Shown: piece after piece, positions 1 through 16,548 of the stretch | Layout: each line of letters begins with the position of its first letter | How positions within the stretch are numbered: the stretch's first letter is position 1 | Position numbers and translations under genes: made by a program | Sequence record: LR881103 | DNA length: 16,548 nt | Strand: one strand, 5' to 3' | Source of the DNA: Escherichia phage vB_KppS-Ant | The notes under the pieces: generated by a model | What the model was told of the DNA's origin: nothing | Seen by the model: the letters and a program-made list of their open reading frames with translations, nothing else | Database searches by the model: none

Positions 1-22
1 ACGAAAAGGAAAACAGTAAGTT

Positions 23-379
23 ATGGCAAGACCACCCAAACCGCCCGCTTACCTTGATGAAATCGCGGCGCAGCAGTGGAAAGCAAAGGCGAAGCAACTG
101 GCGGAACGCGGTGATCTGACGCCTGCCGACTGGAACAACCTTGAGCTTTATTGCGTCAACTACTCGATGTACCGCAAAGCCGTGAAGGACCTTGCCGCGC
201 GGGGATTCAGCATTGTGAACAGCCAGGGTGGTGAGAGTCGCAACCCGGCCCTGAGCGCAAAGGCTGATGCCGAAAAAATTCTCATAAAAATGTCGTCTCT
301 GCTGGGCTTTGATCCGGTAAGCCGTCGCCGCAACCCGCCTGAAACTGAAGAGGAAGACGAACTTGACCGCATGGAATGA
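23..379 (+). CDS. terS: Phage terminase small subunit (P27-like family)
   Basis: 118 aa; N-terminal PPKPPAYLD...W, central LTPAD...LE.YC and C-terminal NPAL...GFDPVSRRR pattern typical of P27-type small terminases; sits directly upstream of and overlapping the large terminase. Confidence 0.75.
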   Translation: MARPPKPPAYLDEIAAQQWKAKAKQLAERGDLTPADWNNLELYCVNYSMYRKAVKDLAARGFSIVNSQGGESRNPALSAKADAEKILIKMSSLLGFDPVSRRRNPPETEEEDELDRME

Positions 380-2024
380 TTACGCCATCGCCATAAAATC
401 GGGCGAAATTCCGGCCTGTAAGCGGGTAAAACAGGCCGTCGAAAGGTACTTTTCAGACCTGAATGACCCCCGTTACGTGTTCGATACAGCGACCGTAGAG
501 CGGTTTATTGCGTTCTCCCGGCTTTGTCCTCACGTCAAAGGGCCGTTGCGCGGTCAGCCTATCATGCTGGAGCCGTGGCAGCAGTTCGCCTTTGCTAACC
601 TGCTGGGCTTTAAGGTCAGTGCTACGGGGCGCAGGAAGTACAGCAGCGCCTTTATCGAGGTGCCGCGTAAGAATGCCAAATCCACCGTAGCTGCAATGCT
701 GGCTAACTGGTTTCTGGTGATGGAGCAGGGCCAGCAAGACATTTACACGGCGGCGGTGAGCCGGGATCAGGCTCGTATCGTGTTCGACGATGCCCGTCAG
801 ATGTGCCTGCTGTCAAAACCGCTGAAAAAGCGCGTGAATATTCAGGCTCATAAAATGATTTTCCCGAAGAATAACAGCCTGTTAAAGCCGCTGGCGGCGA
901 AAGCGGCCACCATCGAGGGGACGAATCCCAGCCTGGCTATTGTCGATGAGTACCACCTTCACCCGGATAACGGCGTTTACTCCGCACTTGAGCTGGGTAT
1001 GGGGGCACGTCCTGAAGCGGTTTTATTCGCCATCACCACCGCCGGGAGTAACGTTGTTTCTGCCTGCAAGCAGCATTACGACTACTGCTGTCAGATTCTG
1101 GCCGGGGAAGAGAGCAACGATTCGCTGTTTGTTCTGATTTACGAACTGGACGACGAAAGCGAGGTTGATCAGCCTGAAATGTGGATCAAGGCTAACCCGA
1201 ATCTGGATATCTCCGTTGATGCGGCAAAACTGGAGGCCACTATCCAGAAAGCACGGGGCATCCCGTCGCAATGGGTGGAGATGCTGACCAAACGTTTCAA
1301 TATCTGGTGTCAGGGTTCCACACCGTGGATGGGCGCGGGGGCCTGGGACGCCTGCAAACTCGACTATGAAGAAAGCGAGCTGGCCGGAATGGAATGTTAT
1401 GCAGGTCTGGACTTGTCCTCAACCAGCGATATCACCAGTGTAAATTACGCTTTTCCGTTCGACAGGGAGATTAGGTTACTGACAAGGCACTATCTGCCGG
1501 AAGCGACACTTAATAATGTTTCCAATAAAAACCGCGCCATTTACCGCCAGTGGGTGAAAGCAGGCTGGATTCGTACCACTCCCGGCGACTGCATCGATTA
1601 TGACCGCATCCGCGACGATATTCTGCGCGATGCCGAAACATTCAATATCCGTCTGGTGGGCTTCGATACGTGGAACGCCACGCATCTGCGTACCCAACTA
1701 CAGGGGGCGGGCCTTGAGGTAGAGCCGTTCCAGCAAACCTATCTTAAATTCAGCCCGGTAGCGAAATCGTTTGAAGTGTTCGTTAACCGCAAGGTGGTGC
1801 GCCATCGCGGCGATCCGGTACTGGCCTGGGCGATTGGTAACGTGGTGATGGAGTCCGACGCCAACGCCAATATCAAGCCCAACAAGAAGAAATCCTCCAA
1901 CAAGATTGATCCGGCAGTGGCTGCGTTAATGGCGTTCGGCACATTCCAGGCTGAGCATGAGGATTTTGCATTTGATATGAGCGAAAGCCACAAAGATCGC
2001 CTCAGTCATTTTGACGGGGTGTAA
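363..2024 (+). CDS. terL: Phage terminase large subunit (ATPase/nuclease)
   Basis: 553 aa; Walker A-like VPRKNAKST and Walker B-like LAIVDEYH; C-terminal nuclease-like region; TTG start overlapping the terS 3' end with AGGA 8 nt upstream. Confidence 0.85.
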   Translation: MTAWNDYAIAIKSGEIPACKRVKQAVERYFSDLNDPRYVFDTATVERFIAFSRLCPHVKGPLRGQPIMLEPWQQFAFANLLGFKVSATGRRKYSSAFIEVPRKNAKSTVAAMLANWFLVMEQGQQDIYTAAVSRDQARIVFDDARQMCLLSKPLKKRVNIQAHKMIFPKNNSLLKPLAAKAATIEGTNPSLAIVDEYHLHPDNGVYSALELGMGARPEAVLFAITTAGSNVVSACKQHYDYCCQILAGEESNDSLFVLIYELDDESEVDQPEMWIKANPNLDISVDAAKLEATIQKARGIPSQWVEMLTKRFNIWCQGSTPWMGAGAWDACKLDYEESELAGMECYAGLDLSSTSDITSVNYAFPFDREIRLLTRHYLPEATLNNVSNKNRAIYRQWVKAGWIRTTPGDCIDYDRIRDDILRDAETFNIRLVGFDTWNATHLRTQLQGAGLEVEPFQQTYLKFSPVAKSFEVFVNRKVVRHRGDPVLAWAIGNVVMESDANANIKPNKKKSSNKIDPAVAALMAFGTFQAEHEDFAFDMSESHKDRLSHFDGV

Positions 2025-2035
2025 GGAGAAAGATT

Positions 2036-4333
2036 ATGGCAGGTAAATCATTAGGCACTCTCACCATTGACCTGATCGCCAGAACCGGCGGTTTTGTCCA
2101 GGGTATGGATAAAGCCGAACGTTCATCACAAAAATGGCGGGATAACGTTAAAAAAGATGCCGCAGCCGTGGGTTCAGCCCTTGCTGCTGTTGGCACAGCC
2201 GCAGCAGCGGCGGCTATCGGTGTTAGTGCCGCTGGTATTGCACTGGTAAAAAATACCTCAGAGCAGATCACTGAAACTGATCGCTGGGCTAAATCGCTAA
2301 AAATGTCTACTCAGGATTTGCTTTCATGGCAGTTTGCTGCTGAGAAAGCAGGGTTGACCGGGGATAATATTGCTGACATCTTCAAGGATATTAACGATAA
2401 AGTCGGCGATGCTGTCCTGAACAAGTCAGGTGAGGCTGCTCAGGCTCTGGATACTCTCGGGCTTTCAGCTGAGAAACTGGCCCAGCAATCCCCTGATAAG
2501 CAGTTACTGGCTATCAGCTCGGCATTGCAAAAAATCCCCTCTCAGGCCGGGAAAACTAATATCCTCGAAAGCCTGGGGAATGACCTGTCAAAAATGCTGC
2601 CGTTGTTCGACAACAATAACGAGAAGCTGAAGCAGTTTATCCAGCTGTCAAAAGATTTTGGTGTCGCTCCGCCCCAGGAGGATATTGATAACCTGGTTAA
2701 GGTTAATCAGTTTTTCCAGGATATTGAGAGCAGTGCACAGGGGTTAAAGATCGAGATTGCCAGTGGCCTGGCTAAAGTAGACCTCTCACCGATTCAGGAT
2801 GGACTTGATGATATCCGGGATGTGTTTACCGATCCTGCTGTTCTGTCAGGTCTGGCAAAGCTGGTCGGAGGGATGGCGGAACTTGTTGGCTGGATGGGTA
2901 AGCTAAGTTCTGAATCTGCTAATTTTCTCAGCCATATATTTGAAGTGCCTGACAGGTTTAAGGCGGGTGGCTGGTACGAGTTTGAAAAAAATCAGAGATT
3001 AGGAGCAATAGCAGATACGCTTCAATCAGATTTAGGGGGAATAACTAAACCATCTTCAAACTCTGAGTTGCCAATAAATAATAACCTGCTCCCCGGGCAG
3101 AGCAATCAGAAACAAACTCAAAAGCCTGATGCTGAGGCAAAAAAACTTGAAAGTGCCTATAAAGCCGTAGAACAGTCATATTTAAAGCAAATTGCGCTGG
3201 TGGATCAGCTAACCGGGAAAACCAAAGACGCCACTGAAGTAGAAAAACTACATTTCGATTTAGTATCTGGTCGTCTGGTTGGGATAAATAAAGAACAGCA
3301 AATCAGGCTTGAGGGCTTGGCCTCAGAAGTTGATAAATATAACGCGTTGTCAAAATTTCGAGATTTGCAGGATGAGTTATTAACTCCAGAAGAAAAATTA
3401 CTTAAAACGACGAGAGAACGTTTTGAAATATTAAAAGATATTCAGGGAATGAAGGGGATCAGCCCTGATGAATATAAAAAAGCAGCAGAAGCCATATCGA
3501 AAGATTCATTTACAGATATGCCTAAATTTAGTGGTCTTGATCCGATGTTTGGCGGTCAATCTGGAGAGTTAAGAAAAGTTGATGACGCACAGAAAGAACA
3601 GGAAAAATGGTATCAGAATCAGCTCGATTTGCTGGAACAGAACCGTCAGGCACGTTCTGACCTTAATGATGAGTGGGATGCCAGAGAGCTTGAACTGAAG
3701 AAAAAACACCAGGATGAAATGAATAAGCTCGATGAAGCCCGTAATCAGCTGATGTTGAGCAGTGTTGTCGATGGGCTTGGTTCTATGGTGGATTTGACCC
3801 GTACAGCTTTTGGTGAGCAATCAGGAGTATACAAAGCCGCGTTTGCAGTTCAGAAAGCCGCGGCTATTGCTCAGTCTGTTATCGCTATCCAGCAGGGGAT
3901 CGCGATGGCGGCTGCAAACCCTTTCCCGTACAACCTTGCAGCGATGGCCAGCGTAGCCGCTTCTACAGCCGGTATTGTGTCGAACATTGCGGCCGTGGGT
4001 ATGGCTCACGATGGTATTGATGCTGTTCCAGAAACCGGAACATGGCTTCTCCAGAAGGGCGAACGCGTAGTCACGGCGAATACCAGCGCGAAACTGGATG
4101 CGACCCTTAACCGTGTCGCCCAGCAATCCACTTCTGGTAATCAGATTTCCCAGGAATTTAATTTTAACGTTAATGGCGATCCTTCTGATGCTCAGATAGC
4201 CATGATGAAGAAAGCGGCCGCTGACGGTGCCAAGATGGGGTATCAAAAGGCGGTCAATTCAGTAATTACTGGTCAGGGTGATTTGCACAAGGCTCTGATG
4301 ACGAAAACTAATTCAGGCAGAAAAATAGGGTGA
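2036..4333 (+). CDS. Tail tape-measure-like protein (lambda gpH family architecture)
   Basis: 765 aa; N-terminal GTLTIDLIARTGGFVQGM segment followed by an Ala-rich hydrophobic stretch; long central charged Lys/Glu/Gln-rich helical region; C-terminal hydrophobic Ala/Gly-rich block then GIDAVPETGTWLLQKGERVVTANTS, which resembles the conserved C-terminal motif of lambda-family tape-measure proteins; strong RBS (AAGGAG) upstream. Confidence 0.65.
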   Translation: MAGKSLGTLTIDLIARTGGFVQGMDKAERSSQKWRDNVKKDAAAVGSALAAVGTAAAAAAIGVSAAGIALVKNTSEQITETDRWAKSLKMSTQDLLSWQFAAEKAGLTGDNIADIFKDINDKVGDAVLNKSGEAAQALDTLGLSAEKLAQQSPDKQLLAISSALQKIPSQAGKTNILESLGNDLSKMLPLFDNNNEKLKQFIQLSKDFGVAPPQEDIDNLVKVNQFFQDIESSAQGLKIEIASGLAKVDLSPIQDGLDDIRDVFTDPAVLSGLAKLVGGMAELVGWMGKLSSESANFLSHIFEVPDRFKAGGWYEFEKNQRLGAIADTLQSDLGGITKPSSNSELPINNNLLPGQSNQKQTQKPDAEAKKLESAYKAVEQSYLKQIALVDQLTGKTKDATEVEKLHFDLVSGRLVGINKEQQIRLEGLASEVDKYNALSKFRDLQDELLTPEEKLLKTTRERFEILKDIQGMKGISPDEYKKAAEAISKDSFTDMPKFSGLDPMFGGQSGELRKVDDAQKEQEKWYQNQLDLLEQNRQARSDLNDEWDARELELKKKHQDEMNKLDEARNQLMLSSVVDGLGSMVDLTRTAFGEQSGVYKAAFAVQKAAAIAQSVIAIQQGIAMAAANPFPYNLAAMASVAASTAGIVSNIAAVGMAHDGIDAVPETGTWLLQKGERVVTANTSAKLDATLNRVAQQSTSGNQISQEFNFNVNGDPSDAQIAMMKKAAADGAKMGYQKAVNSVITGQGDLHKALMTKTNSGRKIG

Positions 4334-4548
4334 TGAAGATGACAGAACTTGAAAGTTTATTTTACGAGATGATGCCGGGTCATATTGCCCACGCGATGAA
4401 AATTGAAGGGGCAAAAATTCTGGCAGAAAGTACGCAGAAAGAGGCCGAACGTCAGTCAACGTTAACCGGCCTGTCTTCTGAGCTTATCATTCAAACTGCG
4501 ATTCAGGCGATCTCTATGCAGATGAAAAACTGGCAAGTAGTCCACTGA
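4330..4548 (+). CDS. Hypothetical small protein (72 aa), start overlaps the tape-measure stop
   Basis: ORF with GTG/ATG starts overlapping the upstream TGA; no recognisable motif. Confidence 0.4.
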   Translation: MMKMTELESLFYEMMPGHIAHAMKIEGAKILAESTQKEAERQSTLTGLSSELIIQTAIQAISMQMKNWQVVH

Positions 4549-4597
4549 CAAGGTTATGGCCCTCAATCGGGGGCCACACTACCAACTGAGGTGCTGC

Positions 4598-4786
4598 ATG
4601 TTAAAAAGAGAAGCTTTAGAGTCTGCCATTATCAGTGCAGCAAAATTGCAGGGGCATGATCTTAACGGGCGAGATCGTCTTATGGTGCGTAATCGCGTTG
4701 CCACTTGCTTGGCTGCGAAAGAACGCCACCGGCAAAGGATGGATGCCGAACCGTATCAATGGAGAAAGCCGGAAAGGCCAAGGTGA
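4598..4786 (+). CDS. Hypothetical small basic protein (about 62 aa; internal ATG of ORF 4556..4786)
   Basis: GAGG 6 nt upstream of ATG at 4598 (the ATG at 4556 has only a 2-nt spacer after AAGG); followed by an intrinsic terminator. Confidence 0.3.
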   Translation: MLKREALESAIISAAKLQGHDLNGRDRLMVRNRVATCLAAKERHRQRMDAEPYQWRKPERPR

Positions 4787-4803
4787 TGAACCCAACCAAT
4801 CAA

Positions 4804-4837
4804 AGCACTGGACTATGTTCTGGTGCTTTTTTATTTG
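4804..4837 (+). terminator. Rho-independent terminator (hairpin then T-tract)
   Basis: agcactgg...ctggtgc stem followed by tttttta ttt immediately after the 4786 stop. Confidence 0.5.
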
Positions 4838-4849
4838 TGCGAGCCAACG

Positions 4850-4871
4850 TGTATAAACATATGTATAAACA
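4850..4871. repeat. Tandem pair of TGTATAAACA decamers (left copy of a 22-bp composite repeat)
   Basis: tgtataaaca-ta-tgtataaaca at 4850..4871, repeated 21/22 at 5083..5104. Confidence 0.7.
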
Positions 4872-4875
4872 CTAA

Positions 4876-4915
4876 TAAAAAAGGCGCTTCCCCATGCCGA
4901 AGAGCGCCTTTTTAA
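4876..4915. terminator. Bidirectional intrinsic terminator-like hairpin flanked by A-run and T-run
   Basis: aaaaaAGGCGCT...AGCGCCTTttt: 8-bp stem (4881..4888 with 4903..4910) with A-tract upstream and T-tract downstream. Confidence 0.5.
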
Positions 4916-5082
4916 ACAAGCATTTAACTGATTGGTATCAGTTCATGCCGTACTGTCATATTAGCTGTTTTCATGCTTTTAGATGATTTTAATATTCATA
5001 TAATAATCAATGTGTTGTATAAATTCATGCCTGTATATTGTTCCAGTGTTTTTCTTTGTTTATGCTATTATGCAAGCAATTC

Positions 5083-5104
5083 TGTATAAACATTTGTATA
5101 AACA
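5083..5104. repeat. Tandem pair of TGTATAAACA decamers (right copy), just upstream of the integrase start
   Basis: tgtataaaca-tt-tgtataaaca at 5083..5104; candidate integrase arm-type sites. Confidence 0.7.
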
Positions 5105-5122
5105 CTTTGGGCTGGGTGGTCT

Positions 5123-6343
5123 ATGGCTGGCGAACTTAACAAACTGAGCGACAGGAAGTTAAAGGGATTACATGGTATCCCGGCCAGTAAGATTGAGTTC
5201 TATGCTGATGGTGCCGGGCTGAGCGCCAAGGTAACTAAAGCTGGTGGTATTAGCTGGGTGTTTACTTACCGACTCGACGGGCAGAAGCTGCATCGTCTTA
5301 CTCTGGGACGATACCCGGATATGAGCCTCAAAGAGGCCCGTTCTTCGCGTGATAAATGCCGCCAATGGCTGGCCTCAGGTAAAGATCCAAAGCACCAGTT
5401 GGCGCTGACCACTCAGGAAACGCTTAAACCGGTCACTGTTAAGGAAGCTATAGAATACTGGATACGCGAATATGCAGAAGAGAACCGCGCGAATGTTGAA
5501 CGGCACAAAGCGGAGCTGCGAAAACACATTTATCCTTATATAGGGAAAATGGCGCTCGCTGACTGTGAAACACGATACTGGCTTGACTGCTTTGACAGGA
5601 TGAAAAAGAAAACTCCAGTCGCCGCAGGTTATGTGTTCCAGATGTGCAAACAAGCCCTGAAATTCTGCCGGGTTCGTCGCTATGCTGTGAGTACCGCGCT
5701 TGAAGATTTAACAATTCCAGATGTCGGTAAAAAACAGGCAAAAAAAGACCGGGTATTAAACGATAAAGAGGCTGGCGATTTATGGGCTGCCATTTCCTCT
5801 GGCACTTGCTTCATGCCTTACTACACCAGGCTACTGACAATCTTAATGGTGTTTGGGTGCCGAACGCAGGAGGCCAGGCTATCAGAGTGGAGTGAATGGG
5901 ATATGGATGCCTGGGTCTGGACAGTTCCCAAAGAGCACAGCAAGGGCGGCGAGAAGATTGTAAGACCTGTGCCGGATGCCATGCGCAAATTCATTGAAAT
6001 ACTGCATGATGAAACGAAACGATCCGGCCTTTTGCTTGGGTCGGTTAAAGGCAGTGAAGCGGTAAGTCAGTGGGGCCGCGGTGTTTATAAAAAGCTGGGG
6101 CATTCTGAACCATGGACACTGCACGATCTAAGACGAACTTTAGCAACGCATATGAATAATATGGGTATAGCACCACACGTTGTCGAACAGTTGTTGGGGC
6201 ACTCAATGCCGGGAGTTATGGCGATTTATAACCGTAGTCTGTACTTGCCTGAGAAACTGGATGCGTTGAATAAATGGTATGACAGACTTGATATTTTATC
6301 AGGTGGATTCACTAACATTGTTTTGTTGAATAGGGCTGAATAA
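5123..6343 (+). CDS. int: Tyrosine site-specific integrase, P4-type (N-terminal arm-binding domain plus C-terminal catalytic domain)
   Basis: 406 aa; N-terminal L.D.K...GL.....G..W.F.YR..G.....LG.YP..SL.EAR...D pattern of P4-like integrases; C-terminal HDLRRT ... LLGH ... Y catalytic signature. Confidence 0.9.
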   Translation: MAGELNKLSDRKLKGLHGIPASKIEFYADGAGLSAKVTKAGGISWVFTYRLDGQKLHRLTLGRYPDMSLKEARSSRDKCRQWLASGKDPKHQLALTTQETLKPVTVKEAIEYWIREYAEENRANVERHKAELRKHIYPYIGKMALADCETRYWLDCFDRMKKKTPVAAGYVFQMCKQALKFCRVRRYAVSTALEDLTIPDVGKKQAKKDRVLNDKEAGDLWAAISSGTCFMPYYTRLLTILMVFGCRTQEARLSEWSEWDMDAWVWTVPKEHSKGGEKIVRPVPDAMRKFIEILHDETKRSGLLLGSVKGSEAVSQWGRGVYKKLGHSEPWTLHDLRRTLATHMNNMGIAPHVVEQLLGHSMPGVMAIYNRSLYLPEKLDALNKWYDRLDILSGGFTNIVLLNRAE

Positions 6344-6993
6344 TGACTAGTTTTCTAAAATTGGGTATTTTCGAGCGAGAAGCCAAAGCCCCGGAACTCA
6401 ATATTAAACAACTTGCACTACTTATGTGTGGGGTAGATCCGACAGTTAAAACTGCTGATATCCCTGAGGCGAAAGTTGAAGCTTACAATATATACTATCG
6501 ACAACTGAGTAGATGGTTATCAGCATCTAAATTATTTCGAGGTGGAAACTCAACAGCCTATCCCGCAGACTATATGTTTGCTCTGGCATATCCTCTTATT
6601 GATGAAGATATTACACCACAACCCATAAAGGACAGATGCCTTGCAGCGGTGGCTATAATTGCTAATCAAAACAAAGGAAAAGAGCATCTTTATGCTATGG
6701 GAGGGGATGAGCTTTTACAGGTCGGAATTGCATTGAAAAGCAGCAAACGCGGCTTGCATCGTAAAGAAGATGAAAAGGAATATAATGATAAATTAATGGG
6801 GATGCTGGTCAAGCTTATAGCACATAAGATAGGCCATTCGTTTGGCACCTCTAAAAAACCAAGCATCTCGGCTATTTTAAACGAACTATATAAATTAGCT
6901 GATGAGGAAGGTATATCTAAAACTGGATTATCCAAATCAGCAATATATGATAAAATTCGCAAGGCATTAAATTCGATTTATTATACGGAATGA
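6343..6993 (+). CDS. Hypothetical protein (216 aa), AT-rich cargo gene translationally coupled to int
   Basis: Start overlaps the int stop (TAATG); codon composition visibly more AT-rich than the neighbouring core genes; no recognisable catalytic motif. Confidence 0.55.
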   Translation: MTSFLKLGIFEREAKAPELNIKQLALLMCGVDPTVKTADIPEAKVEAYNIYYRQLSRWLSASKLFRGGNSTAYPADYMFALAYPLIDEDITPQPIKDRCLAAVAIIANQNKGKEHLYAMGGDELLQVGIALKSSKRGLHRKEDEKEYNDKLMGMLVKLIAHKIGHSFGTSKKPSISAILNELYKLADEEGISKTGLSKSAIYDKIRKALNSIYYTE

Positions 6994-7129
6994 ATATTAT
7001 TTTGCAGTGTTAGTGGGTGTTATTTATATTTCATGTGAAAATACTAATTAATTATATTTGTTGGAGCTTTTGGCGATTCTATGATCGCCAAGGAGATTCA
7101 ATTGTTATATTTGATGTTTATTACAGTTA

Positions 7130-7229
7130 CATTCAACAGCATTCAACAGCATTCAACAGCATTCAACGACACGTAACGACACGTAATGACACGTAACGGC
7201 ACCCGACAGCACCTAACAATACCTAGCTC
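7130..7229. repeat. Array of ten contiguous 10-bp units (CATTCAACAG x3, then progressively diverged copies)
   Basis: cattcaacag at 7130, 7140, 7150; cattcaacga, cacgtaacga, cacgtaatga, cacgtaacgg, cacccgacag, cacctaacaa, tacctagctc follow with strict 10-bp period. Confidence 0.8.
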
Positions 7230-7270
7230 CATCCACGGTCTCTACTAGGTCATTACTTGCTAACTTTTTC

Positions 7271-7337
7271 CATCTTTGTTCATGGTTATTCATCACTGTT
7301 CATCAGCGTTCATCATTGTTCATCTTTGTTATGAACA
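7271..7337. repeat. Second 10-bp-periodic array: TGTTCATC-type units (about 5 direct copies plus 1 inverted copy)
   Basis: catctttgtt catggttatt catcactgtt catcagcgtt catcattgtt catctttgtt then atgaaca; the unit is one mismatch from the TGTTCACC octamer clustered at 11720..11950. Confidence 0.75.
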
Positions 7338-7379
7338 ATCCAAGGCGAATCAAATCGTTAAAGAACGGTGATCTTCGGC

Positions 7380-7583
7380 GAGTTATTGAAATTCATGATT
7401 TTTTCTCTCGCGACAGCCGTTGAAATTACTGTGGAAATTGTTTTCAACAGGGGAGCGTTATCTTGATGGAATTTCTATCTTTCAATGGAATTGCGTGTTC
7501 TTTTAAAGGATTCCAGAATCAATGGAAATGCTGGTCGTTTATCCACTAATCTCTTCGCATAACATTGAAACAGTGGAGGCAGC
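7380..7583 (+). promoter_or_regulatory. alpA upstream regulatory region with dispersed TGGAA(A/T)T and TTGAAATT repeats
   Basis: gtggaaattg (7431), tggaattt (7467), caatggaattg (7483), caatggaaatg (7520); ttgaaatt at about 7386 and 7421; promoter not confidently placed. Confidence 0.3.
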
Positions 7584-7868
7584 ATGCAAAATATAACCTT
7601 TACCCCGCCAAATCCTGAACAACGCCGCACCCTTTTAGAAGAGTACGGCTTTAAGTTTGATCGCCGAATCCGTGAAGATGAATGCAGCGAGATCACCAGT
7701 CTTTCCCGTTCCAGCCGCTGGAAGATGGAACAGCAGGGGCGCTTCCCTCCGCGCTGTCACTTTGGCCGCAATAGCTGTGCTTGGCTTCTTTCGGATGTGC
7801 TCTGGTGGGTTCGTAATCCGCCAGCAGTAGAGAACGTCAATAACCCATACAGCCGTAAATCTGCTTAA
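7584..7868 (+). CDS. alpA: AlpA-family phage transcriptional regulator (excisionase-like HTH)
   Basis: 94 aa; ...SEITSLSRSSRWKMEQQGRFPPRCHFGRNSCAWLLSDVLWWVRN matches the AlpA-family HTH pattern; GGAGG RBS; position downstream of int as in P4-like and PICI elements. Confidence 0.7.
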   Translation: MQNITFTPPNPEQRRTLLEEYGFKFDRRIREDECSEITSLSRSSRWKMEQQGRFPPRCHFGRNSCAWLLSDVLWWVRNPPAVENVNNPYSRKSA

Positions 7869-7888
7869 TTAACCACAGGTAATCTGAG

Positions 7889-8581
7889 ATGAAAAAGATT
7901 AATGCCCTCCACGGGCAGGGATTCGCTCACCCTGTAGCCAGCCAGCACGATATTTCAGCGAACCGTAAACAGGTTATTGCCGGTGACTGGTCGCCCATTA
8001 ATCGCGGTGAATTTACGCTTGCCGATCTGGGGTTGCGCCACAACGGTAACGGGCTGGTGTGGCTGCGTTCCGGCGTGTCCGTGCATGAGGCAGACCATGA
8101 TGCAGGGATAAGCGGCAAGGACAAGACCAAAGGAAGGGTTAACGGCCTTCCTTTTGAATTTGTCGGCCAGTGGCAGGAATACCCGACTAAACGCAGCTTT
8201 GCCGTTTCAGTATCTACGGAACTACGGCGCCAGTATTACCCGGACGATGCCGCATTCAGTAAGGCAATGCGTGAGGCTGGTTATGTTCCGGTGCGCACTC
8301 GCAAACTGACCGGAAAGGATGCTCGTTTTTGGCTGTACCGTGTAACGGGCAATGATAAGGGGGTTGTCGCAGCAGAATCCGCGCCACACAAGGCTTGCGC
8401 GCCAGTTGTCCAGACCATATCTAAGCCTCATCCGTGGTTTAAGCGTGTGGCACTCGATGGTAAATGGCAGTACGTCTACGCAGATCACATCCGCTTTCTG
8501 ACTAAAAAGCGTCATCGCGTCGATGGTGTTCGGGTTCAGGGGTATACCGCTGGCGGGCTGAAAGTGGAGGCTATTGTATGA
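7889..8581 (+). CDS. Hypothetical protein (230 aa) between alpA and the replication module
   Basis: Protein-like composition; stop overlaps next potential start (ATGA); function not recognisable from sequence. Confidence 0.55.
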   Translation: MKKINALHGQGFAHPVASQHDISANRKQVIAGDWSPINRGEFTLADLGLRHNGNGLVWLRSGVSVHEADHDAGISGKDKTKGRVNGLPFEFVGQWQEYPTKRSFAVSVSTELRRQYYPDDAAFSKAMREAGYVPVRTRKLTGKDARFWLYRVTGNDKGVVAAESAPHKACAPVVQTISKPHPWFKRVALDGKWQYVYADHIRFLTKKRHRVDGVRVQGYTAGGLKVEAIV

Positions 8582-8593
8582 CAGGCAAAACAA

Positions 8594-8615
8594 AGGCGGC
8601 CATGCCGGGCCGCCT
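8594..8615. other. GC-rich hairpin (8-bp stem, 6-nt loop) right after the 7889..8581 stop; terminator-like for minus-strand readthrough
   Basis: AGGCGGCC-atgccg-GGCCGCCT; the U-tract lies on the minus-strand side (complement of aaaacaaa at 8586..8593). Confidence 0.35.
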
Positions 8616-8923
8616 GAGTCTCAACGCTTTACTGAAACATCGCCAGATTACCAGGCTTGCCGCTGGTGGTCAAACCTTGAGCCAACGAAATCCGTACGCA
8701 CAAATTAACCGCGTACGTTTAACGTACGGACATCGCAATCCATTGAAGGAACTTGATTATAACGAATCGTTAGAATCGGCTGGCAACAAACACGAACAGT
8801 ATTCGGGTTCGCCTGAACATCAACACTGCTTAGGTTCAGAGGTTCCGACGAATAACGTAGAGAGCTGCGAAGATAACCAACCCTCTTTAAGAGGTGAGCC
8901 TCTGCACAACGCATTAAGAGTTG

Positions 8924-8950
8924 CGCAAAACAACCCCTCTTTAAGAGGGG
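8924..8950 (-). terminator. Rho-independent terminator for the minus-strand RHH gene
   Basis: Minus-strand reading: CCCCTCTT-a-AAGAGGGG followed by ttgtttt, about 35 nt downstream of the 8982 stop; a second similar palindrome CCTCTTTAAGAGG lies at 8881..8894. Confidence 0.55.
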
Positions 8951-8981
8951 CAGTTCACAGCATTACGGAGAGTAACCCTGT

Positions 8982-9185
8982 TCAGCTTTCAGGTTCCGAT
9001 CTGGCTTTCTTGCGCTGCTCAGATTTGAGTTTGCGCCCGCAGGCATCCAGAACCCACGCAGAGAAATTAGCACCGGCGTTATCTGCTTTCTCTCGCTCTA
9101 CGCTGGCGTCAATCTCTTCAATAAGTTCGTGCGGAAATCGTATCTTTTTCTGCGCTGATTTAGCGTTTACTGCCTTAGTAGCCAT
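8982..9185 (-). CDS. Small ribbon-helix-helix-like DNA-binding protein (67 aa), candidate repressor
   Basis: KIRFPHELIEEIDASV...NFSAWVLDACGRKL fits a beta-strand / helix / helix RHH (Arc/CopG-like) layout; strong RBS AGGAGG 4 nt before ATG; own terminator; divergent from the replication operon promoter. Confidence 0.55.
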   Translation of the reverse strand: MATKAVNAKSAQKKIRFPHELIEEIDASVEREKADNAGANFSAWVLDACGRKLKSEQRKKARSEPES

Positions 9186-9198
9186 TTACCCTCCTGCG

Positions 9199-9271
9199 TA
9201 TAGTGAGGGTACACCATATCAGAAAAATAGCTTGACGTGTACCCCCACCGAAAATATAGTGGGGGTGCACC
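9199..9271 (+). promoter_or_regulatory. Near-consensus sigma70 promoter (TTGACG-17-TATAGT) overlapped by three operator-like 12-mers GTG(A/G)GGGT(A/G)CAC
   Basis: -35 TTGACG 9232..9237, 17-nt spacer, -10 TATAGT 9255..9260; 12-mers at 9203..9214 (+), 9237..9248 (inverted) and 9259..9270 (+); 17-bp direct repeat tatagtgagggtacacc / tatagtgggggtgcacc. Confidence 0.55.
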
Positions 9272-9363
9272 TTGAGGTTGAAGATACTCAAGATACAGCG
9301 AAGCCCGGCAGTGTTACCAGCACTAACCGGGCCTCTGACCACAACGTAACTGAGGCTTACATC

Positions 9364-9552
9364 ATGGCTTGTATACAGCATACCCAAACTCGCCCCAAAT
9401 ATCAGTATCGTTTTCTTGCGCTGAGCGCCATCGGGCGCAACGTCATTCACATCACCGCTACCACTGAGCGCGAAGCCCGTGAGCAATCACCGGATGGATG
9501 CGTGATGGTATTCGCTGGTCGTCTGCCAGTTCGGGAGGGGCACCATGCGTGA
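9364..9552 (+). CDS. Possible small leader protein (about 62 aa), 3' portion of the long ORF 8578..9552
   Basis: ATG at 9364 with GAGG 8 nt upstream, downstream of the 9232..9260 promoter; sequence MACIQHTQTRPKYQYRFLALSAIGRNVIHITATTEREAREQ... looks more protein-like than the upstream part of the frame. Confidence 0.3.
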   Translation: MACIQHTQTRPKYQYRFLALSAIGRNVIHITATTEREAREQSPDGCVMVFAGRLPVREGHHA

Positions 9553-9739
9553 GCCAATCAGCTTAGACCAGGCAGAATACAAATCAGCGCTGGCCGCTTC
9601 ACTCTTCGAAACCATCCTGGAAAAAGCCTCTGCTGAATGTTCAGAAACGCTGCTGAATCTGATTTCTATTGCGTGTGATTTTAATCAGGAAATTCACCGG
9701 GCATTAATCGCTGAGCTGGGTATGGGAGAAACGAAATGA
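9545..9739 (+). CDS. Hypothetical small acidic protein (64 aa)
   Basis: Translationally coupled (overlapping start/stop) within the replication operon; net acidic. Confidence 0.45.
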   Translation: MREPISLDQAEYKSALAASLFETILEKASAECSETLLNLISIACDFNQEIHRALIAELGMGETK

Positions 9740-9954
9740 GACAGGTTCCTTTTGAAGTCCTGATGCACGCTGAAAATGCCCTTTCTGAAAGCGAAGGAGC
9801 CTATGAGGTTCTCAGCATGTGGCTAGACAGTATTCCTGAAAGCGAGGAGTTCCACGGTGAAGCGTGCAAGGTAAGCGCAATCATGTCGCTGCTGCATAAA
9901 TCTATCGGCGAGCTGGTGAAAGCGCGGGAGGCTTACAGTGAAAAACGCGCCTAA
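9736..9954 (+). CDS. Hypothetical small acidic protein (72 aa)
   Basis: ATGA overlap with the upstream ORF; Glu-rich; overlaps the helicase start. Confidence 0.45.
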   Translation: MRQVPFEVLMHAENALSESEGAYEVLSMWLDSIPESEEFHGEACKVSAIMSLLHKSIGELVKAREAYSEKRA

Positions 9955-11689
9955 TGTGAAAACCCTCCCGCGCGACAAAATGGAGGAGGCCATCATCTTT
10001 GCTGGAACGGGAGCATGGAAAGCCGCTCAGGATTACCAGAAAGGGAAGGGCGAGCATGGAGACGATGTTCCGCCTGTGGTTCTGGATCACACCCAACTGG
10101 CGGAATTACCACACCTGCGCATTGTTGATAAAGGCCGTCGATTTGCCCGTGTCTGTCAGGCCGGGCTTATCGAGCAAAACCAAATCAGCATGATTGCAAA
10201 TAAGTTGTGTGAGGCTGGCGTTACCAATGCTGAGTTTATCAACGAACAAGGCGAGAAAGAGGACTGGACGCCATTGATGAAACGTCTGGAAGACGAGCCC
10301 CTTATGGTGACTACGAGGGGAAGTGCTACGCCAGCGCTTAACCAGATGGGAGCCAGCCAGCGCGGGGAAGTTCTGCTTGCTCATTACAATGGCAATCTGG
10401 CGATCCATGCTGATTCCGACACGGTTCATCATTACAACGGCGTGGTGTGGGTTCCGCTTTCGGATAAAGAGCTGCAGCGAGAAATGGCGCAGATTTTTAT
10501 TGATTCCGAAGTCGCCTATTCGCAGAACGCGATTAAATCCGCTGTCGATACAATGAAGCTGGGCCTCCCGGTAATGGGTAACACAGCCCGTAACCTGATT
10601 GGTTTCAGCAACGGGGTTTTTGATACCCGGTTAGGCCAATTTCGACCGCATGATAAAAAGGACTGGCTTATCGTTGCGAGCGAATTGCCATTCAGCGAAC
10701 CAGCAGAAGGTGAAACTCTGGCAACCCATGCGCCTAACTTCTGGAAATGGCTCCGCCGCTCTGTGGCGGATAATGACCGAAAAGCAGACCGCGTACTGTC
10801 TGCGCTGTTTATGGTGCTGGCGAACCGGTACGACTGGCAGCTGTTTCTTGAGGTAACGGGGCCGGGCGGAAGTGGTAAAAGTGTCATGGCTGAGATCTGC
10901 ACGATGCTGGCGGGCAAGGCCAATACGGTATCGGCGAGCATGGCGGCGCTGGAGAACCCAAGGGAAAGGGCGCTGGTAGTTGGCTATTCGCTGATTATCA
11001 TGCCGGATATGACCCGGTACGCTGGCGACGGCGCAGGGATTAAAGCTATCACTGGCGGGGATAAGGTGGCTATCGACCCAAAACACAAAGCGCCATATTC
11101 AACCCGTATCCCGGCGGTGGTGCTGGCCGTCAATAACAATGCTATGACGTTCAGTGACCGCAGCGGCGGTATTTCAAGGCGACGGGTGATTTTCAACTTC
11201 ACCGAAGTAGTGCCGGAAAACGAACGCGATCCGATGCTGGCCGAGAAGATTGAAGGAGAGCTTGCGGTAATCATCCGGCATCTGCTTGTGCGCTTTTCCA
11301 GCCAGAACGAAGCCAAACAGCTTTTGCATGAGCAGCAGAAATCAGAAGAAGCGCTGGCCATCAAACGTGAAGGGGATTCACTGGTGGACTTTTGCGGATA
11401 CCTGATGGCTTCGGTGGTTTGTGATGGAATGCTGATTGGTAATGCCGAGATCGTGCCATTCAGCCCGCGCCGTTATCTGTATCACGCTTATCTGGCTTAC
11501 ATGCGGGCCAATGGTCTTAGCAAGCCTGTATCGTTAATGCGGTTCGGTACGGATATGCCAGGCGCAATGGCTGAATATGGCAAGGAGTACCAGAAGCGCA
11601 AAACTAAAAATGGCATAAGATCGAACGTCACCCTGCATGATGATTCAGAAGACTGGATGCCAATGTGTACCGATACAACAAAAGAATAA
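9938..11689 (+). CDS. Replication protein: P4-alpha / D5-family SF3 helicase (phage/plasmid primase C-terminal type), probable origin-binding initiator
   Basis: 583 aa; Walker A GPGGSGKS about 300 aa in; D5_N-like region upstream (HYNGVVWVP); GTG start with GGGAGG RBS; iteron cluster immediately downstream. Confidence 0.8.
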   Translation: MKNAPNVKTLPRDKMEEAIIFAGTGAWKAAQDYQKGKGEHGDDVPPVVLDHTQLAELPHLRIVDKGRRFARVCQAGLIEQNQISMIANKLCEAGVTNAEFINEQGEKEDWTPLMKRLEDEPLMVTTRGSATPALNQMGASQRGEVLLAHYNGNLAIHADSDTVHHYNGVVWVPLSDKELQREMAQIFIDSEVAYSQNAIKSAVDTMKLGLPVMGNTARNLIGFSNGVFDTRLGQFRPHDKKDWLIVASELPFSEPAEGETLATHAPNFWKWLRRSVADNDRKADRVLSALFMVLANRYDWQLFLEVTGPGGSGKSVMAEICTMLAGKANTVSASMAALENPRERALVVGYSLIIMPDMTRYAGDGAGIKAITGGDKVAIDPKHKAPYSTRIPAVVLAVNNNAMTFSDRSGGISRRRVIFNFTEVVPENERDPMLAEKIEGELAVIIRHLLVRFSSQNEAKQLLHEQQKSEEALAIKREGDSLVDFCGYLMASVVCDGMLIGNAEIVPFSPRRYLYHAYLAYMRANGLSKPVSLMRFGTDMPGAMAEYGKEYQKRKTKNGIRSNVTLHDDSEDWMPMCTDTTKE

Positions 11690-11719
11690 AGGCGGGGAAA
11701 ATTAAAAGTAATGGGATAA

Positions 11720-11950
11720 GTGTTCACCACTGTTCACCATGTATAAAAATCATTAAATAACAATATGTTAATGGGTGAACACTTTTTTATGAAGTGTTCA
11801 CCAAGTATTCACCTGTTCACCCTGTTTTATCTTTTCCTCAGTTTGAGGTGAAGGGTTGGGTGAACACTAGTGAACACCTGAAAGAATAGTATTCACCCTG
11901 TAACTATATGAATTTAATTAATAAATTATCAAAGGTGAACAGGTGAACAC
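11720..11950. promoter_or_regulatory. Origin-like iteron cluster: at least 10 copies of TGTTCACC / GGTGAACA (and the TATTCACC variant) in both orientations in AT-rich DNA
   Basis: Copies at about 11721, 11731, 11774 (inv), 11794, 11805 (variant), 11814, 11859 (inv), 11869 (inv), 11889 (variant), 11934 (inv), 11942 (inv). Confidence 0.65.
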
Positions 11951-12095
11951 TTAAACGTATATTTTTTAATTTTATTGAGCAACGCAGGATCACTTCCAGC
12001 CTGGAATACCTGGGATCAATCATGGAACACGCACCGTGGAATATTAAAAGCTAATATTTTTGTAAATTATTTGTATTCATGTTTACTCATTCTTA

Positions 12096-12123
12096 CCCCC
12101 GTCTTTTGCGGGGGTTTTCTTTA
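12096..12123 (+). terminator. Rho-independent terminator between the replication and head modules
   Basis: CCCCCG-tcttttg-CGGGGG (6-bp GC stem) followed by ttttcttt. Confidence 0.6.
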
Positions 12124-12289
12124 TATTTTTCATGTATATCTTGAAGAGTGGCACTCAGACGTGAGCCGCCACTGGCCGTTAAGTCAAGCTGTAGCGAGTA
12201 CAGCCTGCGAGAGGCAGAAAAAGATTTAACGGCCTCCCCTCCAAGCGCTGGTTTCACGTCTCTACATTAATTGATACGGAAACCACTCC

Positions 12290-13450
12290 ATGAAGAAACT
12301 ACTCGAATTACGCCAGCAGAAAGCCGCACTCAAAACACAGATGCGTTCCATGCTGGACAAAGCCGACACCGAAAAGCGCAGCCTGAACGAAGAAGAGGGC
12401 AAAAAGTTCGACGAACTCCGCGCACAGGCTGATGCGCTTGAAGTTGAAATCAACCGCCTTGAAGCCGTCGCCGAAGATCAGCGCAATCTGCCTGGTACTT
12501 CCGTTGAAGGTGATCCAGTAAGCAACGACGAGCTGCGCCACTACATCATGACCGGTGATACCCGTTCTCTCTCCACGCTGGTGCAGGCTGACGGCGGTTA
12601 TACCGTTATCCCTGAGCTGGACAAAGAGATTATGCGCCAGTTGCAGGATGATAGCGTGATGCGCTCCATCGCAACGGTGAAGACCACCAAAACCAACGAA
12701 TACCAGAAGCTGGTATCTGTGGGCGGCACTACCGTTAATCGTGGTACCGAAGGTGAGGCACGTACCGAAACCAGTACGCCGAAGATGGAGCGCGTTGATA
12801 TCAAACTCAACCCGATCTACGCCTACCCGAAAACCACTCAGGAGATTCTCGACTTCTCCGAGGTGGATATTTTGGGCTGGCTGTCTTCTGAAATTGCCGA
12901 CACCTTCACCGCGACCGAAGAAAGCGACTTTGTGAACGGCGACGGTGATAAAAAATCCAAAGGCTTCCTGTCTTACCCTCGCGCGGCCACTGCCGACAAA
13001 ACCCGTCCGTTCGGTACGCTGGAGAAGATGGAAGCGGCTGACGTTTCCTCTGATGGCCTGATCGACCTGCTGTATAAGCTGAAAGCCAAATACCGCAAAA
13101 ACGCCGTATGGGTGATGAACTCCAACACCGCAGCCAAACTGCAAAAGCTGAAAAACGGCAACGGGGATTACATCTGGCGCGATCGTCTGGTTGCCGGTTC
13201 TCCCGATACCCTGCTGGGCCGTCCGGTTCAGTACCTTGAAACCATGCCTGATGCTGATGCCGGAGAAGCGTTCCTCGCGGTTGGCGACTTCAAGCGCGGT
13301 TACTTCATCGTGGATCACACTACTGGTGTGCGTACCCGCCCTGACAACATCACCGAGCCGGGCTTCTATAAGGTTCACACCGATAAATATCTGGGCGGCG
13401 GCGTGGTGGACTCCAACGCGATCAAGATTCTGGAGCTTGCTGGTTCCTGA
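12290..13450 (+). CDS. Major capsid protein, HK97 fold/family
   Basis: 386 aa; N-terminal coiled-coil delta-domain-like region (KKLLELRQQKAALKTQ...), then ADGGYTVIPELDKEI and the overall HK97-family pattern. Confidence 0.85.
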   Translation: MKKLLELRQQKAALKTQMRSMLDKADTEKRSLNEEEGKKFDELRAQADALEVEINRLEAVAEDQRNLPGTSVEGDPVSNDELRHYIMTGDTRSLSTLVQADGGYTVIPELDKEIMRQLQDDSVMRSIATVKTTKTNEYQKLVSVGGTTVNRGTEGEARTETSTPKMERVDIKLNPIYAYPKTTQEILDFSEVDILGWLSSEIADTFTATEESDFVNGDGDKKSKGFLSYPRAATADKTRPFGTLEKMEAADVSSDGLIDLLYKLKAKYRKNAVWVMNSNTAAKLQKLKNGNGDYIWRDRLVAGSPDTLLGRPVQYLETMPDADAGEAFLAVGDFKRGYFIVDHTTGVRTRPDNITEPGFYKVHTDKYLGGGVVDSNAIKILELAGS

Positions 13451-13460
13451 TTCGACGTGT

Positions 13461-13477
13461 GAGGGGCTTCGGCCCCT
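13461..13477 (+). other. Stable hairpin with UUCG tetraloop between capsid and protease genes (possible attenuator or mRNA stabiliser)
   Basis: AGGGGC-ttcg-GCCCCT; only a short U-run follows. Confidence 0.35.
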
Positions 13478-13501
13478 TTCTGCCCTCTGTGGAGTCCAAT
13501 A

Positions 13502-14062
13502 ATGAAAACAATAGATTTTGAAATCCGCACCTCTGAACTGACCGCTACTGATAAGAAGCTGGTGGGCTATGCCGTGCGCTGGAACAGTCTGTCAGAAATC
13601 ATCTGGGATGAATTCAGGGAACAGTTCGCGCCGGGAGCGTTTAAAGACAGCCTGGCATCCGGTAGCGATGTGCGGGCGTTGTATGAGCATAACTATACCC
13701 AACTGCTGGGACGTACCAAATCTGGCACGCTGGTGCTGTCAGAAGATGATACCGGGCTGCGCTTTGAGCTGACGCCGCCGAATACTCAGCTTGGTAATGA
13801 TGTGCTGGCGCTGGTGGAACGTGGCGATCTTTCAGGTATGAGCTTTGGTTTCCGTGCGCTGAAAGAGTCCTGGGATATTGCGCAATCCCCGTACCTGCGA
13901 ACAGTGACCGCTGCCGAACTACGGGAAATCACCGTTACTTCCATGCCTGCTTACCCTGAATCCGGCGTGGAAATCGCGCACCGTTCGCTTTTCTCCCAAC
14001 ATCCTGAACTGCGCCGCGCTGGCGATAACCGTCGCCGCTGGGCTGAATTAGCGGGGCTCTGA
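13502..14062 (+). CDS. Prohead maturation protease, HK97 family
   Basis: 186 aa; GYAVRWN..., YEHNYTQLLGRT (His), LSEDDTGLRF, GMSFGF (Ser) pattern. Confidence 0.8.
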   Translation: MKTIDFEIRTSELTATDKKLVGYAVRWNSLSEIIWDEFREQFAPGAFKDSLASGSDVRALYEHNYTQLLGRTKSGTLVLSEDDTGLRFELTPPNTQLGNDVLALVERGDLSGMSFGFRALKESWDIAQSPYLRTVTAAELREITVTSMPAYPESGVEIAHRSLFSQHPELRRAGDNRRRWAELAGL

Positions 14063-14063
14063 T

Positions 14064-15299
14064 ATGTGGAATATCTGGCCGTTTGGCCGTAAGTCTGAAC
14101 CCTCTGAGCAGCGCAGCATGACCATTGATGAATTTCTGGCGATGGCAGGGATTCCAAATACCGGATCAGGCGAGTATGTGTCTGCGGGTACTGCGGAATC
14201 TCTGCCGGCGGTAATGAACGCCGTATCAGTTATCAGTGAGGCGGTGGCAACAATGCCCTGCTACCTCTACCGCGTGCGCAACGATAACGGGCGTGAGGCG
14301 CGGGAATGGCTGAGCAATCACCCGGTGGATTTTCTGCTGAATGAGCAGCCGAATATTTGCCAGACGCCTTACCAGTTCAAGCGCACGATGATGCGCCACT
14401 GTCTGCTGAACGGTAACGCCTATGCGGTGATCCAGTGGGGCCGCGACGGCCAGCCACAATCCCTGCATCCGTATGCGCCGGGGGCGGTTGTTCCTGAGCG
14501 TATCGGCGAGCATAAGTACAAATACACCATCACTGAGCCGTTTACCGGGGCTGTACGTACCTATTTGCAGGAAGAGATTCTGCACCTGCGTTATTCCACC
14601 GATGACGGTTTTCTGGGGCGCTCGCCGATCACCATTTGCCGGGAGGCGCTGGGGTTAGGTCTGGCCCAACAGCGCCACGGTGCCAGCATTATGAAAGATG
14701 GCATGATGGCGGCGGGCGTCATTACGGCTAAAGAATGGCTGGATAGCGTTAAAGGGAAAAGTGCACTTGAGGCGCTGGAGCGCTACAAAGGTGCAAGGAA
14801 TGCCGGGAAAACGCCGATCCTTGAAGGGGGGATGGACTACAAACAGCTTGGCATGAGCAATCAGGATGCCGAGTGGCTGGCCTCCCGCCGTTTCACCATT
14901 GAAGATATTGCCCGCATGTTCAACGTGTCGCCCATCTTCCTGCAGGAATACAGCAACAGCACCTACAGCAACTTCAGCGAGGCAAGCCGCGCTTTTCTCA
15001 CCATGACTATGCGCCCGTGGCTGGCGAACTTCGAGCAGCAGATTAAATCCGCGCTGCTGGTGGCTTCTCCTGTGCCGGGTATTCGTTATCAGGTGGAATT
15101 TGATTCCGCTGACCTTCTCCGCGCTACTCCTACCGAACGCTACGCAACCTATGAGCGCGGCATCAAGAACGGGATCATGAATCCTAACGAGGCTCGCGAG
15201 CGTGAGGGCATGGCACCGCGTGAAGGCGGTGACGAGTTCAGCCAGGCATGGAAGCAGGAAGTCACTGTGAGCAAGGGCAATAAGGATGGTGACGAATGA
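14064..15299 (+). CDS. Portal protein, HK97 family
   Basis: 411 aa; AVMNAVSVISEAVATMP and ARMFNVSPIFL segments typical of HK97-type portals. Confidence 0.8.
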   Translation: MWNIWPFGRKSEPSEQRSMTIDEFLAMAGIPNTGSGEYVSAGTAESLPAVMNAVSVISEAVATMPCYLYRVRNDNGREAREWLSNHPVDFLLNEQPNICQTPYQFKRTMMRHCLLNGNAYAVIQWGRDGQPQSLHPYAPGAVVPERIGEHKYKYTITEPFTGAVRTYLQEEILHLRYSTDDGFLGRSPITICREALGLGLAQQRHGASIMKDGMMAAGVITAKEWLDSVKGKSALEALERYKGARNAGKTPILEGGMDYKQLGMSNQDAEWLASRRFTIEDIARMFNVSPIFLQEYSNSTYSNFSEASRAFLTMTMRPWLANFEQQIKSALLVASPVPGIRYQVEFDSADLLRATPTERYATYERGIKNGIMNPNEAREREGMAPREGGDEFSQAWKQEVTVSKGNKDGDE

Positions 15300-15637
15300 A
15301 AGCCGGAAAGATGAAACGCCGCGTCACTATTCAGCAGTTCGTCAGTCACCAGGACCCGAACACGGGGTCAGTCACTAAAGAATGGCGCGATGTTGCCACC
15401 GTTTGGGGGGAGATAGACAGCGTAAGCGGGCGGGAGCTTGTAGCCGCCCAGGCTGAACAGTCAGAGATGACAGTCAGAATCTGGATTCGCTATCGCAAAG
15501 GCGTTACCACCAAAAACAGACTGACCTGCACAGAAAAAGGAATGCCTGTAACCATCTACGACATCAAAGCTGTTCTGCCTGATGCAGATCGTACCCGCCT
15601 TGAAATTATGTGCACCGGAGGGCTGACCAGTGGCTGA
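15296..15637 (+). CDS. Head-tail adaptor / head closure protein (SPP1 gp16-like head-tail joining family)
   Basis: 113 aa; RRVTIQ...D..G....W..V..VWGEI....GRE........MTVRIWIRYR pattern; ATGA overlap with the portal stop. Confidence 0.65.
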   Translation: MKAGKMKRRVTIQQFVSHQDPNTGSVTKEWRDVATVWGEIDSVSGRELVAAQAEQSEMTVRIWIRYRKGVTTKNRLTCTEKGMPVTIYDIKAVLPDADRTRLEIMCTGGLTSG

Positions 15638-15923
15638 AACTATTGAACTTGCTGAAGCAAAACTTCACTGCCGTATTGATGGCGATGATGAAGATTTGCT
15701 CATTCAGGCTTACATCGATGCGGCTCTGGAGGTTTGCCAGAAACATATCGGCAAGCGGTTTGATAGTGGGCTGGAGCTTACCCCGGCTATCAAAATCGGT
15801 TGCCTGATGTACGTCTCTCAGTTGTACGAGTACCGCACGATGATTAGCGATGTGGAGGCGAAAGAGGTTCCTCTTGCTGTCTCAGCGCTGTGGTCTGTCT
15901 ATCGTGACGTGGGGGTGTACTGA
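15630..15923 (+). CDS. gp6-like head-tail connector protein
   Basis: 97 aa; LAEAKLHCRIDGDDEDLLIQAYIDAA...; GTG start overlapping the upstream gene. Confidence 0.65.
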   Translation: MAETIELAEAKLHCRIDGDDEDLLIQAYIDAALEVCQKHIGKRFDSGLELTPAIKIGCLMYVSQLYEYRTMISDVEAKEVPLAVSALWSVYRDVGVY

Positions 15924-16366
15924 TGCCGTGGCAACCCTTACGCCGTTGCACTGAGCCGGGATGCAACAAGCGCGTGAAGTCTGGTAAATGCGATGAGCAT
16001 AAACGGGAGGTGTGGCGGGCACAGGATGCCAGACGCGGCCACCGTCGCGCCCGTGGTTACTCAGCAGCATGGGAGAAGTATCGCGCCCAGTATCTAAAAC
16101 GCTATCCCCTGTGCGCTGAGTGCCAGAAGCAGGGCCTCTTCGTTCCTGCAAAGATTGTCGATCACATCATCCCTATCGACGGCGGTGATGATGTTCTGTT
16201 CTGGCCTGAGTGGAATCACCAGCCGTTATGCCAGACGCATCATAACCAGAAGACCACACAGCAAGACCCTATCACCAAAGCCAATCGCAAAGCGGGGATG
16301 TACCACGAGCAGGAAGAGCGGGCAGCACAGCGCAATAACTGGATGTATGAGGTTGATCATGAATGA
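15923..16366 (+). CDS. HNH endonuclease (terminase-associated type)
   Basis: 147 aa; Cys pairs CTEPGC and CAECQ plus DHIIPIDGGDD...NHQPLCQTHHNQK HNH signature. Confidence 0.85.
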   Translation: MPWQPLRRCTEPGCNKRVKSGKCDEHKREVWRAQDARRGHRRARGYSAAWEKYRAQYLKRYPLCAECQKQGLFVPAKIVDHIIPIDGGDDVLFWPEWNHQPLCQTHHNQKTTQQDPITKANRKAGMYHEQEERAAQRNNWMYEVDHE

Positions 16367-16511
16367 GAAAGACGTGGTGAATCTGTATCAGTCGCTGGCC
16401 CGATGCCGTGATGGCTTCATGCAGACCCGCACCAGACGCGATGAGCGCCAGCCTGTGCAGCGCATGAGTGAGCGTGACCGGGAGTTGCGGGAATGCTTCC
16501 GCAACCGCTGA
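16359..16511 (+). CDS. Hypothetical small Arg-rich protein (about 50 aa), internal start of ORF 16155..16511
   Basis: ATG at 16359 overlaps the HNH stop; GAGG 6 nt upstream. Confidence 0.35.
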   Translation: MNEKDVVNLYQSLARCRDGFMQTRTRRDERQPVQRMSERDRELRECFRNR

Positions 16512-16548
16512 CAGGCCGCACCGATGGGGTGGGGGAGGTTTTCAGGAC

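Follow-up and report, generated by a model that had tools for sequence, protein, structure and literature searches.

The closest described systems are the phage-inducible chromosomal islands of the capsid-forming kind (cf-PICIs), now defined as elements that 'only steal tails'. The prototype, EcCIEDL933, is known here from publications and has a P4-type integrase, AlpA, a primase, an HK97-type capsid module, HNH–TerS–TerL cos packaging and siphophage (HK106) tails; its transfer depended on the tape measure gene of the helper itself (Alqurainy et al., bioRxiv 10.1101/2022.09.08.507074). KpCIDSM30104, listed at AJJI01000015 with 16,628 bp, shares this lifestyle but uses HK022 tails, and the two elements diverge in adaptor and connector; its induction is helper-dependent, island-sized cos DNA is packaged efficiently, and its small, tail-less capsids are completed by tails of the siphophage HK022 (He et al., bioRxiv 10.1101/2025.02.11.637232). 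Other satellites depend on foreign heads: classical PICIs steal or remodel helper capsids and are without portal, connector and TerL, components that SatelliteFinder uses to exclude that class, and satellite phage P4, itself lacking genes for capsid, portal and terminase, relies on the head, tail and cos of P2. The PLE satellites of Vibrio cholerae, which are unrelated to KpCIDSM30104, also steal capsids; like KpCIDSM30104 they encode a tape measure protein (TMP), and they add a tail assembly chaperone and, in some cases, a baseplate hub; their TMPs are incorporated into chimeric tails (Mathur, Boyd et al., Nature 2026, PMC12987554).

The window, that is, the whole stretch of 16,548 nucleotides in record LR881103, is almost certainly the complete excised genome of KpCIDSM30104, a Klebsiella pneumoniae cf-PICI, starting in the cos region and 69 bp short. 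Outside a short att segment, in which the window has the attR-side version, there are 0 mismatches along its whole length to AJJI01000015.1 and KN046818.1, or to the island that K. pneumoniae DSM 30104 carries in GCA_000742135.1. Relative to the published form, the window is a closed circular permutation with terS first: the attP junction lies inside it, and its two ends map 69 bp apart in the HNH–terS spacer of the chromosomal copies (the missing bases are positions 7897–7965 of loci L004/L087). With this gap the element measures about 16.6 kb, within the cf-PICI range of about 10–18 kb. The independent lysate-derived record PQ569648.1 is a second terS-first permutation, broken in the same spacer. 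The sites that define the excised form are:

1–22, unstranded: left end of the window, on the terS side of the HNH–terS spacer (cos region), from end mapping and the PQ569648.1 break
16512–16548, unstranded: right end of the window, on the HNH side of the cos spacer, from the same evidence
4873–4952, unstranded: attP homology segment of 80 bp, a copy of the fis 3' end and terminator
4850–4871, + strand: P arm, exact pair of the arm-type repeat TGTATAAACA beside the core
5083–5104, + strand: P' arm, exact pair of the same repeat beside the core

The window carries attP, since this segment matches both attL and attR of the chromosomal copies. All nine differences between attP and attL fall within 4877–4934, and attL, attR and attP do not differ in 4935–4952, where the last fis codons are encoded; from this alignment, crossover is likely to occur within the latter interval. 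The arm repeat has six matches in the window (0.68 expected), and its two exact pairs flank the att core. We infer, rather than read, the position of cos in the HNH–terS spacer, since the cleavage site falls outside the window, in the missing 69 bp. An excised form broken in its cos region fixes attP, the likely crossover and the cos interval in one sequence.

The HK97-type head and terminase genes, together with one tail gene (encoding a TMP), would also suit a prophage, ordinary or defective, with its tail, lysis and immunity genes deleted or located beyond the window. We consider this highly improbable, and it is already refuted by closure: with attP and the cos spacer joining the window into a closed sequence, a contiguous tail or lysis module is impossible. 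The initial annotation had reasoned that tail, lysis and repressor genes contiguous with the window would make it an ordinary prophage; in the chromosomal copies the flanks are host genes on both sides (acrEF/TetR-regulator genes on one, fis-dusB-prmA on the other), with no tail, lysis or CI-type repressor gene adjacent to the island. The complete tail module, lysis cassette and CI/Cro immunity region of a temperate siphophage of the HK97/HK022 kind are thus absent from both the closed sequence and the chromosomal flanks. All examined occupants of the fis 3' site are islands of the KpCIDSM30104 type, with the same core layout of roughly 16 kb in six of the six E. coli and Klebsiella genomes examined there (drawn from a set that includes 1,052 E. 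coli genomes with a match), and the element is experimentally mobile as a satellite (He et al.).

The integration, regulation and replication genes are:

5123–6343, + strand: P4-type tyrosine integrase (Pfam Arm-DNA-bind_3 5e-19, Phage_integrase 4e-18)
6343–6993, + strand: 216-aa ORF, phrog_30524 (PHROG E 1e-120), with no Pfam, NCBIfam or PADLOC match
7584–7868, + strand: AlpA-family regulator (Pfam Phage_AlpA 5e-10)
7889–8581, + strand: 230-aa ORF 3' of alpA, with no family match in Pfam, PHROGs, NCBIfam or PADLOC
8982–9185, − strand: YlcI/YnfO (DUF3950) protein, 67 aa (NCBIfam NF041551, E 4e-16), the sole minus-strand gene
9364–9552, + strand: Icd-like protein, 62 aa (NCBIfam NF033153, E 8e-17)
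9545–9954, + strand: two small ORFs of 64 and 72 aa (PHROGs phrog_35285 and phrog_2196)
9938–11689, + strand: P4/D5-type primase-helicase, SF3 (Pfam D5_N, DUF5906, Pox_D5)
11718–11952, unstranded: replication origin in AT-rich DNA, with GTTCACC iterons in both orientations (exact-copy count)

The integrase, the AlpA regulator and a replication module of primase-helicase and origin are components that the cf-PICI definition asks for. All eight exact GTTCACC copies of the window lie in 11722–11948, directly 3' of the helicase stop; 1.7 are expected by chance, and eight were reached in 0 of 200 shuffles. The primase-helicase matches TIGR01613 ('primase, P4 family') with 1.5e-28, below the curated cutoff (99.5 vs 108.7 bits). 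Satellite phage P4 shares with the window the P4-type integrase, an AlpA/Vis-like regulator, the P4-family primase-helicase and an Icd-like gene; however, P4 Sid, Psu and Delta have no match in the window in any library, and the element brings capsid and terminase genes of its own, so it does not class as a P4-like satellite. The slot after alpA is described as variable and of unknown function (He et al.). The YlcI/YnfO gene is also called, with PF13132, in the chromosomal copies. A 324-aa ORF at 8578–9552 is probably spurious: its family match (Icd-like) is confined to the last 62 codons, and several relatives annotate just the short Icd-like gene. An Rfam scan of the whole window (E ≤ 0.1) gave no match, and no tRNA genes were found in it.

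The capsid and packaging genes, with the hairpins that bound them, are:

12095–12115, + strand: terminator-like hairpin between the replication and packaging modules (8-bp G+C-rich stem and T run)
12290–13450, + strand: HK97-fold major capsid protein (Phage_capsid 1e-68)
13502–14062, + strand: prohead serine protease, S78 (1e-47)
14064–15299, + strand: portal (6e-95)
15296–15637, + strand: head closure/head-tail adaptor (Phage_HCP 1e-26)
15630–15923, + strand: gp6-like head-tail connector (Phage_connect_1 4e-10)
15923–16366, + strand: HNH endonuclease (Pfam HNH 2e-5, 24.9 bits vs the 21.4 gathering cutoff)
16359–16511, + strand: conserved 50-aa ORF after HNH, called in all relatives
23–379, + strand: small terminase (TerS), P27 family (Pfam Terminase_4, E 3e-25)
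363–2024, + strand: large terminase (TerL; Pfam TerL_ATPase 2e-26, TerL_nuclease 2e-54)
4802–4829, + strand: intrinsic-terminator-like hairpin, putative end of the packaging–TMP unit (11-bp stem and T run)

All eight components of the published cf-PICI criterion have a Pfam match above cutoff and keep the published order; with its portal, connector, head closure and TerL, the window is not a classical PICI. The gene set, size and topology support its assignment as a cf-PICI, and we found nothing that contradicts it. From position 12115 across the end-to-start junction to 4802–4829, the only plus-strand terminator-like site is one weak 5-pair hairpin (12847–12863); we infer one long rightward unit from the capsid gene through tmp and two small ORFs that follow it. 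A promoter scan gave 16 sites where 18 are expected, that is, not above chance, and we claim no promoter. Two further ORFs were rejected as genes: an 84-aa ORF (11975–12229), which has no matches and spans the terminator hairpin, and a 356-aa antisense ORF (12308–13378), which has no matches.

Reading the letters alone, the initial annotation had proposed the integrase, AlpA, the SF3 helicase with its iteron origin, a complete HK97-type head module, HNH and both terminase subunits, and profile annotation of the ORFs recovered every gene among these with a strong match. Its placement of everything on one strand holds for the named components and fails for the minus-strand YlcI/YnfO gene. It had also noted the lack of tail tube, sheath, baseplate and lysis genes, and none of these, nor a tail terminator, chaperone, tail tip, holin or endolysin, was matched in the window in searches of Pfam, PHROGs, NCBIfam and PADLOC, in which different ORFs were run against different selections of the four. 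The satellite that it described, building its own small capsid, packaging itself and depending on a helper for tails, agrees with the identity to KpCIDSM30104 and with the behaviour reported by He et al.; a sequence reading without tools had recognized the satellite correctly. This architecture is that of a published, experimentally dissected element, and in itself adds nothing new.

These parts suggest the following cycle. The present analysis supplies its gene content, the anatomy of att and origin, the fact that the window is closed and its match to the published island; induction, packaging, the small tail-less capsids and the use of HK022 tails are published for this very element (He et al.), and the attP junction and cos-region ends of the window fit them. 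The island resides in the chromosome at the fis 3' end, integrated by its P4-type integrase via the 80-bp attP segment and the arm repeats. Induction by a helper phage would lead to excision; proteins of the AlpA family regulate excision in related elements. Replication would proceed from the iteron origin adjoining the primase-helicase, and the long unit would be transcribed in the order capsid, protease, portal, head closure, connector, HNH, 50-aa ORF, terS, terL, tmp and two small ORFs. The island's own HK97-type proteins form the small capsid, into which its own HNH–TerS–TerL, with cos placed in the HNH–terS spacer, packages the genome of roughly 16.6 kb; the capsids become infectious only after a siphophage tail joins.

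One gene in this unit modifies the picture of an element free of tail genes, although it does not overturn it; the initial annotation had missed it. It is followed by two small ORFs:

2036–4333, + strand: siphophage-type tail tape measure protein, full length, 765 aa (phrog_2854, E 2e-176)
4330–4548, + strand: small orphan ORF of 71–72 aa, overlapping the TMP stop, with no family match (PADLOC, PHROGs, NCBIfam)
4556–4786, + strand: small ORF, phrog_7271 (PHROG E 2e-22), the last gene before attR in relatives, with a homologue in E. coli islands

As the sole tail gene, tmp leaves the element within the definition of He et al. (no lysis genes, no complete tail module) but places it outside the stricter one, in which the cf-PICI search of Alqurainy et al. 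required the absence of tail genes and SatelliteFinder lists tail profiles as forbidden. Because KpCIDSM30104 is an experimentally validated cf-PICI, the strict rule is evidently too narrow. The tape measure gene is unmentioned in the text and in supplements of He et al. (0 occurrences of the term), who say of the post-packaging slot only that immune systems are expected there; gene maps of a sample of cf-PICIs with putative tmp genes have been shown (PMC12987554). Such genes in cf-PICIs have so far been noted only in passing: an intact, conserved gene that would disqualify the island for satellite-finding software is undiscussed in the papers on it, and is an understudied feature of KpCIDSM30104.

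The tmp start lies 11 nt after the terL stop, at a precise ORF-only junction, and the gene has a ribosome-binding site of its own. The window resembles an assembled contig whose ends lack 69 bp, so that the adjacency could be an assembly chimera in LR881103; the same junction in complete chromosomes, many independent assemblies and IMG/VR contigs already refutes this, and its probability is negligible.

The island TMP is 86–90% identical in amino acid sequence to prophage TMPs. Its residues 1–440 are 50% identical to the HK022 TMP (gp16), and it has no similarity to the HK106 TMP. The prophages with the closest TMPs (86–87%) resemble HK022 in their neck and proximal tail genes (gp9 88%, gp10 80%, terminator 76%, major tail protein 71%, chaperone 66%), whereas their TerL, portal and capsid are only 25–40% identical to those of the island; such HK022-related Klebsiella prophages, each a whole phage of about 40 kb that includes tail tube, tail tip and lysis modules, are likely natural tail donors. 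A tract of about 1,351 nt (nt 2696–4045) differs at one site from one prophage TMP, and both gene ends differ, so recombination between tmp and prophage TMPs is evident from the shared sequence. A truncated or decoy TMP fragment was rejected, since the phrog_2854 match is full length and both hydrophobic segments are present. A shorter tail was also rejected for the nearest relatives (765 aa vs 765–767 aa in the closest prophage TMPs); in PLEs, the satellite TMP is about 20% identical to the phage's and tails are shorter, whereas segments of the island TMP are 86–100% identical to prophage TMPs, whose length it shares.

The most likely role would be that the island TMP, being of the type of its natural tail-donor phages, enters or otherwise manipulates donor-built tails, as in PLEs. 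Specifically, we tentatively propose that the TMP is functional and is built into, or redirects, the tails of natural Klebsiella donors (siphophages with an HK022-type neck), that the chimeric tails would favour the satellite, with the 72-aa orphan possibly helping, and that E. coli relatives may act similarly with a lambda gpI-like protein in the same slot. Intact 765-aa alleles, the fixed place after terL, the lack of a plus-strand terminator-like hairpin before 4802 and the PLE precedent speak for a role in tails. Several facts count against it: infectious KpCIDSM30104 particles form from tail-less capsids and HK022 tails made in other cells (He et al.), hence without the island TMP, which argues against a required structural role; the native strain is without a siphophage (He et al.); and no tail assembly chaperone is encoded by the island.

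The infectivity obtained with HK022 tails also suits a reading in which tmp is passive cargo, gained once by recombination with a phage and kept without function. The gene sits in the variable accessory slot after terL (He et al.), its G+C is below that of the packaging genes, and none of the E. coli relatives has it, nor does the P12620-1-associated relative; in 5,426 complete E. coli genomes there is no terL–TMP junction, and the TMP matches there are prophage TMPs, over the N-terminal third (78%). We nevertheless find passive cargo quite improbable. All full-length alleles in Klebsiella cf-PICIs are 765 aa among the 120 matches listed, with none truncated or frameshifted apart from those cut by contig ends; the TMP occurs in at least eight Klebsiella/Raoultella species, on islands with three different replication modules, and always directly 3' of terL. 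The precise junction with its own ribosome-binding site also argues against cargo, as does the tight linkage of tmp to the overlapping orphan ORF, which accompanies the TMP at every locus that has one and is missing from phages and from relatives without a TMP. Two satellite alleles have a dN/dS of 0.07 at a dS of 0.55, although, since recombination with prophage TMPs is evident, this low value could date from the residence of the tracts in phages.

The orphan ORF, for which phage records contain no homologue and the protein database only Klebsiella ones, raises a further explanation: the TMP, alone or with the 72-aa ORF, may be an interference or defence device that poisons tail assembly or DNA entry of related siphophages, through mixed TMP multimers or through an Rta-like inhibitor paired with a resistant TMP. 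In PLE11, Rta, an anti-TMP protein of 80 aa, is paired with a resistant TMP that the satellite itself encodes (PMC12987554), tmp occupies the place where cf-PICIs are expected to carry immune systems, and a central 1.35 kb nearly identical to a prophage TMP between differing ends is the pattern of a protein that would co-assemble yet misfit. However, recombination limited to the gene interior explains the differing ends simply, PADLOC gave no defence-family match for the TMP, both small ORFs or the other ORFs without assigned function, constitutive defence is not what the co-transcription predicted for tmp and the induced packaging unit suggests, and poisoning tails that the satellite itself needs looks costly. 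We regard an interference device as unlikely.

If, instead, tmp has a part in tail assembly, cf-PICIs go beyond the borrowing of finished tails: tail-assembly manipulation, shown so far only for PLEs, would extend to them, and detection rules that forbid tail genes would miss or mis-trim part of the family.

The E. coli cf-PICIs at yhdJ-fis, of the EcCIGN02175 type and others (for example in strains OW1E2, GN02050, PE15 and 21AR0133), share att site and layout with the window, with integrases 98–100% identical in amino acid sequence and packaging modules 87–98% identical; in place of a TMP, their post-terL slot is occupied by DUF3892, by a lambda gpI-like tail assembly protein or by nothing but the small phrog_7271 ORF.

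The initial annotation had read the window as a self-packaging satellite, and profile searches found each of the components on which this rested: the terminase pair, HK97-type head module, HNH, P4-type integrase, AlpA, and primase-helicase. The claim that all genes share one strand holds for all substantial ORFs but one, the minus-strand YlcI/YnfO gene. The claim that tail genes are absent is correct for tube, sheath, baseplate, and lysis functions, but a full-length tail tape measure protein (TMP) gene had been overlooked. The features, assigned by profile search unless only an ORF is named, are as follows.

23-379, plus strand: terS, P27 family
363-2024, plus strand: terL
2036-4333, plus strand: 765-aa ORF, TMP (full-length match to PHROG 2854, 'tail length tape measure protein', E 2e-176; no match in a Pfam search)
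4330-4548, plus strand: small ORF, 72 aa
4556-4786, plus strand: small ORF (phrog_7271)
5123-6343, plus strand: P4-type integrase (Arm-DNA-bind_3 domain)
Between integrase and AlpA, plus strand: 216-aa ORF, no assigned function
7584-7868, plus strand: AlpA
3' of AlpA, plus strand: 230-aa ORF, no assigned function
8982-9185, minus strand: YlcI/YnfO (DUF3950) gene
9364-9552, plus strand: Icd-like gene
After the Icd-like gene and before the primase-helicase, plus strand: two small ORFs
9938-11689, plus strand: P4/D5-type primase-helicase
12290-16511, plus strand: in order, HK97-type major capsid protein, S78 protease, portal, head closure, gp6-like connector, HNH, conserved 50-aa ORF

Tail tube, sheath, baseplate, tail tip, holin, and endolysin had no match in the profile libraries searched. 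A 324-aa ORF (8578-9552), which appears in some public annotations too, is probably an artefact; its family match is limited to the last 62 codons (Icd-like), the minus-strand YlcI/YnfO gene sits within it, and E. coli DNA similarity across it is patchy.

The TMP of the window is 100% identical to that encoded in GCA_000742135.1 and GCA_000281755.1; at the DNA level, 1-4952 and 8653-16548 match both assemblies with zero mismatches, as does 4935-12343 when compared with the int side of GCA_000742135.1. KpCIDSM30104, the published capsid-forming phage-inducible chromosomal island (cf-PICI) of K. pneumoniae DSM 30104, is located on AJJI01000015, a contig of GCA_000281755.1, and spans 16,628 bp (He et al., bioRxiv 10.1101/2025.02.11.637232, Table S2); the window is therefore KpCIDSM30104, a link that rests on AJJI01000015 rather than on the strain identity of GCA_000742135.1. 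The element is already known and the satellite finding, as stated, already published, with tmp noted but unexplored. Experiments of the kind proposed in the initial annotation support its reading: a resident podovirus induces the island, island-sized DNA with cohesive ends is packaged very efficiently, the capsids are small and tail-less, and mixing them with tails of the siphophage HK022 yields infectious particles, adaptor and connector proteins determining tail specificity (He et al., bioRxiv 10.1101/2025.02.11.637232). In the chromosome, the element is bordered by host genes (acrEF-like and TetR-regulator genes to its left, fis-dusB-prmA to its right), so that the contiguous tail, lysis, and repressor genes that would have made it an ordinary prophage are absent. 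The island conforms to the definition of a cf-PICI in size, in its integrase, AlpA, replication, and packaging modules, and in having neither lysis genes nor a complete tail module, but not to the strictest wording, that islands lack tail genes; because this experimentally validated member carries a TMP, that wording is contradicted. P4-like satellite, classical PICI, and prophage were each rejected for the window on class-membership grounds.

The gene order of the window is a circular permutation of that in chromosomal islands. In a related island of E. coli OW1E2 (int ... HNH-terS-terL, located between yhdJ and fis), the attL and attR sides both align to window 4869-4952, so the window carries attP. 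Nine differences separate the window from attL of the Klebsiella copies, all in 4877-4934; the segment 4935-4952, which encodes the final four codons of fis plus its stop codon, is the same in attL, attR, and attP, placing the crossover there. On either side of the core lies a pair of TGTATAAACA repeats (4850-4871 and 5083-5104; six matches vs 0.68 expected); these fit arm-type integrase sites. The window's ends lie 69 bp apart in chromosomal copies, within the spacer that separates the 50-aa ORF from terS; these 69 bp, which run GAACACGAGGGCGCC...GAAAATAAA and contain a G-rich/C-rich mirror pair and T runs, are absent between the last and first bases of the window (16548 and 1), yet present in all chromosomal copies compared; the gap may stem from cos ends or from trimming during assembly. 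We infer that cos is located in this spacer, with the cut site outside the window, and that the window comes from excised or packaged DNA. The phage-lysate assembly PQ569648.1 ('Klebsiella phage P12620-1', 106.5 kb) has a 15.9-kb cf-PICI relative appended at its end (locus L097, 3001-18859; PQ569648.1 90645-106503; about 84-88% identity in aligned segments), in excised terS-first, HNH-last order with an attP junction; unlike the window, this relative is without a TMP. Probably, a satellite that had co-purified with the P12620-1 phage was joined to it by assembly.

The iteron origin proposed next to the helicase is real: all eight exact GTTCACC sites of the window, which occur in both orientations, are clustered within 11722-11948, an AT-rich stretch immediately 3' of the helicase gene (8 observed vs 1.7 expected by chance; 0/200 shuffles reached 8). 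The intergenic region upstream of alpA is 590 bp long and low in G+C (0.37). Tandem repeats with a 10-bp period occupy 7129-7330 (CATTCAACAG x3.8, AACGACACGT x3.8, then TCATCNNNGT x6, then inverted ATGAACAA); their phasing at one helical turn suggests that the island's switch has a regulator-binding or bent-DNA region here. Between the primase-helicase and capsid genes (11690-12290) lies a variable slot that is empty of accessory genes in the window: apart from the origin and a terminator hairpin, it contains just an 84-aa ORF that has no support, whereas in three comparison loci (L001, L002, L003) it holds two accessory genes each; the TMP cassette is therefore this island's sole accessory cargo.

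Judged from its sequence, the siphophage TMP encoded by the 765-aa ORF is genuine and full-length. The gene has a GGAG ribosome-binding site of its own and starts 11 nt past the stop codon of terL, and the 72-aa ORF starts in overlap with the TMP stop. Because strong plus-strand terminator-like hairpins occur only at 12095-12115 and 4802-4829, the stretch from the capsid gene to terL, together with tmp and the two small ORFs after it, would form one transcription unit; a promoter scan of the window was uninformative. The TMP is widespread in Klebsiella and Raoultella and, in every cf-PICI context examined, is directly 3' of terL; the islands that bear it span three replication modules (D5/P4 primase, AAA_25, and DUF927). 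Among the 120 matches listed, every allele at least 92% identical is 765 aa long and more distant full-length alleles are 765-767 aa. Among E. coli islands at the fis site, the post-terL slot of some contains DUF3892 or nothing; in two (L002 17898-18497 and L096 18070-18648; phrog_32, E 2e-74), a full-length lambda gpI-like tail assembly protein, 64% identical to the HK022 gpI homologue, directly follows terL where the window has TMP. Single genes that encode internal tail proteins thus occupy this slot repeatedly.

In IMG/VR and genome contigs, TMP homologues divide cleanly by context: copies 79-98% identical are in cf-PICIs, and copies 86-90% identical, and progressively more distant ones, are in siphophage prophages of roughly 40 kb, with tail tip genes downstream of them. 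The neck and proximal tail genes of the prophages with the 86-90% copies (the type seen in loci L011, L012, L015, and L018) are HK022-like: gp9 (88%), gp10 (80%), terminator (76%), major tail protein (71%), and chaperone (66%). The island TMP is 50% identical to that of HK022 over residues 1-440 and unrelated to that of HK106, a siphophage whose tails KpCIDSM30104 does not use (He et al., bioRxiv 10.1101/2025.02.11.637232); the island thus bears the TMP of a lineage that is likely its natural tail donor.

The window tmp and that of a prophage remnant (L007) differ once over 1,351 nt (window 2696-4045), flanked by 139 differences in the 660 nt before and 146 in the 290 nt after; over a 565-nt patch, the window parts from the commonest satellite allele and agrees with the prophage. 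A further satellite allele, L014, contains an unrelated patch. Segments are thus exchanged between the tmp genes of satellites and prophages, which weakens the dN/dS of 0.07 (at dS 0.55, between two satellite alleles) as proof of selection within the satellite. That no broken allele occurs among the 120 matches listed still argues that the gene is maintained. In the L007 remnant (8067-12304; K. pneumoniae GCA_014218685.1), head and tail tube genes are missing and IS200/IS605 tnpA-tnpB immediately precede the TMP gene. A cf-PICI-type TMP (P0002) is encoded on a contig of 5,369,222 bp, the same size as that of the remnant; gene conversion between prophage and island TMP inside one genome is suggested.

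Each role considered for the TMP is one that we infer. An obligatory structural role is disfavored, as HK022 tails made without the island TMP suffice and the island is without a chaperone gene. The option we rank most likely, itself tentative, is that the TMP is incorporated into, or steers, the tails that a co-resident donor phage builds, by analogy with the PLEs, V. cholerae satellites whose own TMP has been shown to do so (PMC12987554). An interference device to which the TMP would belong, perhaps together with the orphan 72-aa ORF, seems unlikely; the 72-aa ORF is found solely with TMP and has no phage homologue, and PLE11, where the 80-aa Rta hits the phage TMP and spares the PLE's own, is a loose parallel. 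Passive cargo is more doubtful still, and the remaining probability falls to other roles (e.g., bypass of superinfection exclusion at DNA entry). The tape measure gene goes unmentioned in the text of He et al. (bioRxiv 10.1101/2025.02.11.637232) and in the supplements searched; an extended-data figure of the Nature 2026 PLE paper (PMC12987554) gives gene maps of 'a sampling of cf-PICIs encoding putative tmp genes', with no further study. Two loci are decayed island variants: in a Klebsiella island (L004 12488-13701), a transposase gene (HTH_Tnp_1 and rve domains) just 3' of TMP interrupts the 72-aa ORF, and an island in another genome (L091 10903-11694) is without the primase-to-portal segment.

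Follow-up and report, generated by a model that had tools for sequence, protein, structure and literature searches.

A phage-type tape-measure gene carried as late-operon cargo by the capsid-forming island KpCIDSM30104

Introduction

The closest described counterparts of the locus reported here are the PLEs of Vibrio cholerae, satellites that likewise depend on the tails of a helper and encode a tape-measure protein (TMP) of their own (Mathur, Boyd et al., Nature 2026, PMC12987554). The PLE TMPs are built into PLE virions in place of that of the helper, giving tails ~10 nm shorter; when they are deleted, transduction falls by 96-99.9% (PMC12987554). They are ~20% identical to the TMP of ICP1, are accompanied by a chaperone and a hub gene, and belong to contractile tails. 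The same report depicts putative tmp genes, recognized by BLASTp/HHpred, in capsid-forming PICIs (cf-PICIs; Extended Data Fig. 10b, PMC12987554). The presence of TMP genes in this satellite class is thus already in the literature, and the view in the initial annotation that a satellite-encoded ruler would be unexpected is out of date. Gene maps of a sample are given, without analysis of origin, selection, recombination or a link to KpCIDSM30104, and the supplementary files contain no list of the cf-PICIs that carry tmp. EPIP satellites of Mycolicibacterium also encode a TMP and no other tail proteins (bioRxiv 10.64898/2025.12.02.691453), but they represent an unrelated host and element type, and the tails of EPIP particles are longer and of variable length.

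cf-PICIs have been described as taking nothing but tails from phages, and the absence of phage tail and lysis genes was a criterion of the search of Alqurainy et al. (bioRxiv 10.1101/2022.09.08.507074). KpCIDSM30104 is the model island for spread between species by way of tail-less capsids; its capsids are completed by HK022 tails (bioRxiv 10.1101/2025.02.11.637232), and the text of that report (He et al.) does not mention a tape-measure gene in the island. The TMP of the present locus differs from those of the PLEs in that it is 86-90% identical and equal in length to real phage alleles, stands without chaperone or hub gene, and belongs to non-contractile tails; a further difference is that the island builds capsids of its own and is able to use tails completed in other cells.

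Classification and features of the element

The window (the whole stretch of 16,548 nucleotides analysed) is 100% identical, over the 8 kb that are comparable, to the chromosome of K. pneumoniae ATCC 13883 (= DSM 30104; L010) and on this identity represents the capsid-forming island KpCIDSM30104 in excised form, the same island that was studied by He et al. (bioRxiv 10.1101/2025.02.11.637232). Its main features outside the tape-measure locus are as follows.

23..379, + strand: terS, P27-family small terminase (Pfam Terminase_4, E=3e-25), the first gene past the probable cos region
363..2024, + strand: terL, large terminase (Pfam TerL_ATPase, TerL_nuclease)
4869..4952, no strand: attP core, including the 3' end of fis and matching both ends of the integrated island
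5123..6343, + strand: tyrosine integrase (Pfam Arm-DNA-bind_3, Phage_integrase)
9938..11689, + strand: D5-type primase/helicase of the replication module (Pfam D5_N, DUF5906, Pox_D5)
12290..16366, + strand: head module (Pfam), consisting of capsid (12290-13450), protease (13502-14062), portal (14064-15299), head closure (15296-15637), connector (15630-15923) and HNH (15923-16366)

In the chromosomal copy, the ends of the window lie on either side of 69 nt of GC-rich DNA, the probable cos region. Positions 4869-4952 align to positions 6001-6084 and 22258-22341 of the integrated locus L001, and identity to the chromosome L010 stops at position 4952. The chromosomal identity and the attP junction together show that the element is complete, and therefore that tail genes of the same element do not lie just outside the window. 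The idea of a prophage remnant beside the island was rejected as well, the TMP gene being inside the att-bounded element in both the chromosomal and the excised form.

When every sizeable ORF in the window was scanned with Pfam and PHROG, AlpA was also detected and, besides the TMP, no tail gene. A tblastn search with the tube, chaperone, terminator, M, L, K, I and J proteins of KpF5 and HK022 gave no match to the window; among the HK022 queries, matches came only from its two head-closure proteins, both on the head-closure gene of the island, the product of which is 47% identical to HK022 gp9. No lysis genes were found in the window, and no chaperone or hub homologue in the window or the island loci. 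The initial annotation was thus correct both in naming a capsid-forming satellite as the carrier and in seeing no other tail genes. Integrase, AlpA, primase, HK97-type capsid, protease, portal, head closure, connector and HNH-terS-terL, on ~15-17 kb bounded by att sites, place the element among the cf-PICIs. With the TMP, KpCIDSM30104 has one tail gene where the search of Alqurainy et al. allowed none; the gene departs from the criterion of that first search without contradicting the biology shown for KpCIDSM30104.

The tape-measure protein

The ORF at positions 2036-4333 (+ strand, ATG start) encodes 765 aa, of which residues 1-764 match positions 1-854 of the 855 in phrog_2854 ('tail length tape measure protein') with E=2e-176; about 15 further TMP PHROGs also matched in the profile search. 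The tape-measure likeness first noted from the letters of the sequence is therefore real from end to end. Relatives with 86-87% amino acid identity lie in complete Klebsiella siphophage modules with the gene order tube-G-T-TMP-M-L-K-J (L015-L017, L019, L022), and the island protein is within one residue of them in length, the closest phage alleles having 765-767 aa. The TMPs of Klebsiella phages KpF5 and KPP5665-2 and Escherichia phage vB_EcoS-733R5 are 55-63% identical to it (tblastn), and HK022 gp16 is 50% identical over aa 1-440. Judged by these matches, the island protein is a true tape-measure homologue of the HK022/KpF5-type family. The TMPs of the temperate siphophages KpF5 and vB_EcoS-733R5, of the IMG/VR prophages L015-L022 (86-87% identity) and of HK022 (gp16) are homologous to it over the full length and share its hydrophobic segments and conserved ends.

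Membership in the lambda (gpH) family, as first proposed, was rejected. The Pfam models TMP_2 and Tape_meas_lam_C did not match the island TMP even at E<=10, whereas in the same test lambda gpH matched both and the KpF5 TMP matched Tape_meas_lam_C; BLASTP against lambda gpH gave nothing significant (best E=0.25). A search of PDB sequences found no solved relative, and neither the TMP nor the two genes that follow it (orf72, orf76) were matched in NCBIfam, Pfam or PADLOC. The three regions of the protein were delimited as follows.

2036..2890, + strand: N-terminal region, aa 1-285, conserved with phage TMPs (identity and hydropathy)
2891..4000, + strand: central rod, aa 286-655, mosaic and variable (alignment, Pfam, nucleotide identity, hydropathy)
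4001..4333, + strand: C-terminal domain, aa 656-765, an island-specific variant that contains PETGTWLLQKGERV

Regarding the N-terminal 285 aa, the identity to most sampled KpF5-type phage TMPs was 84-93%, with a minority of alleles at 57-71%. The central rod is without the Tape_meas_lam_C domain that is present in the KpF5 TMP. Charged residues make up 30-35% of aa 286-600, and hydropathy revealed Ala/Gly-rich hydrophobic segments at aa 42-73 and 608-657; the island sequence thus has the long charged helical rod and hydrophobic Ala/Gly segments by which a TMP is recognized. Regarding the C-terminal 110 aa, the identity to most sampled KpF5-type TMPs was 70-81%, and 81% was the maximum for any sampled phage, whereas the domain is 99-100% identical among islands (89% in L027); the island variant occurred in no sampled phage TMP. 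Used as the sole protein query, the C-terminal 164 aa returned short fragments only, a result that does not decide on presence in phages. The block PETGTWLLQKGERV (aa 665-678), which had been likened to a conserved motif of gpH, is a genuine block, invariant among KpF5-type TMPs; the likeness to lambda gpH did not hold in the BLASTP and Pfam comparisons. The island-specific domain could indicate altered rather than conserved tip binding.

Placement in the late operon

The gene lies directly after terL, as initially annotated, its start codon being separated from the terL stop by 11 nt. The remaining features of this region are as follows.

2025..4335, + strand: phage-derived cassette of ribosome-binding site and TMP ORF (blastn boundaries, phrog_2854, module identity)
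4333..4548, + strand: orf72, small helical protein, the ATG of which overlaps the TMP stop (TGATG)
4556..4786, + strand: orf76 (phrog_7271, function unknown; PHROG matches), the final gene before attR
4802..4829, + strand: terminator-like hairpin with T-run

By blastn, DNA similarity to phage tail modules extends from just after the terL stop to 2 nt past the TMP stop. These matches give the cassette exact boundaries, and it shows translational coupling with orf72. In these islands orf72 is always directly 3' of the TMP gene and is 94-97% conserved in island loci; its homologues were found in Klebsiella only, and it had no Pfam, PHROG, NCBIfam or PADLOC match. A homologue of orf76 also closes the E. 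coli sister island. In each of the Klebsiella chromosomal loci examined (L003-L007, L010), as in the window, the TMP gene has its place between terL and attP/attR, with pairwise coordinates for L004, L005 and L010, and the order terL-TMP-orf72-orf76 was seen throughout. In the phage orthologues (L015-L022) the TMP gene lies between the G/T chaperones and the distal M-L-K-J tip genes, whereas the island copy lies between terL and orf72. Sister islands have DUF3892 or a gpI homologue in the slot after terL.

The hairpin at 4802-4829 probably ends a terS-terL-TMP-orf72-orf76 transcript, since the scan of positions 1500-5200 found no other terminator-like site on the + strand. The scan found no terminator between terL and the TMP gene and no promoter-like site there, the promoter scan overall giving no more than chance. 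This bears on the idea that the protein acts outside the tail, as a hydrophobic, membrane-active TMP inside the producing cell or the recipient, for instance by permeabilising membranes, by aiding lysis or abortive infection, or by superinfection exclusion at the inner-membrane entry route of related phages. The two Ala/Gly-rich hydrophobic segments, the toxicity of TMP expression reported in the Methods of 10.1101/2025.01.29.635557 and the intactness of the gene in a native strain that has no siphophage partner are in its favor. Expression without induction, which exclusion would need, is however unsupported, the conservation of both tail-interaction ends is left unexplained, and no precedent was found in the literature searched; we consider such a role improbable.

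Selection and exchange

Between the TMPs of the island and of island L027, dN/dS was 0.069 at dS 0.55, with 0.04-0.12 across all four TMP regions compared; between the island and phage L016 it was 0.058. These ratios indicate strong purifying selection over the whole length of the TMP (dN/dS 0.05-0.13), acting while the gene resides in islands. Nearly all of the best 120 clusters, which represent hundreds of Klebsiella contigs, have 765-767 aa, and the intact ORF occurs in at least eight Klebsiella/Raoultella species, the hosts including K. pneumoniae, K. quasipneumoniae, K. variicola, K. michiganensis, K. aerogenes, K. oxytoca and K. grimontii.

The central part of the gene, and that part only, is 99.8-100% identical at the nucleotide level to a prophage (L091) in another K. 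pneumoniae genome, which is evidence of recent exchange, and in island L018 the segment of aa 481-655 differs. Judged by these alignments, the island gene still swaps segments with the TMP genes of prophages. A special short ruler formed by a middle region unique to islands was rejected, phages among L015-L022 sharing the 765/766-aa allele.

The gene could also be a neutral passenger, helper DNA that was gained by recombination and has not yet been lost. The cargo of the slot does vary among sister islands, the GC content of the TMP gene is below that of terL, and some genomes have a 262-aa fragment identical to the TMP C-terminal region (P0133), possibly truncated or mis-called. Such a passenger is nevertheless very improbable in view of the low dN/dS between island copies diverged to dS 0.55, the intact ORF across contigs and species, the exact cassette with its translational coupling to orf72, and the cost of 2.3 kb in a 16.6-kb genome that must fit a small capsid. 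KpCIDSM30104 carries, as 3' cargo of its late (packaging) operon, a tape-measure gene of phage type that is intact and under selection.

Proposed function

Setting tail length, interfering with helper tails and serving as a repurposed fold, the three roles put forward in the initial annotation, cannot be separated from sequence alone. Selection over the whole length, phage-equal length and continuing recombination nevertheless favor an assembly-competent TMP and disfavor the repurposed fold. The most likely role, to which we assign a probability of roughly 45%, is that the island TMP replaces the helper TMP in tails made from KpF5/HK022-type phage parts. The island would be induced while a temperate siphophage of this type builds tails in the same cell; the island TMP would use the chaperones, tube and tip proteins of the phage, displacing the phage's own TMP, and the resulting chimeric tails would then complete island capsids. 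An altered tail length (7-12 nm shorter, for 46-79 residues at 0.15 nm each) would be expected only with helpers whose allele has 811 or 844 aa, because the island TMP equals the closest phage alleles in length. The benefit might, speculatively, be a tail supply insensitive to factors aimed at the helper TMP, or a DNA-entry device (central rod and island-specific C-terminal domain) carried from donor to donor.

Chimeric tails are consistent with the retention of both interaction ends of the TMP around a mosaic middle. The TMP type also matches the tail type used by KpCIDSM30104: KpF5-like phages share the head-proximal tail module of HK022 (terminator 74%, tube 71% and chaperone 65% identity). 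The PLE TMPs provide the precedent. Several observations point the other way. The native strain offers no siphophage tail parts, since its inducing helper is a podovirus and its second prophage P2-like, and the island exits the cell as tail-less capsids. HK022 tails produced in separate E. coli cells without the island TMP support very efficient transfer (bioRxiv 10.1101/2025.02.11.637232), so that particles can be completed and DNA delivered in this way without the TMP. The chaperone and hub genes that accompany the TMP in PLEs are absent from the island, the C-terminal domain of its TMP differs from that of every phage TMP sampled, and He et al. refer to the slot after terL only as variable and 'expected to encode immune systems' (bioRxiv 10.1101/2025.02.11.637232).

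The last two observations suit a different function, dominant-negative interference or defence, in which the island TMP would bind the chaperones or the tip complex of resident or invading KpF5-type siphophages so that tails are dead or absent; phage output would fall, and the island would leave as tail-less capsids and gain tails elsewhere. The island-specific C-terminal domain could be the poisoned tip-binding end, and the variable slot would be the place for such an immune function. PICIs and PLEs do encode tail-assembly blockers, of which Tai targets J and Rta targets the TMP. Local sabotage of tails is affordable, since cf-PICIs can use the tails of other cells, and the island lowers helper titre >100-fold, though that helper is the podovirus. 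A decoy, however, needs an interaction domain only, whereas all four regions, rod included, are strongly selected; the length is the same as in phage alleles, and exchange with functional prophage alleles takes place in the middle region. Expression would also come only after induction, because the gene lies in the late operon. PADLOC-DB v2, a library that predates Tai and Rta, yielded no defence-model match for the TMP, orf72, orf76 or the other unassigned island ORFs. Identity of the cargo with Tai (He et al. 2024) was rejected, Tai being a different gene that adjoins pri. We regard interference as rather unlikely.

In a wider reading, the post-terL slot of this cf-PICI lineage would be a swap-in position for single tail-assembly genes from local donor phages, by which the island re-programs tails that it does not otherwise encode, with the C-terminal domain and orf72 as specificity determinants; the KpF5-type TMP in Klebsiella and the HK022-type gpI in E. 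coli would both be examples. Possible effects are tails that favor island capsids or escape TMP/J inhibitors (Rta, Tai, exclusion proteins), and a DNA-entry device kept constant across different donors. This reading is unlikely.

Implications

Strains, mutants and tail-mixing assays for KpCIDSM30104 exist already, so that the question is directly answerable. Should the protein turn out to be a tail poison, it would represent a new type of assembly-interference defence derived from a full-length structural paralogue. Were the TMP incorporated into the tails of donors, KpCIDSM30104 would shape tail assembly and not be a mere receiver, and the manipulation of tails, shown so far only for the PLEs of Vibrio, would extend to enterobacterial satellites with clinically relevant cargo.

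Organization of the element

The genes in the window are those of a capsid-forming island (cf-PICI), a PICI-type phage satellite, in permuted order:

23-379, + strand, terS
363-2024, + strand, terL
2036-4333, + strand, tape-measure protein (TMP) of 765 aa, followed by two small ORFs (orf72, 4333-4548; orf76, 4556-4786)
5123-6343, + strand, tyrosine integrase, followed by an AlpA regulator and a D5-type primase
3' of the primase, + strand, HK97-type capsid, prohead protease, portal, head-closure protein and connector, in this order
last of the main + strand ORFs, + strand, HNH endonuclease

Related E. coli islands are located between yhdJ and fis, with the order int ... HNH-terS-terL. Positions 4869-4952 contain the 3' end of fis and align with both ends of a related fis-site island, and therefore represent the attP core. 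Direct repeats TGTATAAACAT(A/T)TGTATAAACACT at 4850-4873 and 5083-5106 flank this core; the integrase probably binds them as arm-type sites.

When representative genomes were scanned, a 100% identical TMP was found in K. pneumoniae ATCC 13883, and positions 13493-16548 plus 1-4952 of the window were 100% identical to the chromosome of this strain. The sole bases absent at the window ends (1-22 and 16512-16548) are 69 GC-rich nucleotides between the HNH region and terS (gaacacgagggcgccaggcaccacccgccccctc...; 3057-3125 of the ATCC 13883 locus, L010), which are probably the cos site; their absence suggests that the window was derived from packaged or circularized DNA with the cos region unassembled. 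Because ATCC 13883 and DSM 30104 are one strain, the window is KpCIDSM30104, the subject of He et al. (bioRxiv 10.1101/2025.02.11.637232), in excised or packaged form. The element is thus complete, without tail genes immediately outside it. The TMP gene described in the initial annotation is real and correctly placed (2036-4333).

Further features were observed in the window. The 216-aa ORF directly 3' of int (6343-6993) matches phrog_30524 (E=1e-120), a family without an assigned function; immune cargo has also been reported at the 5' end of PICIs. Upstream of alpA, the AT-rich gap contains three tandem copies of CATTCAACAG (7130-7169), a possible binding site for a regulator, and the interval between the primase gene and the capsid operon (11698-11972) contains clustered direct and inverted repeats with GGTGAACA, a possible operator or origin. 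The last 16 kb (90645-106503) of the 106.5 kb record of Klebsiella phage P12620-1 (PQ569648.1) align with 45% of the island (88% identity); this record may include a co-assembled or co-packaged cf-PICI.

Identity and structure of the tape-measure protein

The 765-aa protein matches phrog_2854 ('tail length tape measure protein') over its full length (E=2e-176), along with many other TMP PHROGs, and NCBI records already label the gene accordingly. Using tblastn, the TMPs of Klebsiella phage KpF5 (811 aa) and Escherichia phage vB_EcoS-733R5 (844 aa) were found, as was HK022 gp16 (806 aa; 50% identity over aa 1-440). Five IMG/VR prophage-like loci (L015, L016, L017, L019 and L022) encode a 766-aa TMP with 86-87% full-length identity to the island protein, in the canonical gene order tube, G, T, TMP, M, L, K, J. 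The end-to-end profile match and the phage homologues thus uphold the assignment as a TMP. The proposed membership in the lambda gpH family did not hold: BLASTP against gpH gave no significant match, and Pfam models TMP_2 and Tape_meas_lam_C were unmatched even at E<=10, whereas gpH matched both and the KpF5 TMP matched Tape_meas_lam_C. The C-terminal PETGTWLLQKGERV block is indeed conserved, but its family is that of the KpF5-type TMPs, not lambda gpH. The island TMP is the orthologue of the TMP of KpF5-like phages.

Residues 1-285 show 84-93% identity to most sampled KpF5-type phage TMPs (57-71% for a minority of alleles), and residues 286-655 form a mosaic rod, with unrelated sequence in most phages. 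Between islands, residues 656-765 share 99-100% identity (89% in one island), versus 70-81% with most sampled phage TMPs (maximum 81%). Two hydrophobic segments rich in Ala and Gly are present (aa 42-73 and 608-657). A role outside the tail, with the protein active at membranes, is considered improbable.

Phage-similar DNA spans exactly 2025-4335, i.e., the ribosome-binding site and the ORF from just past the terL stop codon. At 2000-4500 the GC content drops, with about 54% in terL and 43-48% in the TMP gene, which is consistent with a different origin of the cassette. The ATG of orf72, an ORF found only in Klebsiella and a constant companion of the TMP gene, overlaps the TMP stop codon. The sole terminator-like site on the + strand within the scanned interval 1500-5200 is located 3' of orf76 (4802-4829), so that the TMP gene seems to belong to the late packaging transcript.

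Distribution, selection and recombination

Hundreds of contigs encode the TMP at 765-767 aa; these contigs represent at least eight Klebsiella/Raoultella species, among them K. pneumoniae, K. quasipneumoniae, K. variicola, K. michiganensis, K. aerogenes, K. oxytoca and K. grimontii. In all chromosomal loci examined, the gene is located 3' of terL in a cf-PICI beside fis, with three different replication modules. Cluster P0133 (262 aa, 19 member sequences), a fragment with a sequence identical to the TMP C-terminal region, may represent truncated or frameshifted TMP gene copies, or assembly or gene-calling artefacts.

The dN/dS ratio was 0.069 between two island copies at a dS of 0.55 (0.04-0.12 in each of four regions) and 0.058 between island and phage. 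Selection keeps the whole TMP, not a single domain, during island residence; that the gene is a neutral passenger is contradicted by these data and very improbable.

In a defective KpF5-like prophage of K. pneumoniae GCA_014218685.1 (L091, 8001-10304), the middle third of the TMP gene shares 99.8-100% DNA identity with the window, versus 84% and 59% for the flanks. The island gene also recombines with phage copies, and this mosaic indicates recent island-prophage gene conversion. An IS605-family element lies directly upstream of this prophage TMP gene, no head genes were found in the 8 kb shown upstream, and the assembly may additionally contain the island copy, since cluster P0002 includes a contig of the same length. 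In another island (L018, 2146-4449; IMG/VR 3300036783_000215), a 768-aa TMP combines unrelated residues 481-655 (37% identity) with an island-type C-terminal domain (99% identity).

Tail donors and possible function

In DSM30104 the inducing helper is a podovirus and the second prophage is P2-like; KpCIDSM30104 exits the cell as tail-less capsids, which are completed very efficiently by HK022 tails from separate E. coli cells, but not by HK106 tails (He et al., bioRxiv 10.1101/2025.02.11.637232). The text of that study makes no reference to an island tape measure gene. KpF5-like phages have the head-proximal tail module of HK022 in common (identities: head closure 89%, gp10 80%, terminator 74%, tube 71%, chaperone 65%), whereas the HK022 tip genes are not shared by KpF5-like Klebsiella phages. 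Given the shared module, KpF5-like phages probably act as the natural source of tails in Klebsiella.

The best-supported reading (probability about 0.45) is that the island encodes an assembly-competent TMP, which would substitute for the helper TMP during tail assembly by a KpF5-type phage in the same cell. Chimeric tails would result, as in the PLE satellites of Vibrio, where virions contain the satellite TMP, tails are shortened by about 10 nm and transduction falls by 96-99.9% upon deletion (PMC12987554). A necessary role in tails is opposed by the dispensability of the gene when exogenous HK022 tails complete the capsids, by the lack of a siphophage in the native strain and by the lack of a chaperone or hub gene in the island. 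A dominant-negative tail poison, which agrees with the 'immune' reputation of the post-terL slot and with the satellite tail-assembly blockers Tai and Rta, is rather unlikely.

The E. coli GN02050 island, a sister cf-PICI integrated at the same fis site, encodes a full-length tail assembly protein of the lambda gpI family in the post-terL slot (L002, 17898-18497; phrog_32, E=2e-74; 64% identity to HK022 gpI and 70% to HK225 gpI), a second lone tail gene in the cf-PICI lineage. It is followed by a small phrog_7271 ORF, as in the window, was limited to 3 of the 5426 complete E. coli genomes, and found no mention in the literature searched.

Relation to published work

Putative tmp genes in cf-PICIs have been shown (Extended Data Fig. 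10b of PMC12987554) and a TMP was reported in a mycobacterial satellite (EPIP; bioRxiv 10.64898/2025.12.02.691453); the core observation is therefore already published. New here are the assignment of the window to the model island KpCIDSM30104, the precise structure of the cassette, the data indicating selection and recombination, the C-terminal domain specific to islands, the fit with the family of probable tail donors and the gpI homologue in the equivalent slot of the sister island. As an experimental system for the island already exists, the question is readily testable.

Follow-up and report, generated by a model that had tools for sequence, protein, structure and literature searches.

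The question raised by this locus is why the middle of one long gene is so much richer in A and T than its two ends. The window, by which we mean the whole 16,548-nt stretch of DNA that was analyzed, carries this gene at 2036..4333 (+ strand, as are all genes, gene segments and signals given below). An earlier reading of the sequence alone had offered two possibilities, namely mosaic recombination in a length-determining region, as would fit a ruler whose length is being tuned, or simply the amino-acid composition of a Lys/Glu/Asn-rich helical segment. The gene encodes a full-length tape-measure protein (TMP) of 765 amino acids, the cargo of a satellite. In a profile search residues 1-764 matched positions 1-854 of 855 of PHROG 2854 (phrog_2854, "tail length tape measure protein", E 2e-176), and annotated TMP genes were matched by the ORF in both tblastn and blastn, while no Pfam family was matched. 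In its N and C parts the protein shares 63% identity with its counterparts in Klebsiella phages KPP5665-2 and KpF5, and it is 86-90% identical to Klebsiella prophage TMPs of 765-767 aa that are placed between gpT (Phage_tail_T) and the tail-tip genes. Within the window tmp is not found between chaperone (G/GT) and tail-tip genes; it lies 3' of terL and 5' of small ORFs and attP. The protein has the length and the hydrophobic, Ala/Gly-rich segments of a tape measure, with stretches rich in Ala visible in the translation at aa 41-72 and 600-655, and the AlphaFold2 model is mainly helical by DSSP, although its mean pLDDT of 61 makes this weak evidence.

Judged by its gene content and junctions, the window is an excised capsid-forming PICI (cf-PICI) that carries tmp, and as such a Klebsiella satellite. 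It encodes its own capsid, protease, portal, head-tail adaptor/head completion protein, connector and HNH protein, together with terS (23..379) and terL (363..2024), for which the Pfam set Terminase_4, TerL_ATPase and TerL_nuclease was recovered. The integrase/AlpA/primase set is represented by Phage_integrase, Arm-DNA-bind_3, Phage_AlpA and D5_N with DUF5906 and Pox_D5. The length fits the class (~14-17 kb) and integrated copies adjoin fis; K. pneumoniae genomes with the island include GCA_014218685.1 and GCA_900451765.1. An attP core (4869..4952) could be delimited by matches to the junctions of the island in E. coli OW1E2, with 4816-4952 matching the right junction (beside fis) and 4869-5200 the left one, and its presence implies that the island is here in its excised form. 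Tail and lysis genes would be expected to be lacking in this class; the island does have a single tail gene, tmp, and is in this respect a variant of the cf-PICIs. No gene for a tube, chaperone, tip, fibre or holin was encountered among the window ORFs searched. With PADLOC no defence system was recognized in tmp and six further ORFs of the window that lack a known function, and Rfam gave no RNA family in the window.

The borders of the cargo are sharp. The Shine-Dalgarno sequence AAGGAGA, read from the sequence, directly follows the terL stop (2024..2035) and forms the left edge of the phage homology: similarity to phage and prophage TMP loci begins at 2025, that is at the ribosome-binding site, and stops at the tmp stop codon, and in the other island backbone in which the gene occurs homology starts at 2034. 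The tmp stop TGA (4331-4333) overlaps the ATG at 4333 (TGATG) of an orphan ORF of 71 aa (or 69 aa; 4333..4548), which is thus predicted to be translationally coupled to tmp. This ORF accompanies tmp in two different island backbones; its homologues, in 12 clusters, come from Klebsiella only, no family was matched in Pfam, PHROG or PADLOC, and a search with the 69-aa version returned no distant homologues. It is followed by a 76-aa ORF (4556..4786) that matches phrog_7271 (function unknown) and occurs in related islands. The idea that these small ORFs are remnants of the phage gene following tmp was dropped, as tblastn of the prophage loci gave nothing. A terminator-like hairpin followed by a T run (4802..4829) probably ends the terS-terL-tmp operon.

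That the middle of tmp is AT-rich was confirmed. The sliding GC value is 0.47-0.53 in the flanks and 0.37-0.41 at 3000-3600. The interval that had been marked by eye (codons 300-565, nt 2933-3730) has a GC content of 0.401, whereas the N part has 0.491 and the C part 0.510. A two-change-point scan placed the block at 2981..3619 (codons 316-528; the 3' limit was given as 3607/3619, codons 524/528), with GC 0.383 versus 0.496 and GC3 0.301 versus 0.489. The likelihood ratio was reached by 3 of 300 codon shuffles, and the same scan recovered no significant block in any of 6 other long genes of the window. Promoter-like sites in 1900-5200 were not enriched (5 versus 5.9 expected), and nothing therefore points to a promoter or an embedded element inside the block.

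We consider it likely that the AT-rich stretch is a compositional signature that was inherited with the central part of an HK022/HK97-type siphophage tmp, where conservation is lowest, that the interior of this gene serves as a recombination arena, and that the gene is carried by the satellite as cargo of fixed length. A Lys/Glu-rich, Ala-poor segment would then combine with A/T-ending synonymous codons to give the drop in GC, the bias would be stable in the lineage, and tmp as a whole would be an AT-rich outlier in its phages, most deeply so in the middle. The comparison of alleles points the same way. All eight close alleles (3 satellite, 5 prophage) have a block GC of 0.38-0.41 and GC3 of 0.28-0.36, although several of them have diverged to saturation at synonymous sites (dS >1, 1.3-1.8); in two of the prophage alleles the trough is shallow and non-significant (odds ratios 0.73 and 0.81). 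Among viral-contig homologues, GC3 of the centre is below that of the flanks in 48 of 49, and the trough is also found in KPP5665-2, 733R5 and OXA48phi5.3, whose central module differs. In three phages tmp has a GC3 of 0.38-0.42, versus 0.50-0.70 in the neighboring structural genes.

The persistence of the trough at dS >1 and its recurrence in central modules of unrelated sequence are also what one would see if low central GC3 were actively maintained by selection on mRNA or translation, for instance for slow decoding or for little secondary structure while a chaperone engages the helical ruler. However, the tmp of HK022 has no trough (GC3 0.48-0.67 throughout) and that of Pseudomonas phage FBPa47 only a slight one, which argues against a general requirement of such TMPs. 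Conservation and GC3 are weakly correlated (rho 0.42, p 0.02), and such a tendency of poorly conserved parts to have a low GC3 would be expected just as much from relaxed codon selection; a distinct gene pool is a further candidate cause. Maintenance by selection thus appears unlikely to us.

The interior of tmp does recombine. In the 5' segment (2036..2680, aa 1-215) the satellite alleles cluster together, with p-distances of 0-0.13 among themselves and 0.19-0.23 to the five prophage alleles, and a dS of 1.2-2.2 to the latter. It is followed by a gene-conversion tract (2681..4045) in which the window is near-identical to a prophage TMP of a K. pneumoniae chromosome (L011), with at most 2 differences in 1,365 nt; with shuffled columns the longest near-identical run was on average 46 and at most 86 nt. 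The same chromosome also carries a copy of the window's island that is 99.97% identical. The tmp of that island copy (L019) and L011 are 1 nt apart within the tract and ~285 nt apart in the flanks, where divergence from the prophage copy reaches 20-50%. As the L011 allele was found on one contig only and the island allele is common, the conversion may have gone from satellite to prophage. A second prophage (L014) shares 2804..3342 with at most 2 differences in 539 nt, its identity elsewhere in tmp being 62-90%. A patch at 3340..3880 sets the window allele apart from the commonest satellite allele (P0027), as seen in the identity to L008-L010, which is 80-94% in the patch and 100% over the remaining tmp. 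The 3' end (4046..4333, the last ~95 codons) is again satellite-specific (p-distance 0.004-0.07 among satellite alleles, 0.30-0.50 to prophage alleles), and in one satellite allele (L026) the interior cassette has been replaced with the 3' end kept at 94-100%.

One might therefore read the AT-rich segment as a cassette recently imported from a phage of lower GC, with the insertion tuning the length of the ruler, the more so because the family shows both module swaps and length classes. The patch 3340-3880 indeed has a slightly higher AT content than the corresponding stretch of the commonest satellite allele, and block GC is 0.383 in the window allele versus 0.396 in the P0027 allele, so recombination contributes a little to the depth of the trough. 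The trough is nevertheless not the scar of a recent import: it is common to all eight alleles despite their divergence and to nearly all viral homologues, and the tract ends (2681, 2804, 3340/3342, 3880 and 4045) do not coincide with the block ends (2981 and 3619). A low-GC donor for the block was not found either. Of the proposed mosaic recombination, what stands is the exchange within the gene interior, whereas the AT-richness as the footprint of an exchanged cassette does not.

Length gives the import reading equally little support. At the level of the family the central segment behaves as a variable-length cassette with the same ends and a differing interior. Phages that have in common a tail-tube protein of mostly 98-99% identity carry TMPs of 766, 806-814 or 844-848 aa, and the N and C modules are set apart by a spacer that differs in length by -142 to +322 aa. 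Indels concentrate in a hypervariable linker at aa 276-450 (2861..3385), within which aa 301-350 could be aligned in only 16-18 of 150 representatives; among 43 diverse homologues aa 276-350 showed mean insertions of 12-28 residues per 25-aa bin and an identity of 0.09-0.16. This zone overlaps only the first 63% of the AT-rich block. Among satellites, on the other hand, length is steady at 765-768 aa in seven loci and at 765-767 aa in more than 100 protein clusters of the lineage. Tandem Repeats Finder returned 0 rows for tmp and direct repeats were short and at chance level, by which repeat-based length tuning was rejected. The cassette of differing length thus holds for the family (765-848 aa) and not for the satellites, and the notion of a ruler being tuned finds no support in their lineage. 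Taken together, a recent low-GC import is improbable.

Amino-acid content accounts for part of the trough. In codons 316-528 Lys (11.7% versus 7.4% elsewhere in the gene) and Glu (9.4% versus 4.5%) are enriched and Ala is depleted (6.6% versus 14.3%), and GC drops at the first and second codon positions. For Asn there is no enrichment (4.2% versus 5.1%), and of the helical character that had been assigned to the segment most is retained in the model, apart from a predicted non-helical low-confidence linker at aa 334-364 (pLDDT ~30, in a model with a weak mean of 61; pLDDT is <50 across aa 244-363). With the codon usage of the flanks (GC ~0.50), the interval first marked would have a GC of 0.463, where 0.401 is observed. 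About one third of the GC drop is therefore due to the Lys/Glu-rich, Ala-poor protein and the remainder to A/T-ending synonymous codons. Amino-acid content as the complete explanation is refuted by the synonymous-site tests, and we give it very little credence: GC3 is 0.30-0.35 where 0.49-0.50 is expected (for the interval first marked 0.35 versus 0.496, z -5.2), G/C-ending codons are depleted within amino-acid strata (Mantel-Haenszel odds ratio 0.44, p 1e-5), and the shift to A/T endings is seen in 14 of 17 amino acids tested.

The sharp edges of the phage homology and the absence of tail-tube, chaperone or tip genes alongside might suggest that illegitimate recombination captured a piece of a prophage tail module, which would now be non-functional and decaying in the satellite. 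This is hardly credible, since more than 100 clusters from at least 8 Klebsiella/Raoultella species have an intact ORF, dN/dS is 0.06 between two satellite alleles with a dS of 0.61, and the cassette of tmp and small ORF is retained in two unrelated island backbones. With dN/dS at 0.05-0.08 in every segment of tmp, the satellite gene is seen to be under strong purifying selection (dN/dS ~0.06).

Returning to the inherited signature, the history of the gene can be pictured as follows. Homologous gene conversion would move kilobase-scale tracts among tmp copies, here between the satellite and a co-resident prophage, and over longer times phages would swap whole interior modules of differing length, resulting in different tail lengths. 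In the satellite, tmp would be transcribed with terS and terL and coupled in translation to the 71-aa ORF, with ends distinct from those of the prophage alleles compared. By analogy with the TMP of the Vibrio PLE satellites, the satellite TMP might on induction be built into helper-derived tails with the chaperone, tube and tip of the helper. A more speculative extension, which we put forward as a rather unlikely one, is that tmp and the 71-aa ORF form a portable Klebsiella tail-hijacking cassette. In this scheme the satellite TMP, distinct at both its N and C ends, would nucleate tails from helper parts for the capsids of the satellite, the interior would stay compatible with the helper chaperone and tube by virtue of gene conversion with resident prophages, and the coupled small protein would act on the helper TMP as Rta does in PLE11; with helper TMPs of 806-848 aa, the tails of satellite particles would be ~7-13 nm shorter.

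An AT-rich, poorly conserved centre is thus typical of this tape-measure lineage, which makes the composition anomaly an ordinary one that should not be read as a recent horizontal import. More noteworthy is that the gene swaps its interior with prophage copies without a change in length. The 1,365-nt tract, with 1-2 differences between flanks that are 20-50% divergent and with both copies on one chromosome, is a clean case of recent recombination in a TMP gene, where a large survey of phage protein mosaicism confirmed no genuine recent TMP case (PMC10684548). A conserved and selected tmp cassette in at least two backbones, with ends unlike those of the prophage alleles compared and an interior exchanged with prophages, provides a testable entry point to a possible control of tail assembly by satellites of enterobacteria as well, and hence of host range and transfer.

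Among known systems, the closest relatives of the protein itself are the TMPs of HK022/HK97-like siphophages (HK022 gp16, KPP5665-2 gp15 and that of Escherichia phage vB_EcoS-733R5). Homology to this group runs end to end, with 50% identity to HK022 gp16 over aa 1-440, whereas aa ~440-650 are closer to the TMP of Pseudomonas phage vB_PeaS_FBPa47 (genus Detrevirus) than to that of KPP5665-2. The genes of KPP5665-2 and 733R5 share the AT-rich centre. Differences lie in length, the TMPs of KPP5665-2, 733R5 and HK022 being 41-79 aa longer, and in position, as these genes sit between gpG/GT and the tail-tip genes and the window copy 3' of terL in a satellite.

The island as such has the same gene set as the capsid-forming PICIs EcCIGN02175 and KpCIDSM30104 (bioRxiv 10.1101/2025.02.11.637232; SatelliteFinder, PMC10085698). 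Its site in E. coli OW1E2 is flanked by yhdJ and fis, and in Klebsiella it adjoins fis; alignments to the E. coli islands span 77% of the window, with 93.6% identity. In the slot 3' of terL, however, the window has tmp with the small ORFs where DUF3892 would otherwise be placed. This slot has been described as variable and "expected to encode immune systems", with no mention of a TMP (bioRxiv 10.1101/2025.02.11.637232), and cf-PICIs have been described as lacking tail genes, and the detection model counts tail profiles among its "forbidden components" (PMC10085698). The window thus places tmp in a family that is defined by the absence of tail genes. The EPIP satellites of Mycolicibacterium also carry a TMP gene, and have tails reported to be longer than those of the helper and variable in length (bioRxiv 10.64898/2025.12.02.691453), but host and gene set are unrelated and the length class of the window TMP matches that of prophage TMPs.

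The nearest functional parallel is formed by the PLE satellites of Vibrio cholerae, which like the window carry a TMP of their own. Reports of TMPs encoded by satellites date only from 2025, when such a protein was for the first time shown to be functional, in Vibrio PLEs. According to this work (PMC11838301), the PLE TMP is incorporated into chimeric tails, is ~20% identical to and 95 aa shorter than the helper TMP, and is encoded together with a chaperone and a baseplate hub; it also mentions predicted tmp genes in satellites outside the Vibrionaceae and a screen that included cf-PICI genomes. Unlike in PLE, the window TMP is neither strongly divergent nor of another length when compared with prophages, as distinct from the helper itself: it is 86-90% identical to prophage TMPs of equal length (765-767 aa), with which it exchanges tracts. 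Chaperone and hub genes are lacking beside it, and the 71-aa and 76-aa ORFs found there have no informative family match. In PLE11 a small protein of 80 aa, Rta, acts on the helper TMP (PMC11838301), and the coupled 71-aa ORF of the window may be likened to Rta in size and setting.

A sliding-window analysis of the tape-measure gene tmp (2036-4333, + strand) showed that GC falls from 0.47-0.53 to 0.37-0.41 near 3000-3600, and a change-point scan delimited an AT-rich block on the same strand at 2981-3619 (codons 316-528; GC 0.383 vs 0.496, GC3 0.30 vs 0.49), whose change-point value was matched in 3 of 300 shuffles. The AT-rich middle that had been noticed in a sequence-only reading is therefore real; the interval proposed there, 2930-3730, contains the trough but is slightly generous. 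Analysed as codons 300-565 (nt 2933-3730), that interval has a GC of 0.401, against 0.491 and 0.510 in its flanks. A significant compositional block was found in none of six other long window genes tested.

Residue counts confirmed the suggested enrichment in Lys and Glu but not in Asn, and the block is poor in Ala. Given the amino-acid content of the proposed interval and the codon usage of its flanks, a GC of 0.463 is expected, so that amino-acid content accounts for roughly one third of the drop and the remainder resides at synonymous sites. GC3 was 0.35 where 0.496 was expected (z -5.2; 0 of 5000 simulations as low). This deficit, together with a Mantel-Haenszel odds ratio of 0.44 (stratified by amino acid; p 1e-5), rules out amino-acid content as the full cause.

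Mosaic recombination had been put forward as another source of the AT-richness. The interior of tmp does recombine, but on the sequence comparisons its AT-richness does not mark recombination and is not a recombination scar. The same block is found in eight close alleles (three satellite, five prophage; GC 0.38-0.41, GC3 0.28-0.36), and within it dS between several of these reaches 1.3-1.8, meaning that synonymous divergence is saturated. KPP5665-2, 733R5 and OXA48phi5.3, whose central module differs in the alignment, have the same trough, and central GC3 is lower than that of the flanks in 48 of 49 full-length homologues on viral contigs; the trough is absent from tmp of HK022 and slight in that of Pseudomonas phage FBPa47. 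No recombination tract ends at the block edges, 2981 or 3619. Conservation and GC3 are weakly correlated (rho 0.42, p 0.02). In three phages (L013, L014 and KPP5665-2) the whole tmp is an AT-rich outlier, with a GC3 of 0.38-0.42 vs 0.50-0.70 in neighbouring structural genes. The composition anomaly itself is ordinary.

Recombination is evident from the alleles themselves. Across tmp the window is identical to P0027, the commonest satellite allele (L008-L010), apart from a patch at 3340-3880 (80-94% identity). Over 2681-4045 (1,365 nt) it shows at most two differences from the prophage L011 of K. pneumoniae GCA_014218685.1, vs 63-94% identity in the 5' flank and 42-80% in the 3' flank; after column shuffling the longest run averaged 46 nt. 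The L011 chromosome also bears an island 99.96-99.98% identical to the window, and the two lie on one contig, at 3.96 Mb (prophage) and 3.11 Mb (island). Their tmp copies are 1 nt apart within the tract and ~285 nt apart outside it, a pattern that identifies intragenomic gene conversion between island and prophage. Since the prophage allele was found on a single contig and the island allele is common, these allele frequencies make the satellite the probable donor. The L011 prophage is degraded, with head genes missing and an IS605-family element directly upstream of tmp. A second prophage, L014, shares the tract 2804-3342 with the window. In a satellite allele on a viral contig (L026; TMP of 768 aa), an unrelated cassette (36-59% identity) replaces 3476-4060, and about the last 270 nt are retained at 94-100% identity. 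The three satellite alleles cluster together at both tmp ends, with a p-distance over the last 95 codons of 0.004-0.07 among them vs 0.30-0.50 to prophage alleles. At position 3039 the window has a base that none of the seven related alleles compared there shares; these comprise three island copies with the same allele, the satellite allele seen most often and three from prophages. In a survey of protein mosaicism (PMC10684548), no recent case in a TMP could be confirmed as genuine.

The suggestion that the ruler length is being tuned applies to the phage family (766 to 848 aa) but not to this copy. Matches among 150 representatives (50% identity clusters) fall into two modules, one N-terminal (aa 1 to ~290) and one C-terminal (aa ~365/430 to 705); aa 301-350 are aligned in only 16-18 of them, and in the 85 with both modules the spacer ranges from 142 aa shorter to 322 aa longer than in the query. 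Indels concentrate at aa 276-450 (43 diverse homologues), a zone that reaches no further than 63% of the way into the AT-rich block. At 42 phage loci on viral contigs, TMPs measure 766, 806-814, 830 or 844-848 aa, with tail-tube proteins mostly 98-99% identical. Of seven satellite loci on viral contigs, six have a TMP of 765 aa and one of 768 aa, and over 100 near-identical Klebsiella/Raoultella TMP clusters measure 765-767 aa. Given such phage length classes and a fixed satellite length, a variable ruler cassette holds for the phage family and not for this lineage. With the rise of 1.6 Å per residue given in PMC11838301, 83 aa correspond to ~13 nm. No tandem repeats were found in tmp.

The 765-aa product is covered end to end by PHROG 2854 'tail length tape measure protein' (profile search, E 2e-176), and a Pfam search gave no match. 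Its closest phage relatives (blastn, tblastn) are TMPs annotated in the Klebsiella phages KPP5665-2 and KpF5, in Escherichia phage vB_EcoS-733R5 and in HK022 (gp16). Judged on dN/dS, which is 0.05-0.08 in every segment and 0.06 (at dS 0.61) against the K. aerogenes satellite allele, the satellite tmp is a functional gene. In an AlphaFold2 model (mean pLDDT 61) most of the protein is predicted to be helical, with a low-confidence, non-helical linker at aa 334-364.

The sequence identifies the window as a whole capsid-forming PICI (cf-PICI), in excised or virion gene order: terS, terL, tmp, two small ORFs, attP, int, AlpA, D5-type primase, capsid, protease, portal, head completion protein, connector and HNH. 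The attP lies at about 4869-4952, and the left and right chromosome junctions of related islands both fall within 4816-5200. Integrated copies contain, between the small ORF after HNH and terS, 69 nt that are absent at the window ends (16548/1) and probably represent the cos region. The Shine-Dalgarno sequence of tmp (2024-2030) follows the terL stop codon; related E. coli islands, located between yhdJ and fis, have DUF3892 at the position that tmp takes here. An orphan ORF of 69-71 aa (4333-4548, + strand; 8304-8513 in L015, 12304-12513 in L008) overlaps the tmp stop with its ATG (TGATG), has homologues only in Klebsiella (12 clusters) and has no family match; a terminator-like hairpin lies downstream, at 4802. 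The tmp and small-ORF cassette (2034-4520) recurs at 87.7% identity in a different K. aerogenes island backbone, and the orphan ORF accompanies tmp in two unrelated backbones. That other island (L015 1-9000, GCA_021973135.1), at the same site adjoining fis, contains int, AlpA, a helicase-primase (phrog_2850) and a 314-aa distant capsid-like protein (phrog_617) before the cassette, and no portal, protease or terminase genes. In one K. pneumoniae island copy an IS with an rve-family transposase (L009 12488-13701) separates the 69-aa and 76-aa ORFs 3' of tmp.

Elsewhere in the window, the 216-aa ORF that follows int (6343-6993; phrog_30524, unknown function) is AT-rich (GC 0.38), as is 11550-12150 (GC 0.33-0.39) between primase and capsid genes, an interval called variable in the cf-PICI literature. 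A 356-aa ORF antisense within the capsid gene (12308-13378, - strand) is probably a by-product of that gene's codon composition. In prophages (L012-L016), the slot between gpT (Phage_tail_T) and tmp, immediately upstream of the latter, looks like a moron hotspot: its cargo changes from one prophage to the next and includes YecR, Arc-type repressors that bear a P22 antirepressor N domain, and 203-aa and 223-aa ORFs, some of these very AT-rich (GC3 0.28).

Of moderate interest are the location of tmp in a satellite and its conversion with prophage copies. cf-PICIs have been described as lacking tail genes (PMC10085698); the slot after their packaging module is reported to vary and is 'expected to encode immune systems', and no TMP is named, in a study in which capsids of KpCIDSM30104 accepted HK022 tails (bioRxiv 10.1101/2025.02.11.637232). 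As late as December 2025, a preprint stated that satellites otherwise lack TMPs (bioRxiv 10.64898/2025.12.02.691453). According to PMC11838301, a TMP encoded by PLE, a Vibrio cholerae satellite, is incorporated into chimeric tails, predicted tmp genes occur in satellites outside Vibrionaceae, and cf-PICI genomes were, per its methods, included in the screen. A satellite tmp exchanging with prophages belongs to this recently recognised kind. In its position, the orphan ORF recalls Rta (80 aa), the small anti-TMP protein of PLE11.

Follow-up and report, generated by a model that had tools for sequence, protein, structure and literature searches.

A probable attP with four putative integrase arm-type sites in a capsid-forming PICI that targets fis

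The window analysed here is the whole stretch of 16,548 nt from record LR881103 (Escherichia phage vB_KppS-Ant), and all coordinates are positions within it. Its genes, as detected with Pfam, are terS, terL, those for an HK97-type capsid, protease, portal, head completion and connector proteins, HNH, int, alpA and a D5-type primase. Among the 19 ORFs scanned in this way were the Int, AlpA and D5/DUF5906 primase of the fis PICIs, and neither tail family of the fis PICI definition. There were also Pfam matches to all the genes required of a capsid-forming PICI (cf-PICI), in a unit of 16.5 kb. The window is one complete unit of such a capsid-forming element, a “fis PICI”, cut between HNH and terS. 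Tail tube, baseplate and fibre genes were not found in the window, and yet one ORF of 765 aa (2036-4333) matches the tail tape-measure family phrog_2854 along its entire length (E 2e-176). This ORF sits between terL and attP in a satellite without other tail genes; cf-PICIs take their tails from helper phages. The same locus holds in relatives (L004, L096) a 200-aa “tail assembly protein” or a 1154-aa tape-measure protein. The tape-measure gene of L096 matches genuine E. coli prophage tape-measure genes, and when a complete E. coli genome with an L096-type right end was sought, the only matches were unrelated prophage genes of this kind. Two further groups of repeats lie elsewhere in the element, namely CATTCAACAG, three times in tandem at 7130-7169, in a non-coding stretch between the int-side genes and alpA, and direct and inverted copies of GGTGAACAC at 11698-11972, iteron-like and directly after the D5-type primase gene, where the replication origin is likely to be.

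The end and the start of the window are neighbours in an integrated relative in E. coli, and its length is that of one unit. Two independent assemblies, one a GenBank “Klebsiella phage” record (L003) and the other an IMG/VR metagenome contig (L016), begin or end within ca. 40 nt of the window's end point, between HNH and terS. The window is the excised, unit-length form of the element, and probably the packaged one. In it, the right end of the element (terL, the tape-measure-like gene and two small ORFs) is joined to the left end (int) in a junction of attP type, and since the window is a complete excised permutation, the passage from terL to int is a real attP and includes no boundary between host and element. 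The original prediction, which had been made from the letters of this stretch, spoke of an intact attP or a tandem junction, and the former is borne out by the right end being joined to the int end, by the single unit length and by the end points common to both assemblies. The GenBank record (PQ569648.1, “Klebsiella phage P12620-1”) is 106.5 kb long and has at its end, from 90645 to 106503, a complete cf-PICI unit with its attP junction, permuted in the same way as the window. The assembly seems to have fused the genome of a phage with that of a satellite packaged alongside it. An Int 100% identical to that of the window was also found in three IMG/VR loci (L005, L006 and L008) with three different host flanks, one of them the E. 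coli yhdJ leader, which fits the reported cross-genus spread of identical cf-PICIs.

The features of the junction are collected in Table 1. The decamer TGTATAAACA is present there in two pairs, one on the distal (left) arm and the other on the int-proximal (right) arm, and has no other exact copies in the 16.5 kb. A duplicated 22-bp composite with 21 of 22 positions identical had been predicted, and we could confirm it with four exact decamers; the sole difference lies in the 2-nt spacer (TA vs TT). Identity extends into CACT after both composites, and a looser 39-nt repeat (82%) includes them (4835-4873 and 5068-5106). When one mismatch was allowed, the decamer had six matches in the window vs 0.68 expected, a number reached by none of 200 shuffles. 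The bracketed 211 bp (4872-5082) have a GC content of 32.7% vs 50.0% for the window and contain a hairpin at 4878-4913, so that the description of an AT-rich interval of ca. 210 bp with a hairpin between A- and T-runs was also correct.

Table 1. Positions of the attachment site components and of the recombination genes in the window.
Feature	Position	Strand	Remarks
Intrinsic terminator	4802..4835	+	ends the late (packaging/cargo) operon, just outside the distal arm sites
Distal-arm half-site 1	4850..4859	+	TGTATAAACA, proposed Int arm-type site
Distal-arm half-site 2	4862..4871	+	TGTATAAACA, 12-bp period
Hairpin, G+C-rich, A6/T5 flanks	4878..4913	.	element-borne copy of the fis terminator
Core / identity block	4935..4952	.	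GTATCAGTTCATGCCGTA; attL, attR and attB compared
fis 3'-end fragment	4938..4952	-	Tyr-Gly-Met-Asn codons and TGA stop, element-borne
IHF consensus WATCAANNNNTTR (AATCAATGTGTTG)	5005..5017	+	int-proximal arm, midway between core and right pair
Conserved block CTGTATATTGTTCCAGTG...TTGTTTATGC	5031..5066	+	invariant island in 17 unique arms; kept in classes A/B/C
Int-proximal half-site 1	5083..5092	+	TGTATAAACA
Int-proximal half-site 2	5095..5104	+	TGTATAAACA, 18 nt before the int start codon
P4/CP4-57-type tyrosine integrase (int, 406 aa)	5123..6343	+	Arm-DNA-bind_3 and Phage_integrase
AlpA-family protein	7584..7868	+	Pfam Phage_AlpA 5e-10

The hairpin that follows the left pair is nearly identical to the MG1655 fis terminator and folds on both strands (-16.0 and -18.8 kcal/mol, z ~ -4.1). 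In an E. coli lysogen (L004) the terminator copy adjoining fis is the element's version. The hairpin reads as a terminator that on the minus strand would end fis transcription after integration, with its plus strand facing the late operon. A simple terminator scan gave no call for it, probably because the loop is longer than the 8-nt limit of the scan. The scan did recognise the terminator of the late operon, with an 11-bp stem and a T-run (-12.8 kcal/mol, z -3.5). Of 33 distinct int-proximal arms, 28 have the IHF consensus with no or one mismatch at +57/+58 relative to the core centre; its N4 positions vary, and it is inverted in classes D/E (the classes are described below). The consensus alone has two matches in the window, which is not significant, as 32 of 200 shuffles reach the same number. 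No IHF site could be recognised in the distal arm.

The conserved block between the IHF site and the right pair may contain a candidate int promoter (-35 TTGTTC at 5038-5043, 17-nt spacer, -10 TATGCT at 5061-5066) with an overlapping LexA-like box, or alternatively sites for a recombination directionality factor. This promoter candidate was below the threshold of the promoter scan and was not called; the sigma-70 promoter for int that the scan itself proposed (TTTAGA/AATAAT, 4978-5007) was discarded as weak and no better than chance. The LexA-like box (5031-5046, within a site at 5029-5048) scored 11.2 bits with a matrix built from E. coli SOS boxes, a value within the range of known boxes and no better than the best one in shuffled windows. 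We have rejected it for this chance-level score and keep it solely as a lead. It is one of the two best LexA-like sites of the window, the other (7529-7548, 11.6 bits, also at chance level) being located 36 nt upstream of alpA. The versions of the site before int in relatives reach up to 17 bits, and the block is invariant among them.

The start codon of int comes 18 nt after the end of the right pair. Its product has an N-terminal Arm-DNA-bind_3 domain (PF13356, E 5.4e-19, residues 8-92), which matches the solved N-domains of CP4-like integrases 3ju0/3jtz, and a catalytic Phage_integrase domain (PF00589, E 3.8e-18, residues 212-373). We propose residues 1-95 (5123-5407) as the arm-binding domain and putative reader of the decamers. 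The AlpA-family protein is likely the excision and regulatory factor of the element.

Close relatives of the element occupy the interval between yhdJ and fis in E. coli genomes. The search of host genomes proposed with the original prediction, in which a lack of any host match would have spoken against it, recovered both junctions, since 4869-5400 of the window was matched at an attL beside yhdJ and 4647-4952 at an attR beside fis, and the left pair (including 4862..4871) is present at this attR. In the lysogen L004, the order at attL is yhdJ leader, host fis terminator, TTA, GTTCATGCCGTA, the arm with the right pair and int, and at attR it is left pair, element-type terminator, TCA, GTTCATGCCGTA and fis. 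The comparison with an empty site, another of the checks proposed at the outset, gave for the attB of MG1655 host terminator, TTA, GTTCATGCCGTA and fis, without either decamer pair. The stretch GTTCATGCCGTA (4941-4952) is common to the attP of the window, the attB of MG1655 and the attL and attR of the lysogen, and so strand exchange must fall within it. At the level of sequence, the comparison of these four sites shows the att logic of the element.

GTTCATGCCGTA is complementary to the four final fis codons (YGMN, minus strand). The comparison of the four sites places recombination inside GTTCATGCCGTA, and the element inserts into these last four codons. The fragment carried by the window translates as ...QYGMN*, with stops ahead of it and without any fis body upstream; the fis C-terminus itself is KKYGMN. 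Stop codon and terminator hairpin come with the element, which is why fis stays intact after insertion. The published consensus identity block of the fis PICIs is TACGGCATGAACTAA, and that of Kpn47.16.fis, a Klebsiella element for which mitomycin-induced excision was shown, is TACGGCATGAACTGATAC (PMC10111431), of which 4935-4952 of the window is the reverse complement. The original prediction had suggested a terminator or an intergenic site as target, having recognised no tRNA 3' end. A target other than a tRNA gene and close to a terminator was right; the crossover itself falls in the last four fis codons and not in terminator or intergenic DNA. There is no tRNA or tmRNA gene in the window, with which such genes are out as integration targets and the earlier reading in this respect is upheld, and no known RNA family came near any gathering score in 4700-5200. 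Integration in E. coli changes the fis stop from TAA to TGA (L004 1656-1670 and 17430-17446 vs L139) and exchanges the fis terminator and 3' UTR for those of the element, leaving the native terminator beside yhdJ.

For the decamers we have compared ca. 70 loci with Int relatives 64-100% identical to that of the window, together with 60 fis-proximal junctions. In all subfamilies, the distance from the start of the left pair to the core centre is 96-99 bp and that from the core centre to the start of the right pair 135-137 bp (-97 and +136 in the window), and the period of the repeat is always 12 bp. The sequence of the repeat differs from one subfamily to another, with at least six classes (TGTATAAACA, GTGGGGTAC, GTGGGGCAC, GTGTAGTCA, GTGCAGTCA and GTGTATCAC), and the class changes jointly on both arms. 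Within class A, to which the window belongs, the decamers are more invariant than any other island of the two arms, with distal half-site 1 unchanged in 18 unique distal arms and all 22 bp of the right pair in 17 unique arms, while the flanks diverge. In class C there are ca. 190 bp inserted between the right pair and int, and the pair is still at +136 from the core, which means that its position is set by the crossover and not by the gene. This insert, found upstream of int in L042, L048, L049 and L074, consists of three copies of GTTGTTCCA and, ca. 70 bp on, three of inverted TGGAACAAC, with an AT-rich centre, and could be an operator or an origin-like module.

The class of the repeat tracks residues 1-95 of Int, and neither residues 96-406 nor AlpA. 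The N-domain class agreed with that of the distal pair, ca. 15 kb away, in 23 of 25 contigs, a count that overstates the number of independent events, as do the others, because many loci are closely related to one another. In further elements with both arms visible, the two pairs likewise agree in class. Compared with the Int of the window, those of L054/L056 (class A) are 80% identical in residues 1-95 and 65% in the rest, whereas the values are 58 and 83% for L042 (class C) and 62 and 81% for L043 (class B). Class-specific residues cluster at ca. 23-50 of the N-domain alignment. The AlpA of the window (TGTATAAACA), in turn, has 97-98% identity to those of class C elements (GTGGGGCAC), and nearly the same AlpA is found in some elements of classes A and B. 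The right pair adjoins the codons of the Int N-domain, so that linkage may explain part of the covariation and the distal pair is the cleaner test. The independent evidence is mainly this distal pair, together with the class switches across divergent Int backbones. We consider it very probable that 4850-5104 is the intact attP of a fis PICI and that the four decamers are putative Int arm-type sites, a reading that was part of the original prediction and that the fixed geometry, the covariation of left and right pairs and the covariation with the Int N-domain only all appear to support.

In two single collinear contigs, IMGVR_UViG_2740892410_000004 and 2877195390_000004, the arms are mismatched, with Int and right pair of class A and a distal pair of class D or D', which is GTGTAGTCA or GTGCAGTCA. 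The elements concerned are L034/L096/L170 and L040/L105/L140, with TGTATAAACA on the int side and GTGCAGTCA or GTGTAGTCA on the distal one. They are not hidden tandems, as they are collinear with a single element and their gaps of 2.6 and 3.8 kb fit the expected genes. Probably they are recombinants in the variable region between terL and attR, and either their mobility is impaired or the arms need not match strictly. With 7 of 10 positions in common between classes A and D, partial cross-recognition is possible.

There are other ways to account for the repeats. That they are a product of chance or of a recent local duplication without function has a probability close to nil. The looser similarity of 39 nt around both copies is what a duplication would leave behind; however, the decamer count exceeds that of every shuffled window, the decamers stay invariant where the flanks do not, the geometry is kept across Ints only 64-80% identical to that of the window and the repeat is replaced in concert on both arms, and the comparative data effectively refute this possibility. 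Replication iterons or a packaging site are also out, because the iteron-like repeats sit at 11698-11972 and the unit ends between HNH and terS. The pairs could instead be nothing but transcriptional operators, the right one for int and the left one for late-operon read-through, and take no part in synapsis. Their placement lends itself to this, with the candidate promoter ahead of the right pair, the int start codon 18 nt behind it and the left pair between two terminators, and Int does regulate its own gene through att-arm sites in P4 and KplE1. We find this quite unlikely, and have rejected it, since in class C the pair keeps its distance to the core and not to int, displaced by ca. 190 bp, and since every class has the same repeat again beyond the core, at another fixed distance. 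A regulatory role may well coexist with the one in recombination, without replacing it.

It could also be that the decamers are sites for AlpA or another accessory DNA-binding protein, and not for Int. Tandem direct repeats in att arms are frequent targets of directionality factors, AlpA is encoded within the element, and AlpA or an unknown protein has been listed as possible binder of the motif of the helper-embedded PICIs (HE-PICIs) (PMC10111431). Against this, nearly identical AlpA proteins go with different repeats (the TGTATAAACA and GTGGGGCAC elements, and classes A and B), the gene adjoining int varies among elements carrying one and the same repeat, and the sites of directionality factors are normally in one arm, not in both as are the decamers. 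It seems to us very unlikely, and on this covariation we would reject AlpA as reader of the decamers. A different matter is whether the window could be the internal junction of two tandem copies at fis, equivalent in sequence to an attP and located in a chromosome. Tandem fis PICIs exist (PMC10111431), and among our loci, L062 joins elements of different repeat classes and L076 belongs to a contig of 27 kb. Nevertheless, we regard a tandem origin of the window as unlikely. The window is one unit long and its ends abut in relatives, the end points shared with L003 and L016 speak for packaged or circular monomers more than for an arbitrary cut of a tandem array, and the only fis sequence within it is the 3'-end fragment (4938..4952), without fis body or yhdJ. 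The tandem junction of L062 (ca. 1230-1530) has GTGGGGTAC on the left and GTGTAGTCA on the right. Two attR-fis junctions of different classes (L134 and L135) were found in the contig IMGVR_UViG_3300016725_000266, probably by an assembly problem or a mixture of strains.

With the decamers taken as Int arm-type sites, a mechanism can be proposed. The element would circularise after excision, and four Int protomers would then hold the core with their C-terminal domains and the 2 + 2 co-oriented decamers with their N-terminal domains. Binding of Int to the decamers is our proposal from the anatomy and the covariation. An IHF bend at +58, presumed from the conserved site, would fold the long int-proximal arm (136 bp) back onto the core, as happens in the lambda intasome, and recombination with the fis terminus would follow. 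Excision would presumably need AlpA. The right pair is located between the candidate promoter and the int ribosome-binding site, so that by binding there Int might in addition act as a repressor of int, something that the anatomy suggests more weakly.

As an attP, the site has an ordinary lambda-style layout; its family of elements is known, and no fundamentally new mechanism is involved. A tyrosine recombinase with an arm domain, a core shared with attB, attL and attR and arm repeats on both sides at fixed distances were all found. Like the attP of lambda (P1, P2, P'1-3), it measures ca. 250 bp, has on both arms repeats that bear no relation to the core and whose tandem copies are spaced by roughly one turn of the helix, as well as an IHF consensus (here a candidate site) between arm sites and core, and it goes with a heterobivalent integrase with an N-terminal arm-binding domain and a separate directionality factor. 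It differs in having 2 + 2 identical half-sites vs 2 + 3 in lambda, an Int of P4/CP4-57 type (Arm-DNA-bind_3), a distal arm with a terminator hairpin and no recognisable IHF site, and as target the 3' end of a protein gene that is rebuilt by the element. In P4 and KplE1 (CPS-53), int also adjoins attP or attL, the arm sites overlap or follow the int promoter and the directionality factor is of the AlpA/Vis/TorI type; their targets are tRNA genes and their arm-site sequences are unrelated to those of the window. Int autoregulation is known in both, whereas for the element of the window we only infer it.

The likeness to the described fis PICIs and cf-PICIs (PMC10111431; bioRxiv 10.1101/2025.02.11.637232) includes the fis terminus, the identity block TACGGCATGAAC..., the size of ca. 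16 kb, the int-alpA-primase module and the HK97-type capsid, protease, portal, connector, HNH, terS and terL, the difference being that the window copy is excised and has a full-length tape-measure-like gene. Arm-site anatomy is absent from those descriptions (PMC10111431; bioRxiv 10.1101/2025.02.11.637232), and nothing relevant on TGTATAAACA or on arm-type sites of fis PICIs or cf-PICIs came up in the literature searched. The PICMI satellites of Vibrionaceae also have int, alpA and primase and are integrated at the end of fis, although they are of ca. 6 kb, lack capsid and terminase genes, have a 17-bp direct repeat and live in another host family; no arm-site analysis has been reported for them (PMC10803314). 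The putative arm sites are newly recognised for a very common satellite family. The fis PICIs and cf-PICIs are present in thousands of enterobacterial genomes and cross genera, and the parts of their attachment site were previously undescribed; for one element there is now a map at the level of coordinates, with the core, the replacement fis terminator, the candidate IHF site and the four putative arm half-sites. In addition, the matched classes of N-domain and arm site on a constant core are a data set for DNA recognition by Arm-DNA-bind_3, a widespread and little studied domain, and could guide the design of orthogonal integration systems.

A more tentative idea, which we regard as possible and rather less than an even bet, is that the fis-targeting Ints form at least six mutually orthogonal pairings of arm domain and arm site, all with one constant core and geometry. 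If this were true, competition for the single fis site could drive the diversification. Private arm specificity would let each resident of a tandem excise alone, and the Int of a neighbour or of an incoming element could neither mobilise nor delete a resident satellite. The two elements with mismatched arms would be stranded recombinants.

The nearest published parallel of the doubled decamers concerns the sister clade of the HE-PICIs (NAR Genom Bioinform 2023), in whose attP a doubled motif tgTGTATTGCantgTGTATTGCa (core TGTATTGC) lies on either side of the centre, at 81 and 132 bp; it was stated to be absent from the attPs of fis PICIs, and the binder was left open between the arm domains of Int and AlpA (PMC10111431). 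The integrases belong to the same clade, and in both cases there are two co-oriented doubled motifs, one per side, with four half-sites in total and at fixed unequal distances, 81/132 bp there vs 86/147 bp to the pair centres here. They differ in that TGTATAAACA shares only 5 of 10 aligned positions with the HE-PICI half-site (the pattern TGTATTGCNNNNTGTATTGC, with up to three mismatches, had no match in the window) and in that the HE-PICI target is a late gene of the helper prophage, and here it is fis. Our comparison shows the doubled motif as what appears to be a general feature of the clade, its sequence changing by subfamily, and we favour the N-domain of Int, rather than AlpA, as its putative reader. 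Along these lines, L056 (1-3000, IMGVR_UViG_2905361683_000017) has the same decamers and Int family inside a phage portal-like ORF after a terminase gene, at an insertion point that mimics the fis core (..GTGGTTCATGCCGTA). It is a helper-embedded PICI that uses TGTATAAACA and not the published TGTATTGC motif.

What the first reader, a model, noticed from the sequence alone, without database searches (positions are those of the whole stretch)
7130..7337. Two adjacent 10-bp-periodic tandem arrays between the cargo gene and alpA; the second resembles the ori iteron
Array 1 (7130..7229) is ten contiguous decamers starting with three perfect CATTCAACAG units and decaying gradually. Array 2 (7271..7330) is six decamers each containing (T/C)GTTCAT, ending in an inverted copy. 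One copy per helical turn places sites on one DNA face, typical of iterons or centromere-like sites. Array 2 is one mismatch from the ori octamer, so it may be a crr-like second helicase-binding site; array 1 may bind AlpA, integrase or the RHH protein.
Basis: partly seen in the sequence, partly recalled or inferred. Interest (0 to 1): 0.6.

Follow-up and report, generated by a model that had tools for sequence, protein, structure and literature searches.

The report
Hypervariable decamer arrays upstream of alpA
Two real, fast-evolving arrays of 10-bp repeats lie in the control region of the master activator gene of a phage satellite; they travel with one unknown neighbouring gene, not with the helicase, AlpA or integrase, and are most likely that protein's binding sites.

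Summary
TRF finds 10-bp arrays at 7130-7202 (decaying to about 7229) and 7271-7330, the latter followed by an inverted copy.

The window is a capsid-forming phage-inducible chromosomal island (PICI) that integrates at fis. The arrays lie in the 590-bp gap between orf216 and alpA.

- **Variability:** in 21 near-identical elements both arrays change copy number, always by whole decamers, and faster than point mutation.
- **Conservation:** every more distant Orf216 homologue examined (14 loci) also has 9-10-bp arrays in this gap, with drifting unit sequences. TTCA spaced exactly 10 bp apart on the alpA strand recurs in 7 of 12 lineages.
- **Natural swaps:** one E. coli island has the same integrase (98%) and AlpA (97%) and the same att site. 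Window 6287-7560 is replaced there by another cassette, and the arrays are absent.
- **Origin:** origin iterons change with replicase type, but the arrays do not follow them.

So the helicase (crr-like), AlpA, integrase and RHH readings are not supported.

Best explanation (inferred, not shown): these are phased operator arrays for cassette-encoded Orf216, which controls the alpA promoter.

Rivals are a helper-phage factor, host TorR (array 2 resembles tor boxes), or a functionless repeat tract.

The parts
6287..7560 (+). Swappable 'orf216 cassette': last 57 nt of int, orf216, and the whole non-coding region up to 23 nt before the alpA ATG
   Evidence: blastn of window against L027. Homology runs 4869-6286 (97%) and resumes at 7561 (93%). 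Between these points L027 carries an unrelated 1.2-kb segment (309-aa ORF, 138-bp gap, no arrays). The same right-hand breakpoint, 7561, is seen against L025/L026.
6343..6993 (+). orf216: 216-aa protein of unknown family, start overlapping the int stop codon; candidate binder of the arrays
   Evidence: ORF list. It hits only phrog_30524, of unknown function, with no Pfam, NCBIfam or PADLOC family. The family is tiny: 47 representatives among 1.8 billion proteins. It is always found in the order int, orf216, long gap, alpA. The AF2 model is all-alpha with pLDDT 83, and 91 for the C-terminal domain; neither has a significant fold match.
7070..7091 (.). Hairpin / palindrome TTGGCGAT-N6-ATCGCCAA just downstream of orf216
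   Evidence: the repeat finder I4. Read by eye, similar hairpins follow orf216 in L021 and L030. It was not called as a terminator by the scan.
7130..7229 (+). Array 1: ten contiguous decamers, young CATTCAACAG units at the 5' end decaying to CACGTAAYGA and CACCYAACAG types
   Evidence: TRF. In 21 close relatives CATTCAACAG occurs 0-9 times, CACGTAAYGA-type units 0-5 times and YACCYAACAG 1-7 times. The Serratia relative has CCCAACAGAC x3.4.
7230..7270 (.). Non-repetitive spacer between the arrays
   Evidence: It has the same length in all 21 close relatives, with a few SNPs. It is partly recognisable in L020, read by eye.
7271..7330 (+). Array 2: five contiguous decamers with core (T/C)GTTCAT / TTCAT; the conserved 'TTCA-type' array
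   Evidence: TRF. There are 3-7 units in close relatives, with homogenised variants such as TCATCACGGT x5. TTCA pairs exactly 10 bp apart on this strand occur in 7 of 12 lineages (16 pairs), against 0-1 at every other lag from 5 to 16.
7315..7339 (.). Inverted copy closing array 2: ATTGTTCAT-N7-ATGAACAAT
   Evidence: the repeat finder I1, 9 nt and 100% complementary.
7463..7532 (+). Proximal operator-like cluster: three direct TGGAA(A)T sites (GATGGAAT, TTTCAATGGAAT, CAATGGAAAT) plus inverted GGATTCCAGAATC
   Evidence: Read. This is the only part of the gap alignable across genera (75% to L020 and L023). It is present even where AlpA is of another type (L053, L055). It changes to TAGAAA / ATTCTTAA / ATTCTCAT in the three lineages whose Orf216 C-terminal helix has Y202 changed to D.
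7547..7552 (+). Putative -10 (TAATCT) of the alpA promoter. Inferred only; no good -35 is present.
   Evidence: Conserved ATCCAyTA..T block in relatives. Homology to other PICIs starts at 7561, as expected for a transcript start nearby. It was not found by the consensus scan.
7584..7868 (+). alpA: master activator / excisionase-family regulator, the gene downstream of the arrays
   Evidence: Pfam Phage_AlpA, E 5e-10. For its role see PMC6092414 and PMC11773190.

Best explanation
The two arrays are the distal part of a roughly 570-bp cis-regulatory region. This region belongs to a mobile cassette (window 6287-7560) made of orf216 plus everything up to the alpA transcript start.

The arrays are runs of weak, helically phased binding sites: one site per 10 bp, in direct repeat. 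Recombination directionality factors such as Apl use the same architecture (PMC7498355); from my own knowledge, so do Cox and OmpR-family regulators.

The most likely binder is the cassette's own protein, Orf216. Orf216 would also recognise the conserved TTTCA(A/C)TGGAAT sites next to the alpA promoter.

Proposed mechanism (inferred): cooperative binding of Orf216 along the arrays, and between arrays and proximal sites, sets the threshold at which alpA fires. alpA is the switch that starts excision, replication and packaging of the island when a helper phage is active. Gain and loss of whole decamers by replication slippage keeps helical phase while changing the number of sites, so occupancy can be tuned quickly.

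**Shown here:**
- the arrays exist;
- they are hypervariable in 10-bp steps;
- they are conserved as a feature;
- they are linked exclusively to orf216;
- they are not linked to AlpA, Int or the replicase.

**Inferred, not shown:** that any protein binds the arrays, that the binder is Orf216, and the direction of regulation.
For: 1. **Feature conservation despite sequence turnover.** The 12 lineage representatives analysed (51-75% Orf216 identity) and 2 remote ones all carry 9-10-bp arrays in the orf216-alpA gap. Lag 10 or its multiple 20 is the top self-match lag in 7 of 8 lineages tested, with lag-10 z of 3.5-10.3.
2. **A conserved oriented core.** TTCA at exactly 10-bp spacing occurs in 7 of 12 lineages and at essentially no other spacing. 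It is strand-biased: TGAA in only 2 of 12.
3. **Cassette linkage.** L027 has Int 98%, AlpA 97% and the same att site, but another cassette and no arrays. L025/L026 have AlpA 98%, a DUF6387 gene, a 95-bp gap and no arrays.
4. **Independence from other genes.** The arrays persist with three replicase types, with different genes after alpA, and with different right-end cargo.
5. **Covariation at the proximal sites.** The proximal motif covaries with a residue of the Orf216 C-terminal helix, STI(Y/D)KKI. It does not covary with AlpA: Pectobacterium has window-like AlpA but a D-type Orf216 and altered sites, while Edaphovirga has a different AlpA but Y-type Orf216 and unaltered sites.
6. **Shared half-site.** The proximal sites begin with TTTCA, the same core as the arrays.
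7. **Precedent.** Direct repeats one helical turn apart, needing at least 3 adjacent copies for cooperative binding, are the documented operator architecture of recombination directionality factors (PMC7498355).
8. **Biological context.** alpA is autoactivated and switched on by an unidentified helper-phage signal, so its upstream region is the island's sensory hub (PMC6092414, PMC11773190).
Against: - No binding data exist.
- The covariation rests on three lineages and probably two events.
- Array sequences drift much more than the proximal sites, and several lineages carry arrays with no TTCA core (for example TGCATAATC, GCCAGTTGGT). One protein may therefore not explain all arrays.
- Distances from the arrays to the promoter vary from about 230 to 470 bp.
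- Extreme copy-number polymorphism is also what a functionless slippage-prone tract would show.
Confidence: 0.45

Rival explanations
1. The arrays are landing pads for a helper-phage protein. An oligomerising Cox/Apl/Xis-like factor or another early protein would bind phased direct repeats and switch on alpA. The rapid turnover of unit sequence would then track changing helper phages.
For: alpA transcription is induced by an unidentified helper-phage factor (PMC6092414). Recombination directionality factors bind exactly this architecture, including at regulatory sites away from att (PMC7498355). From my own knowledge, P2 Cox activates a promoter of satellite P4 through repeated boxes. Several unrelated arrays can sit in one gap, for example six in Serratia, which could reflect several helpers.
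Against: This does not explain why the arrays are found only with orf216 and never in other cassettes with the same AlpA. The array-2 pattern was found in IMG/VR only in this same island family, not in phages. A TTCA core conserved across genera argues for a conserved rather than a changing partner.
Confidence: 0.15
2. The arrays are a slippage-prone minisatellite with no sequence-specific partner. They would be either neutral, or act only as spacer or flexible DNA between the orf216 hairpin and the alpA promoter.
For: There are 17 array haplotypes in 21 near-identical elements. Of 18 pairs with at most 1 SNP in 1036 bp of flank, 14 differ in the arrays. Young perfect units lie next to decayed ones. 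Unit sequences are unrelated between some lineages.
Against: Neutral slippage does not predict the observed regularities. The period is 10 bp (once 9) in essentially every lineage and every independent array. The arrays are retained in all lineages. The same TTCA core recurs at exact 10-bp spacing on one strand in 7 of 12 lineages.
Confidence: 0.15
3. Array 2 is a run of tor boxes bound by the host response regulator TorR. This would couple the alpA region to TMAO / anaerobic signalling, or titrate TorR.
For: The typical tor box is CTGTTCATAT and box 3 is CCGTTCATCC (PMC9239176). In E. coli K-12, boxes 1 and 2 are contiguous decamers, the same layout as array 2. Array-2 units match the tor box at 6-8 of 10 positions. 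The four-decamer score of 28/40 exceeds all 200 shuffles, whose maximum is 26. From my own knowledge, TorR is inhibited by TorI, a prophage excisionase, so a link between phages and TorR has precedent.
Against: Similarity to tor boxes exceeds shuffles in only 4 of 14 lineages. In Xenorhabdus, Brenneria and Proteus the core drifts to GTTTCA / TTTCAAT, which is unexpected for a conserved host protein. All units differ from the consensus at positions 9-10. Across the whole window, matches to the tor box are not enriched: 17 against 13.6 expected. Array 1 is not explained.
Confidence: 0.1
4. The arrays are AlpA autoregulatory sites. AlpA belongs to the excisionase family, whose members bind phased direct repeats.
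For: AlpA activates its own promoter in EcCICFT073. The architecture fits operators of recombination directionality factors. TTCATGC occurs three times in the att arm next to int.
Against: AlpA proteins 97-98% identical to the window's sit behind 95- and 138-bp gaps with no arrays. The arrays and proximal sites persist where AlpA is a different 71-74-aa HTH_17-type protein. The att-proximal TTCATGC copies are not phased and are also present in islands without arrays.
Confidence: 0.08
5. Array 2 is a crr-like second binding site for the primase-helicase, or the arrays are integrase arm sites.
For: Two units are one mismatch from the ori octamer. From my own knowledge, satellite P4 has a second iteron cluster, crr.
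Against: There are 8 exact ori octamers at 11721-11949 and none in the arrays; the mismatch is always the same C-to-T change. Relatives with other replicases and other ori iterons keep GTTC/TTCA arrays that do not resemble their own ori. L027 has a 91%-identical helicase region (nucleotide level) and a 98%-identical Int, yet no arrays. The Int arm motif is TGTATAAAC and flanks att about 2.2 kb away.
Confidence: 0.04

Closest known systems
Operator arrays of recombination directionality factors (186 Apl, P2 Cox, lambda Xis, P4 Vis)
   Same: Five to ten direct repeats spaced one helical turn apart, contiguous. They can lie in a regulatory region away from att in a temperate or satellite element, and weak individual sites imply cooperative filament-like binding (PMC7498355).
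   Different: The arrays do not co-occur with the element's own factor of this family (AlpA). No matching phased copy sits at att. The copy number is far more polymorphic than described for those systems. The candidate binder (Orf216, 216 aa, all-alpha, no family) is not a small winged-helix protein.
tor boxes / OmpR-family tandem decamer sites (TorR at torCAD)
   Same: Contiguous decamers with core (C/T)(T/C)GTTCAT; 6-8 of 10 identity to CTGTTCATAT; box 1 and box 2 are directly adjacent, like the array units.
   Different: There are five units plus an inverted copy instead of 2+1+1. Positions 9-10 always differ. The resemblance is not conserved across the family, and no tor-regulated gene is nearby.
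P4 ori / crr type I iterons bound by the alpha primase-helicase
   Same: The element is a satellite with a D5/P4-alpha-like helicase and a TGTTCACC iteron origin; array 2 shares TGTTCA.
   Different: No exact iteron is present, there is no covariation with replicase or ori, and the arrays are absent from an island with the same helicase.
Plasmid centromere / repressor repeat arrays (R1 parC-ParR, pSK41 parC, pSM19035 omega heptads) - from my own knowledge
   Same: Many short contiguous direct repeats upstream of a promoter, bound cooperatively by a small dimeric protein, with variable copy number between relatives.
   Different: Pfam scans of 20 of the window's larger ORFs found no partition NTPase. 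The island is integrated rather than a plasmid, and Orf216 is not a ribbon-helix-helix protein by any test here.
Promoter-located variable-number tandem repeats (contingency loci)
   Same: Copy-number polymorphism faster than point mutation, with a unit length that is not a multiple of three, upstream of a regulatory gene.
   Different: A 10-bp unit preserves helical phase rather than switching promoter spacing on and off. The arrays lie more than 200 bp upstream of the putative promoter.

Membership tests
P4 crr-like helicase-binding iteron cluster | Contains the same iteron as the origin | tested here: not met
   There are 8 exact TGTTCACC at 11721-11949 and 0 in 7130-7340. Two units are TGTTCATC.
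P4 crr-like helicase-binding iteron cluster | Repeat sequence follows the replicase / ori specificity in relatives | tested here: not met
   Ori iterons are TTGGTTCA (L021), GGTAGAC (L023) and CTGTGCACC (L024). The arrays of these loci are unrelated to them.
P4 crr-like helicase-binding iteron cluster | Bound by the helicase; needed in cis for replication | not testable with these tools
   Needs EMSA and replication assays.
Operator array of a recombination directionality factor (Apl/Cox/Xis/Vis type) | At least 3 adjacent direct repeats spaced 10-11 bp apart | tested here: met
   TRF period 10, with 10 and 5-6 units. Architecture as described in PMC7498355.
Operator array of a recombination directionality factor (Apl/Cox/Xis/Vis type) | Co-occurs with, and follows, the element's own factor of this family (AlpA) | tested here: not met
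   The same AlpA occurs without arrays (L025, L027). Arrays occur with a different AlpA type (L053, L055).
Operator array of a recombination directionality factor (Apl/Cox/Xis/Vis type) | Similar phased recognition sequences at the att site | tested here: inconclusive
   The att arm has TTCAT four times, three of them as TTCATGC, at irregular spacing of 25-29 bp. These copies are also present in islands without arrays.
Integrase arm-type sites | Lie in the attP arms and match the arm motif | tested here: not met
   The arm motif TGTATAAAC is doubled at 4850/4862 and 5083/5095, around att at 4935-4952. The arrays lie about 2.2 kb away with a different sequence.
Integrase arm-type sites | Co-occur with the integrase | tested here: not met
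   L027 has a 98%-identical Int and no arrays.
tor boxes (TorR sites) | Decamer matching CTGTTCATAT, in tandem | tested here: inconclusive
   Units match at 7, 6, 8, 6 and 8 of 10 positions. The contiguous layout is the same as torC box 1-box 2. The score exceeds shuffles in the window lineage.
tor boxes (TorR sites) | Conserved where the host regulator is conserved | tested here: not met
   Similarity to tor boxes exceeds shuffles in only 4 of 14 lineages. Presence of torR in the hosts was not tested.
Type II partition centromere (parC-like) | Adjacent adaptor and partition NTPase genes | tested here: not met
   Pfam scans of 20 of the window's larger ORFs found no ParM/ParA-like family.
Variable-number tandem repeat / contingency locus | Copy number differs between otherwise near-identical sequences | tested here: met
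   The region measures 138-268 bp, always 8 mod 10, with 17 haplotypes in 21 elements. Pairs with 0 flank SNPs differ by 40 bp.
Variable-number tandem repeat / contingency locus | Copy number changes expression of the adjacent gene | not testable with these tools
   Needs reporter assays with natural variants.

The most novel reading that the evidence does not exclude
Orf216, its decamer arrays and the TGGAAT sites form a previously unrecognised, exchangeable 'induction module' of Gram-negative phage-inducible islands. Orf216 would be a new-fold DNA-binding regulator: the missing repressor or sensor that holds alpA off until a helper-phage signal arrives. It would polymerise on slippage-tunable phased operators. 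Exchange of the cassette between the conserved int 3' end and the alpA 5' end would then re-programme which helper induces the island.
Probability: 0.25. Interest if true: 0.7.

Novelty: new variant of a known kind. Interest (0 to 1): 0.5.

Why it matters
How Gram-negative phage-inducible islands sense their helper phage is still open. The literature says only that an unidentified phage factor turns on alpA, and that no master repressor is known (PMC6092414).

This finding delimits a discrete, exchangeable 1.3-kb cassette that supplies the whole alpA control region in one group of islands. The cassette has an unknown protein and an unusual, fast-evolving array architecture.

That gives concrete reagents for testing the induction mechanism: Orf216, two arrays, a proximal site cluster, and natural copy-number variants. 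It would also be a natural example of operator copy number evolving faster than point mutation.

Tried and rejected
- **RNA readings.** Rfam gave no family at gathering threshold or at E up to 1 on 6900-7650, so no known RNA element (for example a P4 CI/C4-type immunity RNA) was detected. Any coding reading across the arrays is excluded because 10-bp indels shift the frame, and no credible small ORF was found.
- **Promoter and terminator scan.** No terminator was called. The only promoter-like hit near alpA overlaps its ATG.
- **Similar DNA elsewhere.** In 5426 E. coli genomes the gap occurs in just 6, all the same island. The phage collection has no match to the gap. The array-2 pattern in IMG/VR hits only this island family.
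- **Array 1 versus array 2.** I considered whether they are inverted copies of each other (shared AACAG/CTGTT) or direct copies (shared TTCA-C). Both registers are possible, and neither was decisive.
- **Not done.** DNA curvature was not computed, because I had no reliable parameter table to hand. Presence of torR in the Klebsiella, Xenorhabdus and other hosts was not checked.

Full report
**1. The observation**

Tandem Repeats Finder reports three period-10 arrays:

| Coordinates | Copies | Match | Score |
|---|---|---|---|
| 7130-7167 | 3.8 | 100% | 76 |
| 7165-7202 | 3.8 | 89% | 62 |
| 7271-7330 | 6.0 | 76% | 64 |

Read directly:
- **Array 1** is CATTCAACAG x3, followed by seven progressively diverged decamers ending near 7229.
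- **Array 2** is five decamers carrying TTCAT, four of them (T/C)GTTCAT.
- **Array 2 is closed** by a perfect 9-nt inverted copy, ATTGTTCAT-N7-ATGAACAAT.

Self-match at lag 10 across the 590-bp gap has z = 10.3 against shuffles. The description is therefore correct, apart from 'six units each with (T/C)GTTCAT'.

**2. Context**

The window is a circularly permuted capsid-forming phage-inducible chromosomal island (PICI). Its genes:

| Coordinates | Feature |
|---|---|
| 23-2024 | terS, terL |
| 2036-4333 | tape-measure-like ORF |
| 5123-6343 | int |
| 6343-6993 | orf216 |
| 6994-7583 | the gap holding the arrays |
| 7584-7868 | alpA |
| 9938-11689 | D5/P4-alpha-like primase-helicase |
| 11721-11949 | origin with TGTTCACC iterons |
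| from 12290 | capsid, protease, portal, head-completion protein, HNH |

In E. coli the island sits between yhdJ and fis. The att identity block published for 'fis PICIs' (PMC10111431) is at 4935-4952. K. pneumoniae ATCC 13883 carries a gap identical to the window's.

**3. Population behaviour**

In 21 elements whose Orf216 is 98-100% identical, the array region measures 138-268 bp and is always 8 mod 10.
- CATTCAACAG occurs 0-9 times.
- CACGTAAYGA-type units occur 0-5 times.
- YACCYAACAG occurs 1-7 times.
- Array-2 units occur 3-7 times, sometimes homogenised to one variant.

There are 17 array haplotypes. Of 18 pairs with at most 1 SNP in 1036 bp of flank, 14 differ in the arrays. Two pairs with identical flanks differ by 40 bp. 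The arrays are therefore a variable-number tandem repeat that changes faster than point mutation, in whole helical turns.

**4. Deep conservation of the feature**

Orf216 belongs to a very small family: 23 clusters in the 5.8-billion-protein set and 47 representatives among 1.8 billion proteins. All named members come from Enterobacterales.

In every locus fetched the order is int, orf216 (start overlapping or abutting the int stop), a 290-730-bp gap, then alpA. These loci are Rahnella, Yersinia, a second E. coli type, Proteus, two Xenorhabdus, Pectobacterium, Providencia, Serratia, Brenneria, Edaphovirga, one metagenome contig and two remote members.

Every gap contains arrays of period 10 (once 9). 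Serratia has up to six different arrays. Lag 10 or its multiple 20 is the top self-match lag in 7 of 8 lineages tested.

Unit sequences differ widely, but one core recurs. TTCA exactly 10 bp apart on the alpA strand occurs in 7 of 12 lineages (16 pairs). Every other spacing from 5 to 16 gives 0-1 pairs, and the complement TGAA occurs in only 2 lineages. Array 2 is the window's copy of this conserved TTCA-type array. Array 1 is more lineage-specific, although Serratia has CCCAACAGAC, which resembles the CACCCAACAG variants.

**5. Who owns the arrays: natural swap experiments**

| Candidate | Test | Result |
|---|---|---|
| Int, AlpA | E. coli 30821_1#117 (L027/L056): same island type at the same att site, Int 98% and AlpA 97% identical, helicase region 91% identical at nucleotide level | Window 6287-7560 is replaced by an unrelated 1.2-kb segment (309-aa ORF, 138-bp gap) with no arrays |
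| AlpA | Islands at gcd (L025/L026), AlpA 98% identical | A DUF6387 gene, a 95-bp gap, no arrays |
| AlpA | Edaphovirga and a remote relative | A different, 71-74-aa HTH_17-type AlpA, yet arrays and proximal sites are kept |
| Replicase | Relatives with three replicase architectures | Ori iterons differ (TGTTCACC, TTGGTTCA, GGTAGAC, CTGTGCACC), but the arrays never mirror the local ori |
| Right-end ORFs | E. coli OW1E2, which has the arrays | Lacks the window's right-end ORFs 2036-4786 |
| Integrase arm sites | Arm motif in the window | TGTATAAAC, doubled on both sides of att, unlike the arrays |

The only constant partner is orf216. The arrays are part of an orf216 cassette bounded by the conserved int 3' end and the alpA 5' end.

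**6. The rest of the cassette's non-coding DNA**

The last ~120 bp before alpA is the only part of the gap alignable between genera (about 75%). It holds three direct TGGAA(A)T sites, two of them as TTTCAATGGAAT-type quasi-palindromes (TTC-N4-GAA), and an inverted GGATTCCAGAATC.

After these comes a conserved ATCCAyTAatcT block that I read as a -10 without a good -35. That layout would fit a factor-dependent promoter (inference).

These sites are absent from the alternative cassettes. They change to TAGAAA / ATTCTTAA / ATTCTCAT in exactly the three lineages where the Orf216 C-terminal helix reads STI**D**KKI instead of STI**Y**KKI: Proteus, Providencia and Pectobacterium.

Pectobacterium keeps a window-like AlpA helix-turn-helix. 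The proximal motif therefore tracks Orf216, not AlpA. Because the proximal sites start with TTTCA, the arrays look like runs of one half-site of the same recognition element (inference).

**7. Orf216 itself**

The AF2 model is all-alpha (pLDDT 83), with a 50-residue central helix. The C-terminal three-helix domain models at pLDDT 91.

No significant fold or sequence match exists:
- Foldseek E is at best 0.9.
- PDB profile hits have E of at least 0.4.
- Pfam gives only a sub-threshold AlpA-like HTH, E 0.07, at residues 189-207.

The conserved C-terminal pattern G-L-S/G-K/R-S-T-x-Y-x-K-I looks like an HTH recognition helix; this is my reading, not a test. DNA binding by Orf216 is therefore inferred from genetics-by-comparison, not from its fold.

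**8. Mechanism proposed**

*What the literature establishes.* alpA is the autoactivated master switch of these islands. It is turned on by an unidentified helper-phage factor, and no repressor is known (PMC6092414, PMC11773190).

*Precedent for the architecture.* Direct repeats one turn apart, weak singly and cooperative when at least 3 are adjacent, are the documented operator form of recombination directionality factors such as Apl. These factors bend DNA and spread along it (PMC7498355).

*My proposal.* Orf216 is co-expressed with Int from the upstream operon. It binds the proximal sites and polymerises on, or loops to, the phased arrays, setting the firing threshold of the alpA promoter. 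Slippage in 10-bp steps changes the number of sites without changing their helical register.

Whether Orf216 represses or activates, and how the helper signal enters, is unknown. Confidence in this whole chain is about 0.45. Confidence in the narrower statement, that the arrays are cis-acting protein-binding sites belonging to the orf216 cassette, is about 0.65.

**9. Rivals**

- **Helper-phage oligomerising factor (0.15).** It fits the known biology but does not explain the exclusive linkage to orf216.
- **Functionless or merely structural repeat tract (0.15).** It fits the polymorphism but not the constant period, the retention, or the conserved oriented core.
- **Host TorR (0.10).** Array 2 is 6-8/10 identical per unit to the tor box CTGTTCATAT. 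E. coli torC boxes 1-2 are likewise contiguous decamers, and the window scores above all shuffles. However, the resemblance holds in only 4 of 14 lineages.
- **AlpA (0.08), and helicase or integrase (0.04).** Both are contradicted by the swaps in section 5.

**10. Comparison and novelty**

The architecture is that of known phased operator arrays, such as operators of recombination directionality factors, OmpR-family tandem sites and plasmid parC/omega repeats.

Three things are new:
- the context, a self-contained exchangeable cassette supplying the entire alpA control region;
- the partner, a protein family without any annotation or fold match;
- the extreme 10-bp-step polymorphism.

None of the PICI papers I found and read mentions orf216 or these arrays. 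I rate this a new variant of a known kind. Interest is 0.5: moderate as it stands, and higher if Orf216 proves to be the missing regulator of island induction.

Noticed in passing
window 4850-4871 and 5083-5104 (also 5016-5023); att block 4935-4952: A doubled motif TGTATAAACAnnTGTATAAACA lies 81 bp left and about 150 bp right of the att centre. The layout matches the doubled TGTATTGC motif described for helper-embedded PICIs. That paper states the motif was not found in fis PICIs. This fis PICI appears to have its own version, probably the Int arm sites.
   Followed up: partly
window 2036-4333: A 765-aa ORF directly after terL matches a tail tape-measure PHROG (phrog_2854, E 2e-176). This is unexpected in a capsid-forming island thought to borrow complete tails. 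Relatives carry other genes at this position: DUF3892 in OW1E2 and a 'tail assembly protein' in 30821_1#117.
   Followed up: partly
window 6343-6993 and homologues P0002-P0069: Orf216 is a very small, unannotated protein family (47 representatives among 1.8 billion proteins). Confident AF2 models have no fold match, and the gene is always coupled to a P4-type integrase gene.
   Followed up: yes
window 7276-7338; L058 2474-2533 (E. coli K-12 torR-torC gap): Array 2 closely resembles tandem tor boxes (TorR sites, CTGTTCATAT). Three matches with at most 2 mismatches cluster within 43 bp, one of them inverted.
   Followed up: partly
window 11721-11949; L021 12189-12654; L023 10859-11216; L024 12073-12303: The origins downstream of the replicase gene carry 8-12 short iterons in both orientations. 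Their sequence changes with replicase type (TGTTCACC, TTGGTTCA, GGTAGAC, CTGTGCACC).
   Followed up: partly
L025 3490-3523; L027 3488-3523: In the array-less cassettes the alpA ribosome-binding site GGAGG is preceded by its complement CCTCCAC about 13 nt upstream. This could be a hairpin that hides the ribosome-binding site. The window lacks it.
   Followed up: no
L027 3405-3445: The alternative 309-aa cassette has a strong palindrome, AGCATACTGATA-N13-TATCAGTATGCT, in its short gap before alpA. This suggests each cassette brings its own operator.
   Followed up: no
window 7539-7547: A DnaA-box-like sequence, TTATCCACT, overlaps the putative alpA promoter. The core ATCCAyTA is conserved in relatives.
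   Followed up: no
window 8578-9552: The 324-aa ORF has a C-terminal Icd-like (cell-division inhibitor) domain (NF033153, E 1.4e-15). In relatives this domain occurs as a separate small protein.
   Followed up: no
L051 3155-3885 (Serratia): The orf216-alpA gap is 731 bp long and contains at least six different 10-bp (one 20-bp) arrays in succession. It is the most extreme case seen.
   Followed up: no

Follow-up and report, generated by a model that had tools for sequence, protein, structure and literature searches.

AlpA is the master activator of PICIs (PMC6092414). In the closest described systems, EcCICFT073 and EcCIMP1, the alpA promoter is silent without a helper phage and is induced by the helper even when alpA is mutated; AlpA then amplifies its activity (PMC6092414, PMC11773190). 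The same two studies leave open the route by which the helper phage reaches alpA, and hence the route by which Gram-negative PICIs and cf-PICIs are induced, and the cis-element is not defined in either. Whether Gram-negative PICIs possess a global repressor has likewise been left undecided (PMC6092414). In Gram-positive PICIs, SaPI Stl acts at operators in the stl-str intergenic region: the product of an island regulator gene located beside int controls the promoter that starts the cycle, this control is relieved only by the helper phage, and its specificity varies from island to island. A further precedent is phage P4, whose PLL promoter is activated by P2 Cox through repeated cox boxes, several short direct boxes lying upstream of a satellite promoter and bound by a protein that switches the satellite on.

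Here we report the analysis of a 16,548-nucleotide stretch of DNA (record LR881103, Escherichia phage vB_KppS-Ant), the whole of which is referred to below as the window. The window carries the same gene, alpA, as EcCICFT073 and EcCIMP1, but the region upstream of it is a different, exchangeable module, in which TGGAAT-type words recur close to an unannotated gene, orf216. We place at roughly one half the probability that these words are a phased array of protein boxes that controls the alpA promoter and is read, most likely by the orf216 protein, in a co-operative and helper-dependent manner. Such a system would resemble SaPI Stl in the position and role of its regulator gene, in its release by the helper and in its island-specific recognition. 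It would differ in that orf216 is unrelated to Stl in sequence and fold and is co-directional with alpA rather than divergent, in that the linked promoter looks activator-dependent, and in that both DNA binding and helper sensing by the orf216 protein are predicted. The likeness to P4 PLL ends with the sequence and spacing of the boxes, and with their binder, which is helper-encoded in P4, whereas the boxes in the window co-vary with a gene of the island itself. This conserved promoter-control architecture, tied to an uncharacterised gene family, was previously undescribed and lies in an experimentally tractable satellite. Our analysis provides box coordinates at the level of single bases, together with a predicted -35, -10 and transcription start, as the cis-element of alpA, and a single candidate trans-acting gene, orf216.

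The satellite element and the words upstream of alpA

The window is a circularly permuted capsid-forming PICI (cf-PICI). Searches with Pfam and NCBIfam identified int, alpA and a P4-type primase/replicase, along with the element's own capsid and packaging genes (capsid, protease, portal, head-completion, HNH, TerS and TerL) and no tail genes, in an element whose 16.5 kb compare with the size of ~15-17 kb by which cf-PICIs are defined. The gene map is as follows.

23-379: TerS
363-2024: TerL
~4800-5110: att-like region
5123..6343, + strand: int, tyrosine integrase (Pfam Arm-DNA-bind_3 and Phage_integrase)
6343..6993, + strand: orf216, 216 aa, unannotated (phrog_30524, no function)
orf216-alpA intergenic region: 590 bp
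7575-7579: GGAGG, Shine-Dalgarno sequence of alpA
7584..7868, + strand: alpA, 94 aa (PF05930), followed by several small ORFs
9938-11689: P4-alpha-like primase, followed by an iteron cluster and then by capsid, protease, portal, head-completion and HNH

The int-alpA module, comprising orf216, the boxes and alpA, is 100% identical in Klebsiella pneumoniae ATCC 13883, which we take to be the same strain as DSM 30104 and which is the probable host of the described cf-PICI KpCIDSM30104. By this identity the module is already in experimental use, KpCIDSM30104 having been described and studied experimentally (bioRxiv 10.1101/2025.02.11.637232). Only 6 of 5426 complete E. coli genomes contain the orf216-alpA intergenic region of the window, and there the island adjoins yhdJ.

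Two further reading frames of the element deserve mention. A 765-aa ORF (2036-4333) follows TerL at the end of the island and has no Pfam, NCBIfam or PADLOC match; the variable region that holds it is where cf-PICIs reportedly carry immune systems (bioRxiv 10.1101/2025.02.11.637232). The other is a 324-aa ORF (8578-9552) with a match to the Icd-like cell-division inhibitor domain (NF033153) in its last ~50 residues. E. coli relatives encode the Icd-like protein in a separate 63-aa gene, and the ORF of the window is either a fusion or an over-extended ORF call.

An original prediction, made from the letters of the window alone, had drawn attention to repeated words within the 200 bp preceding alpA. 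It listed at least four copies of TGGAAWT, and these are found at 7432, 7467, 7486 and 7523, all on the + strand; the whole 16.5-kb window has eight copies, four of them thus lying within 98 bp. The two copies of TTGAAATT that it also listed are located at 7386 and 7420 on the + strand. An extended pair, TCAATGGAAWTG, does occur at 7482-7493 and 7519-7530, with a start-to-start distance of 37 bp instead of the 36 bp given, and an inverted copy, ATTCCA at 7510-7515, had been overlooked. The features of the region, with the box names used in this work, are these.

7386..7393, + strand: distal box TTGAAATT; invariant in close variants, not alignable in distant lineages
7420..7427, + strand: distal box TTGAAATT; conserved in close variants, one of which reads TTGAAATC
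7432..7438, + strand: box U0, TGGAAAT; 35 bp upstream of U1, last base polymorphic
7462..7474, + strand: box U1, CTTGATGGAATTT; core TGGAATT at 7467-7473, centre at ~-91 from the predicted start, in register in 14 lineages
7481..7493, + strand: box U2, TTCAATGGAATTG; core at 7486-7492, 19 bp after U1, centre at ~-72
7500..7516, no strand assigned: box U3, CTTTTAAAGGATTCCAG; left half fits the direct unit, right half TTCCA(G) is the inverted partner of U4
7519..7530, + strand: box U4, TCAATGGAAATG; hexamer TGGAAA (7523-7528) at the -35 position of the alpA promoter
7547-7552, + strand: predicted -10 hexamer TAATCT; 18 bp after the U4 hexamer, predicted transcription start at ~A7559

The prediction had proposed an enrichment test against shuffled sequence, and this was carried out with dinucleotide-preserving shuffles of 7341-7583. 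With TGGAAWT fixed in advance, four copies were reached in none of 5000 shuffles. When the post-hoc choice of the motif is allowed for, at least four copies of some 7-mer with a single two-fold degenerate position turn up in 8.7% of the shuffles, and at least six copies of some 7-mer with two degenerate positions, the equivalent of TKGAAWT x6, in 2.7%. The enrichment is thus significant for a fixed motif and marginal after correction for its choice (3-9% of shuffles), so that the support given by this one sequence is only moderate. We regard the boxes as a signal beyond chance because they are conserved across elements, not because of their enrichment in a single sequence.

Conservation of the boxes and of the alpA promoter

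Among close relatives, orf216 is present at ≥98% identity in 17 IMG/VR contigs, none of which lacks the conserved core upstream of alpA. Across 10 distinct close variants, motif columns of the segment 7380-7497 vary less often than the remaining columns (5/37 versus 25/81; one-sided Fisher p = 0.034), and upstream of 7498 the boxes stand out as conserved islands amid variable spacers. In the diverged close variants (86-91% DNA identity) the alpA coding sequence has accumulated many synonymous changes, and in these same variants 7498-7594 is almost invariant.

To reach further, 12 members of the orf216 family were looked up, with identities from 75% down to 32%: one metagenomic sequence, members from Rahnella, Yersinia, E. 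coli, Proteus, Xenorhabdus, Serratia, Pectobacterium, Edaphovirga and Providencia, and two more distant ones. In all 12, orf216 overlaps or abuts the end of int and is followed by 290-730 bp of intergenic sequence and then by an alpA-type gene. When 12 lineages were anchored on RGATTC, the last ~130 bp aligned without gaps, with the boxes in exact register and the spacers variable; upstream of U1 no alignment is possible across distant lineages. The consensus reads TCAyTGGAAT for U1, the same word 19 bp on for U2, TTTCAAAAGATTCCAG another 19 bp on for U3, and CTCAyTGGAAw, 18 bp after U3, for U4. This 19/19/18-bp spacing is kept without indels in all of 14 lineages, from E. coli to Proteus, except the most distant one, L129, in which it is ~18/21/16. 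The two extra lineages extend the series to 32-36% orf216 identity, L128 with exact spacing and L129 slightly shifted. U3 is the best-conserved segment of the architecture, and the inverted repeat that it forms with U4 reads TTCCA-N7-TGGAA in the window and TTCCAG-N5-CTGGAA in most relatives. At the column of U0, four distant lineages read TTGAAT; in one of them, L045, this word shares its TTGAT with an IHF-consensus core, and L046 has an IHF-like core at that column without TTGAAT.

The hexamer of U4 occupies the -35 position of what appears to be a conserved and intrinsically weak sigma-70-type promoter. In the window the predicted elements read TGGAAA-18-TAATCT, with A2 and T6 present in the -10 and 3-4 of 6 matches per hexamer, and in all 12 lineages tested a -10-like hexamer with A2 and T6 (mostly TAnnnT) lies 16-18 bp after the U4 hexamer. 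Across lineages the alpA-type gene begins with a start codon 45-68 bp beyond U4, a distance that is 61 bp in the window. A generic promoter scan returned nothing at the boxes, and the alpA promoter is below its threshold; the promoter call rests on positional conservation across lineages and not on that scan. Homology with other alpA islands begins only at ~7561, about the predicted transcription start. Conservation of position at a conserved promoter thus lends strong support to the general idea of the original prediction, namely that the words are sites controlling the excision regulator alpA.

In its layout the region recalls several activator-dependent promoters, among them AraC/XylS I1-I2, MalT boxes, PhoB pho boxes and lambda CII, in which a proximal box replaces or overlaps a poor -35, further copies lie upstream at fixed phase, and intrinsic promoter strength is low. 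None of these families shares the 19-bp period, the extra inverted arm or the putative binder of the window, and the likeness is architectural only. Iteron plasmids (F RepE, P1 RepA, pSC101) also have ~19-bp direct repeats followed by an inverted repeat of the same word over the -35 of the downstream gene. In the window, in contrast, that gene is alpA and not a replication initiator, and origin-like iterons (GTTCACC x8) are found elsewhere, at 11720-11950; any similarity of orf216 to Rep proteins was not significant.

The box word itself has changed in some lineages. The three direct copies of Proteus are all TAGAAA, with TTCTTA as the inverted arm; Providencia has TAGAAA at U4 and the same TTCTTA arm, with a degenerate U2 and a U1 that is still TGGAAA, shifted by one base. 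All four boxes of L129 (32% identity) are TAGAWT, and the words are mixed in Serratia and Pectobacterium. In L048, L053 and L129 the pair TTCCA/TGGAA has co-varied to TTCTa/TAGAA. From these alignments, the boxes of three lineages appear to have shifted from TGGAA towards TAGAA in near-concert; a near-simultaneous change of the same base, including the complementary inverted arm, is what is expected for sites of one protein whose specificity has drifted.

The same change would be compensatory in RNA (C-G to U-A), and it bears on an alternative in which U3/U4 form an RNA hairpin, UUCCAG...CUGGAA, within a transcript reading through from int-orf216, the repeats being RNA elements. In its favour, the region lacks a predicted terminator between orf216 and alpA. 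U1 and U2, however, lack anything to pair with, the stem has only 4-6 bp and is interrupted in L051 and L128, and a -10 element follows U4 at a fixed distance in all lineages. Against Rfam, the window had no match reaching the gathering score, nor did 6900-7700 have one at E ≤ 1. We consider an RNA element extremely improbable.

Some neighbouring sequences were considered in passing. The spacer between the predicted -35 and -10 contains, at 7539-7547, TTATCCACT, the only TTATCCAC of the window and an 8/9 match to the DnaA box TTATCCACA; close variants keep it unchanged, and some distant lineages have TTATCCAGT or ATCCAT instead. Readings of the boxes as sigma-54, sigma-E or sigma-32 elements gave no fit when compared by eye with the consensus sequences. 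A TTCCAG-N3-CTGGAA match within alpA (7709-7723) is attributed to the coding sequence and shows no conservation at synonymous sites. A hairpin masking the Shine-Dalgarno sequence of the window, ATCCAC...GTGGAG, was rejected as being no stabler than shuffled sequence (z = 0.06), and it would moreover lie upstream of the predicted transcription start. In islands without orf216, the alpA Shine-Dalgarno sequence GTGGAGG pairs with an upstream CCTCCAC arm (L003 8513-8560, L004 1111-1170, L005 2992-3020), with an inner stem that is compensatory between L003 (ACGCAA/TTGCGT) and L004 (ACACA/TGTGT). This suggests that a 5'-UTR hairpin may exert translational control of alpA in those islands.

Candidate readers of the boxes

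Boxes and orf216 occur together in all 14 lineages, in 17 of 17 IMG/VR contigs and in 12 of 12 family members. A scan of 100,044 species genomes with the core pattern produced four genuine matches, all with orf216; the other 70 matches were, where checked, coincidences in coding sequence outside Enterobacterales, in about the number expected by chance. No box array without orf216 was found in the IMG/VR contigs or in the 100,044 species genomes, a scan that used the exact core pattern, so that diverged cases could escape it. The type of primase and the gene after alpA vary freely among box-bearing elements. The box architecture is inherited with orf216, and not with the type of AlpA, the primase or the post-alpA gene; an island may also have an almost identical int and yet lack the boxes. 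Across recombinant backgrounds, orf216 is the one island gene with which the sites co-occur and co-vary, as would be expected of a cognate regulator.

The orf216 protein is all-helical and has 216 residues, and its gene always separates int from the alpA promoter with the boxes. As int and orf216 overlap at the int stop codon, the two genes probably form one operon. Its family is small (23 clusters at 90% identity and 47 at 50% among 1.84 billion proteins), and every named source is in Enterobacterales. It matched no Pfam, NCBIfam or PADLOC family, and searches gave no structural neighbour and no recognisable DNA-binding fold. The C-terminus is HTH-like (GLSKSAIYDKI), with matches below threshold (Pfam E ~0.01-0.07, hhalign probability <1%). 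A search for covariation between orf216 residues and boxes pointed to K198 versus R/Q, one of only three discriminating columns, and was not significant. On the distribution of the boxes we consider the product of orf216 the most likely candidate for their reader, although the coupling could also reflect mere physical adjacency.

The original prediction had named other binders. One of them was AlpA itself, which would bind the boxes and boost its own promoter. Excisionase-type winged-helix proteins typically bind direct repeats, a property that would suit such autoregulation. Self-activation of the alpA promoter by AlpA is documented for EcCICFT073 and probable for EcCIMP1 (PMC6092414, PMC11773190). 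The boxes, however, separate from the type of AlpA in both directions. Five E. coli islands (L005-L009), in which the int-alpA gene encodes DUF6387 or a 309-313-aa hypothetical protein and the upstream regions are short and unrelated, have an AlpA that is 97% identical to that of the window and identical in its HTH, yet contain no TGGAAW cluster anywhere in 6.3 kb. Conversely, L052, L128, L129 and L049 have unrelated short AlpA proteins behind the same boxes (71-78 aa, HTH_17-type, 15-22% identity to the AlpA of the window). We therefore hold autoregulation through these boxes to be very improbable.

The integrase and host factors fare little better. As integrase arm sites the boxes would be misplaced, since they lie 2.3 kb from the att region, which has a repeat of its own, TGTATAAACA x4, and since the int region of L003 has ~84% DNA identity yet lacks the boxes. 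The four TGTATAAACA copies form two tandem pairs, 4850-4871 and 5083-5104, at a distance of ~230 bp. A terminator-like hairpin (4802-4829) precedes the upstream pair, and the start of int comes immediately after the downstream one; the copies are likely arm-type sites of the integrase flanking the att core. More broadly, the words could be host-factor or core-promoter features, such as sites for IHF or a nucleoid protein, UP-element or -35-like hexamers, or the integrase sites just discussed. TGGAAA and TTGAAA do look like the -35 hexamer TTGACA, the A/T-rich U3 is located where an UP element would be, and IHF-consensus sites are enriched nearby. Neither TGGAAWT nor any TTGAAATT box matches the IHF consensus WATCAANNNNTTR, however, the only nearby match being at 7348-7360. 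U1 (~-91) and U2 (~-72) are outside core-promoter positions, and the boxes are absent from E. coli islands with other int-alpA genes. Xenorhabdus, Proteus and Providencia all belong to the Morganellaceae, and within this one host family the word is TGGAA in the first and TAGAA in the other two. We judge this whole group of explanations improbable; a host factor may nevertheless take part, though not through the TGGAAWT words. The original prediction was thus right in kind, in that the TGGAAT-type words seem to be control sites of the alpA promoter, and probably wrong in the binders that it named, since they are probably not AlpA or integrase sites.

The main rival to orf216 as box reader is a protein of the helper phage, for example a Cox/Xis-like or late-activator-type inducer that binds the boxes and switches on alpA, orf216 being a hitch-hiking accessory gene. 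The constant presence of an orf216 regulator leaves, by itself, the dependence on a helper unexplained, and direct repeats ahead of a weak promoter would be suited to an activator, for which P2 Cox at P4 PLL is a precedent; the lack of a recognisable DNA-binding fold in orf216 points the same way. Helper phages moreover activate alpA transcription with no need of AlpA (PMC6092414, PMC11773190). Against a helper protein stands the persistence of the box word and its exact spacing from E. coli and Klebsiella to Xenorhabdus, Yersinia, Rahnella and Serratia, hosts in which helpers should differ. In the same E. coli hosts, furthermore, islands with another int-alpA gene use quite different repeats, and no box array without orf216 turned up in the collections searched. 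We view direct reading of the boxes by a helper protein as rather unlikely.

Islands with other int-alpA genes bear their own, different repeats before alpA. Those of the DUF6387 type have three copies of ATAGAAAAAAT at 27-28 bp, partly inside the 3' end of the gene; others have three copies of TTCTAAnnnTTAGA or a 12-bp perfect inverted repeat, a palindrome, before alpA (sites at L007 2854-2923, L006 2855-2950, L003 8393-8468 and L005 2907-2943). This hints at one repeat word for each type of int-alpA gene. The variable int-alpA gene and the alpA upstream region may, as the comparison suggests, constitute an exchangeable specificity cassette, which would explain why homology between islands begins at the transcription start of alpA.

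In the reading that we prefer, the boxes would be read by a factor that co-evolves with the int-orf216-box module. The orf216 protein would be co-transcribed with int in the resident state and would bind U1-U4 co-operatively, possibly along with the distal boxes at 7386, 7420 and 7432, assisted by IHF bending at 7348-7360. Binding would make transcription of alpA depend on a signal from the helper phage, U1-U4 being the helper-responsive control element, and AlpA would later amplify its own expression through some other site. The orf216 protein could work in either of two ways: as an activator, responsive to the helper, that substitutes for the poor -35 contact, or as a repressor that occludes the -35 until removed by a helper protein. 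We slightly favour the activator, because the alpA promoter is weak throughout the lineages and its -35 is replaced by the proximal box; by analogy with SaPI Stl, occlusion of the -35 by a repressor would fit the geometry equally well.

A wider proposal, which we offer tentatively, is that orf216, together with the box array, the IHF site and the 10-bp arrays described below, constitutes the missing helper-phage sensor of Gram-negative PICIs. The protein would be a regulator of new fold, co-expressed with int, by which the alpA promoter is held or licensed and on which the inducing protein of the helper acts directly; other int-alpA genes (DUF6387 and others) would be alternative sensors with their own boxes that set helper specificity. 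If orf216 is indeed the sensor, it would define a new family of regulators and provide a handle for engineering the induction of satellites.

Tandem arrays, IHF sites and other nearby elements

The upstream half of the orf216-alpA intergenic region is occupied by short tandem arrays, followed by an IHF site.

7130..7229, no strand assigned: array A, 10-bp tandem repeats CATTCAACAG, CACGTAACGA and CACCTAACAR; copy number strain-variable
7271..7339, no strand assigned: array B, six 10-bp units TGTTCATCAn, ending in the inverted pair ATTGTTCAT/ATGAACAAT; copy number varies
7348..7360, + strand: IHF-consensus site AATCAAATCGTTA, between arrays and boxes

Intergenic lengths of 570, 580, 590, 600, 620, 630, 640 and 650 bp reflect the gain and loss of 10-bp units in arrays A and B. 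A survey of the intergenic regions of the window and of L044-L053, L128 and L129 revealed lineage-specific arrays in this half of the region, with a period of 10 in 11 of 13 lineages and of 9 in two. In lineages with the orf216 module the self-match at period 10 is 0.37-0.46, compared with ~0.25-0.30 at other periods. The sequence of the unit differs between arrays and between lineages. Possible roles of the 10-bp arrays include curvature, a wrapping platform or slippage-prone DNA. Array B, with its GTTCATC, was also considered as a set of extra primase iterons and rejected, as the arrays follow orf216 across lineages that have different types of primase.

In the segment between arrays and boxes, 10 IHF-consensus sites were counted in 7 of 13 lineages versus 0.69 expected, and none of 500 shuffles reached 10. 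Taken together, the arrays and the IHF sites suggest that a bent or looped nucleoprotein complex may form at this locus. A second IHF-consensus match is situated at 5005-5017, in the att region.

A palindrome, TTGGCGAT-tctatg-ATCGCCAA, lies at 7073-7090, 80 bp past the stop codon of orf216. Its stem is kept in all close variants, its loop varies and a T run is absent. It may serve as a site for a protein or as a non-canonical terminator.

Further TGGAA words occur downstream of the primase gene, in an 83-bp segment (11975-12057) that contains the palindrome TTCCAG-C-CTGGAA (11994-12006), TGGAAC (12023) and TGGAAT (12037) and is followed by a strong intrinsic terminator with a T run (12095-12115). 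The segment is missing from every other orf216-bearing element, for which reason its TGGAA cluster (11994-12042), which looks like a second operator, could not be linked to the box system; the segment may represent a remnant, a short transcription unit or a second operator. Just after the primase gene, at 11720-11950, GTTCACC occurs eight times on both strands, a number reached in none of 200 shuffles. The word presumably corresponds to the type I iteron TGTTCACC of phage P4, and the cluster is probably the replication origin of the element.

Follow-up and report, generated by a model that had tools for sequence, protein, structure and literature searches.

Forti et al. reportedly found in 1999 that when the eta gene of satellite phage P4 is translated, transcripts starting at the late promoter PLL escape Rho-dependent termination at timm. 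In phages P1 and P7, the immI operon consists of the c4 antisense RNA, icd, and ant. The nested eta and kil genes of P4, together with the opposition between eta translation and Rho termination of PLL transcripts at timm, have been summarized elsewhere (PMC10111431). Rho normally ends untranslated and antisense transcripts (see PMC11551753). In Gram-negative phage-inducible chromosomal islands (PICIs) and capsid-forming PICIs (cf-PICIs), int and alpA are followed by a rightward operon (PMC6092414; bioRxiv 10.1101/2022.09.08.507074), and AlpA is the helper-activated inducer (PMC6092414).

Here, we describe a related arrangement in sequence record LR881103. The stretch analyzed (the window) is 16,548 nucleotides long, and the region of interest spans positions 8582-8980. 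A first-pass annotation had described this region as structured and probably noncoding DNA lying under an implausible 324-amino-acid (aa) open reading frame (ORF). We favor a different reading, with a probability of about 0.6: the region would combine leftward terminators on the minus strand with a translated "bridge" ORF on the plus strand, in the manner of P4 eta. We did not find this arrangement described in the searchable literature.

A cf-PICI-type satellite with an unannotated gap

Judged by its genes, the window is a capsid-forming PICI-type phage satellite. Every member of the cf-PICI gene set was found (int, alpA, primase, capsid, protease, portal, connector, HNH, and TerS/TerL), and the gene order is that of an E. 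coli relative, L001. The integrase gene lies at 5123-6343. An alpA-family regulator (7584..7868, plus strand; Pfam Phage_AlpA, E 5e-10) opens the rightward operon and is followed by a 230-aa gene of unassigned function (7889..8581, plus strand), whose place is occupied in relatives by Rha/AntA-type genes and whose stop overlaps the start of the bridge ORF. Further along are a D5-type primase (9938-11689) and genes for capsid, protease, portal, head completion, connector, HNH, TerS, and TerL. Set against the PICI/cf-PICI layout, the window shares int, alpA, the D5-type primase, capsid, protease, portal, connector, HNH, TerS, and TerL, and it has a leftward gene for a small DNA-binding-type protein with a divergent promoter and inverted repeats.

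Related satellites were present in 25 of 5,426 complete E. coli genomes; DNA and protein searches of a phage database gave no match. In all relatives inspected, the upstream gene and the leftward gene are separated by a gap of 350-530 bp that carries no annotation. The genes flanking the gap are exchanged among families: the upstream one is Rha, AntA, or unknown, and the downstream one is HicB-like, YlcI-like, or other. The core of the gap is 81-94% identical among related satellites. An origin of replication or a cos or pac site was considered for the region and set aside, as neither an iteron array nor an AT-rich block was found; the cf-PICI papers place no cos site here.

Judged by its two ends (23-4333 and 15296-16366), the window as a whole looks like a complete cf-PICI that is circularly permuted or tandem, with HNH (15923-16366) at its right end and TerS (23-379), TerL (363-2024), and a 765-aa protein at its left end, ahead of the integrase. 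A PHROG "tail length tape measure" family is matched by the 765-aa protein (E 2e-176), an unexpected find in a satellite that is said to steal only tails. The Rfam int-alpA RNA (RF02996) occurs in one related satellite (L104, 64-131) and is absent from the window.

Comparison with P4 eta/kil and P1/P7 immI

The last 62 codons of the bridge ORF form an Icd/Kil-like gene (9364..9552, plus strand); residues 275-318 of the ORF match NCBIfam phage_ICD_like with an E value of 1.4e-15, and BLASTP aligns the Icd-like end with the C terminus of P4 Eta (Kil) at 27% identity (E 7e-4). In P4 (NC_001609), the ORF that follows vis/ORF88 begins at the stop of vis and has Kil as its last part. In both elements, a long ORF is coupled to the stop of the gene before it, on the vis/alpA side, extends over an internal early promoter and an immunity determinant, ends in 62-65 codons of a Kil/Icd-like protein, and is followed by the primase operon. 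The promoter within the bridge ORF (9232-9260) has the position of P4's PLE.

The differences lie mainly in what the long ORF contains. P4 eta includes the C4 (CI) RNA (74.9 bits) and the isrK (seqA) RNA (60.8 bits), whereas the window has neither. A search of the whole window against Rfam 15 at the gathering threshold found no match, and a search of 8400-9450 at E values up to 10 found chance-level matches only, with E above 3; hence, we reject C4/isrK-type immunity for this element. Both RNAs were missing from 19 of 20 related loci, the exception being the one P4-type locus. P4 Eta matches Pfam Phage_ASH (PF10554; E 3.8e-23), but neither the ORF of the window nor that of relative L002 has a Pfam match. 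Unlike in P4, the frame runs antisense through a gene for a YlcI-like protein and through reversed terminators, and the 230-aa gene intervenes between alpA and the ORF. Homology between the two long ORFs is detectable in the Kil part alone. Since C4, isrK, and Phage_ASH are all missing from it, we treat the bridge ORF as an analogue of P4 eta, with homology demonstrated only in the Kil part. The Phage_ASH match on P4 Eta (aa 22-146; L067 8168-8767, minus strand) coincides with the stretch that encodes the C4 and isrK RNAs, and Phage_ASH may therefore be conserved for its RNA genes rather than for protein.

The locus also resembles P1/P7 immI in that a gene for a small Icd-type cell division inhibitor directly follows the immunity determinant in one transcription unit. 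In contrast to immI, it has neither a C4-type RNA nor ant, and the immunity determinant would be a protein gene on the opposite strand.

The plus-strand frame is kept open in related loci

The bridge ORF comprises 324 codons (8578..9552, plus strand), the first 134 of which cover the region 8582-8980. The position given for it in the first-pass annotation is correct, as is the observation that it overlaps the whole of a minus-strand gene (8982-9185). It contains no in-frame stops, versus 23 and 19 in the other two plus-strand frames; in dinucleotide shuffles, the probability of finding no stop was 0.0016 for 8578-8979 and 0.019 for the promoter segment 9187-9363.

Searching IMG/VR with a 17-mer from the conserved core retrieved 62 loci, 38 of which are homologous to the LR881103 locus. 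The bridge frame was open for 800-1300 nt in all 38, while the other frames closed within 20-60 nt. With the Icd-like protein as the query, we collected 80 distinct loci (50-97% identity). These loci are mosaics of common modules and hence not independent samples; the Icd frame was open for at least 450 nt upstream in 70 of the 80, with a median of 858 nt versus 9 and 6 nt for the other frames. These 70 include 55 of the 62 Icd-like loci that lack the 17-mer. In 5 of the 10 exceptions, the long frame ends at an ATGA overlap with the Icd start or stops 13-22 nt short of the Icd ATG, and in most of the others a long out-of-frame ORF runs into the Icd start. Five clusters of N-terminal sequences that have nearly no 11-mers in common are each open (summed log10 P = -14.4). 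Among distinct, well-flanked indels, 23 of 25 have lengths divisible by 3.

The start of the frame is likewise conserved. A Shine-Dalgarno (SD) sequence, GGAGG (8567..8571, plus strand), lies 6 nt (CTATTG) ahead of the start (GT-ATGA), and the ATG at 8578 overlaps the stop of the 230-aa gene (ATGA). In 67 of 86 distinct frames, an in-frame start lies no more than 17 nt from the stop of an upstream gene with at least 80 codons; an (A/G)TGA overlap is present at 41 of these 67 starts, and an SD-like, GGAG-type motif at 65. The plus-strand frame is apparently under selection to stay open, and we infer that it is translated from ATG 8578. The label "implausible" thus does not hold for a frame that is free of stops in essentially all relatives and whose indels preserve it; nor does the ORF look like an accident of noncoding DNA, given its conserved SD, its start overlapping the upstream stop, and its end in an Icd/Kil-like gene as in P4 eta.

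Leftward terminators on the minus strand

Compared with shuffled sequence, both strands of the region fold more stably, and the minus-strand RNA (-153.4 kcal/mol; z = -5.95) does so far more than the plus strand (z = -3.44). RNAalifold found consensus structures on both strands (-55 for minus, -40 for plus), a comparison that is not decisive because the sequences are too similar. A scan of 8300-9500 picked up six terminator-like sites against 1.4 expected; every one is on the minus strand, and five lie within 8582-8980. We re-implemented the rule used on the window and applied it to relatives, from the ORF start to the stop of the antisense gene. Across 76 distinct loci (40 kb), the minus strand had 176 terminator-like sites and the plus strand 25, compared with 20 and 13, respectively, in shuffles of these loci. 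The sites comprise about 60 different hairpin sequences, and 75 of 81 loci have at least one. The fold z scores and the 176:25 ratio bear out the earlier view that the region is structured and that its hairpins face leftward.

A GC hairpin noted previously at 8594..8615 is indeed present and is a good, strong leftward intrinsic terminator by sequence, with an 8-bp GC stem (arms 8594-8601/8608-8615) and the tail TTTGTTTTG. On the plus strand, it encodes K-T-K-A-A-M-P-G-R. Its position is conserved, and the invariant TTTGTTTT tail reads K-T-K on the plus strand. For covariation, the hairpin set was picked by the tail motif and then by eye; in this set, 98.8% of cells were paired and four of seven pairs had changed on both sides, versus at most 65% paired in slid controls. 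Six G-U cells are valid only on minus-strand RNA, being A-C mismatches on plus-strand RNA.

Nearest to the antisense gene is a terminator at 8933..8951 (minus strand), the first leftward one past the stop codon, with the stem GCCCCTCT/AGAGGGGT and the tail TGTTTTGCGC (TTGTTTTG); variants with another stem and an unchanged tail occur among relatives. It overlaps the second of two CCTCTTTAAGAGG palindromes (8882-8894 and 8936-8948; 0.01 expected by chance). Both palindromes had been proposed to act as minus-strand terminators, which suits the first, whose tail is weak, less well than the second (8933-8951); only the latter and the 8594-8615 hairpin look like good intrinsic terminators. They belong to a duplication of AAC(C/A)A(A/C)CCCTCTTTAAGAGG (8875..8948), whose two copies are spaced at 54 nt (18 codons); only one copy of this 54-nt repeat unit is present in relatives L003, L011, and L056.

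The three CGTACG hexamers reported earlier were found at 8693, 8712, and 8723; they lie within 36 nt and are the only copies in the 16.5-kb window. The inverted repeat around them is also real (8686-8698/8723-8735). The conserved hairpin in this part, CGTACGTT-T-AACGTACG (8712..8728, minus strand), has an invariant core, occurs in about 20 relatives, and resembles a leftward terminator only weakly, its tail being weak. A further hairpin, TAACG-aat-CGTTA (8755..8777), reads TCGCG-aaa-CGCGA in relatives, which amounts to two compensatory pair changes.

The conserved block ends exactly at the stop codon of the antisense gene, whatever the family of that gene. In-frame insertions in relatives are terminator cassettes; a 54-nt insert in L002, for example, contains CAAGACG-tgaattc-CGTCTTG followed by ATTTTTTTT on the minus strand. 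The sites at 8594-8615 and 8933-8951 thus share with intrinsic terminators in general a GC-rich stem-loop and a T-run, with a covarying stem and an invariant tail. They differ in sitting reversed inside the open reading frame of the other strand and in their turnover as in-frame cassettes of 27 and 54 nt. These observations support the view that the hairpins would be leftward terminators for the gene of the YlcI-like putative repressor.

The antisense gene and its divergent promoter

The antisense gene inside the bridge ORF (8982..9185, minus strand) encodes a small DNA-binding-type protein of the YlcI/YnfO family (DUF3950), which we infer to be a candidate repressor. A PDB sequence search with this protein found no match, and its ribbon-helix-helix fold is therefore kept as putative. 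Antisense genes in relatives' frames belong to two families, YlcI-like (19 loci) and HicB/Arc-like (15 loci).

The third codon positions of the antisense gene coincide with those of the bridge ORF in the window and in 78 of 84 relatives. When codons were permuted, the probability of a stop-free opposite frame was 0.30-0.64 in this phase versus 0-0.14 in the others. The phase with coinciding third positions is the only one that makes a stop-free opposite frame likely.

A sigma-70-like promoter, TTGACG-17-TATAGT (9232..9260, plus strand), lies inside the bridge ORF, surrounded by three copies of a 12-nt inverted repeat, GTGAGGGTACAC (9203-9214), GTGTACCCCCAC (9237-9248), and GTGGGGGTGCAC (9259-9270). 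The YlcI-like protein probably uses these repeats as operators. Whether Gram-negative PICIs have a repressor has been called unclear (PMC6092414); our analysis points to a candidate repressor and immunity switch in these elements.

Constraint on the encoded amino acid sequence

Within 8578-8979, variable sites are distributed 26/26/21 over codon positions 1/2/3, and distinct alternative codons include 18 synonymous and 63 nonsynonymous ones, which is about the neutral expectation. The corresponding distributions are 5/11/17 for the Icd part and 5/10/19 for the part antisense to the YlcI-like gene. Pfam, NCBIfam, and PHROG searches with the N-terminal 134 aa found no family match. A search among 5.8 billion gave no more than 52 matching protein clusters, all of them unnamed and from Klebsiella, Enterobacter, or Salmonella. 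AlphaFold2, given a 29-sequence alignment, returned one short helix (pLDDT 50, pTM 0.13). In amino acid constraint, family matches, and predicted fold, the product indeed does not look like a protein. The first-pass annotation had called the translation a low-complexity sequence rich in Ser, Leu, and Arg; a bias exists but is only mild, with A, S, and L at about 10% each. Apparently, the open frame and its translation are selected and the protein sequence is not.

At the nucleotide level, conservation of the N-terminal block is about equal to that of the Icd gene, and no other module is shared more widely. The conservation of 8668-8980 exceeds what is needed by a model in which the frame must only stay open, and the excess may come from the terminators or from another nucleic acid function.

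The 17-mer GAACAGTATTCGGGTTC (8794..8810, plus strand; EQYSGS) used in the search above has exact matches in genuine Bro-N domain genes, with identity spanning about 23 nt. This 23-nt island, AACACGAACAGTATTCGGGTTCG (8788-8811; H-E-Q-Y-S-G-S), is the same in bridge ORFs and in many otherwise unrelated genuine Bro-N genes, and was seen in L005, L010, L012, L020, and others; it perhaps marks a junction formed by recombination in the Bro network, whose members swap domains. After the 17-mer (8811-8845, compared with L001, L011, and L044) come two alternative cassettes of equal length, GCCTGAACATCAACACTGCTTAGGTTCAG and ATGGCAAAACAACGTTAAACGTGGTTTAG, each with its own inverted repeat; they are swapped among relatives with the frame unchanged.

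Alternative explanations

The 324-aa product could be a functional protein, either a disordered N-terminal extension that alters the activity, toxicity, or localization of Icd/Kil or an Eta-like regulator. An in-frame fusion to Icd in 70 of 80 loci goes beyond mere coupling, and peptide motifs such as RLTYG and N-x-P-S-L-R-G recur. However, these motifs fall on conserved DNA hairpins, substitutions are neutral (26/26/21 by codon position; 18 synonymous versus 63 nonsynonymous), and part of the ORF sequence is a shadow of the antisense gene. The frame varies in length from 200 to 536 codons and includes unrelated sequence clusters, at least five loci have the frame coupled to Icd rather than fused, and the pLDDT is 50. 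We consider a functional 324-aa product unlikely. Another idea, that the ORF derives from a Bro-N antirepressor gene now in decay and is still open only because this decay is recent, accounts for the 23-nt island (K/E-H-E-Q-Y-S-G-S), which is identical in genuine Bro-N genes, and Bro-network genes are found in this zone in PICIs (PMC10111431). Yet identity to Bro-N genes drops to the random level beyond these 23 nt (8 aa), a Pfam search of the ORF gave no Bro-N match, and many unrelated versions of the frame are all open with frame-preserving indels, which is unlike a decaying pseudogene. This origin is very improbable.

A further view is that the region is purely noncoding, with an accidental ORF, and that the space between the terminators houses a leftward small RNA or an element that binds protein. 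It fits the strong fold, most pronounced on the minus strand, the leftward-pointing hairpins, and a product with neither amino acid constraint nor a predicted fold; PGAP annotates nothing here in any E. coli relative, and the palindromes ACGTT-N-AACGT and CTCTT-T-AAGAG might bind a dimeric protein. It does not account for a frame that is open in all relatives, with in-frame indels and a conserved SD and overlapping start. The 54-nt space between the palindromes, where the first-pass annotation had placed a possible small RNA, turns out to be the repeat unit that is missing in L003, L011, and L056; because the unit is dispensable in these relatives, an essential small RNA between the palindromes is unlikely. 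There is no Rfam match, a scan of 8300-9500 found no minus-strand promoter-like site, and neither the first CGTACG nor the outer inverted repeat is conserved. We regard a purely noncoding region as improbable, somewhat more so than a functional protein. A leftward 3′-untranslated RNA may nevertheless have a role of its own.

Proposed mechanism and its generality

Under the preferred reading, in which leftward terminators underlie a translated bridge ORF, the minus strand of the region would be the 3′ trailer of the YlcI-like repressor gene, with a series of leftward intrinsic terminators: one at 8933-8951, weaker ones at 8882-8894 and 8712-8728, and a last strong one at 8594-8615. These would halt transcription of the repressor gene ahead of the alpA-side genes. 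In the quiescent state, the leftward gene would be transcribed from the divergent promoter region, and its RNA would end at the hairpins between 8951 and 8594. Helper infection would turn on alpA and send rightward transcription into the bridge ORF. Ribosomes coupled from the upstream gene would then cross the reversed hairpins, whose plus-strand form lacks a U-tail, and go on over the repressor gene and the promoter. The translated transcript would not be bare for Rho and would reach icd, the primase, and the packaging genes.

Rho is put forward here as the factor countered by bridge ORF translation purely by analogy with P4; the plus strand at 8950-9250 has no more than a mild C-over-G bias, which as a rut site signal is only weakly suggestive. 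The role of P4's CI RNA would, on the best reading, be taken here by the antisense repressor gene. If so, a single position can house an immunity module made of RNA, as in P4, or one made of protein, as in LR881103.

The eta arrangement of P4 is known; in the loci compared here, its variant with an antisense candidate repressor gene is by sequence general across Icd-carrying enterobacterial satellites. We see about an even chance that such satellites (cf-PICIs, PICIs, and P4-like elements) share a drifting, translation-selected "ribosome bridge" that is laid over an antisense repressor and its terminators and escapes Rho. If this is true, the bridge runs antisense over the repressor gene in the sole phase that tolerates dual coding, and helper-induced transcription overrides the immunity region through Rho escape. 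The 1999 observation on P4 would then grow into a design rule that holds generally in a large group of phage satellites: an ORF whose sole job is to be translated, allowing transcription of an induced operon to pass backwards through the operon's own repressor gene. The bridge ORF would also explain the conserved annotation gap of 400-500 bp that pipelines leave. For annotation, a caution follows: an Icd-like gene is normally the tail of a far longer frame. As a clean natural system, the locus would lend itself to work on dual-strand coding constraints and on how Rho controls antisense transcription.

Other minus-strand ORFs

Two minus-strand ORFs in the region were rejected as genes. One is a small ORF at 8705-8914 (69 aa), whose starts are inconsistent. 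The other, beginning MLWTAPLKKG... in relatives, likewise has inconsistent starts and is closed in LR881103 (ATG CTG TGA). Some relatives have extra in-frame insertions that contain antisense hydrophobic ORFs of 50-51 aa downstream of the repressor gene (L003, 1752-1904, minus strand, and L018). These ORFs, MNWLLHTLPGRILIALIILWILYQ... and MIKKLICAGLIILVIFLFIRSC..., may be cargo genes for small membrane proteins or lipoproteins.

Follow-up and report, generated by a model that had tools for sequence, protein, structure and literature searches.

Among the closest described systems, the immI region of phage P22 carries two small ribbon-helix-helix (RHH) proteins, Arc and Mnt, that act on operators overlapping close divergent promoters and are themselves autoregulated, and in repAC of RSF1010/R1162 a small repressor, F, works together with a countertranscript over the repA leader. 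The satellite P4 offers a third precedent. Its immunity region comprises vis (AlpA-like), P_LE, the CI RNA/seqA, the nested eta and kil genes and the alpha primase. Both a promoter and an immunity element are enclosed by eta, the short kil is nested at the end of eta, and translation from the activated upstream promoter carries transcription through the region (PMC10111431). For Gram-negative phage-inducible chromosomal islands (PICIs), previous studies describe transcription in one direction and consider the presence of a global repressor unclear, and the strategies of Gram-positive and Gram-negative islands have been called “a mystery” (PMC6092414). In EcCICFT073, over-expression of AlpA alone was sufficient for induction and no repressor was needed (PMC6092414), and the induction of capsid-forming PICIs (cf-PICIs) requires AlpA (10.1101/2022.09.08.507074). 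The zone between alpA and the primase gene has been described in terms of Bro-network genes and immunity RNAs (PMC10111431), and a repressor goes unmentioned in the cf-PICI papers (10.1101/2022.09.08.507074; 10.1101/2025.02.11.637232). Our literature search for a Gram-negative PICI repressor returned nothing relevant, with subscription journals mostly outside its scope and an earlier description possible.

Here we examine a locus that probably encodes such a repressor. We propose, with a probability that we put at about 0.78, that a 67-aa protein and three 12-bp operators form a type-specific, self-regulated repressor switch of the icd-like/primase operon—a reading built on the placement of the sites, on their evolution in concert with the protein and on natural exchanges of the two together.

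The element and its replication operon

The stretch of DNA analyzed (“the window”) is 16,548 nt long and comes from Escherichia phage vB_KppS-Ant (LR881103). By gene content and Pfam matches, this 16.5-kb window is a complete cf-PICI in circularly permuted form, i.e., int, alpA, primase, capsid, protease, portal, head-completion, HNH, TerS and TerL genes are present and tail genes are absent. TerS (23-379) and TerL (363-2024) lie at the left end and are followed by a 765-aa protein without a family match (2036-4333), int (5123-6343, plus strand), a 216-aa ORF between int and alpA, and alpA itself (7584-7868, plus strand), a member of the activator/excisionase family (Pfam PF05930, E 5e-10; PHROG 2790). 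Next comes orf230 (7889-8581, plus strand), a 230-aa modular protein of the variable post-alpA slot; family models give it no match, and as AntA or any other recognizable domain is absent, we rejected it as a recognizable antirepressor. Both int and alpA precede the gene for the 67-aa protein (8982-9185, minus strand) and are transcribed toward it.

On the far side of that gene, and divergent from it, lies the operon that the preliminary description of this DNA had called the helicase operon. The D5-type primase/helicase (9938-11689, plus strand; Pfam D5_N, DUF5906, Pox_D5) does belong to it, but as the fourth gene. The first is an Icd-like ORF of 62 aa (9364-9552, plus strand; NCBIfam NF033153, E 8e-17; PHROG 1743), and two small ORFs (9545-9739 and 9736-9954, plus strand) stand between the two, the whole being so tightly packed that the start and stop codons of successive ORFs overlap. 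The capsid, prohead protease, portal, head-completion and HNH genes, identified by Pfam, follow the primase/helicase. The same description had passed over alpA, the long stop-free frame and structured leader considered below, and the fact that the window holds an entire cf-PICI.

The chromosome of Klebsiella pneumoniae ATCC 13883 matches the window at 99.88% identity over 4873-12281 and diverges to the left of 4873. This divergence, taken with the position of TerS and TerL at the left end, indicates that the window is a circular permutation of a whole element, and on the same grounds we ruled out a helper-embedded PICI, in which the 765-aa protein would represent a tape-measure gene interrupted by the satellite. 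Given the ~99.9% match to ATCC 13883, which we take to be DSM 30104, the element is probably the same as KpCIDSM30104 or near-identical to it, and would then be a tractable laboratory system. KpCIDSM30104 was used experimentally by He et al. (10.1101/2025.02.11.637232), and its induction requires a helper prophage (10.1101/2025.02.11.637232).

The 67-aa protein, its promoters and the 12-bp sites

The minus-strand gene, its ribosome-binding site and its own terminator are all found where they had been reported in the preliminary description. A Shine–Dalgarno sequence, AGGAGG (9190-9195, minus strand), is read 4 nt before the ATG, and an intrinsic terminator (8923-8951, minus strand; hairpin 8951-8933 plus a T run) follows 30 nt past the stop codon. 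The product belongs to the YlcI/YnfO (DUF3950) family, with 58.7 bits against NF041551 (cut-off 30; E 4e-16) and 29.9 bits against PF13132 (cut-off 25), and YlcI/YnfO is also the NCBI name of the identical protein. A search of the literature on DUF3950/YlcI/YnfO function, with subscription journals mostly outside its scope, found no functional study. Homologues occur as well in lambda and Stx phages, without an annotated Icd-like partner gene there.

In an alignment of 31 homologues, an invariant K-x-I-R-F-P leads into a pair of helices joined by a loop, and the alternating positions 12 and 14 of the strand segment vary. The structure model of the 67-aa protein, which is of low confidence (pLDDT 65), has the strand-helix-helix topology over ~45 residues and bears its closest likeness to RHH repressors, while a single-chain fused-dimer model reached a pLDDT of only 40.6. 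The hhalign comparison with Arc is not significant (E 0.014, probability 3%), with a matching register that sets the strand PQFNLRWPREVL against AQKKIRFPHELI of Arc. A second comparison, with the Pfam HicB-type RHH found at the corresponding place of a sister element in E. coli, gave E 5.5e-4 and a probability of 30%, again in register. Neither Foldseek with the model nor a sequence-profile search with the protein found a match in the PDB, and a match to MobA was sub-threshold. We treat the protein as a predicted RHH-type DNA-binding protein.

The rightward promoter, P_R (TTGACG-17-TATAGT; 9232-9260, plus strand), diverges from the small gene as first reported, with 10 of 12 positions agreeing with the sigma-70 consensus. 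No other consensus-like site lies in 8600-9700, but shuffled sequences average 0.9 such sites per region, i.e., about one each, so the match alone is not significant; what lends P_R credibility is that 33 of 36 related loci keep it. There, a TTGACN-18-TAnnnT promoter diverges from the small gene.

Three exact copies of GTGRGGGTRCAC lie within 68 bp at 9203-9214 (plus strand), 9237-9248 (minus strand) and 9259-9270 (plus strand), again as originally described. When one mismatch is allowed, four copies are found in the whole window against 0.19 expected, and none of 200 shuffles reaches four. We designate the three as predicted operators O1 (GTGAGGGTACAC), O2 (GTGGGGGTACAC) and O3 (GTGGGGGTGCAC). 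The first base of O2 is the last of the -35 hexamer of P_R, and the site fills the spacer; the first base of O3 is base 5 of the -10 hexamer, and this site extends over the expected transcription start. Copies 1 and 3, when extended, form a 17-nt direct repeat, TATAGTG.GGGT.CACC. The preliminary description had placed O1 in the upstream region of the RHH gene, where it does lie, and the site also overlaps a predicted leftward -10 hexamer (TATGGT, 9218-9213, minus strand; O1 covers this hexamer and the start region). The last two bases of this hexamer are the first two of O1, and O1 stands to it in the same register as O3 to the rightward -10. A recognizable -35 was not found for this leftward promoter, P_L, which we interpret as the likely promoter of the repressor’s own gene.

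Layout and exchange across related satellites

A genome scan, with one genome per species, yielded 36 loci encoding relatives of the small protein in Klebsiella, Serratia, Pectobacterium, Brenneria, Rahnella, Pantoea, Xenorhabdus, Proteus, Providencia, Arsenophonus, Gilliamella, Orbus and other Orbaceae, to which E. coli elements and a Pasteurella satellite were added. The layout is kept in nearly all of these satellite loci, about 40 in number, from Klebsiella to Gilliamella and Pasteurella. In the other loci, as in the window, the first base of one 12-bp site is also the last of the -35, a second site sets in at base 5 of the -10, and a TAnnnT hexamer in the register of O1 occurs on the strand of the repressor gene in 19 of 23 loci.

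The position of the sites is thus conserved and their sequence differs by locus (e.g., GTGTWTRTRCAC, TGTGCGCACA, GTGGGTNCACAC, GTGTTTAAACAC, TGTRCGGACA and TGTANGTACAC). The sites of a locus evolve in concert: O2 and O3 share 10.47 of 12 positions within a locus as compared to 7.62 of 12 between loci (permutation p < 1e-5), and p remains < 1e-5 with one locus per strand class. They also follow the protein, which in the window is of the QKK strand type. Loci that share the strand triplet (residues 12-14) have O3 sites identical at 9.75 of 12 positions, and those with differing triplets at 7.51 of 12. The island of E. coli O157:H7 and the Rahnella locus, both with an AKKN strand, have the same TGTGCGCACA sites; Proteus, with EKKN, differs from Rahnella AKKN and is an exception to the link between strand and operator. 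Because gene and sites are physically linked and the loci share descent, this association is confounded in part. With such exceptions, the three sites of each locus change together and track the residues of the predicted DNA-reading beta-strand. Different types can occur within one genome, as in X. kozodoii (loci L023 and L025) and Serratia sp. Ag1 (L004 and L018).

Natural exchanges provide the strongest evidence that gene and sites are paired. In two E. coli elements (L001 and L002), int, alpA and pri are 97-98% identical to those of the window, and the RHH gene and the repeats are different; operators of the L002 type read GTGGAnTCCAC. Homology with the window breaks over 8987-9408 in L001 and over 9018-9254 in L002. 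The L001 exchange also takes in the leader and the first 15 codons of the Icd-like gene and so cannot separate repressor from leader; the swapped segment of L002 includes neither leader nor Icd-like gene. Since the repeats were replaced along with the small gene while AlpA, Int and primase stayed nearly identical, the repeats go with the small gene. Repressor and operators would, then, constitute an exchangeable specificity cassette that exists in several “immunity types,” which we consider probable as part of the switch as a whole. Of the RHH-type repressor–operator switch first suggested for this DNA, it is the core that these data support strongly, through the conserved layout, the concerted sites and the swaps; support for the remainder is partial.

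Proposed repression, possible derepression and comparison with known systems

In the proposed switch, the RHH protein would recognize three 12-bp pseudo-palindromic operators (GTG-N6-CAC) on a back-to-back pair of promoters. With O2 in the spacer and O3 on the -10 and start both occupied, the strong P_R would be off, and neither the Icd-like protein nor the two small proteins nor the primase/helicase would be made, such that the integrated satellite would be kept from replicating and from producing a likely toxic division inhibitor. Given where O2 and O3 lie on P_R, their occupancy should silence the whole operon; O1, over the -10 and start of the weak P_L, would confer negative autoregulation. 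We infer DNA binding, repression and autoregulation by the 67-aa protein from sequence patterns. As alpA is part of the same element, the repressor would act alongside AlpA, adding to its control and not replacing it.

This repression might be lifted by way of a long open frame of 324 codons (8578-9552, plus strand), whose start overlaps the stop codon of orf230 (ATGA). The frame crosses the repressor gene in antisense, then takes in operators, promoter and leader, and ends as the Icd-like ORF, with which it is in frame; its third codon positions coincide with those of the repressor frame. Of 32 loci, 20 keep the frame open ahead of the Icd start, 18 of them for 185-467 codons and two for 139-143, and AT-rich Gilliamella and Orbaceae are among the 20. 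In the 18 loci it has no stops, as compared to 8-38 in each of the other two frames. It is not fully open in 12 of the 32 loci, so a read-through mechanism cannot be universal. Many records annotate the frame as a protein, but its N-terminal part is not conserved as one, and selection seems to be for translatability. An N-terminal peptide, KTKAA.PGR, was considered as a sign of a real protein and rejected, being what a conserved leftward terminator hairpin (8594-8615) yields when read on the plus strand. That hairpin is one of three additional leftward terminator-like hairpins (8894-8882, 8728-8712 and 8615-8594); all predicted terminators between alpA and P_R are leftward, and none is predicted on the plus strand in 6900-9700.

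The P_R transcript would begin with a 5'-proximal hairpin (9266-9297, plus strand; an inverted repeat with arms 9266-9276 and 9287-9297), comparable to hairpins visible by eye in other loci. This is followed by a conserved structured leader (9300-9362, plus strand), resolved by RNAalifold and pair counts into hairpin 1 (9300-9335), a single-stranded stretch, CUGACCACAAC (9335-9345), with a nearly invariant CUAACCACAAC-like motif (in short form, ACCACAAC), and hairpin 2 (9346-9360), whose loop, immediately ahead of the ATG, holds the Shine–Dalgarno GAGG (9352-9355). In this leader 95.6% of cells are paired and compensatory changes occur in 11 of 14 pairs; none of 500 shuffles reaches the observed value, and slid controls are 25-42% paired. 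A covariance model, R1, derived from the leader alignment, matches the leader of the Pasteurella satellite, which was outside its training set, with 62.9 bits. No Rfam family matches the leader. The nearest look-alike, the R1162 antisense-RNA region (RF00043), scores 14 bits (E 4.7), far below its gathering score of 55; an antisense promoter was not found, and blastn of plasmids for the R1162 look-alike returned Icd-like loci only. The Rfam models C4, isrK and c4-a1b1 match P4 (74.9 bits) and nothing in the window even at E <= 10, which led us to reject a C4/CI-type immunity RNA upstream of the Icd-like gene, and R1 in turn finds no match in P4. The Icd-like ORF was also rejected as a homologue of the P4 “cI” ORF, BLASTP similarity being absent. 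The covarying leader RNA after P_R appears to be new.

By analogy with P4, we tentatively suggest that derepression may occur through AlpA-activated, translated read-through. Transcription activated upstream by AlpA would run rightward, be translated via the long frame, bypass P_R and collide with the convergent transcription of the repressor gene. It is doubtful that the fuller scheme holds in all its parts, namely that Gram-negative PICIs including KpCIDSM30104 have a dedicated DUF3950 RHH immunity repressor with exchangeable types of operator specificity, P4-type induction by a collision switch and a leader that controls the Icd-like gene; on that scheme, the repressor may have been overlooked because it lies antisense inside the long Icd-like frame that is often annotated instead.

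The main alternative to read-through for derepression is a protein antirepressor, with a SaPI-like master repressor being removed from its operators by a helper-phage protein or by AlpA-dependent orf230 in its “Bro/Ant” slot. The repressor/replication layout is divergent as in SaPIs (PMC6092414), KpCIDSM30104 needs a helper prophage for induction, and the gene after alpA is hypervariable, with an AntA domain in E. coli L002 (PF08346, E 1.5e-23) and, in the window, end segments of orf230 that are common to longer proteins, one of them annotated AntA/AntB. Yet orf230 is itself without AntA or another recognizable domain, the elements of E. coli O157:H7 and E2348/69 have the RHH module and no gene between alpA and the repressor, and a 67-aa RHH protein leaves little room for a sensor domain; we judge this alternative unlikely. 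The repressor might instead have a purely local role, as an antitoxin-like or autoregulatory damper of the toxic Icd-like gene or as an operon insulator, with induction decided by AlpA alone. This would accord with the Icd-like identity of the first downstream gene, with the name “HicB family antitoxin” that PGAP gives the slot protein of some relatives (Pfam HicB) and with the induction of EcCICFT073 by AlpA over-expression alone (PMC6092414). We regard it as quite unlikely, as the genes are divergent, unlike co-transcribed type II toxin–antitoxin pairs, the operator-covered promoter also drives primase/helicase via overlapping ORFs, and three operators on a near-consensus promoter favor tight silencing of the whole replication operon.

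A third alternative would take the small ORF as a by-product of the long plus-strand gene, with the repeats recognized by some other protein (AlpA, the primase, the Icd-like or the long product, or one supplied by host or helper) or acting as RNA structure. The long plus-strand frame is indeed kept open and is often the annotated gene, PHROGs labels Icd-like families “transcriptional repressor,” and O2 and O3 are inverted relative to each other in the window. In most loci, however, O3 repeats O2 in the same orientation and the transcription start comes only after O2, and the N-terminal part of the long frame lacks conservation as protein. The small ORF, moreover, fits a curated family (E 4e-16) that reaches lambda and Stx phages without an annotated Icd-like partner, the repeats have been replaced while AlpA, Int and primase remain 97-98% identical, and the L002 swap leaves out both leader and Icd-like gene. 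We hold this alternative to be very improbable.

Were the 67-aa protein and its operators confirmed as a type-specific cassette, DUF3950 would gain a function and the induction model the layer it is missing, which is a stated gap in satellite biology. The cassette could explain why a near-consensus promoter ahead of a division inhibitor and a primase is silent, and, as a specificity module, would bear on how satellites share a host and on engineered PICI vectors. The module is common, with Icd-like/leader segments in at least 579 of 5,426 complete E. coli genomes.

Set against Stl/Rpr of SaPIs and Gram-positive PICIs (PMC6092414), the repressor gene is likewise divergent from the operon it faces (excision/replication in those islands) and would likewise hold the island silent pending the action of a helper phage, and in this the SaPI resemblance noted in the preliminary description stands. 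It ends there, as Stl is a much larger HTH protein with a helper-protein-binding domain and int on its own side, whereas the protein here is RHH-like and of 67 aa, with int and alpA upstream on the opposite strand, convergent and not co-oriented. The role thus resembles that of Stl in part, while the size, fold and int orientation of Stl are not matched. From the RHH antitoxins and regulators HicB, TacA, ParD and CopG, the locus differs in having no co-transcribed toxin and a gene divergent from its target operon. The likeness to P4 is one of order, running from an AlpA-like gene through a strong promoter set within a long ORF and a structured leader to small genes and then the primase, and extends to a short ORF nested at the C-terminal end of the long one and to a long ORF that begins on the stop codon of the upstream gene; in P4, however, the immunity factor is an RNA, and an antisense RHH gene is absent. 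With RSF1010/R1162, the locus has in common a small repressor, a replication operon and a leader with the order hairpin, CUAACCAC motif, SD hairpin and AUGGCU, but the Rfam match is far below threshold (E 4.7 at 14 bits) and an antisense promoter was not found. Arc and Mnt differ in sequence, the similarity being non-significant (probability 3%) and the family here being YlcI/YnfO (DUF3950), and in target, which is the antirepressor gene in P22 and the satellite’s replication/Icd operon here, with its three 12-bp GTG-N6-CAC sites. They are nonetheless like the locus in design, as are other RHH operator systems: a small (here predicted) RHH protein, operators laid over a divergent promoter pair and, as we would expect of the 67-aa protein, autoregulation.

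Leader RNA and lambdoid homologues of the predicted repressor

Upstream of the Icd-like ORF lies a conserved structured leader RNA (9300-9362, plus strand), which comprises two hairpins, an invariant ACCACAAC motif that stays single-stranded, and a Shine-Dalgarno sequence placed in the loop of a hairpin. The leader shows strong covariation, in 11 of its 14 pairs, and also occurs in a Pasteurella satellite. No counterpart was found in Rfam 15 and none in P4; the R1162 antisense-RNA region (RF00043) resembles the leader at a sub-threshold level (14 bits). A YlcI/YnfO homologue (41% identity) is carried by lambda, Stx and other lambdoid phages, e.g., at 200-394 in the lambda-like phage O276 (locus L040) and at 15076-15270 in an EDL933 prophage (locus L044). 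There it occupies the extreme right end, adjoining cos and divergent from nohD/Nu1, and the annotation holds no adjoining Icd-like partner gene.

Terminators and the variable slot after alpA

Between the repressor gene and orf230, the gene that follows alpA, ~360 bp carry four leftward terminator-like hairpins on the minus strand (8951, 8894, 8728 and 8615, within 8594-8951), two of which are copies of CCTCTTTAAGAGG; no plus-strand terminator was predicted in this interval. The slot after alpA is hypervariable across the window, two E. coli relatives of its element (L001 and L002) and the O157:H7 and E2348/69 islands (L042 and L043): it encodes a 230-aa modular protein in the window (7889-8581, plus strand) and a protein with an AntA domain in L002, and the gene is absent from both islands. 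He et al. also class the post-alpA gene as a variable region whose function is not known (10.1101/2025.02.11.637232).

Element ends, cargo position and primase-proximal hairpin

The window represents a circularly permuted, whole cf-PICI, with TerS/TerL at its left end and HNH at its right end (1-4873 and 15923-16548). To the left of 4873 it diverges from the ATCC 13883 chromosome, and a 24-bp direct repeat (4850-4873 and 5083-5106) adjoins the presumed att junction. Between TerL and the att site, a 765-aa Ala/Gln-rich protein (2036-4333, plus strand) has no match in Pfam; an initial reading of it as a tape-measure protein was mistaken and was dropped. Variable cargo of cf-PICIs is reported to occupy the position that this protein has here. 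Downstream of primase, a long imperfect hairpin (11779-11889, minus strand) surfaced only through an Rfam microRNA match at chance level (E 0.99). PICI replication origins have been reported at the position where this hairpin lies.

A long open frame antisense to the predicted repressor gene

An open frame of 324 codons (8578-9552, plus strand) starts on the orf230 stop codon and passes, antisense, through the repressor gene and the entire control region; its final segment is the Icd-like ORF. The frame stays stop-free in 20 of 32 related loci and, in the 18 loci tested, contains 0 stops vs. 8–38 in the other frames; the sequence of its N-terminal part is not conserved. In the record of the Pasteurella "phage" Pmp7 (10.7 kb; L039), this frame (4435-5109) is labelled "transcriptional repressor" and the small RHH gene on the opposite strand is left without annotation; similarly, PGAP flags the O157:H7 Icd-like gene (L042, 4393-4641) as "missing N-terminus." Such annotations may account for the oversight of the small RHH gene. 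In its layout, the 8578-9552 frame resembles the nested eta/kil genes of P4.

Follow-up and report, generated by a model that had tools for sequence, protein, structure and literature searches.

A conserved, linked pair of small acidic genes in the predicted early operon of a capsid-forming phage satellite

Background

In the left (alpha) operon of satellite P4, ORF88/Vis is followed by an Icd-like "cI ORF", epsilon, orf151, cnr (orf106) and alpha; among the genes in the slot between the cI ORF and alpha, epsilon functions in derepression of the helper and cnr in copy number. An Icd-like gene is also part of a growth-arrest locus of Escherichia coli ECOR61, in which the phage accessory gene orf24 triggers arrest by way of a prophage-like cluster; six linked genes, including a primase gene, were needed to rebuild the phenotype, Tn5 suppressor insertions fell in the Icd-like gene (366 nt) and in two adjacent orfs (186 and 192 nt), and Silas et al. 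called the locus Icd-like "superinfection exclusion" (bioRxiv 10.1101/2023.04.06.535777).

Capsid-forming PICIs (cf-PICIs) move from genus to genus with very high frequency, and most of their early operon is without annotation. The window analysed here, a stretch of 16,548 nt from Escherichia phage vB_KppS-Ant (sequence record LR881103), contains two small overlapping orfs, here called orfA and orfB, directly upstream of a replicase gene. An earlier note had described them as acidic, as translationally coupled to each other and to the helicase, and as candidates for helper interference or anti-defence, possibly as DNA mimics or as inhibitors of host or helper proteins, if not simply as replication accessories.

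The element and its early operon

The element encodes an integrase, AlpA, a 230-aa orf, a divergently transcribed DUF3950 protein, an Icd-like protein, orfA, orfB and a D5/P4-alpha-type helicase, then an HK97-type capsid protein, a protease, a portal, a head-closure protein, a connector, an HNH protein, TerS and TerL. By the published criteria for cf-PICIs (preprint 10.1101/2025.02.11.637232), which were tested with Pfam on the window and on the Klebsiella chromosomal island L085 of GCA_000742135.1, the window classes as a capsid-forming PICI. It is a rotated form of that island with 99.9% identity: positions 4873-16548 of the window correspond to 5139-16813 of L085 and positions 1-3337 to 16883-20219 (99.9-100% identity). 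The window starts about 20 nt before TerS, and about 70 nt of the island (L085 16814-16882) are missing at the junction of its end with its start, possibly because the source was cos-cut or circularised. The L085 island adjoins an AcrEF-like efflux/TetR locus. We take GCA_000742135.1 to be K. pneumoniae ATCC 13883 (DSM 30104), in which case the island would be KpCIDSM30104. The KpCIDSM30104 island has been studied previously (preprint 10.1101/2025.02.11.637232).

Right after TerL, a 765-aa orf (2036-4333) with no match in Pfam, NCBIfam or PADLOC sits in the post-packaging cargo slot, which is expected to hold immune systems (preprint 10.1101/2025.02.11.637232); it is followed by two small orfs (4330-4548 and 4556-4786), and in L086 a tape-measure-like gene takes its place. 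The 230-aa basic orf after alpA (7889-8581) has no family match; its slot in sister elements holds antirepressor-type genes (AntA/AntB, KilAC or Bro-N), and the gene at this position is listed as a variable region (preprint 10.1101/2025.02.11.637232).

The divergent YlcI/YnfO gene (8982-9185, minus strand; DUF3950 in Pfam, NF041551 in NCBIfam) keeps its position upstream of the Icd-like orf in relatives and is a possible regulator of the operon. On the plus strand, a consensus scan found a sigma-70-like promoter candidate (TTGACG-17-TATAGT, 9232-9260, 10/12 matches) that is likely to be the start of the Icd-orfA-orfB-pri transcription unit. The Icd-like orf (9364-9552, plus strand; 62 aa, pI 9.4) matches NF033153 (E 8e-17) and phrog_1743 and has Icd-like homologues in RefSeq; its stop overlaps the start of orfA by 8 nt (ATGCGTGA). 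The pair had been thought to lead the helicase operon, but the Icd-like orf and the promoter-like site precede it, and in the predicted order (Icd-like, orfA, orfB, pri) orfA and orfB are the second and third genes.

Gene callers extend the Icd-like orf to a gene of 324 codons (8578-9552) that runs antisense to the DUF3950 gene, and long in-frame N-terminal extensions (205-336 codons) recur in divergent relatives. At the 5′ end of the Icd-like region of locus L049, a stretch of about 90-100 nt (4102-4204) recurs, with 74-83% conservation, in 133 E. coli records; 32 of the matching places are on plasmids, those listed being 60-100 kb in size and unannotated at the match. This stretch is possibly a c4/CI-like immunity RNA; Rfam found nothing in the equivalent region of the window, nor in the whole window at the gathering threshold, nor in 8400-10100 at E values up to 5.

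The slot after the Icd-like gene is variable. Sister elements have unrelated small orfs there, mostly acidic (pI 4.4-5.4), and other relatives have orfB alone, orfA alone or a tandem A-A, as would be expected of accessory genes. Unrelated orfs follow the Icd-like gene in L093 and L105-L107, and orfB alone follows it in L092. L092 and L094-L103 of E. coli are helper-embedded PICIs that interrupt the capsid gene of a prophage and have the order Icd-like gene, orfB-family protein (74 aa), DUF4222, primase. Their Icd-like protein of 121 aa looks from its sequence like a tandem domain duplication, and the index of the collection lists exactly this protein in 628 blocks.

Two small acidic genes with overlapping ends

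orfA (9545-9739, plus strand) and orfB (9736-9954, plus strand) both start with ATG and encode 64 and 72 aa, respectively. As computed from the translations, the orfA product has 11 acidic (D+E) and 5 basic (K+R) residues with a pI of 4.47, and the orfB product has 13 and 7 with a pI of 4.91; the net charge is -6 for each. Four nucleotides, ATGA, are common to the stop of orfA and the start of orfB, and orfB, with its TAA stop at 9952-9954, extends 17 nt into the primase-helicase orf, whose GTG start at 9938 is equivalent to the start used by RefSeq in the E. coli homologue. Motifs resembling SD sites precede all three genes (GGGAGG before orfA and pri, GGGAGA before orfB). Overlaps of this type give translational coupling, so that synthesis of the two proteins is probably coupled. 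In these respects the earlier description of two small, acidic, overlapping orfs before the helicase was accurate, as were its coordinates and the net acidity that it gave for both proteins.

The acidity is modest: D+E make up 17-18% of the residues of both proteins, as compared with 16% in the capsid protein and 18% in the connector of the same element. Both families nevertheless keep a net negative charge, the median being -6 in each. Family alignments contain invariant residues; C32, C44, D45 and N47 are conserved in orfA, and an N-terminal PFEVLxHAENAL motif and W29 in orfB. Because chance alone readily produces orfs of such length (113 of 40 aa or more in the 16.5-kb window), the status of orfA and orfB as genes rests on comparison with relatives.

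The pri SD motif, the pri start and the orfB stop are enclosed by a 10-bp GC-rich hairpin at 9922-9973 (GCGCGGGAGG / CCUCCCGCGC). It was considered as a coupling device and rejected: relatives have uncompensated mismatches in it, the left arm is missing at DUF4222-pri junctions, and the folding energy of the segment is not unusual (z = -0.65). The hairpin is probably incidental. Folds at the Icd-like/orfA and orfA/orfB junctions are unremarkable.

Conservation and distribution

Homologues of orfA and orfB, which form 64 and 80 clusters at 90% identity, respectively, come from Klebsiella, Enterobacter, Salmonella, E. coli, Citrobacter, Serratia and their relatives, and every one is annotated as hypothetical. 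A profile search of 1.84 billion representatives with orfA returned only 40 clusters at 50% identity, and those looked up by name belong to Enterobacterales (Proteus, Dickeya, Budvicia, Pragia); the orfB profile returned 152 clusters. By tblastn, both genes are absent from 50,697 phage genomes. The two families appear, from these searches, to be confined to satellites of Enterobacterales.

The median pairwise dN/dS is 0.14 for orfA (dN 0.07) and 0.31 for orfB (dN 0.33), the latter occurring as discrete allelic types of about 99, 83, 60, 57 and 41% identity. Since these ratios are low and homologues occur across Enterobacterales, orfA and orfB are real genes under purifying selection. A lack of conservation in related elements, which the earlier note had named as a finding that would refute its interpretation, was not what was found.

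The comparative set consisted of 47 distinct IMG/VR loci with orfA or orfB, mostly on cf-PICI-like contigs of 14-18 kb. The two genes are adjacent in 35 of these loci and overlap by 4 nt in all but one, a variant with a read-through orfA; the same overlap is present in two E. coli loci and in the window. The two genes are not obligate partners, since each is found without the other: orfA in L036, L037 and ten loci with a distant orfA, and orfB in L069 and in E. coli PICIs embedded in a helper, such as L092. Tandem A-A fusions occur in L043, L046 and L048. Two proteins, P0156 and P0160, each from a single contig, are in-frame A-B fusions whose B domains were recognised by hhalign with probabilities of 99.8% and 96.9%, respectively; the B domain of P0160 has no start codon of its own. 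orfA and orfB were rejected as paralogues of each other (hhalign probability 0.3%), and the 64-aa acidic orf that follows the distant orfA homologues has no detectable homology to orfB.

Predicted structures and database searches

Structure prediction with a Foldseek search, which the earlier note had proposed as a check, gave a confident AlphaFold2 model of the orfB product as a two-helix hairpin (helices 6-32 and 37-71, pLDDT 92) that matched only generic helical hairpins in PDB and BFVD, with best E values of 0.3-0.6. The orfA product may form a similar hairpin (helices 7-31 and 34-57), at the low confidence (pLDDT about 60-66) that it received within a linker-fused model. That model, A-(G4S)6-B built from a paired alignment, has a pLDDT of 62 and a pTM of 0.41, and no confident A:B interface.

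Neither protein matches Pfam, NCBIfam or PADLOC, and neither has a DNA-binding or enzymatic signature in Pfam or NCBIfam. Both have full-length matches in PHROG (orfA to phrog_35285, E 1e-37; orfB to phrog_2196, E 3e-18), two families labelled "unknown function", so that membership gives a name only. A sequence search of the PDB returned nothing below E 0.005, and the matches it did return were spurious. Clear homology to a replication accessory, another finding that the earlier note had named as refuting, was found in none of the domain, structure and profile searches.

The replicase, the probable origin and their relationship to the pair

The pri gene (9938-11689, plus strand) encodes a primase-family SF3 helicase recognised by Pfam, PHROG and NCBIfam (D5_N, DUF5906, Pox_D5), the C-terminal 449 aa of which are 51% identical to P4 alpha by BLASTP; the Zn-ribbon and Toprim primase module known from relatives is missing. 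On the 3′ side of pri, an origin candidate (11698-11972) contains eight exact TGTTCACC octamers in both orientations, where 0.4 would be expected; all are within 11721-11949, and the region is a probable replication origin. The octamer is presumably the same as that of the type-1 repeats bound by P4 alpha.

The replicase encoded downstream of the pair differs among the IMG/VR loci. At the N-terminus it carries a 130-aa domain in some loci and a Zn-ribbon with a Toprim primase in others; the C-terminal helicase is of the D5 or of the DUF927 type, and each N-terminal module is found with each helicase behind one and the same orfA-orfB pair. orfB allelic types do not track the type of replicase, and in some loci DUF4222 or other small genes intervene between orfB and pri. 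On this evidence, the pair is independent of replicase type. In L034, a standalone gene for a 68-aa CHC2 (DnaG-type) zinc ribbon (5802-6008) is located between the Icd-like orf and orfA, and the replicase is without a zinc-ribbon and Toprim module of its own.

Possible functions of the pair

The explanation that we tentatively prefer is that orfA and orfB encode linked acidic hairpins that act as protein-binding accessory modulators of the host, of the helper or of Icd-linked growth arrest. The proteins would be made in step by way of the overlapping stop and start codons, as part of an early unit of the P4 left-operon type. They would work together in trans and by protein binding, not by DNA binding or catalysis; the target might be a host or helper-phage protein or an Icd-linked growth-arrest function, and the replicase of the element would not include the pair as a dedicated subunit. 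That A and B are linked is argued from their adjacency, the conserved 4-nt overlap and the natural A-B fusions. An experimental analogue is the ECOR61 locus, in which phage-triggered growth arrest depends genetically on a slot of this kind. A review names int, alpA and pri as the sole genes essential to induction and transfer of Gram-negative PICIs (PMC10111431), which fits an accessory role for orfA and orfB and defines none. The suggestion of interference with helper or host, as first made for this pair, is consistent with a slot that corresponds to that of P4 epsilon, orf151 and cnr and that is occupied in relatives by shuffled small acidic orfs; the part of that suggestion that invoked DNA mimicry is unsupported.

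It is somewhat unlikely that the pair are replication accessories or copy-number regulators in the manner of P4 Cnr, which would bind the primase-helicase or the host replisome and load or tune initiation at the TGTTCACC origin. The genes are directly upstream of the replicase gene, with overlapping stop and start codons, and P4 cnr has the same place before alpha; some related operons include an SSB gene, and in L034 the DnaG-type zinc ribbon just upstream of orfA puts the pair inside a set of replication genes. A dedicated replicase subunit is nevertheless made less probable by the persistence of the pair while the replicase swaps its N-terminal and helicase domains, to the extent that the same pair accompanies replicases that share neither module, and the idea that the proteins are simply replication accessories is weakened by these swaps. 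In addition, orfB alleles do not co-vary with the replicase, DUF4222 can come between orfB and pri, neither protein resembles Cnr/DUF5375, and many sister elements with the same replicases do without both genes. If the pair do act in replication, their target may be a conserved protein of the host replisome.

A role as partners of the Icd-like protein is unlikely. The pair would neutralise, time or relay growth arrest, being antitoxin-like or a sensor in an abortive-infection or superinfection-exclusion module. The Icd-like orf, which is basic and overlaps orfA by 8 nt, is always upstream of the pair in the same operon, and in ECOR61 the suppressing Tn5 insertions lie in the Icd-like gene and in both of the small orfs that follow. 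Many sister elements, however, have an Icd-like gene without orfA or orfB, so the two genes are not obligate antidotes, and the obligate co-occurrence of antitoxin with toxin that would be expected of a toxin-antitoxin pair is not seen. The orfs of ECOR61 also differ in length (61 and 63 aa), and the nearest 61-aa family of E. coli reaches an hhalign probability of just 28%. The Icd-like orf of the window may itself be toxic, or it may act chiefly at the RNA level, in immunity, as in P4.

It is quite unlikely that the pair are DNA mimics or other anti-defence proteins, blocking restriction, RecBCD or another defence early in infection as do Ocr, ArdA or T7 gp5.9. Consistent with such a role, the genes are small, acidic and part of an early operon, in a slot whose content differs from relative to relative; orfB evolves faster than orfA and in discrete allelic types, and the element moves between genera, where evasion of defence would pay (preprint 10.1101/2025.02.11.637232). 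Against it, neither family was found in the 50,697 phage genomes, and orfA, with a dN of 0.07, is highly conserved, unlike typical arms-race genes. Known DNA mimics have about 25-30% D/E and a pI near 4 or lower. The pair have an ordinary charge density, with the same medians across their families (17-18% D+E, pI 4.5-4.9) and much like the capsid protein and connector; orfB is predicted to be a plain hairpin, Ocr, ArdA, Gam and the other families of Pfam are not matched, PADLOC is likewise silent, and nothing in PDB or BFVD falls below E 0.3. The ordinary charge and the lack of any match weaken the proposal of DNA mimicry.

It is improbable that the sensor or relay of an Icd-based growth-arrest switch of the satellite consists of orfA and orfB, which occur as a fusion in some lineages. 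In such a switch the pair would bind an early or counter-defence protein of a phage, leading to activation of the satellite or to abortive infection; if true, this would explain why small acidic hairpins are shuffled through the slot across P4-like, PICI and cf-PICI satellites.

Hardly credible is a role as cis-acting leader orfs, in which the act of translation brings ribosomes to pri, whose GTG start is poorly initiated, and the peptides themselves are of little importance: the serial overlaps (8, 4 and 17 nt), the GTG start and a hairpin at 9922-9973 that could mask the SD motif and start codon of pri would suit it, but strong purifying selection on the amino acids, with invariant residues, excludes mere leader peptides, the pair is kept where DUF4222 or other genes separate orfB from the replicase, and the hairpin is mismatched without compensation in relatives and of ordinary folding energy.

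If the preferred reading is right and the targets are in the helper, in the host or in Icd-linked arrest, the pair would explain the timing of satellite replication or the response to phage; if they are replication helpers only, the finding is routine. Two "hypothetical proteins" have become a defined, conserved and linked module for deletion and interaction studies. Such studies look feasible because the window is so nearly identical (99.9%) to the Klebsiella island, which, if its strain is the one we presume, appears to be an experimentally tractable cf-PICI.

Comparison with known systems

T7 Ocr, ArdA and T7 gp5.9 are, like the products of orfA and orfB, small and acidic proteins of mobile elements that are expressed early, but the charge density of orfA and orfB is far lower than that of these proteins, falling short of the carboxylate density characteristic of Ocr/ArdA-type mimics; similarity to them in sequence or fold was not found, the model of orfB being a simple two-helix hairpin.

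The ECOR61 locus is closer in layout. In the window, as in ECOR61, an Icd-like gene with an 8-nt overlap, two coupled small orfs of about 60 aa and a linked primase gene form one cluster. The sizes differ, with an Icd-like protein of 121 aa and orfs of 61 and 63 aa in ECOR61 as against 62, 64 and 72 aa in the window, and Tn5 insertions in the ECOR61 orfs can be polar on the primase gene downstream. Related layouts in complete E. coli genomes carry other small orfs; a 61-aa orf of L114 and L115 was compared with the orfA profile and not accepted as a homologue (hhalign 28%). The likeness between the window and the ECOR61 locus is one of architecture.

The closest likeness is to the left operon of P4. 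An AlpA-type regulator is upstream in both, P4 ORF88 being AlpA-like and 31% identical to AlpA of the window. The C-terminus of the P4 cI ORF matches NF033153 (E 8e-21), as does the Icd-like orf of the window; BLASTP between the latter and the cI-ORF C-terminus found nothing, so that this link is the shared NF033153 match. P4 epsilon (7888-8175) overlaps the cI ORF (8168-8584) by 8 nt, and orfA likewise overlaps the Icd-like orf, directly after which it is placed. The annotation of P4 includes 8-bp "ori type 1 repeats", and the window has TGTTCACC octamer iterons after the helicase gene. By position, orfA and orfB can be assigned to the epsilon/orf151/cnr slot. The proteins themselves are different: by Pfam and by profile, orfA and orfB have no detectable resemblance to epsilon (PF25738, which P4 epsilon itself matches at E 9e-51), to orf151 or to Cnr (DUF5375), and the pair lacks the association with one type of replicase that would be expected of a Cnr-like partner. 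P4 epsilon is basic (pI 9.3) and P4 Cnr neutral, whereas orfA and orfB are acidic. P4 orf151 was judged by eye to be DUF4222-like, a resemblance dropped when Pfam gave no match. The elements differ as well, this one being a capsid-forming PICI with head and packaging genes of its own and P4 a Sid/Psu/Delta satellite. orfA and orfB can be counted, as uncharacterised members, among the small accessory proteins of satellite early operons, a known class.

Follow-up and report, generated by a model that had tools for sequence, protein, structure and literature searches.

A dense array of octamers lies directly downstream of a helicase gene in Escherichia phage vB_KppS-Ant, raising the question whether replication of the element starts there. 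The window, by which we mean the whole stretch of DNA analysed (16,548 bp; LR881103), contains eight exact copies of TGTTCACC/GGTGAACA when both strands are counted: at 11721, 11731, 11795 and 11814 on the plus strand and at 11774, 11859, 11934 and 11942 on the minus strand. All fall within 11721–11949, and no exact copy is found on either strand in the rest of the 16.5-kb window. Three further octamers carry one mismatch (TATTCACC at 11806 and 11890, both plus, and TGTTCACT at 11869, minus) and one carries two (GGTGAAGG, 11847–11854, minus sense). An earlier sequence-only reading had described at least ten octamers, variants included, in both orientations over about 230 bp of AT-rich DNA right after the helicase stop; the count, the span, the orientations and the variant TATTCACC are all as it described. 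The helicase reading frame stops at 11689, 32 nt before the first octamer, and the G+C content of 11701–12000 is 0.33, compared with about 0.5 in neighbouring genes.

The array is far denser than chance would produce. In dinucleotide-preserving shuffles, the whole window yields a mean of 0.40 exact copies with a maximum of 2, and 11700–11960 alone yields a mean of 0.004; the observed number is 8 in both cases. When one mismatch is allowed, shuffles of 11700–11960 give a mean of 0.14 and a maximum of 3, compared with 11 in the native sequence. Rfam and tRNA scans of the window returned no matches, so no known RNA gene lies here. The helicase gene, the array and the hairpin that follows are laid out below.

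9938–11689, plus strand: putative initiator-helicase gene, 583 aa; Pfam D5_N, DUF5906 and Pox_D5; SF3 ATPase with Walker A box GPGGSGKS

11372–11662, plus strand: predicted C-terminal winged-helix origin-binding domain, aa ~479–575; phmmer match to PDB 1KA8, E 2.3e-25

11588–11635, plus strand: segment coding for the 'wing', aa ~551–566, ..YQKRKTKNGIRSNVTL..; site of class-separating substitutions and 1–5-residue indels, with a probable role in iteron specificity

11698–11973, unstranded: whole putative origin; the 276 bp make up an imperfect dyad whose centre, at 11835/11836, is common to the inverted repeats I1, I2 and I15

11721–11738, plus strand: iteron group 1, two direct copies of TGTTCACC (11721–11728 and 11731–11738); conservation 0.998 and 0.885 in 75 distinct relatives

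11739–11773, unstranded: AT-rich spacer 1, 35 nt, at least 80% A+T, with convergent iterons on either side; candidate DNA-unwinding element

11774–11821, unstranded: iteron group 2, consisting of GGTGAACA at 11774–11781 (minus), 13 nt, and direct copies at 11795–11802, 11806–11813 (TATTCACC) and 11814–11821

11822–11846, unstranded: central spacer with the dyad centre, not especially AT-rich

11847–11897, unstranded: iteron group 3, group 2 mirrored (pair mid-points 11834–11836), consisting of degenerate GGTGAAGG at 11847–11854 (minus), GGTGAACA at 11859–11866 (minus), AGTGAACA at 11869–11876 (minus) and TATTCACC at 11890–11897 (plus)

11898–11933, unstranded: AT-rich spacer 2, 36 nt, at least 80% A+T, spacer 1 mirrored; second candidate unwinding element

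11934–11949, minus strand: iteron group 4, two abutting copies of GGTGAACA (11934–11941 and 11942–11949), group 1 mirrored

12095–12125, plus strand: intrinsic-terminator-like hairpin with a T-run, between the putative origin and the capsid gene (12290); a consensus match only, with a shuffled expectation of 1.0

On the helicase-sense strand, the order of sites is ++, 35 nt of AT-rich DNA, −, 13 nt, +++, the centre, −−−+, 36 nt of AT-rich DNA, and −−. The 12 sites pair up as mirror images about position 11835.5, and the mid-points of all six pairs lie at 11834–11836, indicating that the array is a dyad. The symmetry extends to the sequence as a whole: the left half and the reverse complement of the right half are identical at 96 of 149 positions, and the ungapped dyad score is 65/141 compared with 40 ± 5 in shuffles. 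In A+T content both spacers are near the top of all 35-mers in the window, and convergent iterons stand on either side of each. At the dyad centre, by contrast, the DNA is not AT-rich, a counterpoint to reading the array as an origin. Between 11600 and 12300 we found neither DnaA boxes (TTWTNCACA) nor the IHF consensus. A plasmid-type iteron origin (Rep_3, DnaA-assisted) was considered and rejected, because these sites are missing from 11600–12300 and the candidate initiator is an SF3 helicase, not a RepA-type protein.

What kind of protein would act on such an array? The beta2-beta3 wing of winged-helix domains follows the recognition helix, and the winged-helix nature of 1KA8, the origin-binding domain of P4 alpha, is confirmed (PMC2777425). 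The last ~100 residues of the helicase match this structure (query 479–575, E 2.3e-25). An AlphaFold2 model of the C-terminal domain, built from a 12-sequence alignment, places two strands at the wing with a low mean pLDDT of 45.6, a score too poor for a fold search or for mapping residues; the assignment of the specificity residues to a beta-hairpin wing therefore relies on how the sequence aligns with 1KA8 and on what is generally known of winged-helix domains (PMC2777425). In BLASTP, residues 134–581 of the helicase align with residues 327–775 of P4 alpha at 51% identity (E 1e-164), including the Walker A box. Together with the C-terminal match, this alignment bears out the suggestion of the sequence-only reading that the 583-aa protein is a P4-alpha-type helicase. 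For the ATPase core there is a further match, to PDB 7OLA, the SaPI5 PriRep primase-helicase (E 4e-9), and Pfam PPV_E1_C matches weakly.

The similarity to alpha does not extend to its primase. The alignment begins only at alpha residue 327, and residues 1–133 of the helicase do not align to the primase region, match nothing in Pfam or NCBIfam, and gave no sign of a primase domain. The ~320-residue N-terminal primase region of alpha, a trait of P4-type initiators, is thus absent from the 583-aa protein, and the lack of a primase domain stands as a counterpoint to the origin reading. The sole NCBIfam match is a sub-threshold one to TIGR01613, 'primase_Cterm' (99.5 bits, cutoff 108.7). The RefSeq name 'DNA primase family protein' is therefore owed to the helicase part alone.

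The C-terminal domain of P4 alpha reportedly binds the type 1 repeats of P4. In the P4 record (NC_001609), 16 features are annotated as 'ori type 1 repeat', and these are TGTTCACC or one-mismatch variants of it, TATTCACC included; the octamer of the window, which the sequence-only reading had taken for the P4 type I iteron of ori and crr, is so annotated in both regions, and the variant TATTCACC is likewise identical. Six of the repeats are in ori (9310–9413) and ten in crr (4291–4590), directly downstream of alpha. The left half of the window array is collinear with the P4 ori core, with 89 of 131 positions identical, and shares its six-iteron module of ++, AT-rich DNA, − and +++. The AT-rich segment is 35 nt in both, followed by 14 nt in P4 (on the alpha-sense strand) versus 13 nt here. 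The same half aligns less well with the crr unit, although the window cluster resembles crr in lying directly downstream of an alpha-type gene. As judged from these alignments, the cluster is in the position of crr but has the architecture of ori, present twice in inverted orientation.

P4 requires both clusters, ori and crr, which lie kilobases apart. We analysed 69 P4-like loci, namely those with a locatable alpha C-terminus, whose alpha proteins are 84–99% identical to that of P4. Two clusters are kept in 58 of the 69, with an ori-type ++−+++ cluster 1.7–2.4 kb upstream of alpha and a crr-type cluster ~50 bp downstream. The bipartite arrangement is not found in the family of the window, which has a single cluster of two inverted ori-type modules (in the window itself and in 77 of 81 family loci, each with exactly one). 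If the two-cluster rule of P4 were strict, one cluster would not suffice, a further counterpoint to the origin reading.

The array is retained by relatives of the helicase. A scan of IMG/VR with the helicase gave 80 loci at 75–99% identity, and in 79 of them the cluster follows the helicase gene, with 7–16 copies (at most one mismatch) that mostly lie within ~250 bp of the stop; in a few loci extra copies extend to ~440 bp. The orientation string is constant (++−+++−(−)+−−). Across an alignment of 75 distinct downstream regions, the base of the window is kept by 93% of sequences at iteron columns and by 65% at spacer columns, and similarity breaks down after ~11975. The mirror layout also recurs across the specificity classes described below, with ~4 pairs among ~10 sites compared with 2.2 at random; four or more pairs occur in only 0.5% of random site sets. 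Some of the relatives' iterons are degenerate, so that 'six per half' is not a strict rule, and this too counts against the origin model. The genes after the cluster vary (SSB, hypothetical proteins, capsid), and the cluster always remains next to the helicase gene. Of 5,426 complete E. coli genomes, 691 contain origin-like sequence, at up to six places per genome. In the O157:H7 strain Z1836, it belongs to a helper-embedded PICI in a prophage terminase gene, where 10 iterons are followed by an SSB gene. In three RefSeq records examined, the stretch bears no annotation.

The single exception among the 80 loci is informative about specificity. In this locus, L019, the helicase is 89% identical to that of the window, the wing is KRKQCTRGPDKGRTISNVLL instead of KRKTKNGIRSNVTL, and the downstream region has the same architecture built from a different octamer, TGTCTACC. 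DNA identity between the two loci is 80–92% in the helicase body and falls to 50–60% from ~11533, a stretch that comprises exactly the segment coding for the wing and the putative origin. Further classes came from a second scan, for which the C-terminus of L019 served as the seed. The wings and the octamers with which they occur are as follows.

Wing K(R/K)KTKxG(I/L)RSNV: octamer TGTTCACC, the same as that of P4, whose wing is KRHTKQGIQTNL

Wing KR(K/R)QCT(R/K)GPDKGRTISN (KRKQCTRGPDKGRTISN): octamer TGTCTACC

Variant of wing KR(K/R)QCT(R/K)GPDKGRTISN: octamer TATCTACC (rarer class)

Wing IRKKSTKGNMRSN: octamer TCTCCACC

Wing KKERATRGPSKGNYQSN: octamer TGTCCACC (rarer class)

Wing KKAESKKKATRGRIQSN: octamer TGTCCGCC (rarer class)

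Wing LRKKSTKGNIRSN: octamer TATCCACC (rarer class)

Across 109 distinct loci and at least seven classes, the wing motif predicts the dominant octamer with zero exceptions while the architecture remains constant. The class-defining differences, including the 1–5-residue indels, lie between conserved EY..Y and SN..L positions. Such co-variation would be expected of a C-terminal domain that reads the octamer and either evolves with it or is exchanged together with it as one cassette.

To which element does this locus belong? The window encodes a tyrosine integrase (5123–6343), an AlpA-type regulator (7584–7868) and the helicase, followed by a head and packaging operon of capsid (12290), prohead protease, portal, head completion protein, connector and HNH genes, which wraps to the start of the window with TerS (23–379) and TerL (363–2024). 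Chromosomal relatives in E. coli have the same gene order and are located between yhdJ and fis, the 'fis' site of Gram-negative PICIs (PMC10111431). An int-alpA-pri/rep early region combined with capsid and packaging genes of its own characterizes a capsid-forming PICI (cf-PICI), and by its gene set, as seen in the Pfam matches and in the synteny with E. coli islands, the element is best described as one. One cf-PICI trait, the lack of tail genes, does not hold. The product of the ORF at 2036–4333 (765 aa) is homologous over its full length to tape-measure proteins (PHROG 2854, E 2e-176) and 63% identical to a Klebsiella phage KpF5 protein annotated 'tail length tape-measure protein H', whereas the SatelliteFinder cfPICI model counts tail genes among its 'forbidden components' (PMC10085698). 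Immediately upstream of int there is an AT-rich region that resembles an attP and has a doubled TGTATAAACA motif flanking it. The window appears to represent the element in its excised and circularly permuted form.

Several other features of the window were considered. Two ORFs, at 11497–11730 (minus) and 11975–12229 (plus), were rejected as genes: they have no family matches, and similarity to relatives stops at ~11975. At 7271–7330, upstream of alpA and in the position corresponding to P4 ori, five to six TGTTCATC-like units recur with a 10-bp period. This array was rejected as a second alpha-binding cluster, as it occurs in only six related loci and follows the int/alpA module, not the helicase; it is also present in L019, whose helicase pairs with a different octamer. 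The terminator-like hairpin at 12095–12125 lies past the array, so that transcripts of the early helicase operon may cross the putative origin if the hairpin is used.

We considered what else the cluster could be. It could be a crr-like auxiliary region that binds the helicase and assists a true origin elsewhere in the element, as its position directly after an alpha-type gene is that of P4 crr and P4-like loci consistently combine a crr ~50 bp after alpha with a separate ori cluster. The window, however, holds no second cluster, the family loci with a single one number 77 of 81, and the half-site layout of ++, AT-rich DNA, − and +++ matches P4 ori rather than the crr unit. The only other array resembling the octamers, the TGTTCATC repeats (x5) at 7271–7330, tracks the int/alpA module and not the helicase. 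We therefore regard a purely auxiliary role as very improbable. It is just as improbable that the octamers are operators with no origin role, serving autoregulation of the helicase operon or acting as a roadblock or insulator before the capsid and packaging operon. In favor of this, the cluster separates the early operon from the capsid gene, comes before a terminator-like hairpin and is overlapped at its right end by weak promoter-like hexamers. Yet the promoter scan returned matches at chance level (2 found, 2.2 expected), and the downstream genes differ among relatives while the cluster is always with the helicase gene. Moreover, the 12-site dyad contains two AT-rich spacers and adjoins the gene of an SF3 helicase whose DNA-binding domain is homologous to one proven to bind an origin, and such a combination is the architecture of an origin. 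A secondary regulatory role may exist in addition.

Repeat arrays in AT-rich DNA are also known at packaging sites (cos/pac) and at partition centromeres. For the cluster to be either is scarcely credible: TerS, TerL and HNH map to the opposite end of the late operon, at a distance of ~4–5 kb, we found no partition genes, and the repeat co-varies with the wing of the helicase and not with any terminase.

These comparisons favor an origin. We conclude that the cluster is most probably the replication origin of a capsid-forming PICI, a reading to which we assign a probability of about 0.87 on the basis of sequence comparison. The proposal of the sequence-only reading that this is the origin of the element gains support from the presence of the cluster in 79 of 80 relatives, from the preferential conservation of its iteron columns (93% versus 65%) and from the co-variation of wing and octamer in 109 loci. 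Traits of PICI and SaPI origins recur here. The location immediately 3' of rep is seen in the window, where the first iteron is 32 nt past the stop, and alike in 79 of 80 relatives. Iterons of opposite orientation surround AT-rich DNA twice, at 11739–11773 and 11898–11933. Matched specificity of the Rep C-terminal domain and the iterons is found by comparison of the 109 distinct loci.

A mechanism can be proposed. The early operon, from alpA to the helicase gene, would express the helicase after induction by a helper phage. The 583-aa SF3 helicase would then serve as its own initiator, with the C-terminal winged helix recognizing TGTTCACC. One hexamer may assemble on each half-origin, its six subunits matched to six sites, and the two AT-rich spacers are the likely sites of melting. 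The two SF3 hexamers would move apart with 3'-5' polarity, as for alpha, resulting in bidirectional replication. Because the alpha-type primase domain is absent, priming would have to come from elsewhere than the helicase, and the primers may be supplied by the host primase DnaG or by another factor.

A broader evolutionary scenario is tentative, and we consider it rather doubtful as a whole. The satellite family may have fused the separate ori and crr of P4 into one palindromic platform of 2 x 6 sites on which two hexamers sit head-to-head, and specificity may be determined by the short, indel-prone beta-hairpin wing, swapped together with the origin as a cassette, which would create at least seven mutually orthogonal replicon classes. 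Since the class A octamer is that of P4, P4 alpha and class-A PICI helicases could possibly cross-activate or compete in a shared cell.

If the origin assignment is right, it locates the replicon of a phage-satellite family that is widespread and includes the helper-embedded PICIs of O157:H7. It would also tie PICI origins to the biochemically characterized alpha/iteron system of P4, so that work on PICIs could draw on P4 reagents and the 1KA8 structure. The naturally occurring pairs of wing and octamer may help to explain how a winged helix reads DNA, and could offer orthogonal replicons for satellite-based delivery vectors.

How does the locus compare with known systems? SV40 large T antigen and papillomavirus E1 load as two hexamers. 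They resemble the system proposed here in combining an SF3 helicase with its own origin-binding domain, palindromic short sites and AT-rich or easily melted flanks. The resemblance is functional only: their DNA-binding domain has another fold and another position in the protein, and double hexamers are inferred in our case. The archaeal plasmid pRN1 encodes ORF904, which is likewise an SF3 helicase containing D5_N and whose C-terminal winged helix has been aligned to 1KA8; an essential non-coding region lies downstream of its gene (PMC2777425). ORF904 differs in that a prim/pol is fused to the helicase, and an iteron array or specific binding is not demonstrated there.

Among phage satellites, P4 shares the alpha-type helicase and the octamer, whereas the window element is not a P4-like satellite: it is without sid, psu and delta and itself encodes a capsid, a portal, a protease and a terminase. 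The Reps of SaPIs are self-loading helicases whose C-terminal winged helix binds 6–12 iterons just downstream of rep, and in the SaPI ori oppositely oriented iterons flank an AT-rich center on which two hexamers are proposed to load (PMC9371898). The likeness to the window includes the matched specificity of Rep and ori, iterons adjacent to the initiator's own gene, and AT-rich DNA between opposed iterons. SaPI helicases belong to another lineage by sequence and their iterons are penta- or hexamers, versus octamers here in an element of Gram-negative hosts. SaPI primases are separate or fused, and none was identified in the window element.

The closest comparison is with the Gram-negative PICIs. 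In the 2018 account of Fillol-Salom et al. (PMC6092414), as far as its text goes, their origins are immediately 3' of pri/rep with sets of iterons flanking AT-rich DNA, and the rep-ori segment of EcCICFT073 supports plasmid replication. The window shares with EcCICFT073-type PICIs the gene order int-alpA-...-pri/rep-ori-late genes as given there. The origins, as described in that text, have one AT-rich region, compared with two spacers here. In the PICI literature searched, with the iteron figure of PMC6092414 lying outside the search, we found no description of a 12-site dyad of two P4-ori modules, of two AT spacers or of wing/iteron classes, and no identification of a PICI origin with the P4 octamer and ori module. 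The founding preprint on cf-PICIs does not discuss the origin. Taken together, the locus fits a known kind of origin, that of PICIs, SaPIs and P4, at which a self-loading SF3 helicase would recognize iterons beside its own gene.

The origin downstream of the helicase gene has natural specificity variants at L019:5555-5790, in the relative whose helicase is 89% identical, and at the related loci L084-L098, L099 and L103-L127. At these loci the octamer TGTTCACC is replaced by TGTCTACC, TATCTACC, TGTCCACC, TGTCCGCC, TCTCCACC or TATCCACC, and every variant octamer is paired with its own distinct sequence in the helicase wing. The window and L019 diverge at a breakpoint near window position 11533. 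The related locus L028 carries 16 iterons in the pattern ++-+++-+--++-+++ (helicase stop at 4620, sites reaching +422). A complete origin comes first in this array, and after it one more left-half module as a direct repeat, an arrangement that recalls P4 crr with its tandem 120-bp units.

The same helicase-plus-origin module, with a 604-aa helicase and 10 iterons, is found in E. coli O157:H7 Z1836 (L164; NZ_CP062778.1, 1794782-1797548). Here the first gene downstream of the origin is small and hypothetical, and the next one encodes an SSB. The PICI sits within the terminase large-subunit gene of a prophage; it is a helper-embedded PICI. In the scan of E. coli genomes, up to 6 places homologous to the window's origin were observed in some genomes, indicating that a single chromosome there houses several satellites whose helicase-ori modules are related.

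Other features lie outside the origin:

Window 8578-9552, + strand: mechanically called 324-aa ORF, its last ~50 residues matching an Icd-like host cell-division inhibitor
Window 9938-10336: helicase N-terminal domain (aa 1-133), with PHROG matches only
Upstream of alpA: first of three arrays of 10-bp period, unit CATTCAACAG, 3.8 copies
Upstream of alpA: second array of 10-bp period, unit AACGACACGT, 3.8 copies
Upstream of alpA: third array, unit (T/C)GTTCATCA-like, six copies, with the palindrome TTGTTATGAACAA at its end

The family match of the 324-aa ORF (NF033153, Icd-like, E 1e-15) is limited to its C-terminal end. Because the Icd-like genes of the E. coli relatives are ORFs of only about 60 aa, the true gene in the window could be far shorter than called, or it could be a fusion. 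For the helicase N-terminus, searches of Pfam and NCBIfam returned nothing, and the domain does not resemble the P4 alpha primase; its only matches are to PHROG 2850, a family of unknown function, and to part of PHROG 864. The three arrays are neighbours in the intergenic region 5' of alpA (window 7130-7202 and 7271-7330) and are probably sites bound by a regulator, either AlpA or a different one. One base separates the last unit from the helicase iteron. The array with the iteron-like unit goes with the int/alpA module in six related loci, including L019 despite its different iteron class.

Just 5' of int, a doubled motif, TGTATAAACA(N)TGTATAAACAC, flanks an AT-rich stretch (window ~4846-4870 and 5083-5109). 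It fits the paired integrase arm-type motif that PMC10111431 describes around attP in two kinds of PICI, fis-site and helper-embedded. This implies that the window represents the island in its excised, circularly permuted form.

Directly 3' of TerL lies a further gene:

Window 2036-4333, + strand: 765-aa ORF, full-length tail tape-measure homolog

The product matches PHROG 2854 (E 2e-176) and is 63% identical to the Klebsiella phage KpF5 tape-measure protein ('tail length tape-measure protein H') and E. coli siphophage counterparts. At the same position the E. coli relatives have small, unrelated genes. The homolog could be a late gene that the element has captured and that acts in tail hijacking or DNA injection. 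Descriptions of cf-PICIs give them head genes and no tails. The SatelliteFinder cfPICI model lists tail genes as 'forbidden components' (PMC10085698); the window differs from this model in carrying a full-length tape-measure homolog.

Follow-up and report, generated by a model that had tools for sequence, protein, structure and literature searches.

A conserved three-helix mRNA leader, a candidate translational switch, precedes the capsid gene of capsid-forming phage satellites

We have found that the 164 nt lying between an intrinsic terminator and the ATG of the major capsid gene in Escherichia phage vB_KppS-Ant (record LR881103) include a structured mRNA leader of ~140 nt (12148-12289). The leader is made up of three helices, H1, H2 and H3, with a pyrimidine-rich linker between the last two. 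As judged from comparison of the sequences, more than a hundred capsid-forming phage satellites share this leader, and it is most likely a new cis-regulatory mRNA element that would work as a translational switch. The positions given here are those of the window, i.e., the whole stretch of 16,548 nt that was analyzed.

The satellite and its packaging operon

We identify the window as a capsid-forming phage-inducible chromosomal island (cf-PICI). Pfam and PHROG matches identified int, alpA, a primase/replication module, capsid, protease, portal, connectors, HNH and the terminase subunits, which is the gene set of these satellites, and the gene order agrees with the annotation of the E. coli relatives L001-L003 (Table 1). 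Since terS and terL are located at the start of the window and HNH at its end, the satellite is apparently circularly permuted. Downstream of the capsid gene we found the prohead protease, the portal, head completion and connector proteins, and HNH. The field of iterons that follows the primase gene is presumably the replication origin of the satellite. No tRNA or tmRNA was detected by scanning the whole window, and a cos site in the leader interval found no support; the only other gap in the operon of the relatives is just upstream of terS. Two further observations concern the neighbourhood of these genes. Directly after terL there is an ORF of 765 aa (2036-4333) that matches a tape-measure protein family (E = 2e-176), in contrast to the description of cf-PICI satellites as devoid of tail genes. 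Besides, the 51-nt gap that follows the capsid stop codon contains a strong hairpin, GAGGGGC-UUCG-GCCCCUU, with a short U tract (13461-13478), which could be an attenuator or a stabiliser setting the capsid-to-protease ratio.

Table 1. Position of the genes, promoter motifs and leader segments in the window.
Feature	Position	Strand	Remarks
terS	23-379		At window start
terL	363-2024		At window start
Integrase	5123-6343		
AlpA	7584-7868		ORF of 94 aa as called
D5-type primase	9938-11689		
GGTGAACACT iterons	11718-11952		Dense field of direct and inverted copies, directly 3' of the primase gene
Upstream block TTGTAAATTATTTGT	12060-12074	+	Invariant in alignment A1; may serve the capsid promoter as an activator site or as a bent-DNA element
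Intrinsic terminator	12095-12123	+	8-bp stem at 12095-12115 with 6 G-C pairs, then T run TTTCTTTA
-35-like hexamer TTTTCT	12115-12120	+	Weak, 3/6 to TTGACA; 16-nt spacer; assigned from position and conservation
-10 hexamer TATCTT	12137-12142	+	Family consensus TATnTT; ends 5 nt before H1
H1 hairpin GUGGC-A-CUCA-GACG-UGAG-CC-GCCAC	12148-12172	+	25 nt, 5'-terminal; segments 1 and 2
Segment 2 AGACGUGAGCCG	12157-12168	+	Loop, 3' inner arm and CC bulge of H1; alternative partner of 12249-12261
H2 long helix	12174-12234	+	Lower stem 12174-12185 / 12223-12234; inner hairpins 12188-12204 and 12205-12217
Linker UCCCCUCCAAGCGC	12235-12248	+	Pyrimidine-rich; almost all homologues leave it unpaired in their minimum-energy fold
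H3 UGGUUUC-A-CGU...ACG-GAAACCA	12249-12285	+	Segments 3 and 4; 3' arm holds GGAA 12278-12281
HK97-type major capsid gene	12290-13450	+	Pfam Phage_capsid, E = 9.6e-69; opens the operon that the leader serves
HNH	15923-16366		At window end

Folding and conservation of the leader

The initial annotation had described nested inverted repeats in this interval, and both of the repeats that it named are there: GTGGC-A-CTCA-GACG-TGAG-CC-GCCAC, with arms GTGGCACTCA..TGAGCCGCCAC, at 12148-12172 (first given as 12148..12175) and GCTGTA-GCGAG-TACAGC at 12188-12204 (first given as 12190..12206). The nesting applies only to the GCTGTA hairpin, which is enclosed by a larger repeat, whereas the first repeat stands alone. 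That enclosing repeat, GGCCGTTAAGTC/GATTTAACGGCC (12174-12185 / 12223-12234), is the largest of the region and had been missed; it also contains a second hairpin, CTGC-GAGAG-GCAG (12205-12217). Neither had the helix formed by TGGTTTC..GAAACCA (12249-12285) been described, nor the complementarity of 12157-12168 to 12249-12261. The ribosome binding site had been called weak, and indeed there is only a GGAA (12278-12281) located at least 9 nt before the ATG at 12290.

The fold of positions 12126-12295 has an energy of -62.8 kcal/mol, to be compared with -40.8 ± 4.0 kcal/mol for 200 dinucleotide shuffles (z = -5.5), none of which was as good. When 80 distinct leaders were folded one by one the same layout of H1, H2, linker and H3 was common to them. 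We have aligned 88 distinct leaders (alignment A2), in which 90.8% of the cells are paired, against 34-43% when the partners are slid by 1-3 columns. Both sides have changed in 18 of the 41 pairs, a covariation score that was reached by none of 500 shuffles, and RNAalifold independently recovered H1, the H2 stem and the inner pairs of H3. Cells with G-U numbered 147 versus 62 with A-C, in 53 of 74 cases the segment between H1 and H3 was more stable when folded as the plus strand, and H3 shows one-sided changes from U-A to U-G together with covarying apical pairs. The G-U excess, the stability of H2 on the plus strand and the U-A to U-G changes of H3 indicate that the strand that folds is the sense strand of the capsid mRNA.

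The three helices differ in the way they are conserved. Of 119 distinct leaders, 105 have the same H1, across many genera that go from Escherichia to Proteus and Pectobacterium, and its variants keep the pairing: the Yersinia-type clade (L177, L204-L214) has GUGAC/GUCAC together with CUCC/GGAG, L148 and L266 have AUGGC/GCCAU, and L228 carries a G-U pair. The bases immediately before and after H1 do not covary, so that the hairpin ends at the foot given in Table 1. In H2, by contrast, 11 of the 12 pairs of the lower stem have undergone changes on both sides, with up to five pair types per position. This helix alone folds with -30.3 kcal/mol, and its distal part adopts several architectures among the relatives, such as a three-way junction or a plain hairpin interrupted by an internal loop. 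The sequence of the linker varies among the homologues and remains C/U-rich. As to H3, at least 5 of the 7 nucleotides of the Shine-Dalgarno region are paired in the predicted minimum-energy fold of 92% of 114 distinct leaders, with a mean unpaired probability of 0.14; a subclass that we call ETEC-type has a predicted competing hairpin, GUGUUGGUU/AACCAAUAC, and there the Shine-Dalgarno region is less clearly hidden.

A reading of the palindromes as promoter or operator sites, implied by the initial annotation, is not supported. They are located 3' of the -10, in the transcribed leader, and the compensatory changes in 11 of the 12 pairs of the large stem, along with its many G-U pairs, indicate that the repeats are RNA helices and not DNA sites for a protein. 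Leader lengths go from 124 to 149 nt among the relatives and the distance from H1 to H3 varies by ~25 nt, a variation that fits an RNA insert and not phased DNA sites. We have also considered, and rejected, two coding functions. A 10-codon leader peptide could run from the ATG at 12132 to the TGA at 12164, overlapping the -10 and the 5' half of H1, but its ATG is not conserved and the conservation pattern is that of a -10 element. A protein-coding function of the leader is at odds with lengths that, within the range of 124-149 nt, differ by non-multiples of 3 and with an H2 that comes in several architectures.

Pairing between the first and third helices

The 5' arm of H3, UGG-U-UUCACGUCU (12249-12261), can pair with segment 2 in a helix of 12 bp that includes one bulge and two G-U pairs. 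The resulting helix is mutually exclusive with the inner stem of H1 and with the whole of H3. Its pairing is kept in 97.7% of the cells over 88 leaders, and both of its strands are invariant apart from the Yersinia-type change. In the leader of the window the fold constrained to contain this helix has -50.7 kcal/mol, compared with -57.4 kcal/mol for the minimum, which is a cost of 6.7 kcal/mol; the average cost over 114 leaders is 5.1 kcal/mol. The nucleotides of H1 that are invariant in spite of being unpaired, i.e., the loop GACG and the bulge CC, are all paired in the alternative helix, and the only unpaired base of H1 that falls outside of it, A12153, is the one that varies.

The Yersinia-type leaders provide a linked substitution. 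Whenever H1 carries a U-to-G change, the bulged A of H3 has turned into C, as is the case in 9 out of 9 leaders of this type versus 0 out of 110 others. The first of these changes maintains the inner stem of H1, and the second affects a base that is a mere bulge in H3 and that is located opposite to the first in the alternative helix. This substitution gives the alternative helix the support of one evolutionary event, in a single clade. A second compensatory event was sought by scanning viromes with TGGTTTCBCGTC..GGAA, which is too unspecific a pattern, and only the Yersinia type appeared among the matches listed. In favor of the alternative helix are thus the pairing in it of the invariant unpaired bases, the linked substitution, and the location of the weak Shine-Dalgarno sequence in the 3' arm of H3, where it is predicted to be paired in most leaders. 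Another partner for the 5' arm of H1 was looked for within the element, in trans or at long range; the best candidate, a complement of 10 out of 11 positions at 16116-16126 in HNH, is found in only 4 of 95 relatives and we attribute it to chance.

Another possible role is that of a passive element of stability or processing in which H1 blocks decay that depends on the 5' end, H2 is a site of the RNase III type and nothing switches. H1 is at the predicted 5' end. RNase III substrates, such as the processing sites of T7 and lambda, are long stems that are kept while the sequence drifts, and by analogy H2 might be one of them, being a long stem with an internal loop or junction that is also kept as its sequence drifts. 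However, a protective hairpin does not require identical sequence, loop and bulges across genera, and the 12-bp complementarity to H3 and the linked change at a bulged base are left unexplained. A purely passive role is for us unlikely, even if it is the strongest of the competitors. A function in stability or processing would likely come in addition to the switch and is compatible with it.

Comparison with known regulatory RNAs

Searching the whole window against Rfam 15 at the gathering thresholds gave no family match, and at E <= 10 over 11650-12400 nothing overlapped 12147-12289 except for a chance match of 6.9 bits. A structured mRNA leader with competing helices is nevertheless a well-known kind of element. 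Mutually exclusive helices are found in attenuator-type leaders like the trp leader (1:2 / 2:3 / 3:4), the lambda cIII mRNA and the 5' leader of the MS2 maturation gene. The leader described here resembles them in having four consecutive segments with a choice of partners (1 or 3 for segment 2, 2 or 4 for segment 3), and also in that the last helix hides an expression signal, in this case the Shine-Dalgarno region. Like the attenuator-type leaders of phages, it is cis-acting, phage-borne and located between the promoter and the first gene. It differs from attenuators in the lack of sequence relation, of a conserved leader peptide and of a terminator being formed (none was called in the leader downstream of the start), as well as in the long variable helix, H2, that is inserted between segments 2 and 3.

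The other comparison that deserves attention is the putL site of phage HK022, an RNA of ~70 nt with two stem-loops with which the transcript begins, next to the promoter. It acts in cis as an antiterminator, suppressing termination and pausing through the beta' zinc-binding domain of RNA polymerase. The satellite leader bears a loose resemblance to it, with two adjacent stem-loops of similar total size that would start at or near the predicted +1 and with a highly conserved core. The sequences are not similar, the second hairpin (H2) is here free to vary, and put has no counterpart for the helix H3 at the ribosome site or for the alternative pairing between H1 and H3. On these grounds H1 and H2 might be thought of as a put-like RNA that, while nascent, binds RNA polymerase and makes it resistant to pausing or termination along the ~10-kb packaging operon. 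Position and shape recall putL, with H1 and H2 adding up to 87 nt, separated by 1-4 nt and starting at the predicted +1; the invariance of H1 across genera is what a partner as conserved as RNA polymerase would produce; and the hairpin with a short U tract found after the capsid gene (13461-13478) is a possible terminator to be overridden. On the other hand, blastn (word size 7) against positions 27000-33000 of HK022, which contain PL and PR, gave only 9-nt chance matches (E = 3.6), H2 changes in sequence and architecture in a way not expected of a surface that docks to polymerase, and convincing intrinsic terminators were not seen on the plus strand of the operon. Antitermination also leaves without explanation H3, the hidden Shine-Dalgarno, and the complementarity between H1 and H3 with its linked substitution. 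We regard this proposal as decidedly improbable. Still, the extreme invariance of H1 could equally reflect the binding of a protein or of RNA polymerase.

A last possibility at this level is that the conserved parts are DNA operators, with a dimeric regulator (AlpA, a satellite repressor or a helper protein) binding to the H1 palindrome at +1..+25 and to an inverted copy at 12254-12261. H1 overlaps the predicted start site, its 8-bp core AGACGTGA recurs inverted ~97 bp downstream, and both copies have changed together in the Yersinia-type clade, which is also what the evolution of a symmetric operator would give. Against this, the intervening H2 certainly is not a sequence-specific site, given that it covaries and contains G-U pairs, and the spacing between the copies varies by up to ~25 bp among relatives, a bad arrangement for phased looping. 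To extend the complementarity beyond the identical 8 bp, G-U pairs and a bulge have to be admitted, and these have a meaning only in RNA. Moreover, the motif is not enriched elsewhere in the element (GACGTGAG had 8 matches in the window versus 9.3 expected). Operators are thus excluded for H2 and unlikely for H1, and as an account of the whole region we give them very little credence.

Promoter of the capsid operon

The capsid operon very probably has a promoter of its own, as the initial annotation had proposed. The conserved -10, the presence in relatives of upstream genes on the opposite strand and the terminator found in the window support this part of the proposal; the repeats are not part of the promoter. 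In the E. coli relatives L001-L003 the gene directly upstream of the promoter is on the opposite strand, so that the capsid operon cannot be there a continuation of the replication operon, and yet the -10, the spacing and the leader are the same. The hexamer TATnTT has nearly invariant T1, A2 and T6 in 106 distinct promoters (conservation per position in sequences anchored on H1), and TATCTT has the A2 and T6 typical of a sigma-70 -10 located 5-8 nt before the start that we predict at 12147-12150 (~12148), the foot of H1. A simple consensus scan calls no promoter at 12115-12142, because the -35 is too weak to be detected. The terminator had been correctly recognized (its coordinates were off by 1-2 nt): it has a stem at 12095-12115 of 8 pairs, 6 of them G-C, and a T-rich tail that reaches ~12123, and it stops the transcription that arrives from the replication and ori side. 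Its T tract overlaps the -35 region. Relatives have at this position either an equivalent hairpin of different sequence or else a gene on the opposite strand, and in those without a terminator the -35 is TTTACA or TTTACT.

Further upstream, the block TTGTAAATTATTTGT is found at a fixed distance of 87-88 bp before H1 in 21 of 22 genomes that carry the leader. It is present as a single copy in the window, without a second site, and is followed on its 3' side, up to ~12094, by TGTTTWC-like repeats with a phasing of ~10 bp. Both this block and the promoter architecture as a whole persist in Xenorhabdus elements that do not have the leader. The weak -35 and the fixed distance of TTGTAAATTATTTGT make it plausible that the promoter depends on an activator. 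The initial annotation had suggested AlpA or a helper factor for this function, and none of our analyses pointed to either of them. We have noticed that an ORF of 324 aa (8578-9552) has a C-terminal domain matching phage transcriptional-repressor families, and its product could be a candidate regulator acting on the conserved upstream block. Apart from this, a promoter-like TGAACA-16-TATATT is located ~130 nt 5' of the terminator stem and could make an RNA of ~150 nt. That region (11936-12123) has only sub-threshold matches in Rfam, to GcvB (E = 0.04) and OmrA-B (E = 0.1), which are probably driven by the terminator.

Operon I of the SaPIs is controlled through a LexA box and phage late activators, and the late promoters of P2 and P4 have an activator site near -55. 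The situation described here is similar in that the morphogenesis and packaging operon of a satellite is read from a weak promoter of its own, preceded by a conserved element, implying an activator that works in trans. A LexA box (CTGT-N8-ACAG) was not found at the promoter: the only CTGT..ACAG (12189-12203) has a 7-nt spacer, falls inside H2, downstream of the predicted start, and varies among relatives. Unlike in P2 and P4, the upstream block is at about -88 and not at -55, and there is no TGT-N12-ACA dyad. To our knowledge, none of the SaPI or P2/P4 packaging-operon systems has a structured leader like this one.

The target of the Pseudomonas AlpA, the one AlpA target that has been characterised, has GGGACG between the -35 and the -10, a pause element resembling a -10 in the initially transcribed region and a downstream terminator. 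There is some resemblance to the loading sites of Q and of this AlpA, as a short conserved TTTTTCATG is placed between the -35 and the -10 of a late-type promoter and the element codes for a protein of the AlpA family; nevertheless, within 12115-12290 there is no GGGACG, nor a -10-like hexamer of the ANNNT type in +1..+15. Finally, read-through without any separate promoter, with the folded region as an intercistronic spacer and the terminator at 12095 overcome by, e.g., antitermination of the AlpA type, is hardly credible: a terminator does lie directly upstream, the Pseudomonas AlpA is a proven antiterminator and the consensus scan found no promoter, but the relatives with upstream genes on the opposite strand keep the same -10, spacing and leader, TATnTT is conserved at exactly the right distance, the sequence lacks what characterises the Pseudomonas AlpA site and the satellite AlpA ORF, with 94 aa, is much shorter than the Pseudomonas protein.

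Distribution among satellites

The exact 25-nt H1 is present in at least 120 viral contigs, among the matches listed, and at reduced identity H1 matches were found in 170 of 5426 complete E. coli genomes, as well as in a few plasmid records of Klebsiella, Morganella and Salmonella and in two phage records. Two of the Klebsiella "plasmids", CP018459.1 (16,971 bp) and NZ_CP069874.1 (15,995 bp), have the size of a satellite and contain both the leader and the capsid gene; these entries probably represent satellites in their excised, circular form that were deposited as plasmids. A search with the capsid protein, restricted to one genome per species, retrieved 80 loci, 20 of them with the exact H1 and 2 with variants, whose capsid proteins were 68-98% identical to the query. 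The loci bearing H1 belong to Enterobacter, Citrobacter, Pluralibacter, Phytobacter, Kosakonia, Pantoea, Pectobacterium, Erwinia, Rosenbergiella, Serratia, Proteus, Hafnia, Xenorhabdus and Yersinia. H1 precedes the start codon of a capsid gene by 124-146 nt in all of the relatives but one. The exception is a viral contig (L061, positions 880-1130) that has the upstream block, H1 and an H2-like helix without H3 or a capsid gene downstream, and is probably a recombinant or decayed element.

Other satellites have something different at the same site. In those of Xenorhabdus and Arsenophonus a non-homologous structured leader is found behind the same promoter blocks, with an analogous alternative pairing of three segments beside the Shine-Dalgarno that covaries in L185. 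Satellites of Orbales have yet another unrelated structured leader. The loci with unrelated leaders are L155, L157, L164, L185 and L256, where they lie ~135 nt before the capsid ATG, together with L182-L184, L276 and L282. Behind the same promoter, the leader of many Xenorhabdus elements is only a short AU-rich sequence, which indicates that the three-helix leader is not essential for the operon. That unrelated structured leaders occupy this site suggests that the synthesis of the capsid has repeatedly required control at the post-transcriptional level.

A model for the control of capsid synthesis

The explanation that we favor is that a promoter helped by an activator and the three-helix leader together form a cis-acting, post-transcriptional switch on capsid translation, and we consider that this has about an even chance of being correct. 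RNA polymerase would start at ~12148 from a sigma-70-type promoter composed of the -10 TATCTT, the weak -35 and, with the help of an activator, TTGTAAATTATTTGT at about -88. The first ~140 nt of the mRNA would then fold into H1, H2 and H3, the last of which would pair the Shine-Dalgarno region with UGGUUUC. We infer two states: when segments 1:2 (H1) and 3:4 (H3) are paired the ribosome site would be hidden, while the pairing 2:3 would leave it free. In this manner the leader might set or time the translation of the capsid, and H1, being a 5' hairpin, probably also stabilises the mRNA. A more specific version, which we put forward only as a speculation and think rather unlikely, is a new class of RNA switch, specific to capsid-forming satellites, in which a factor present only during the late phase of a helper phage, be it a helper or host protein or a modified polymerase, recognises the invariant H1 and opens it, so that 2:3 forms and the ribosome site is exposed, the leaders of Xenorhabdus and Orbales being convergent solutions. 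If this were true, capsids would be built only while the tails of the helper are being made.

Satellites that form their own capsids need heads that are timed and dosed relative to the tails of the helper. The control of the packaging operon is not discussed in the cf-PICI literature that could be searched, and a search of cf-PICI and PICI publications for promoter, transcript, leader or AlpA site gave nothing relevant, as far as the cf-PICI papers could be searched. Neither this family of leaders nor its distribution or its association with the capsid genes of satellites seems to have been described before. The leader, the upstream element at a fixed distance and the two-state model provide a concrete and testable target for the study of how this operon is controlled. 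The leader is also a candidate for a new RNA family in the mobile elements of Enterobacterales, and a possible handle for the engineering of delivery particles based on satellites.
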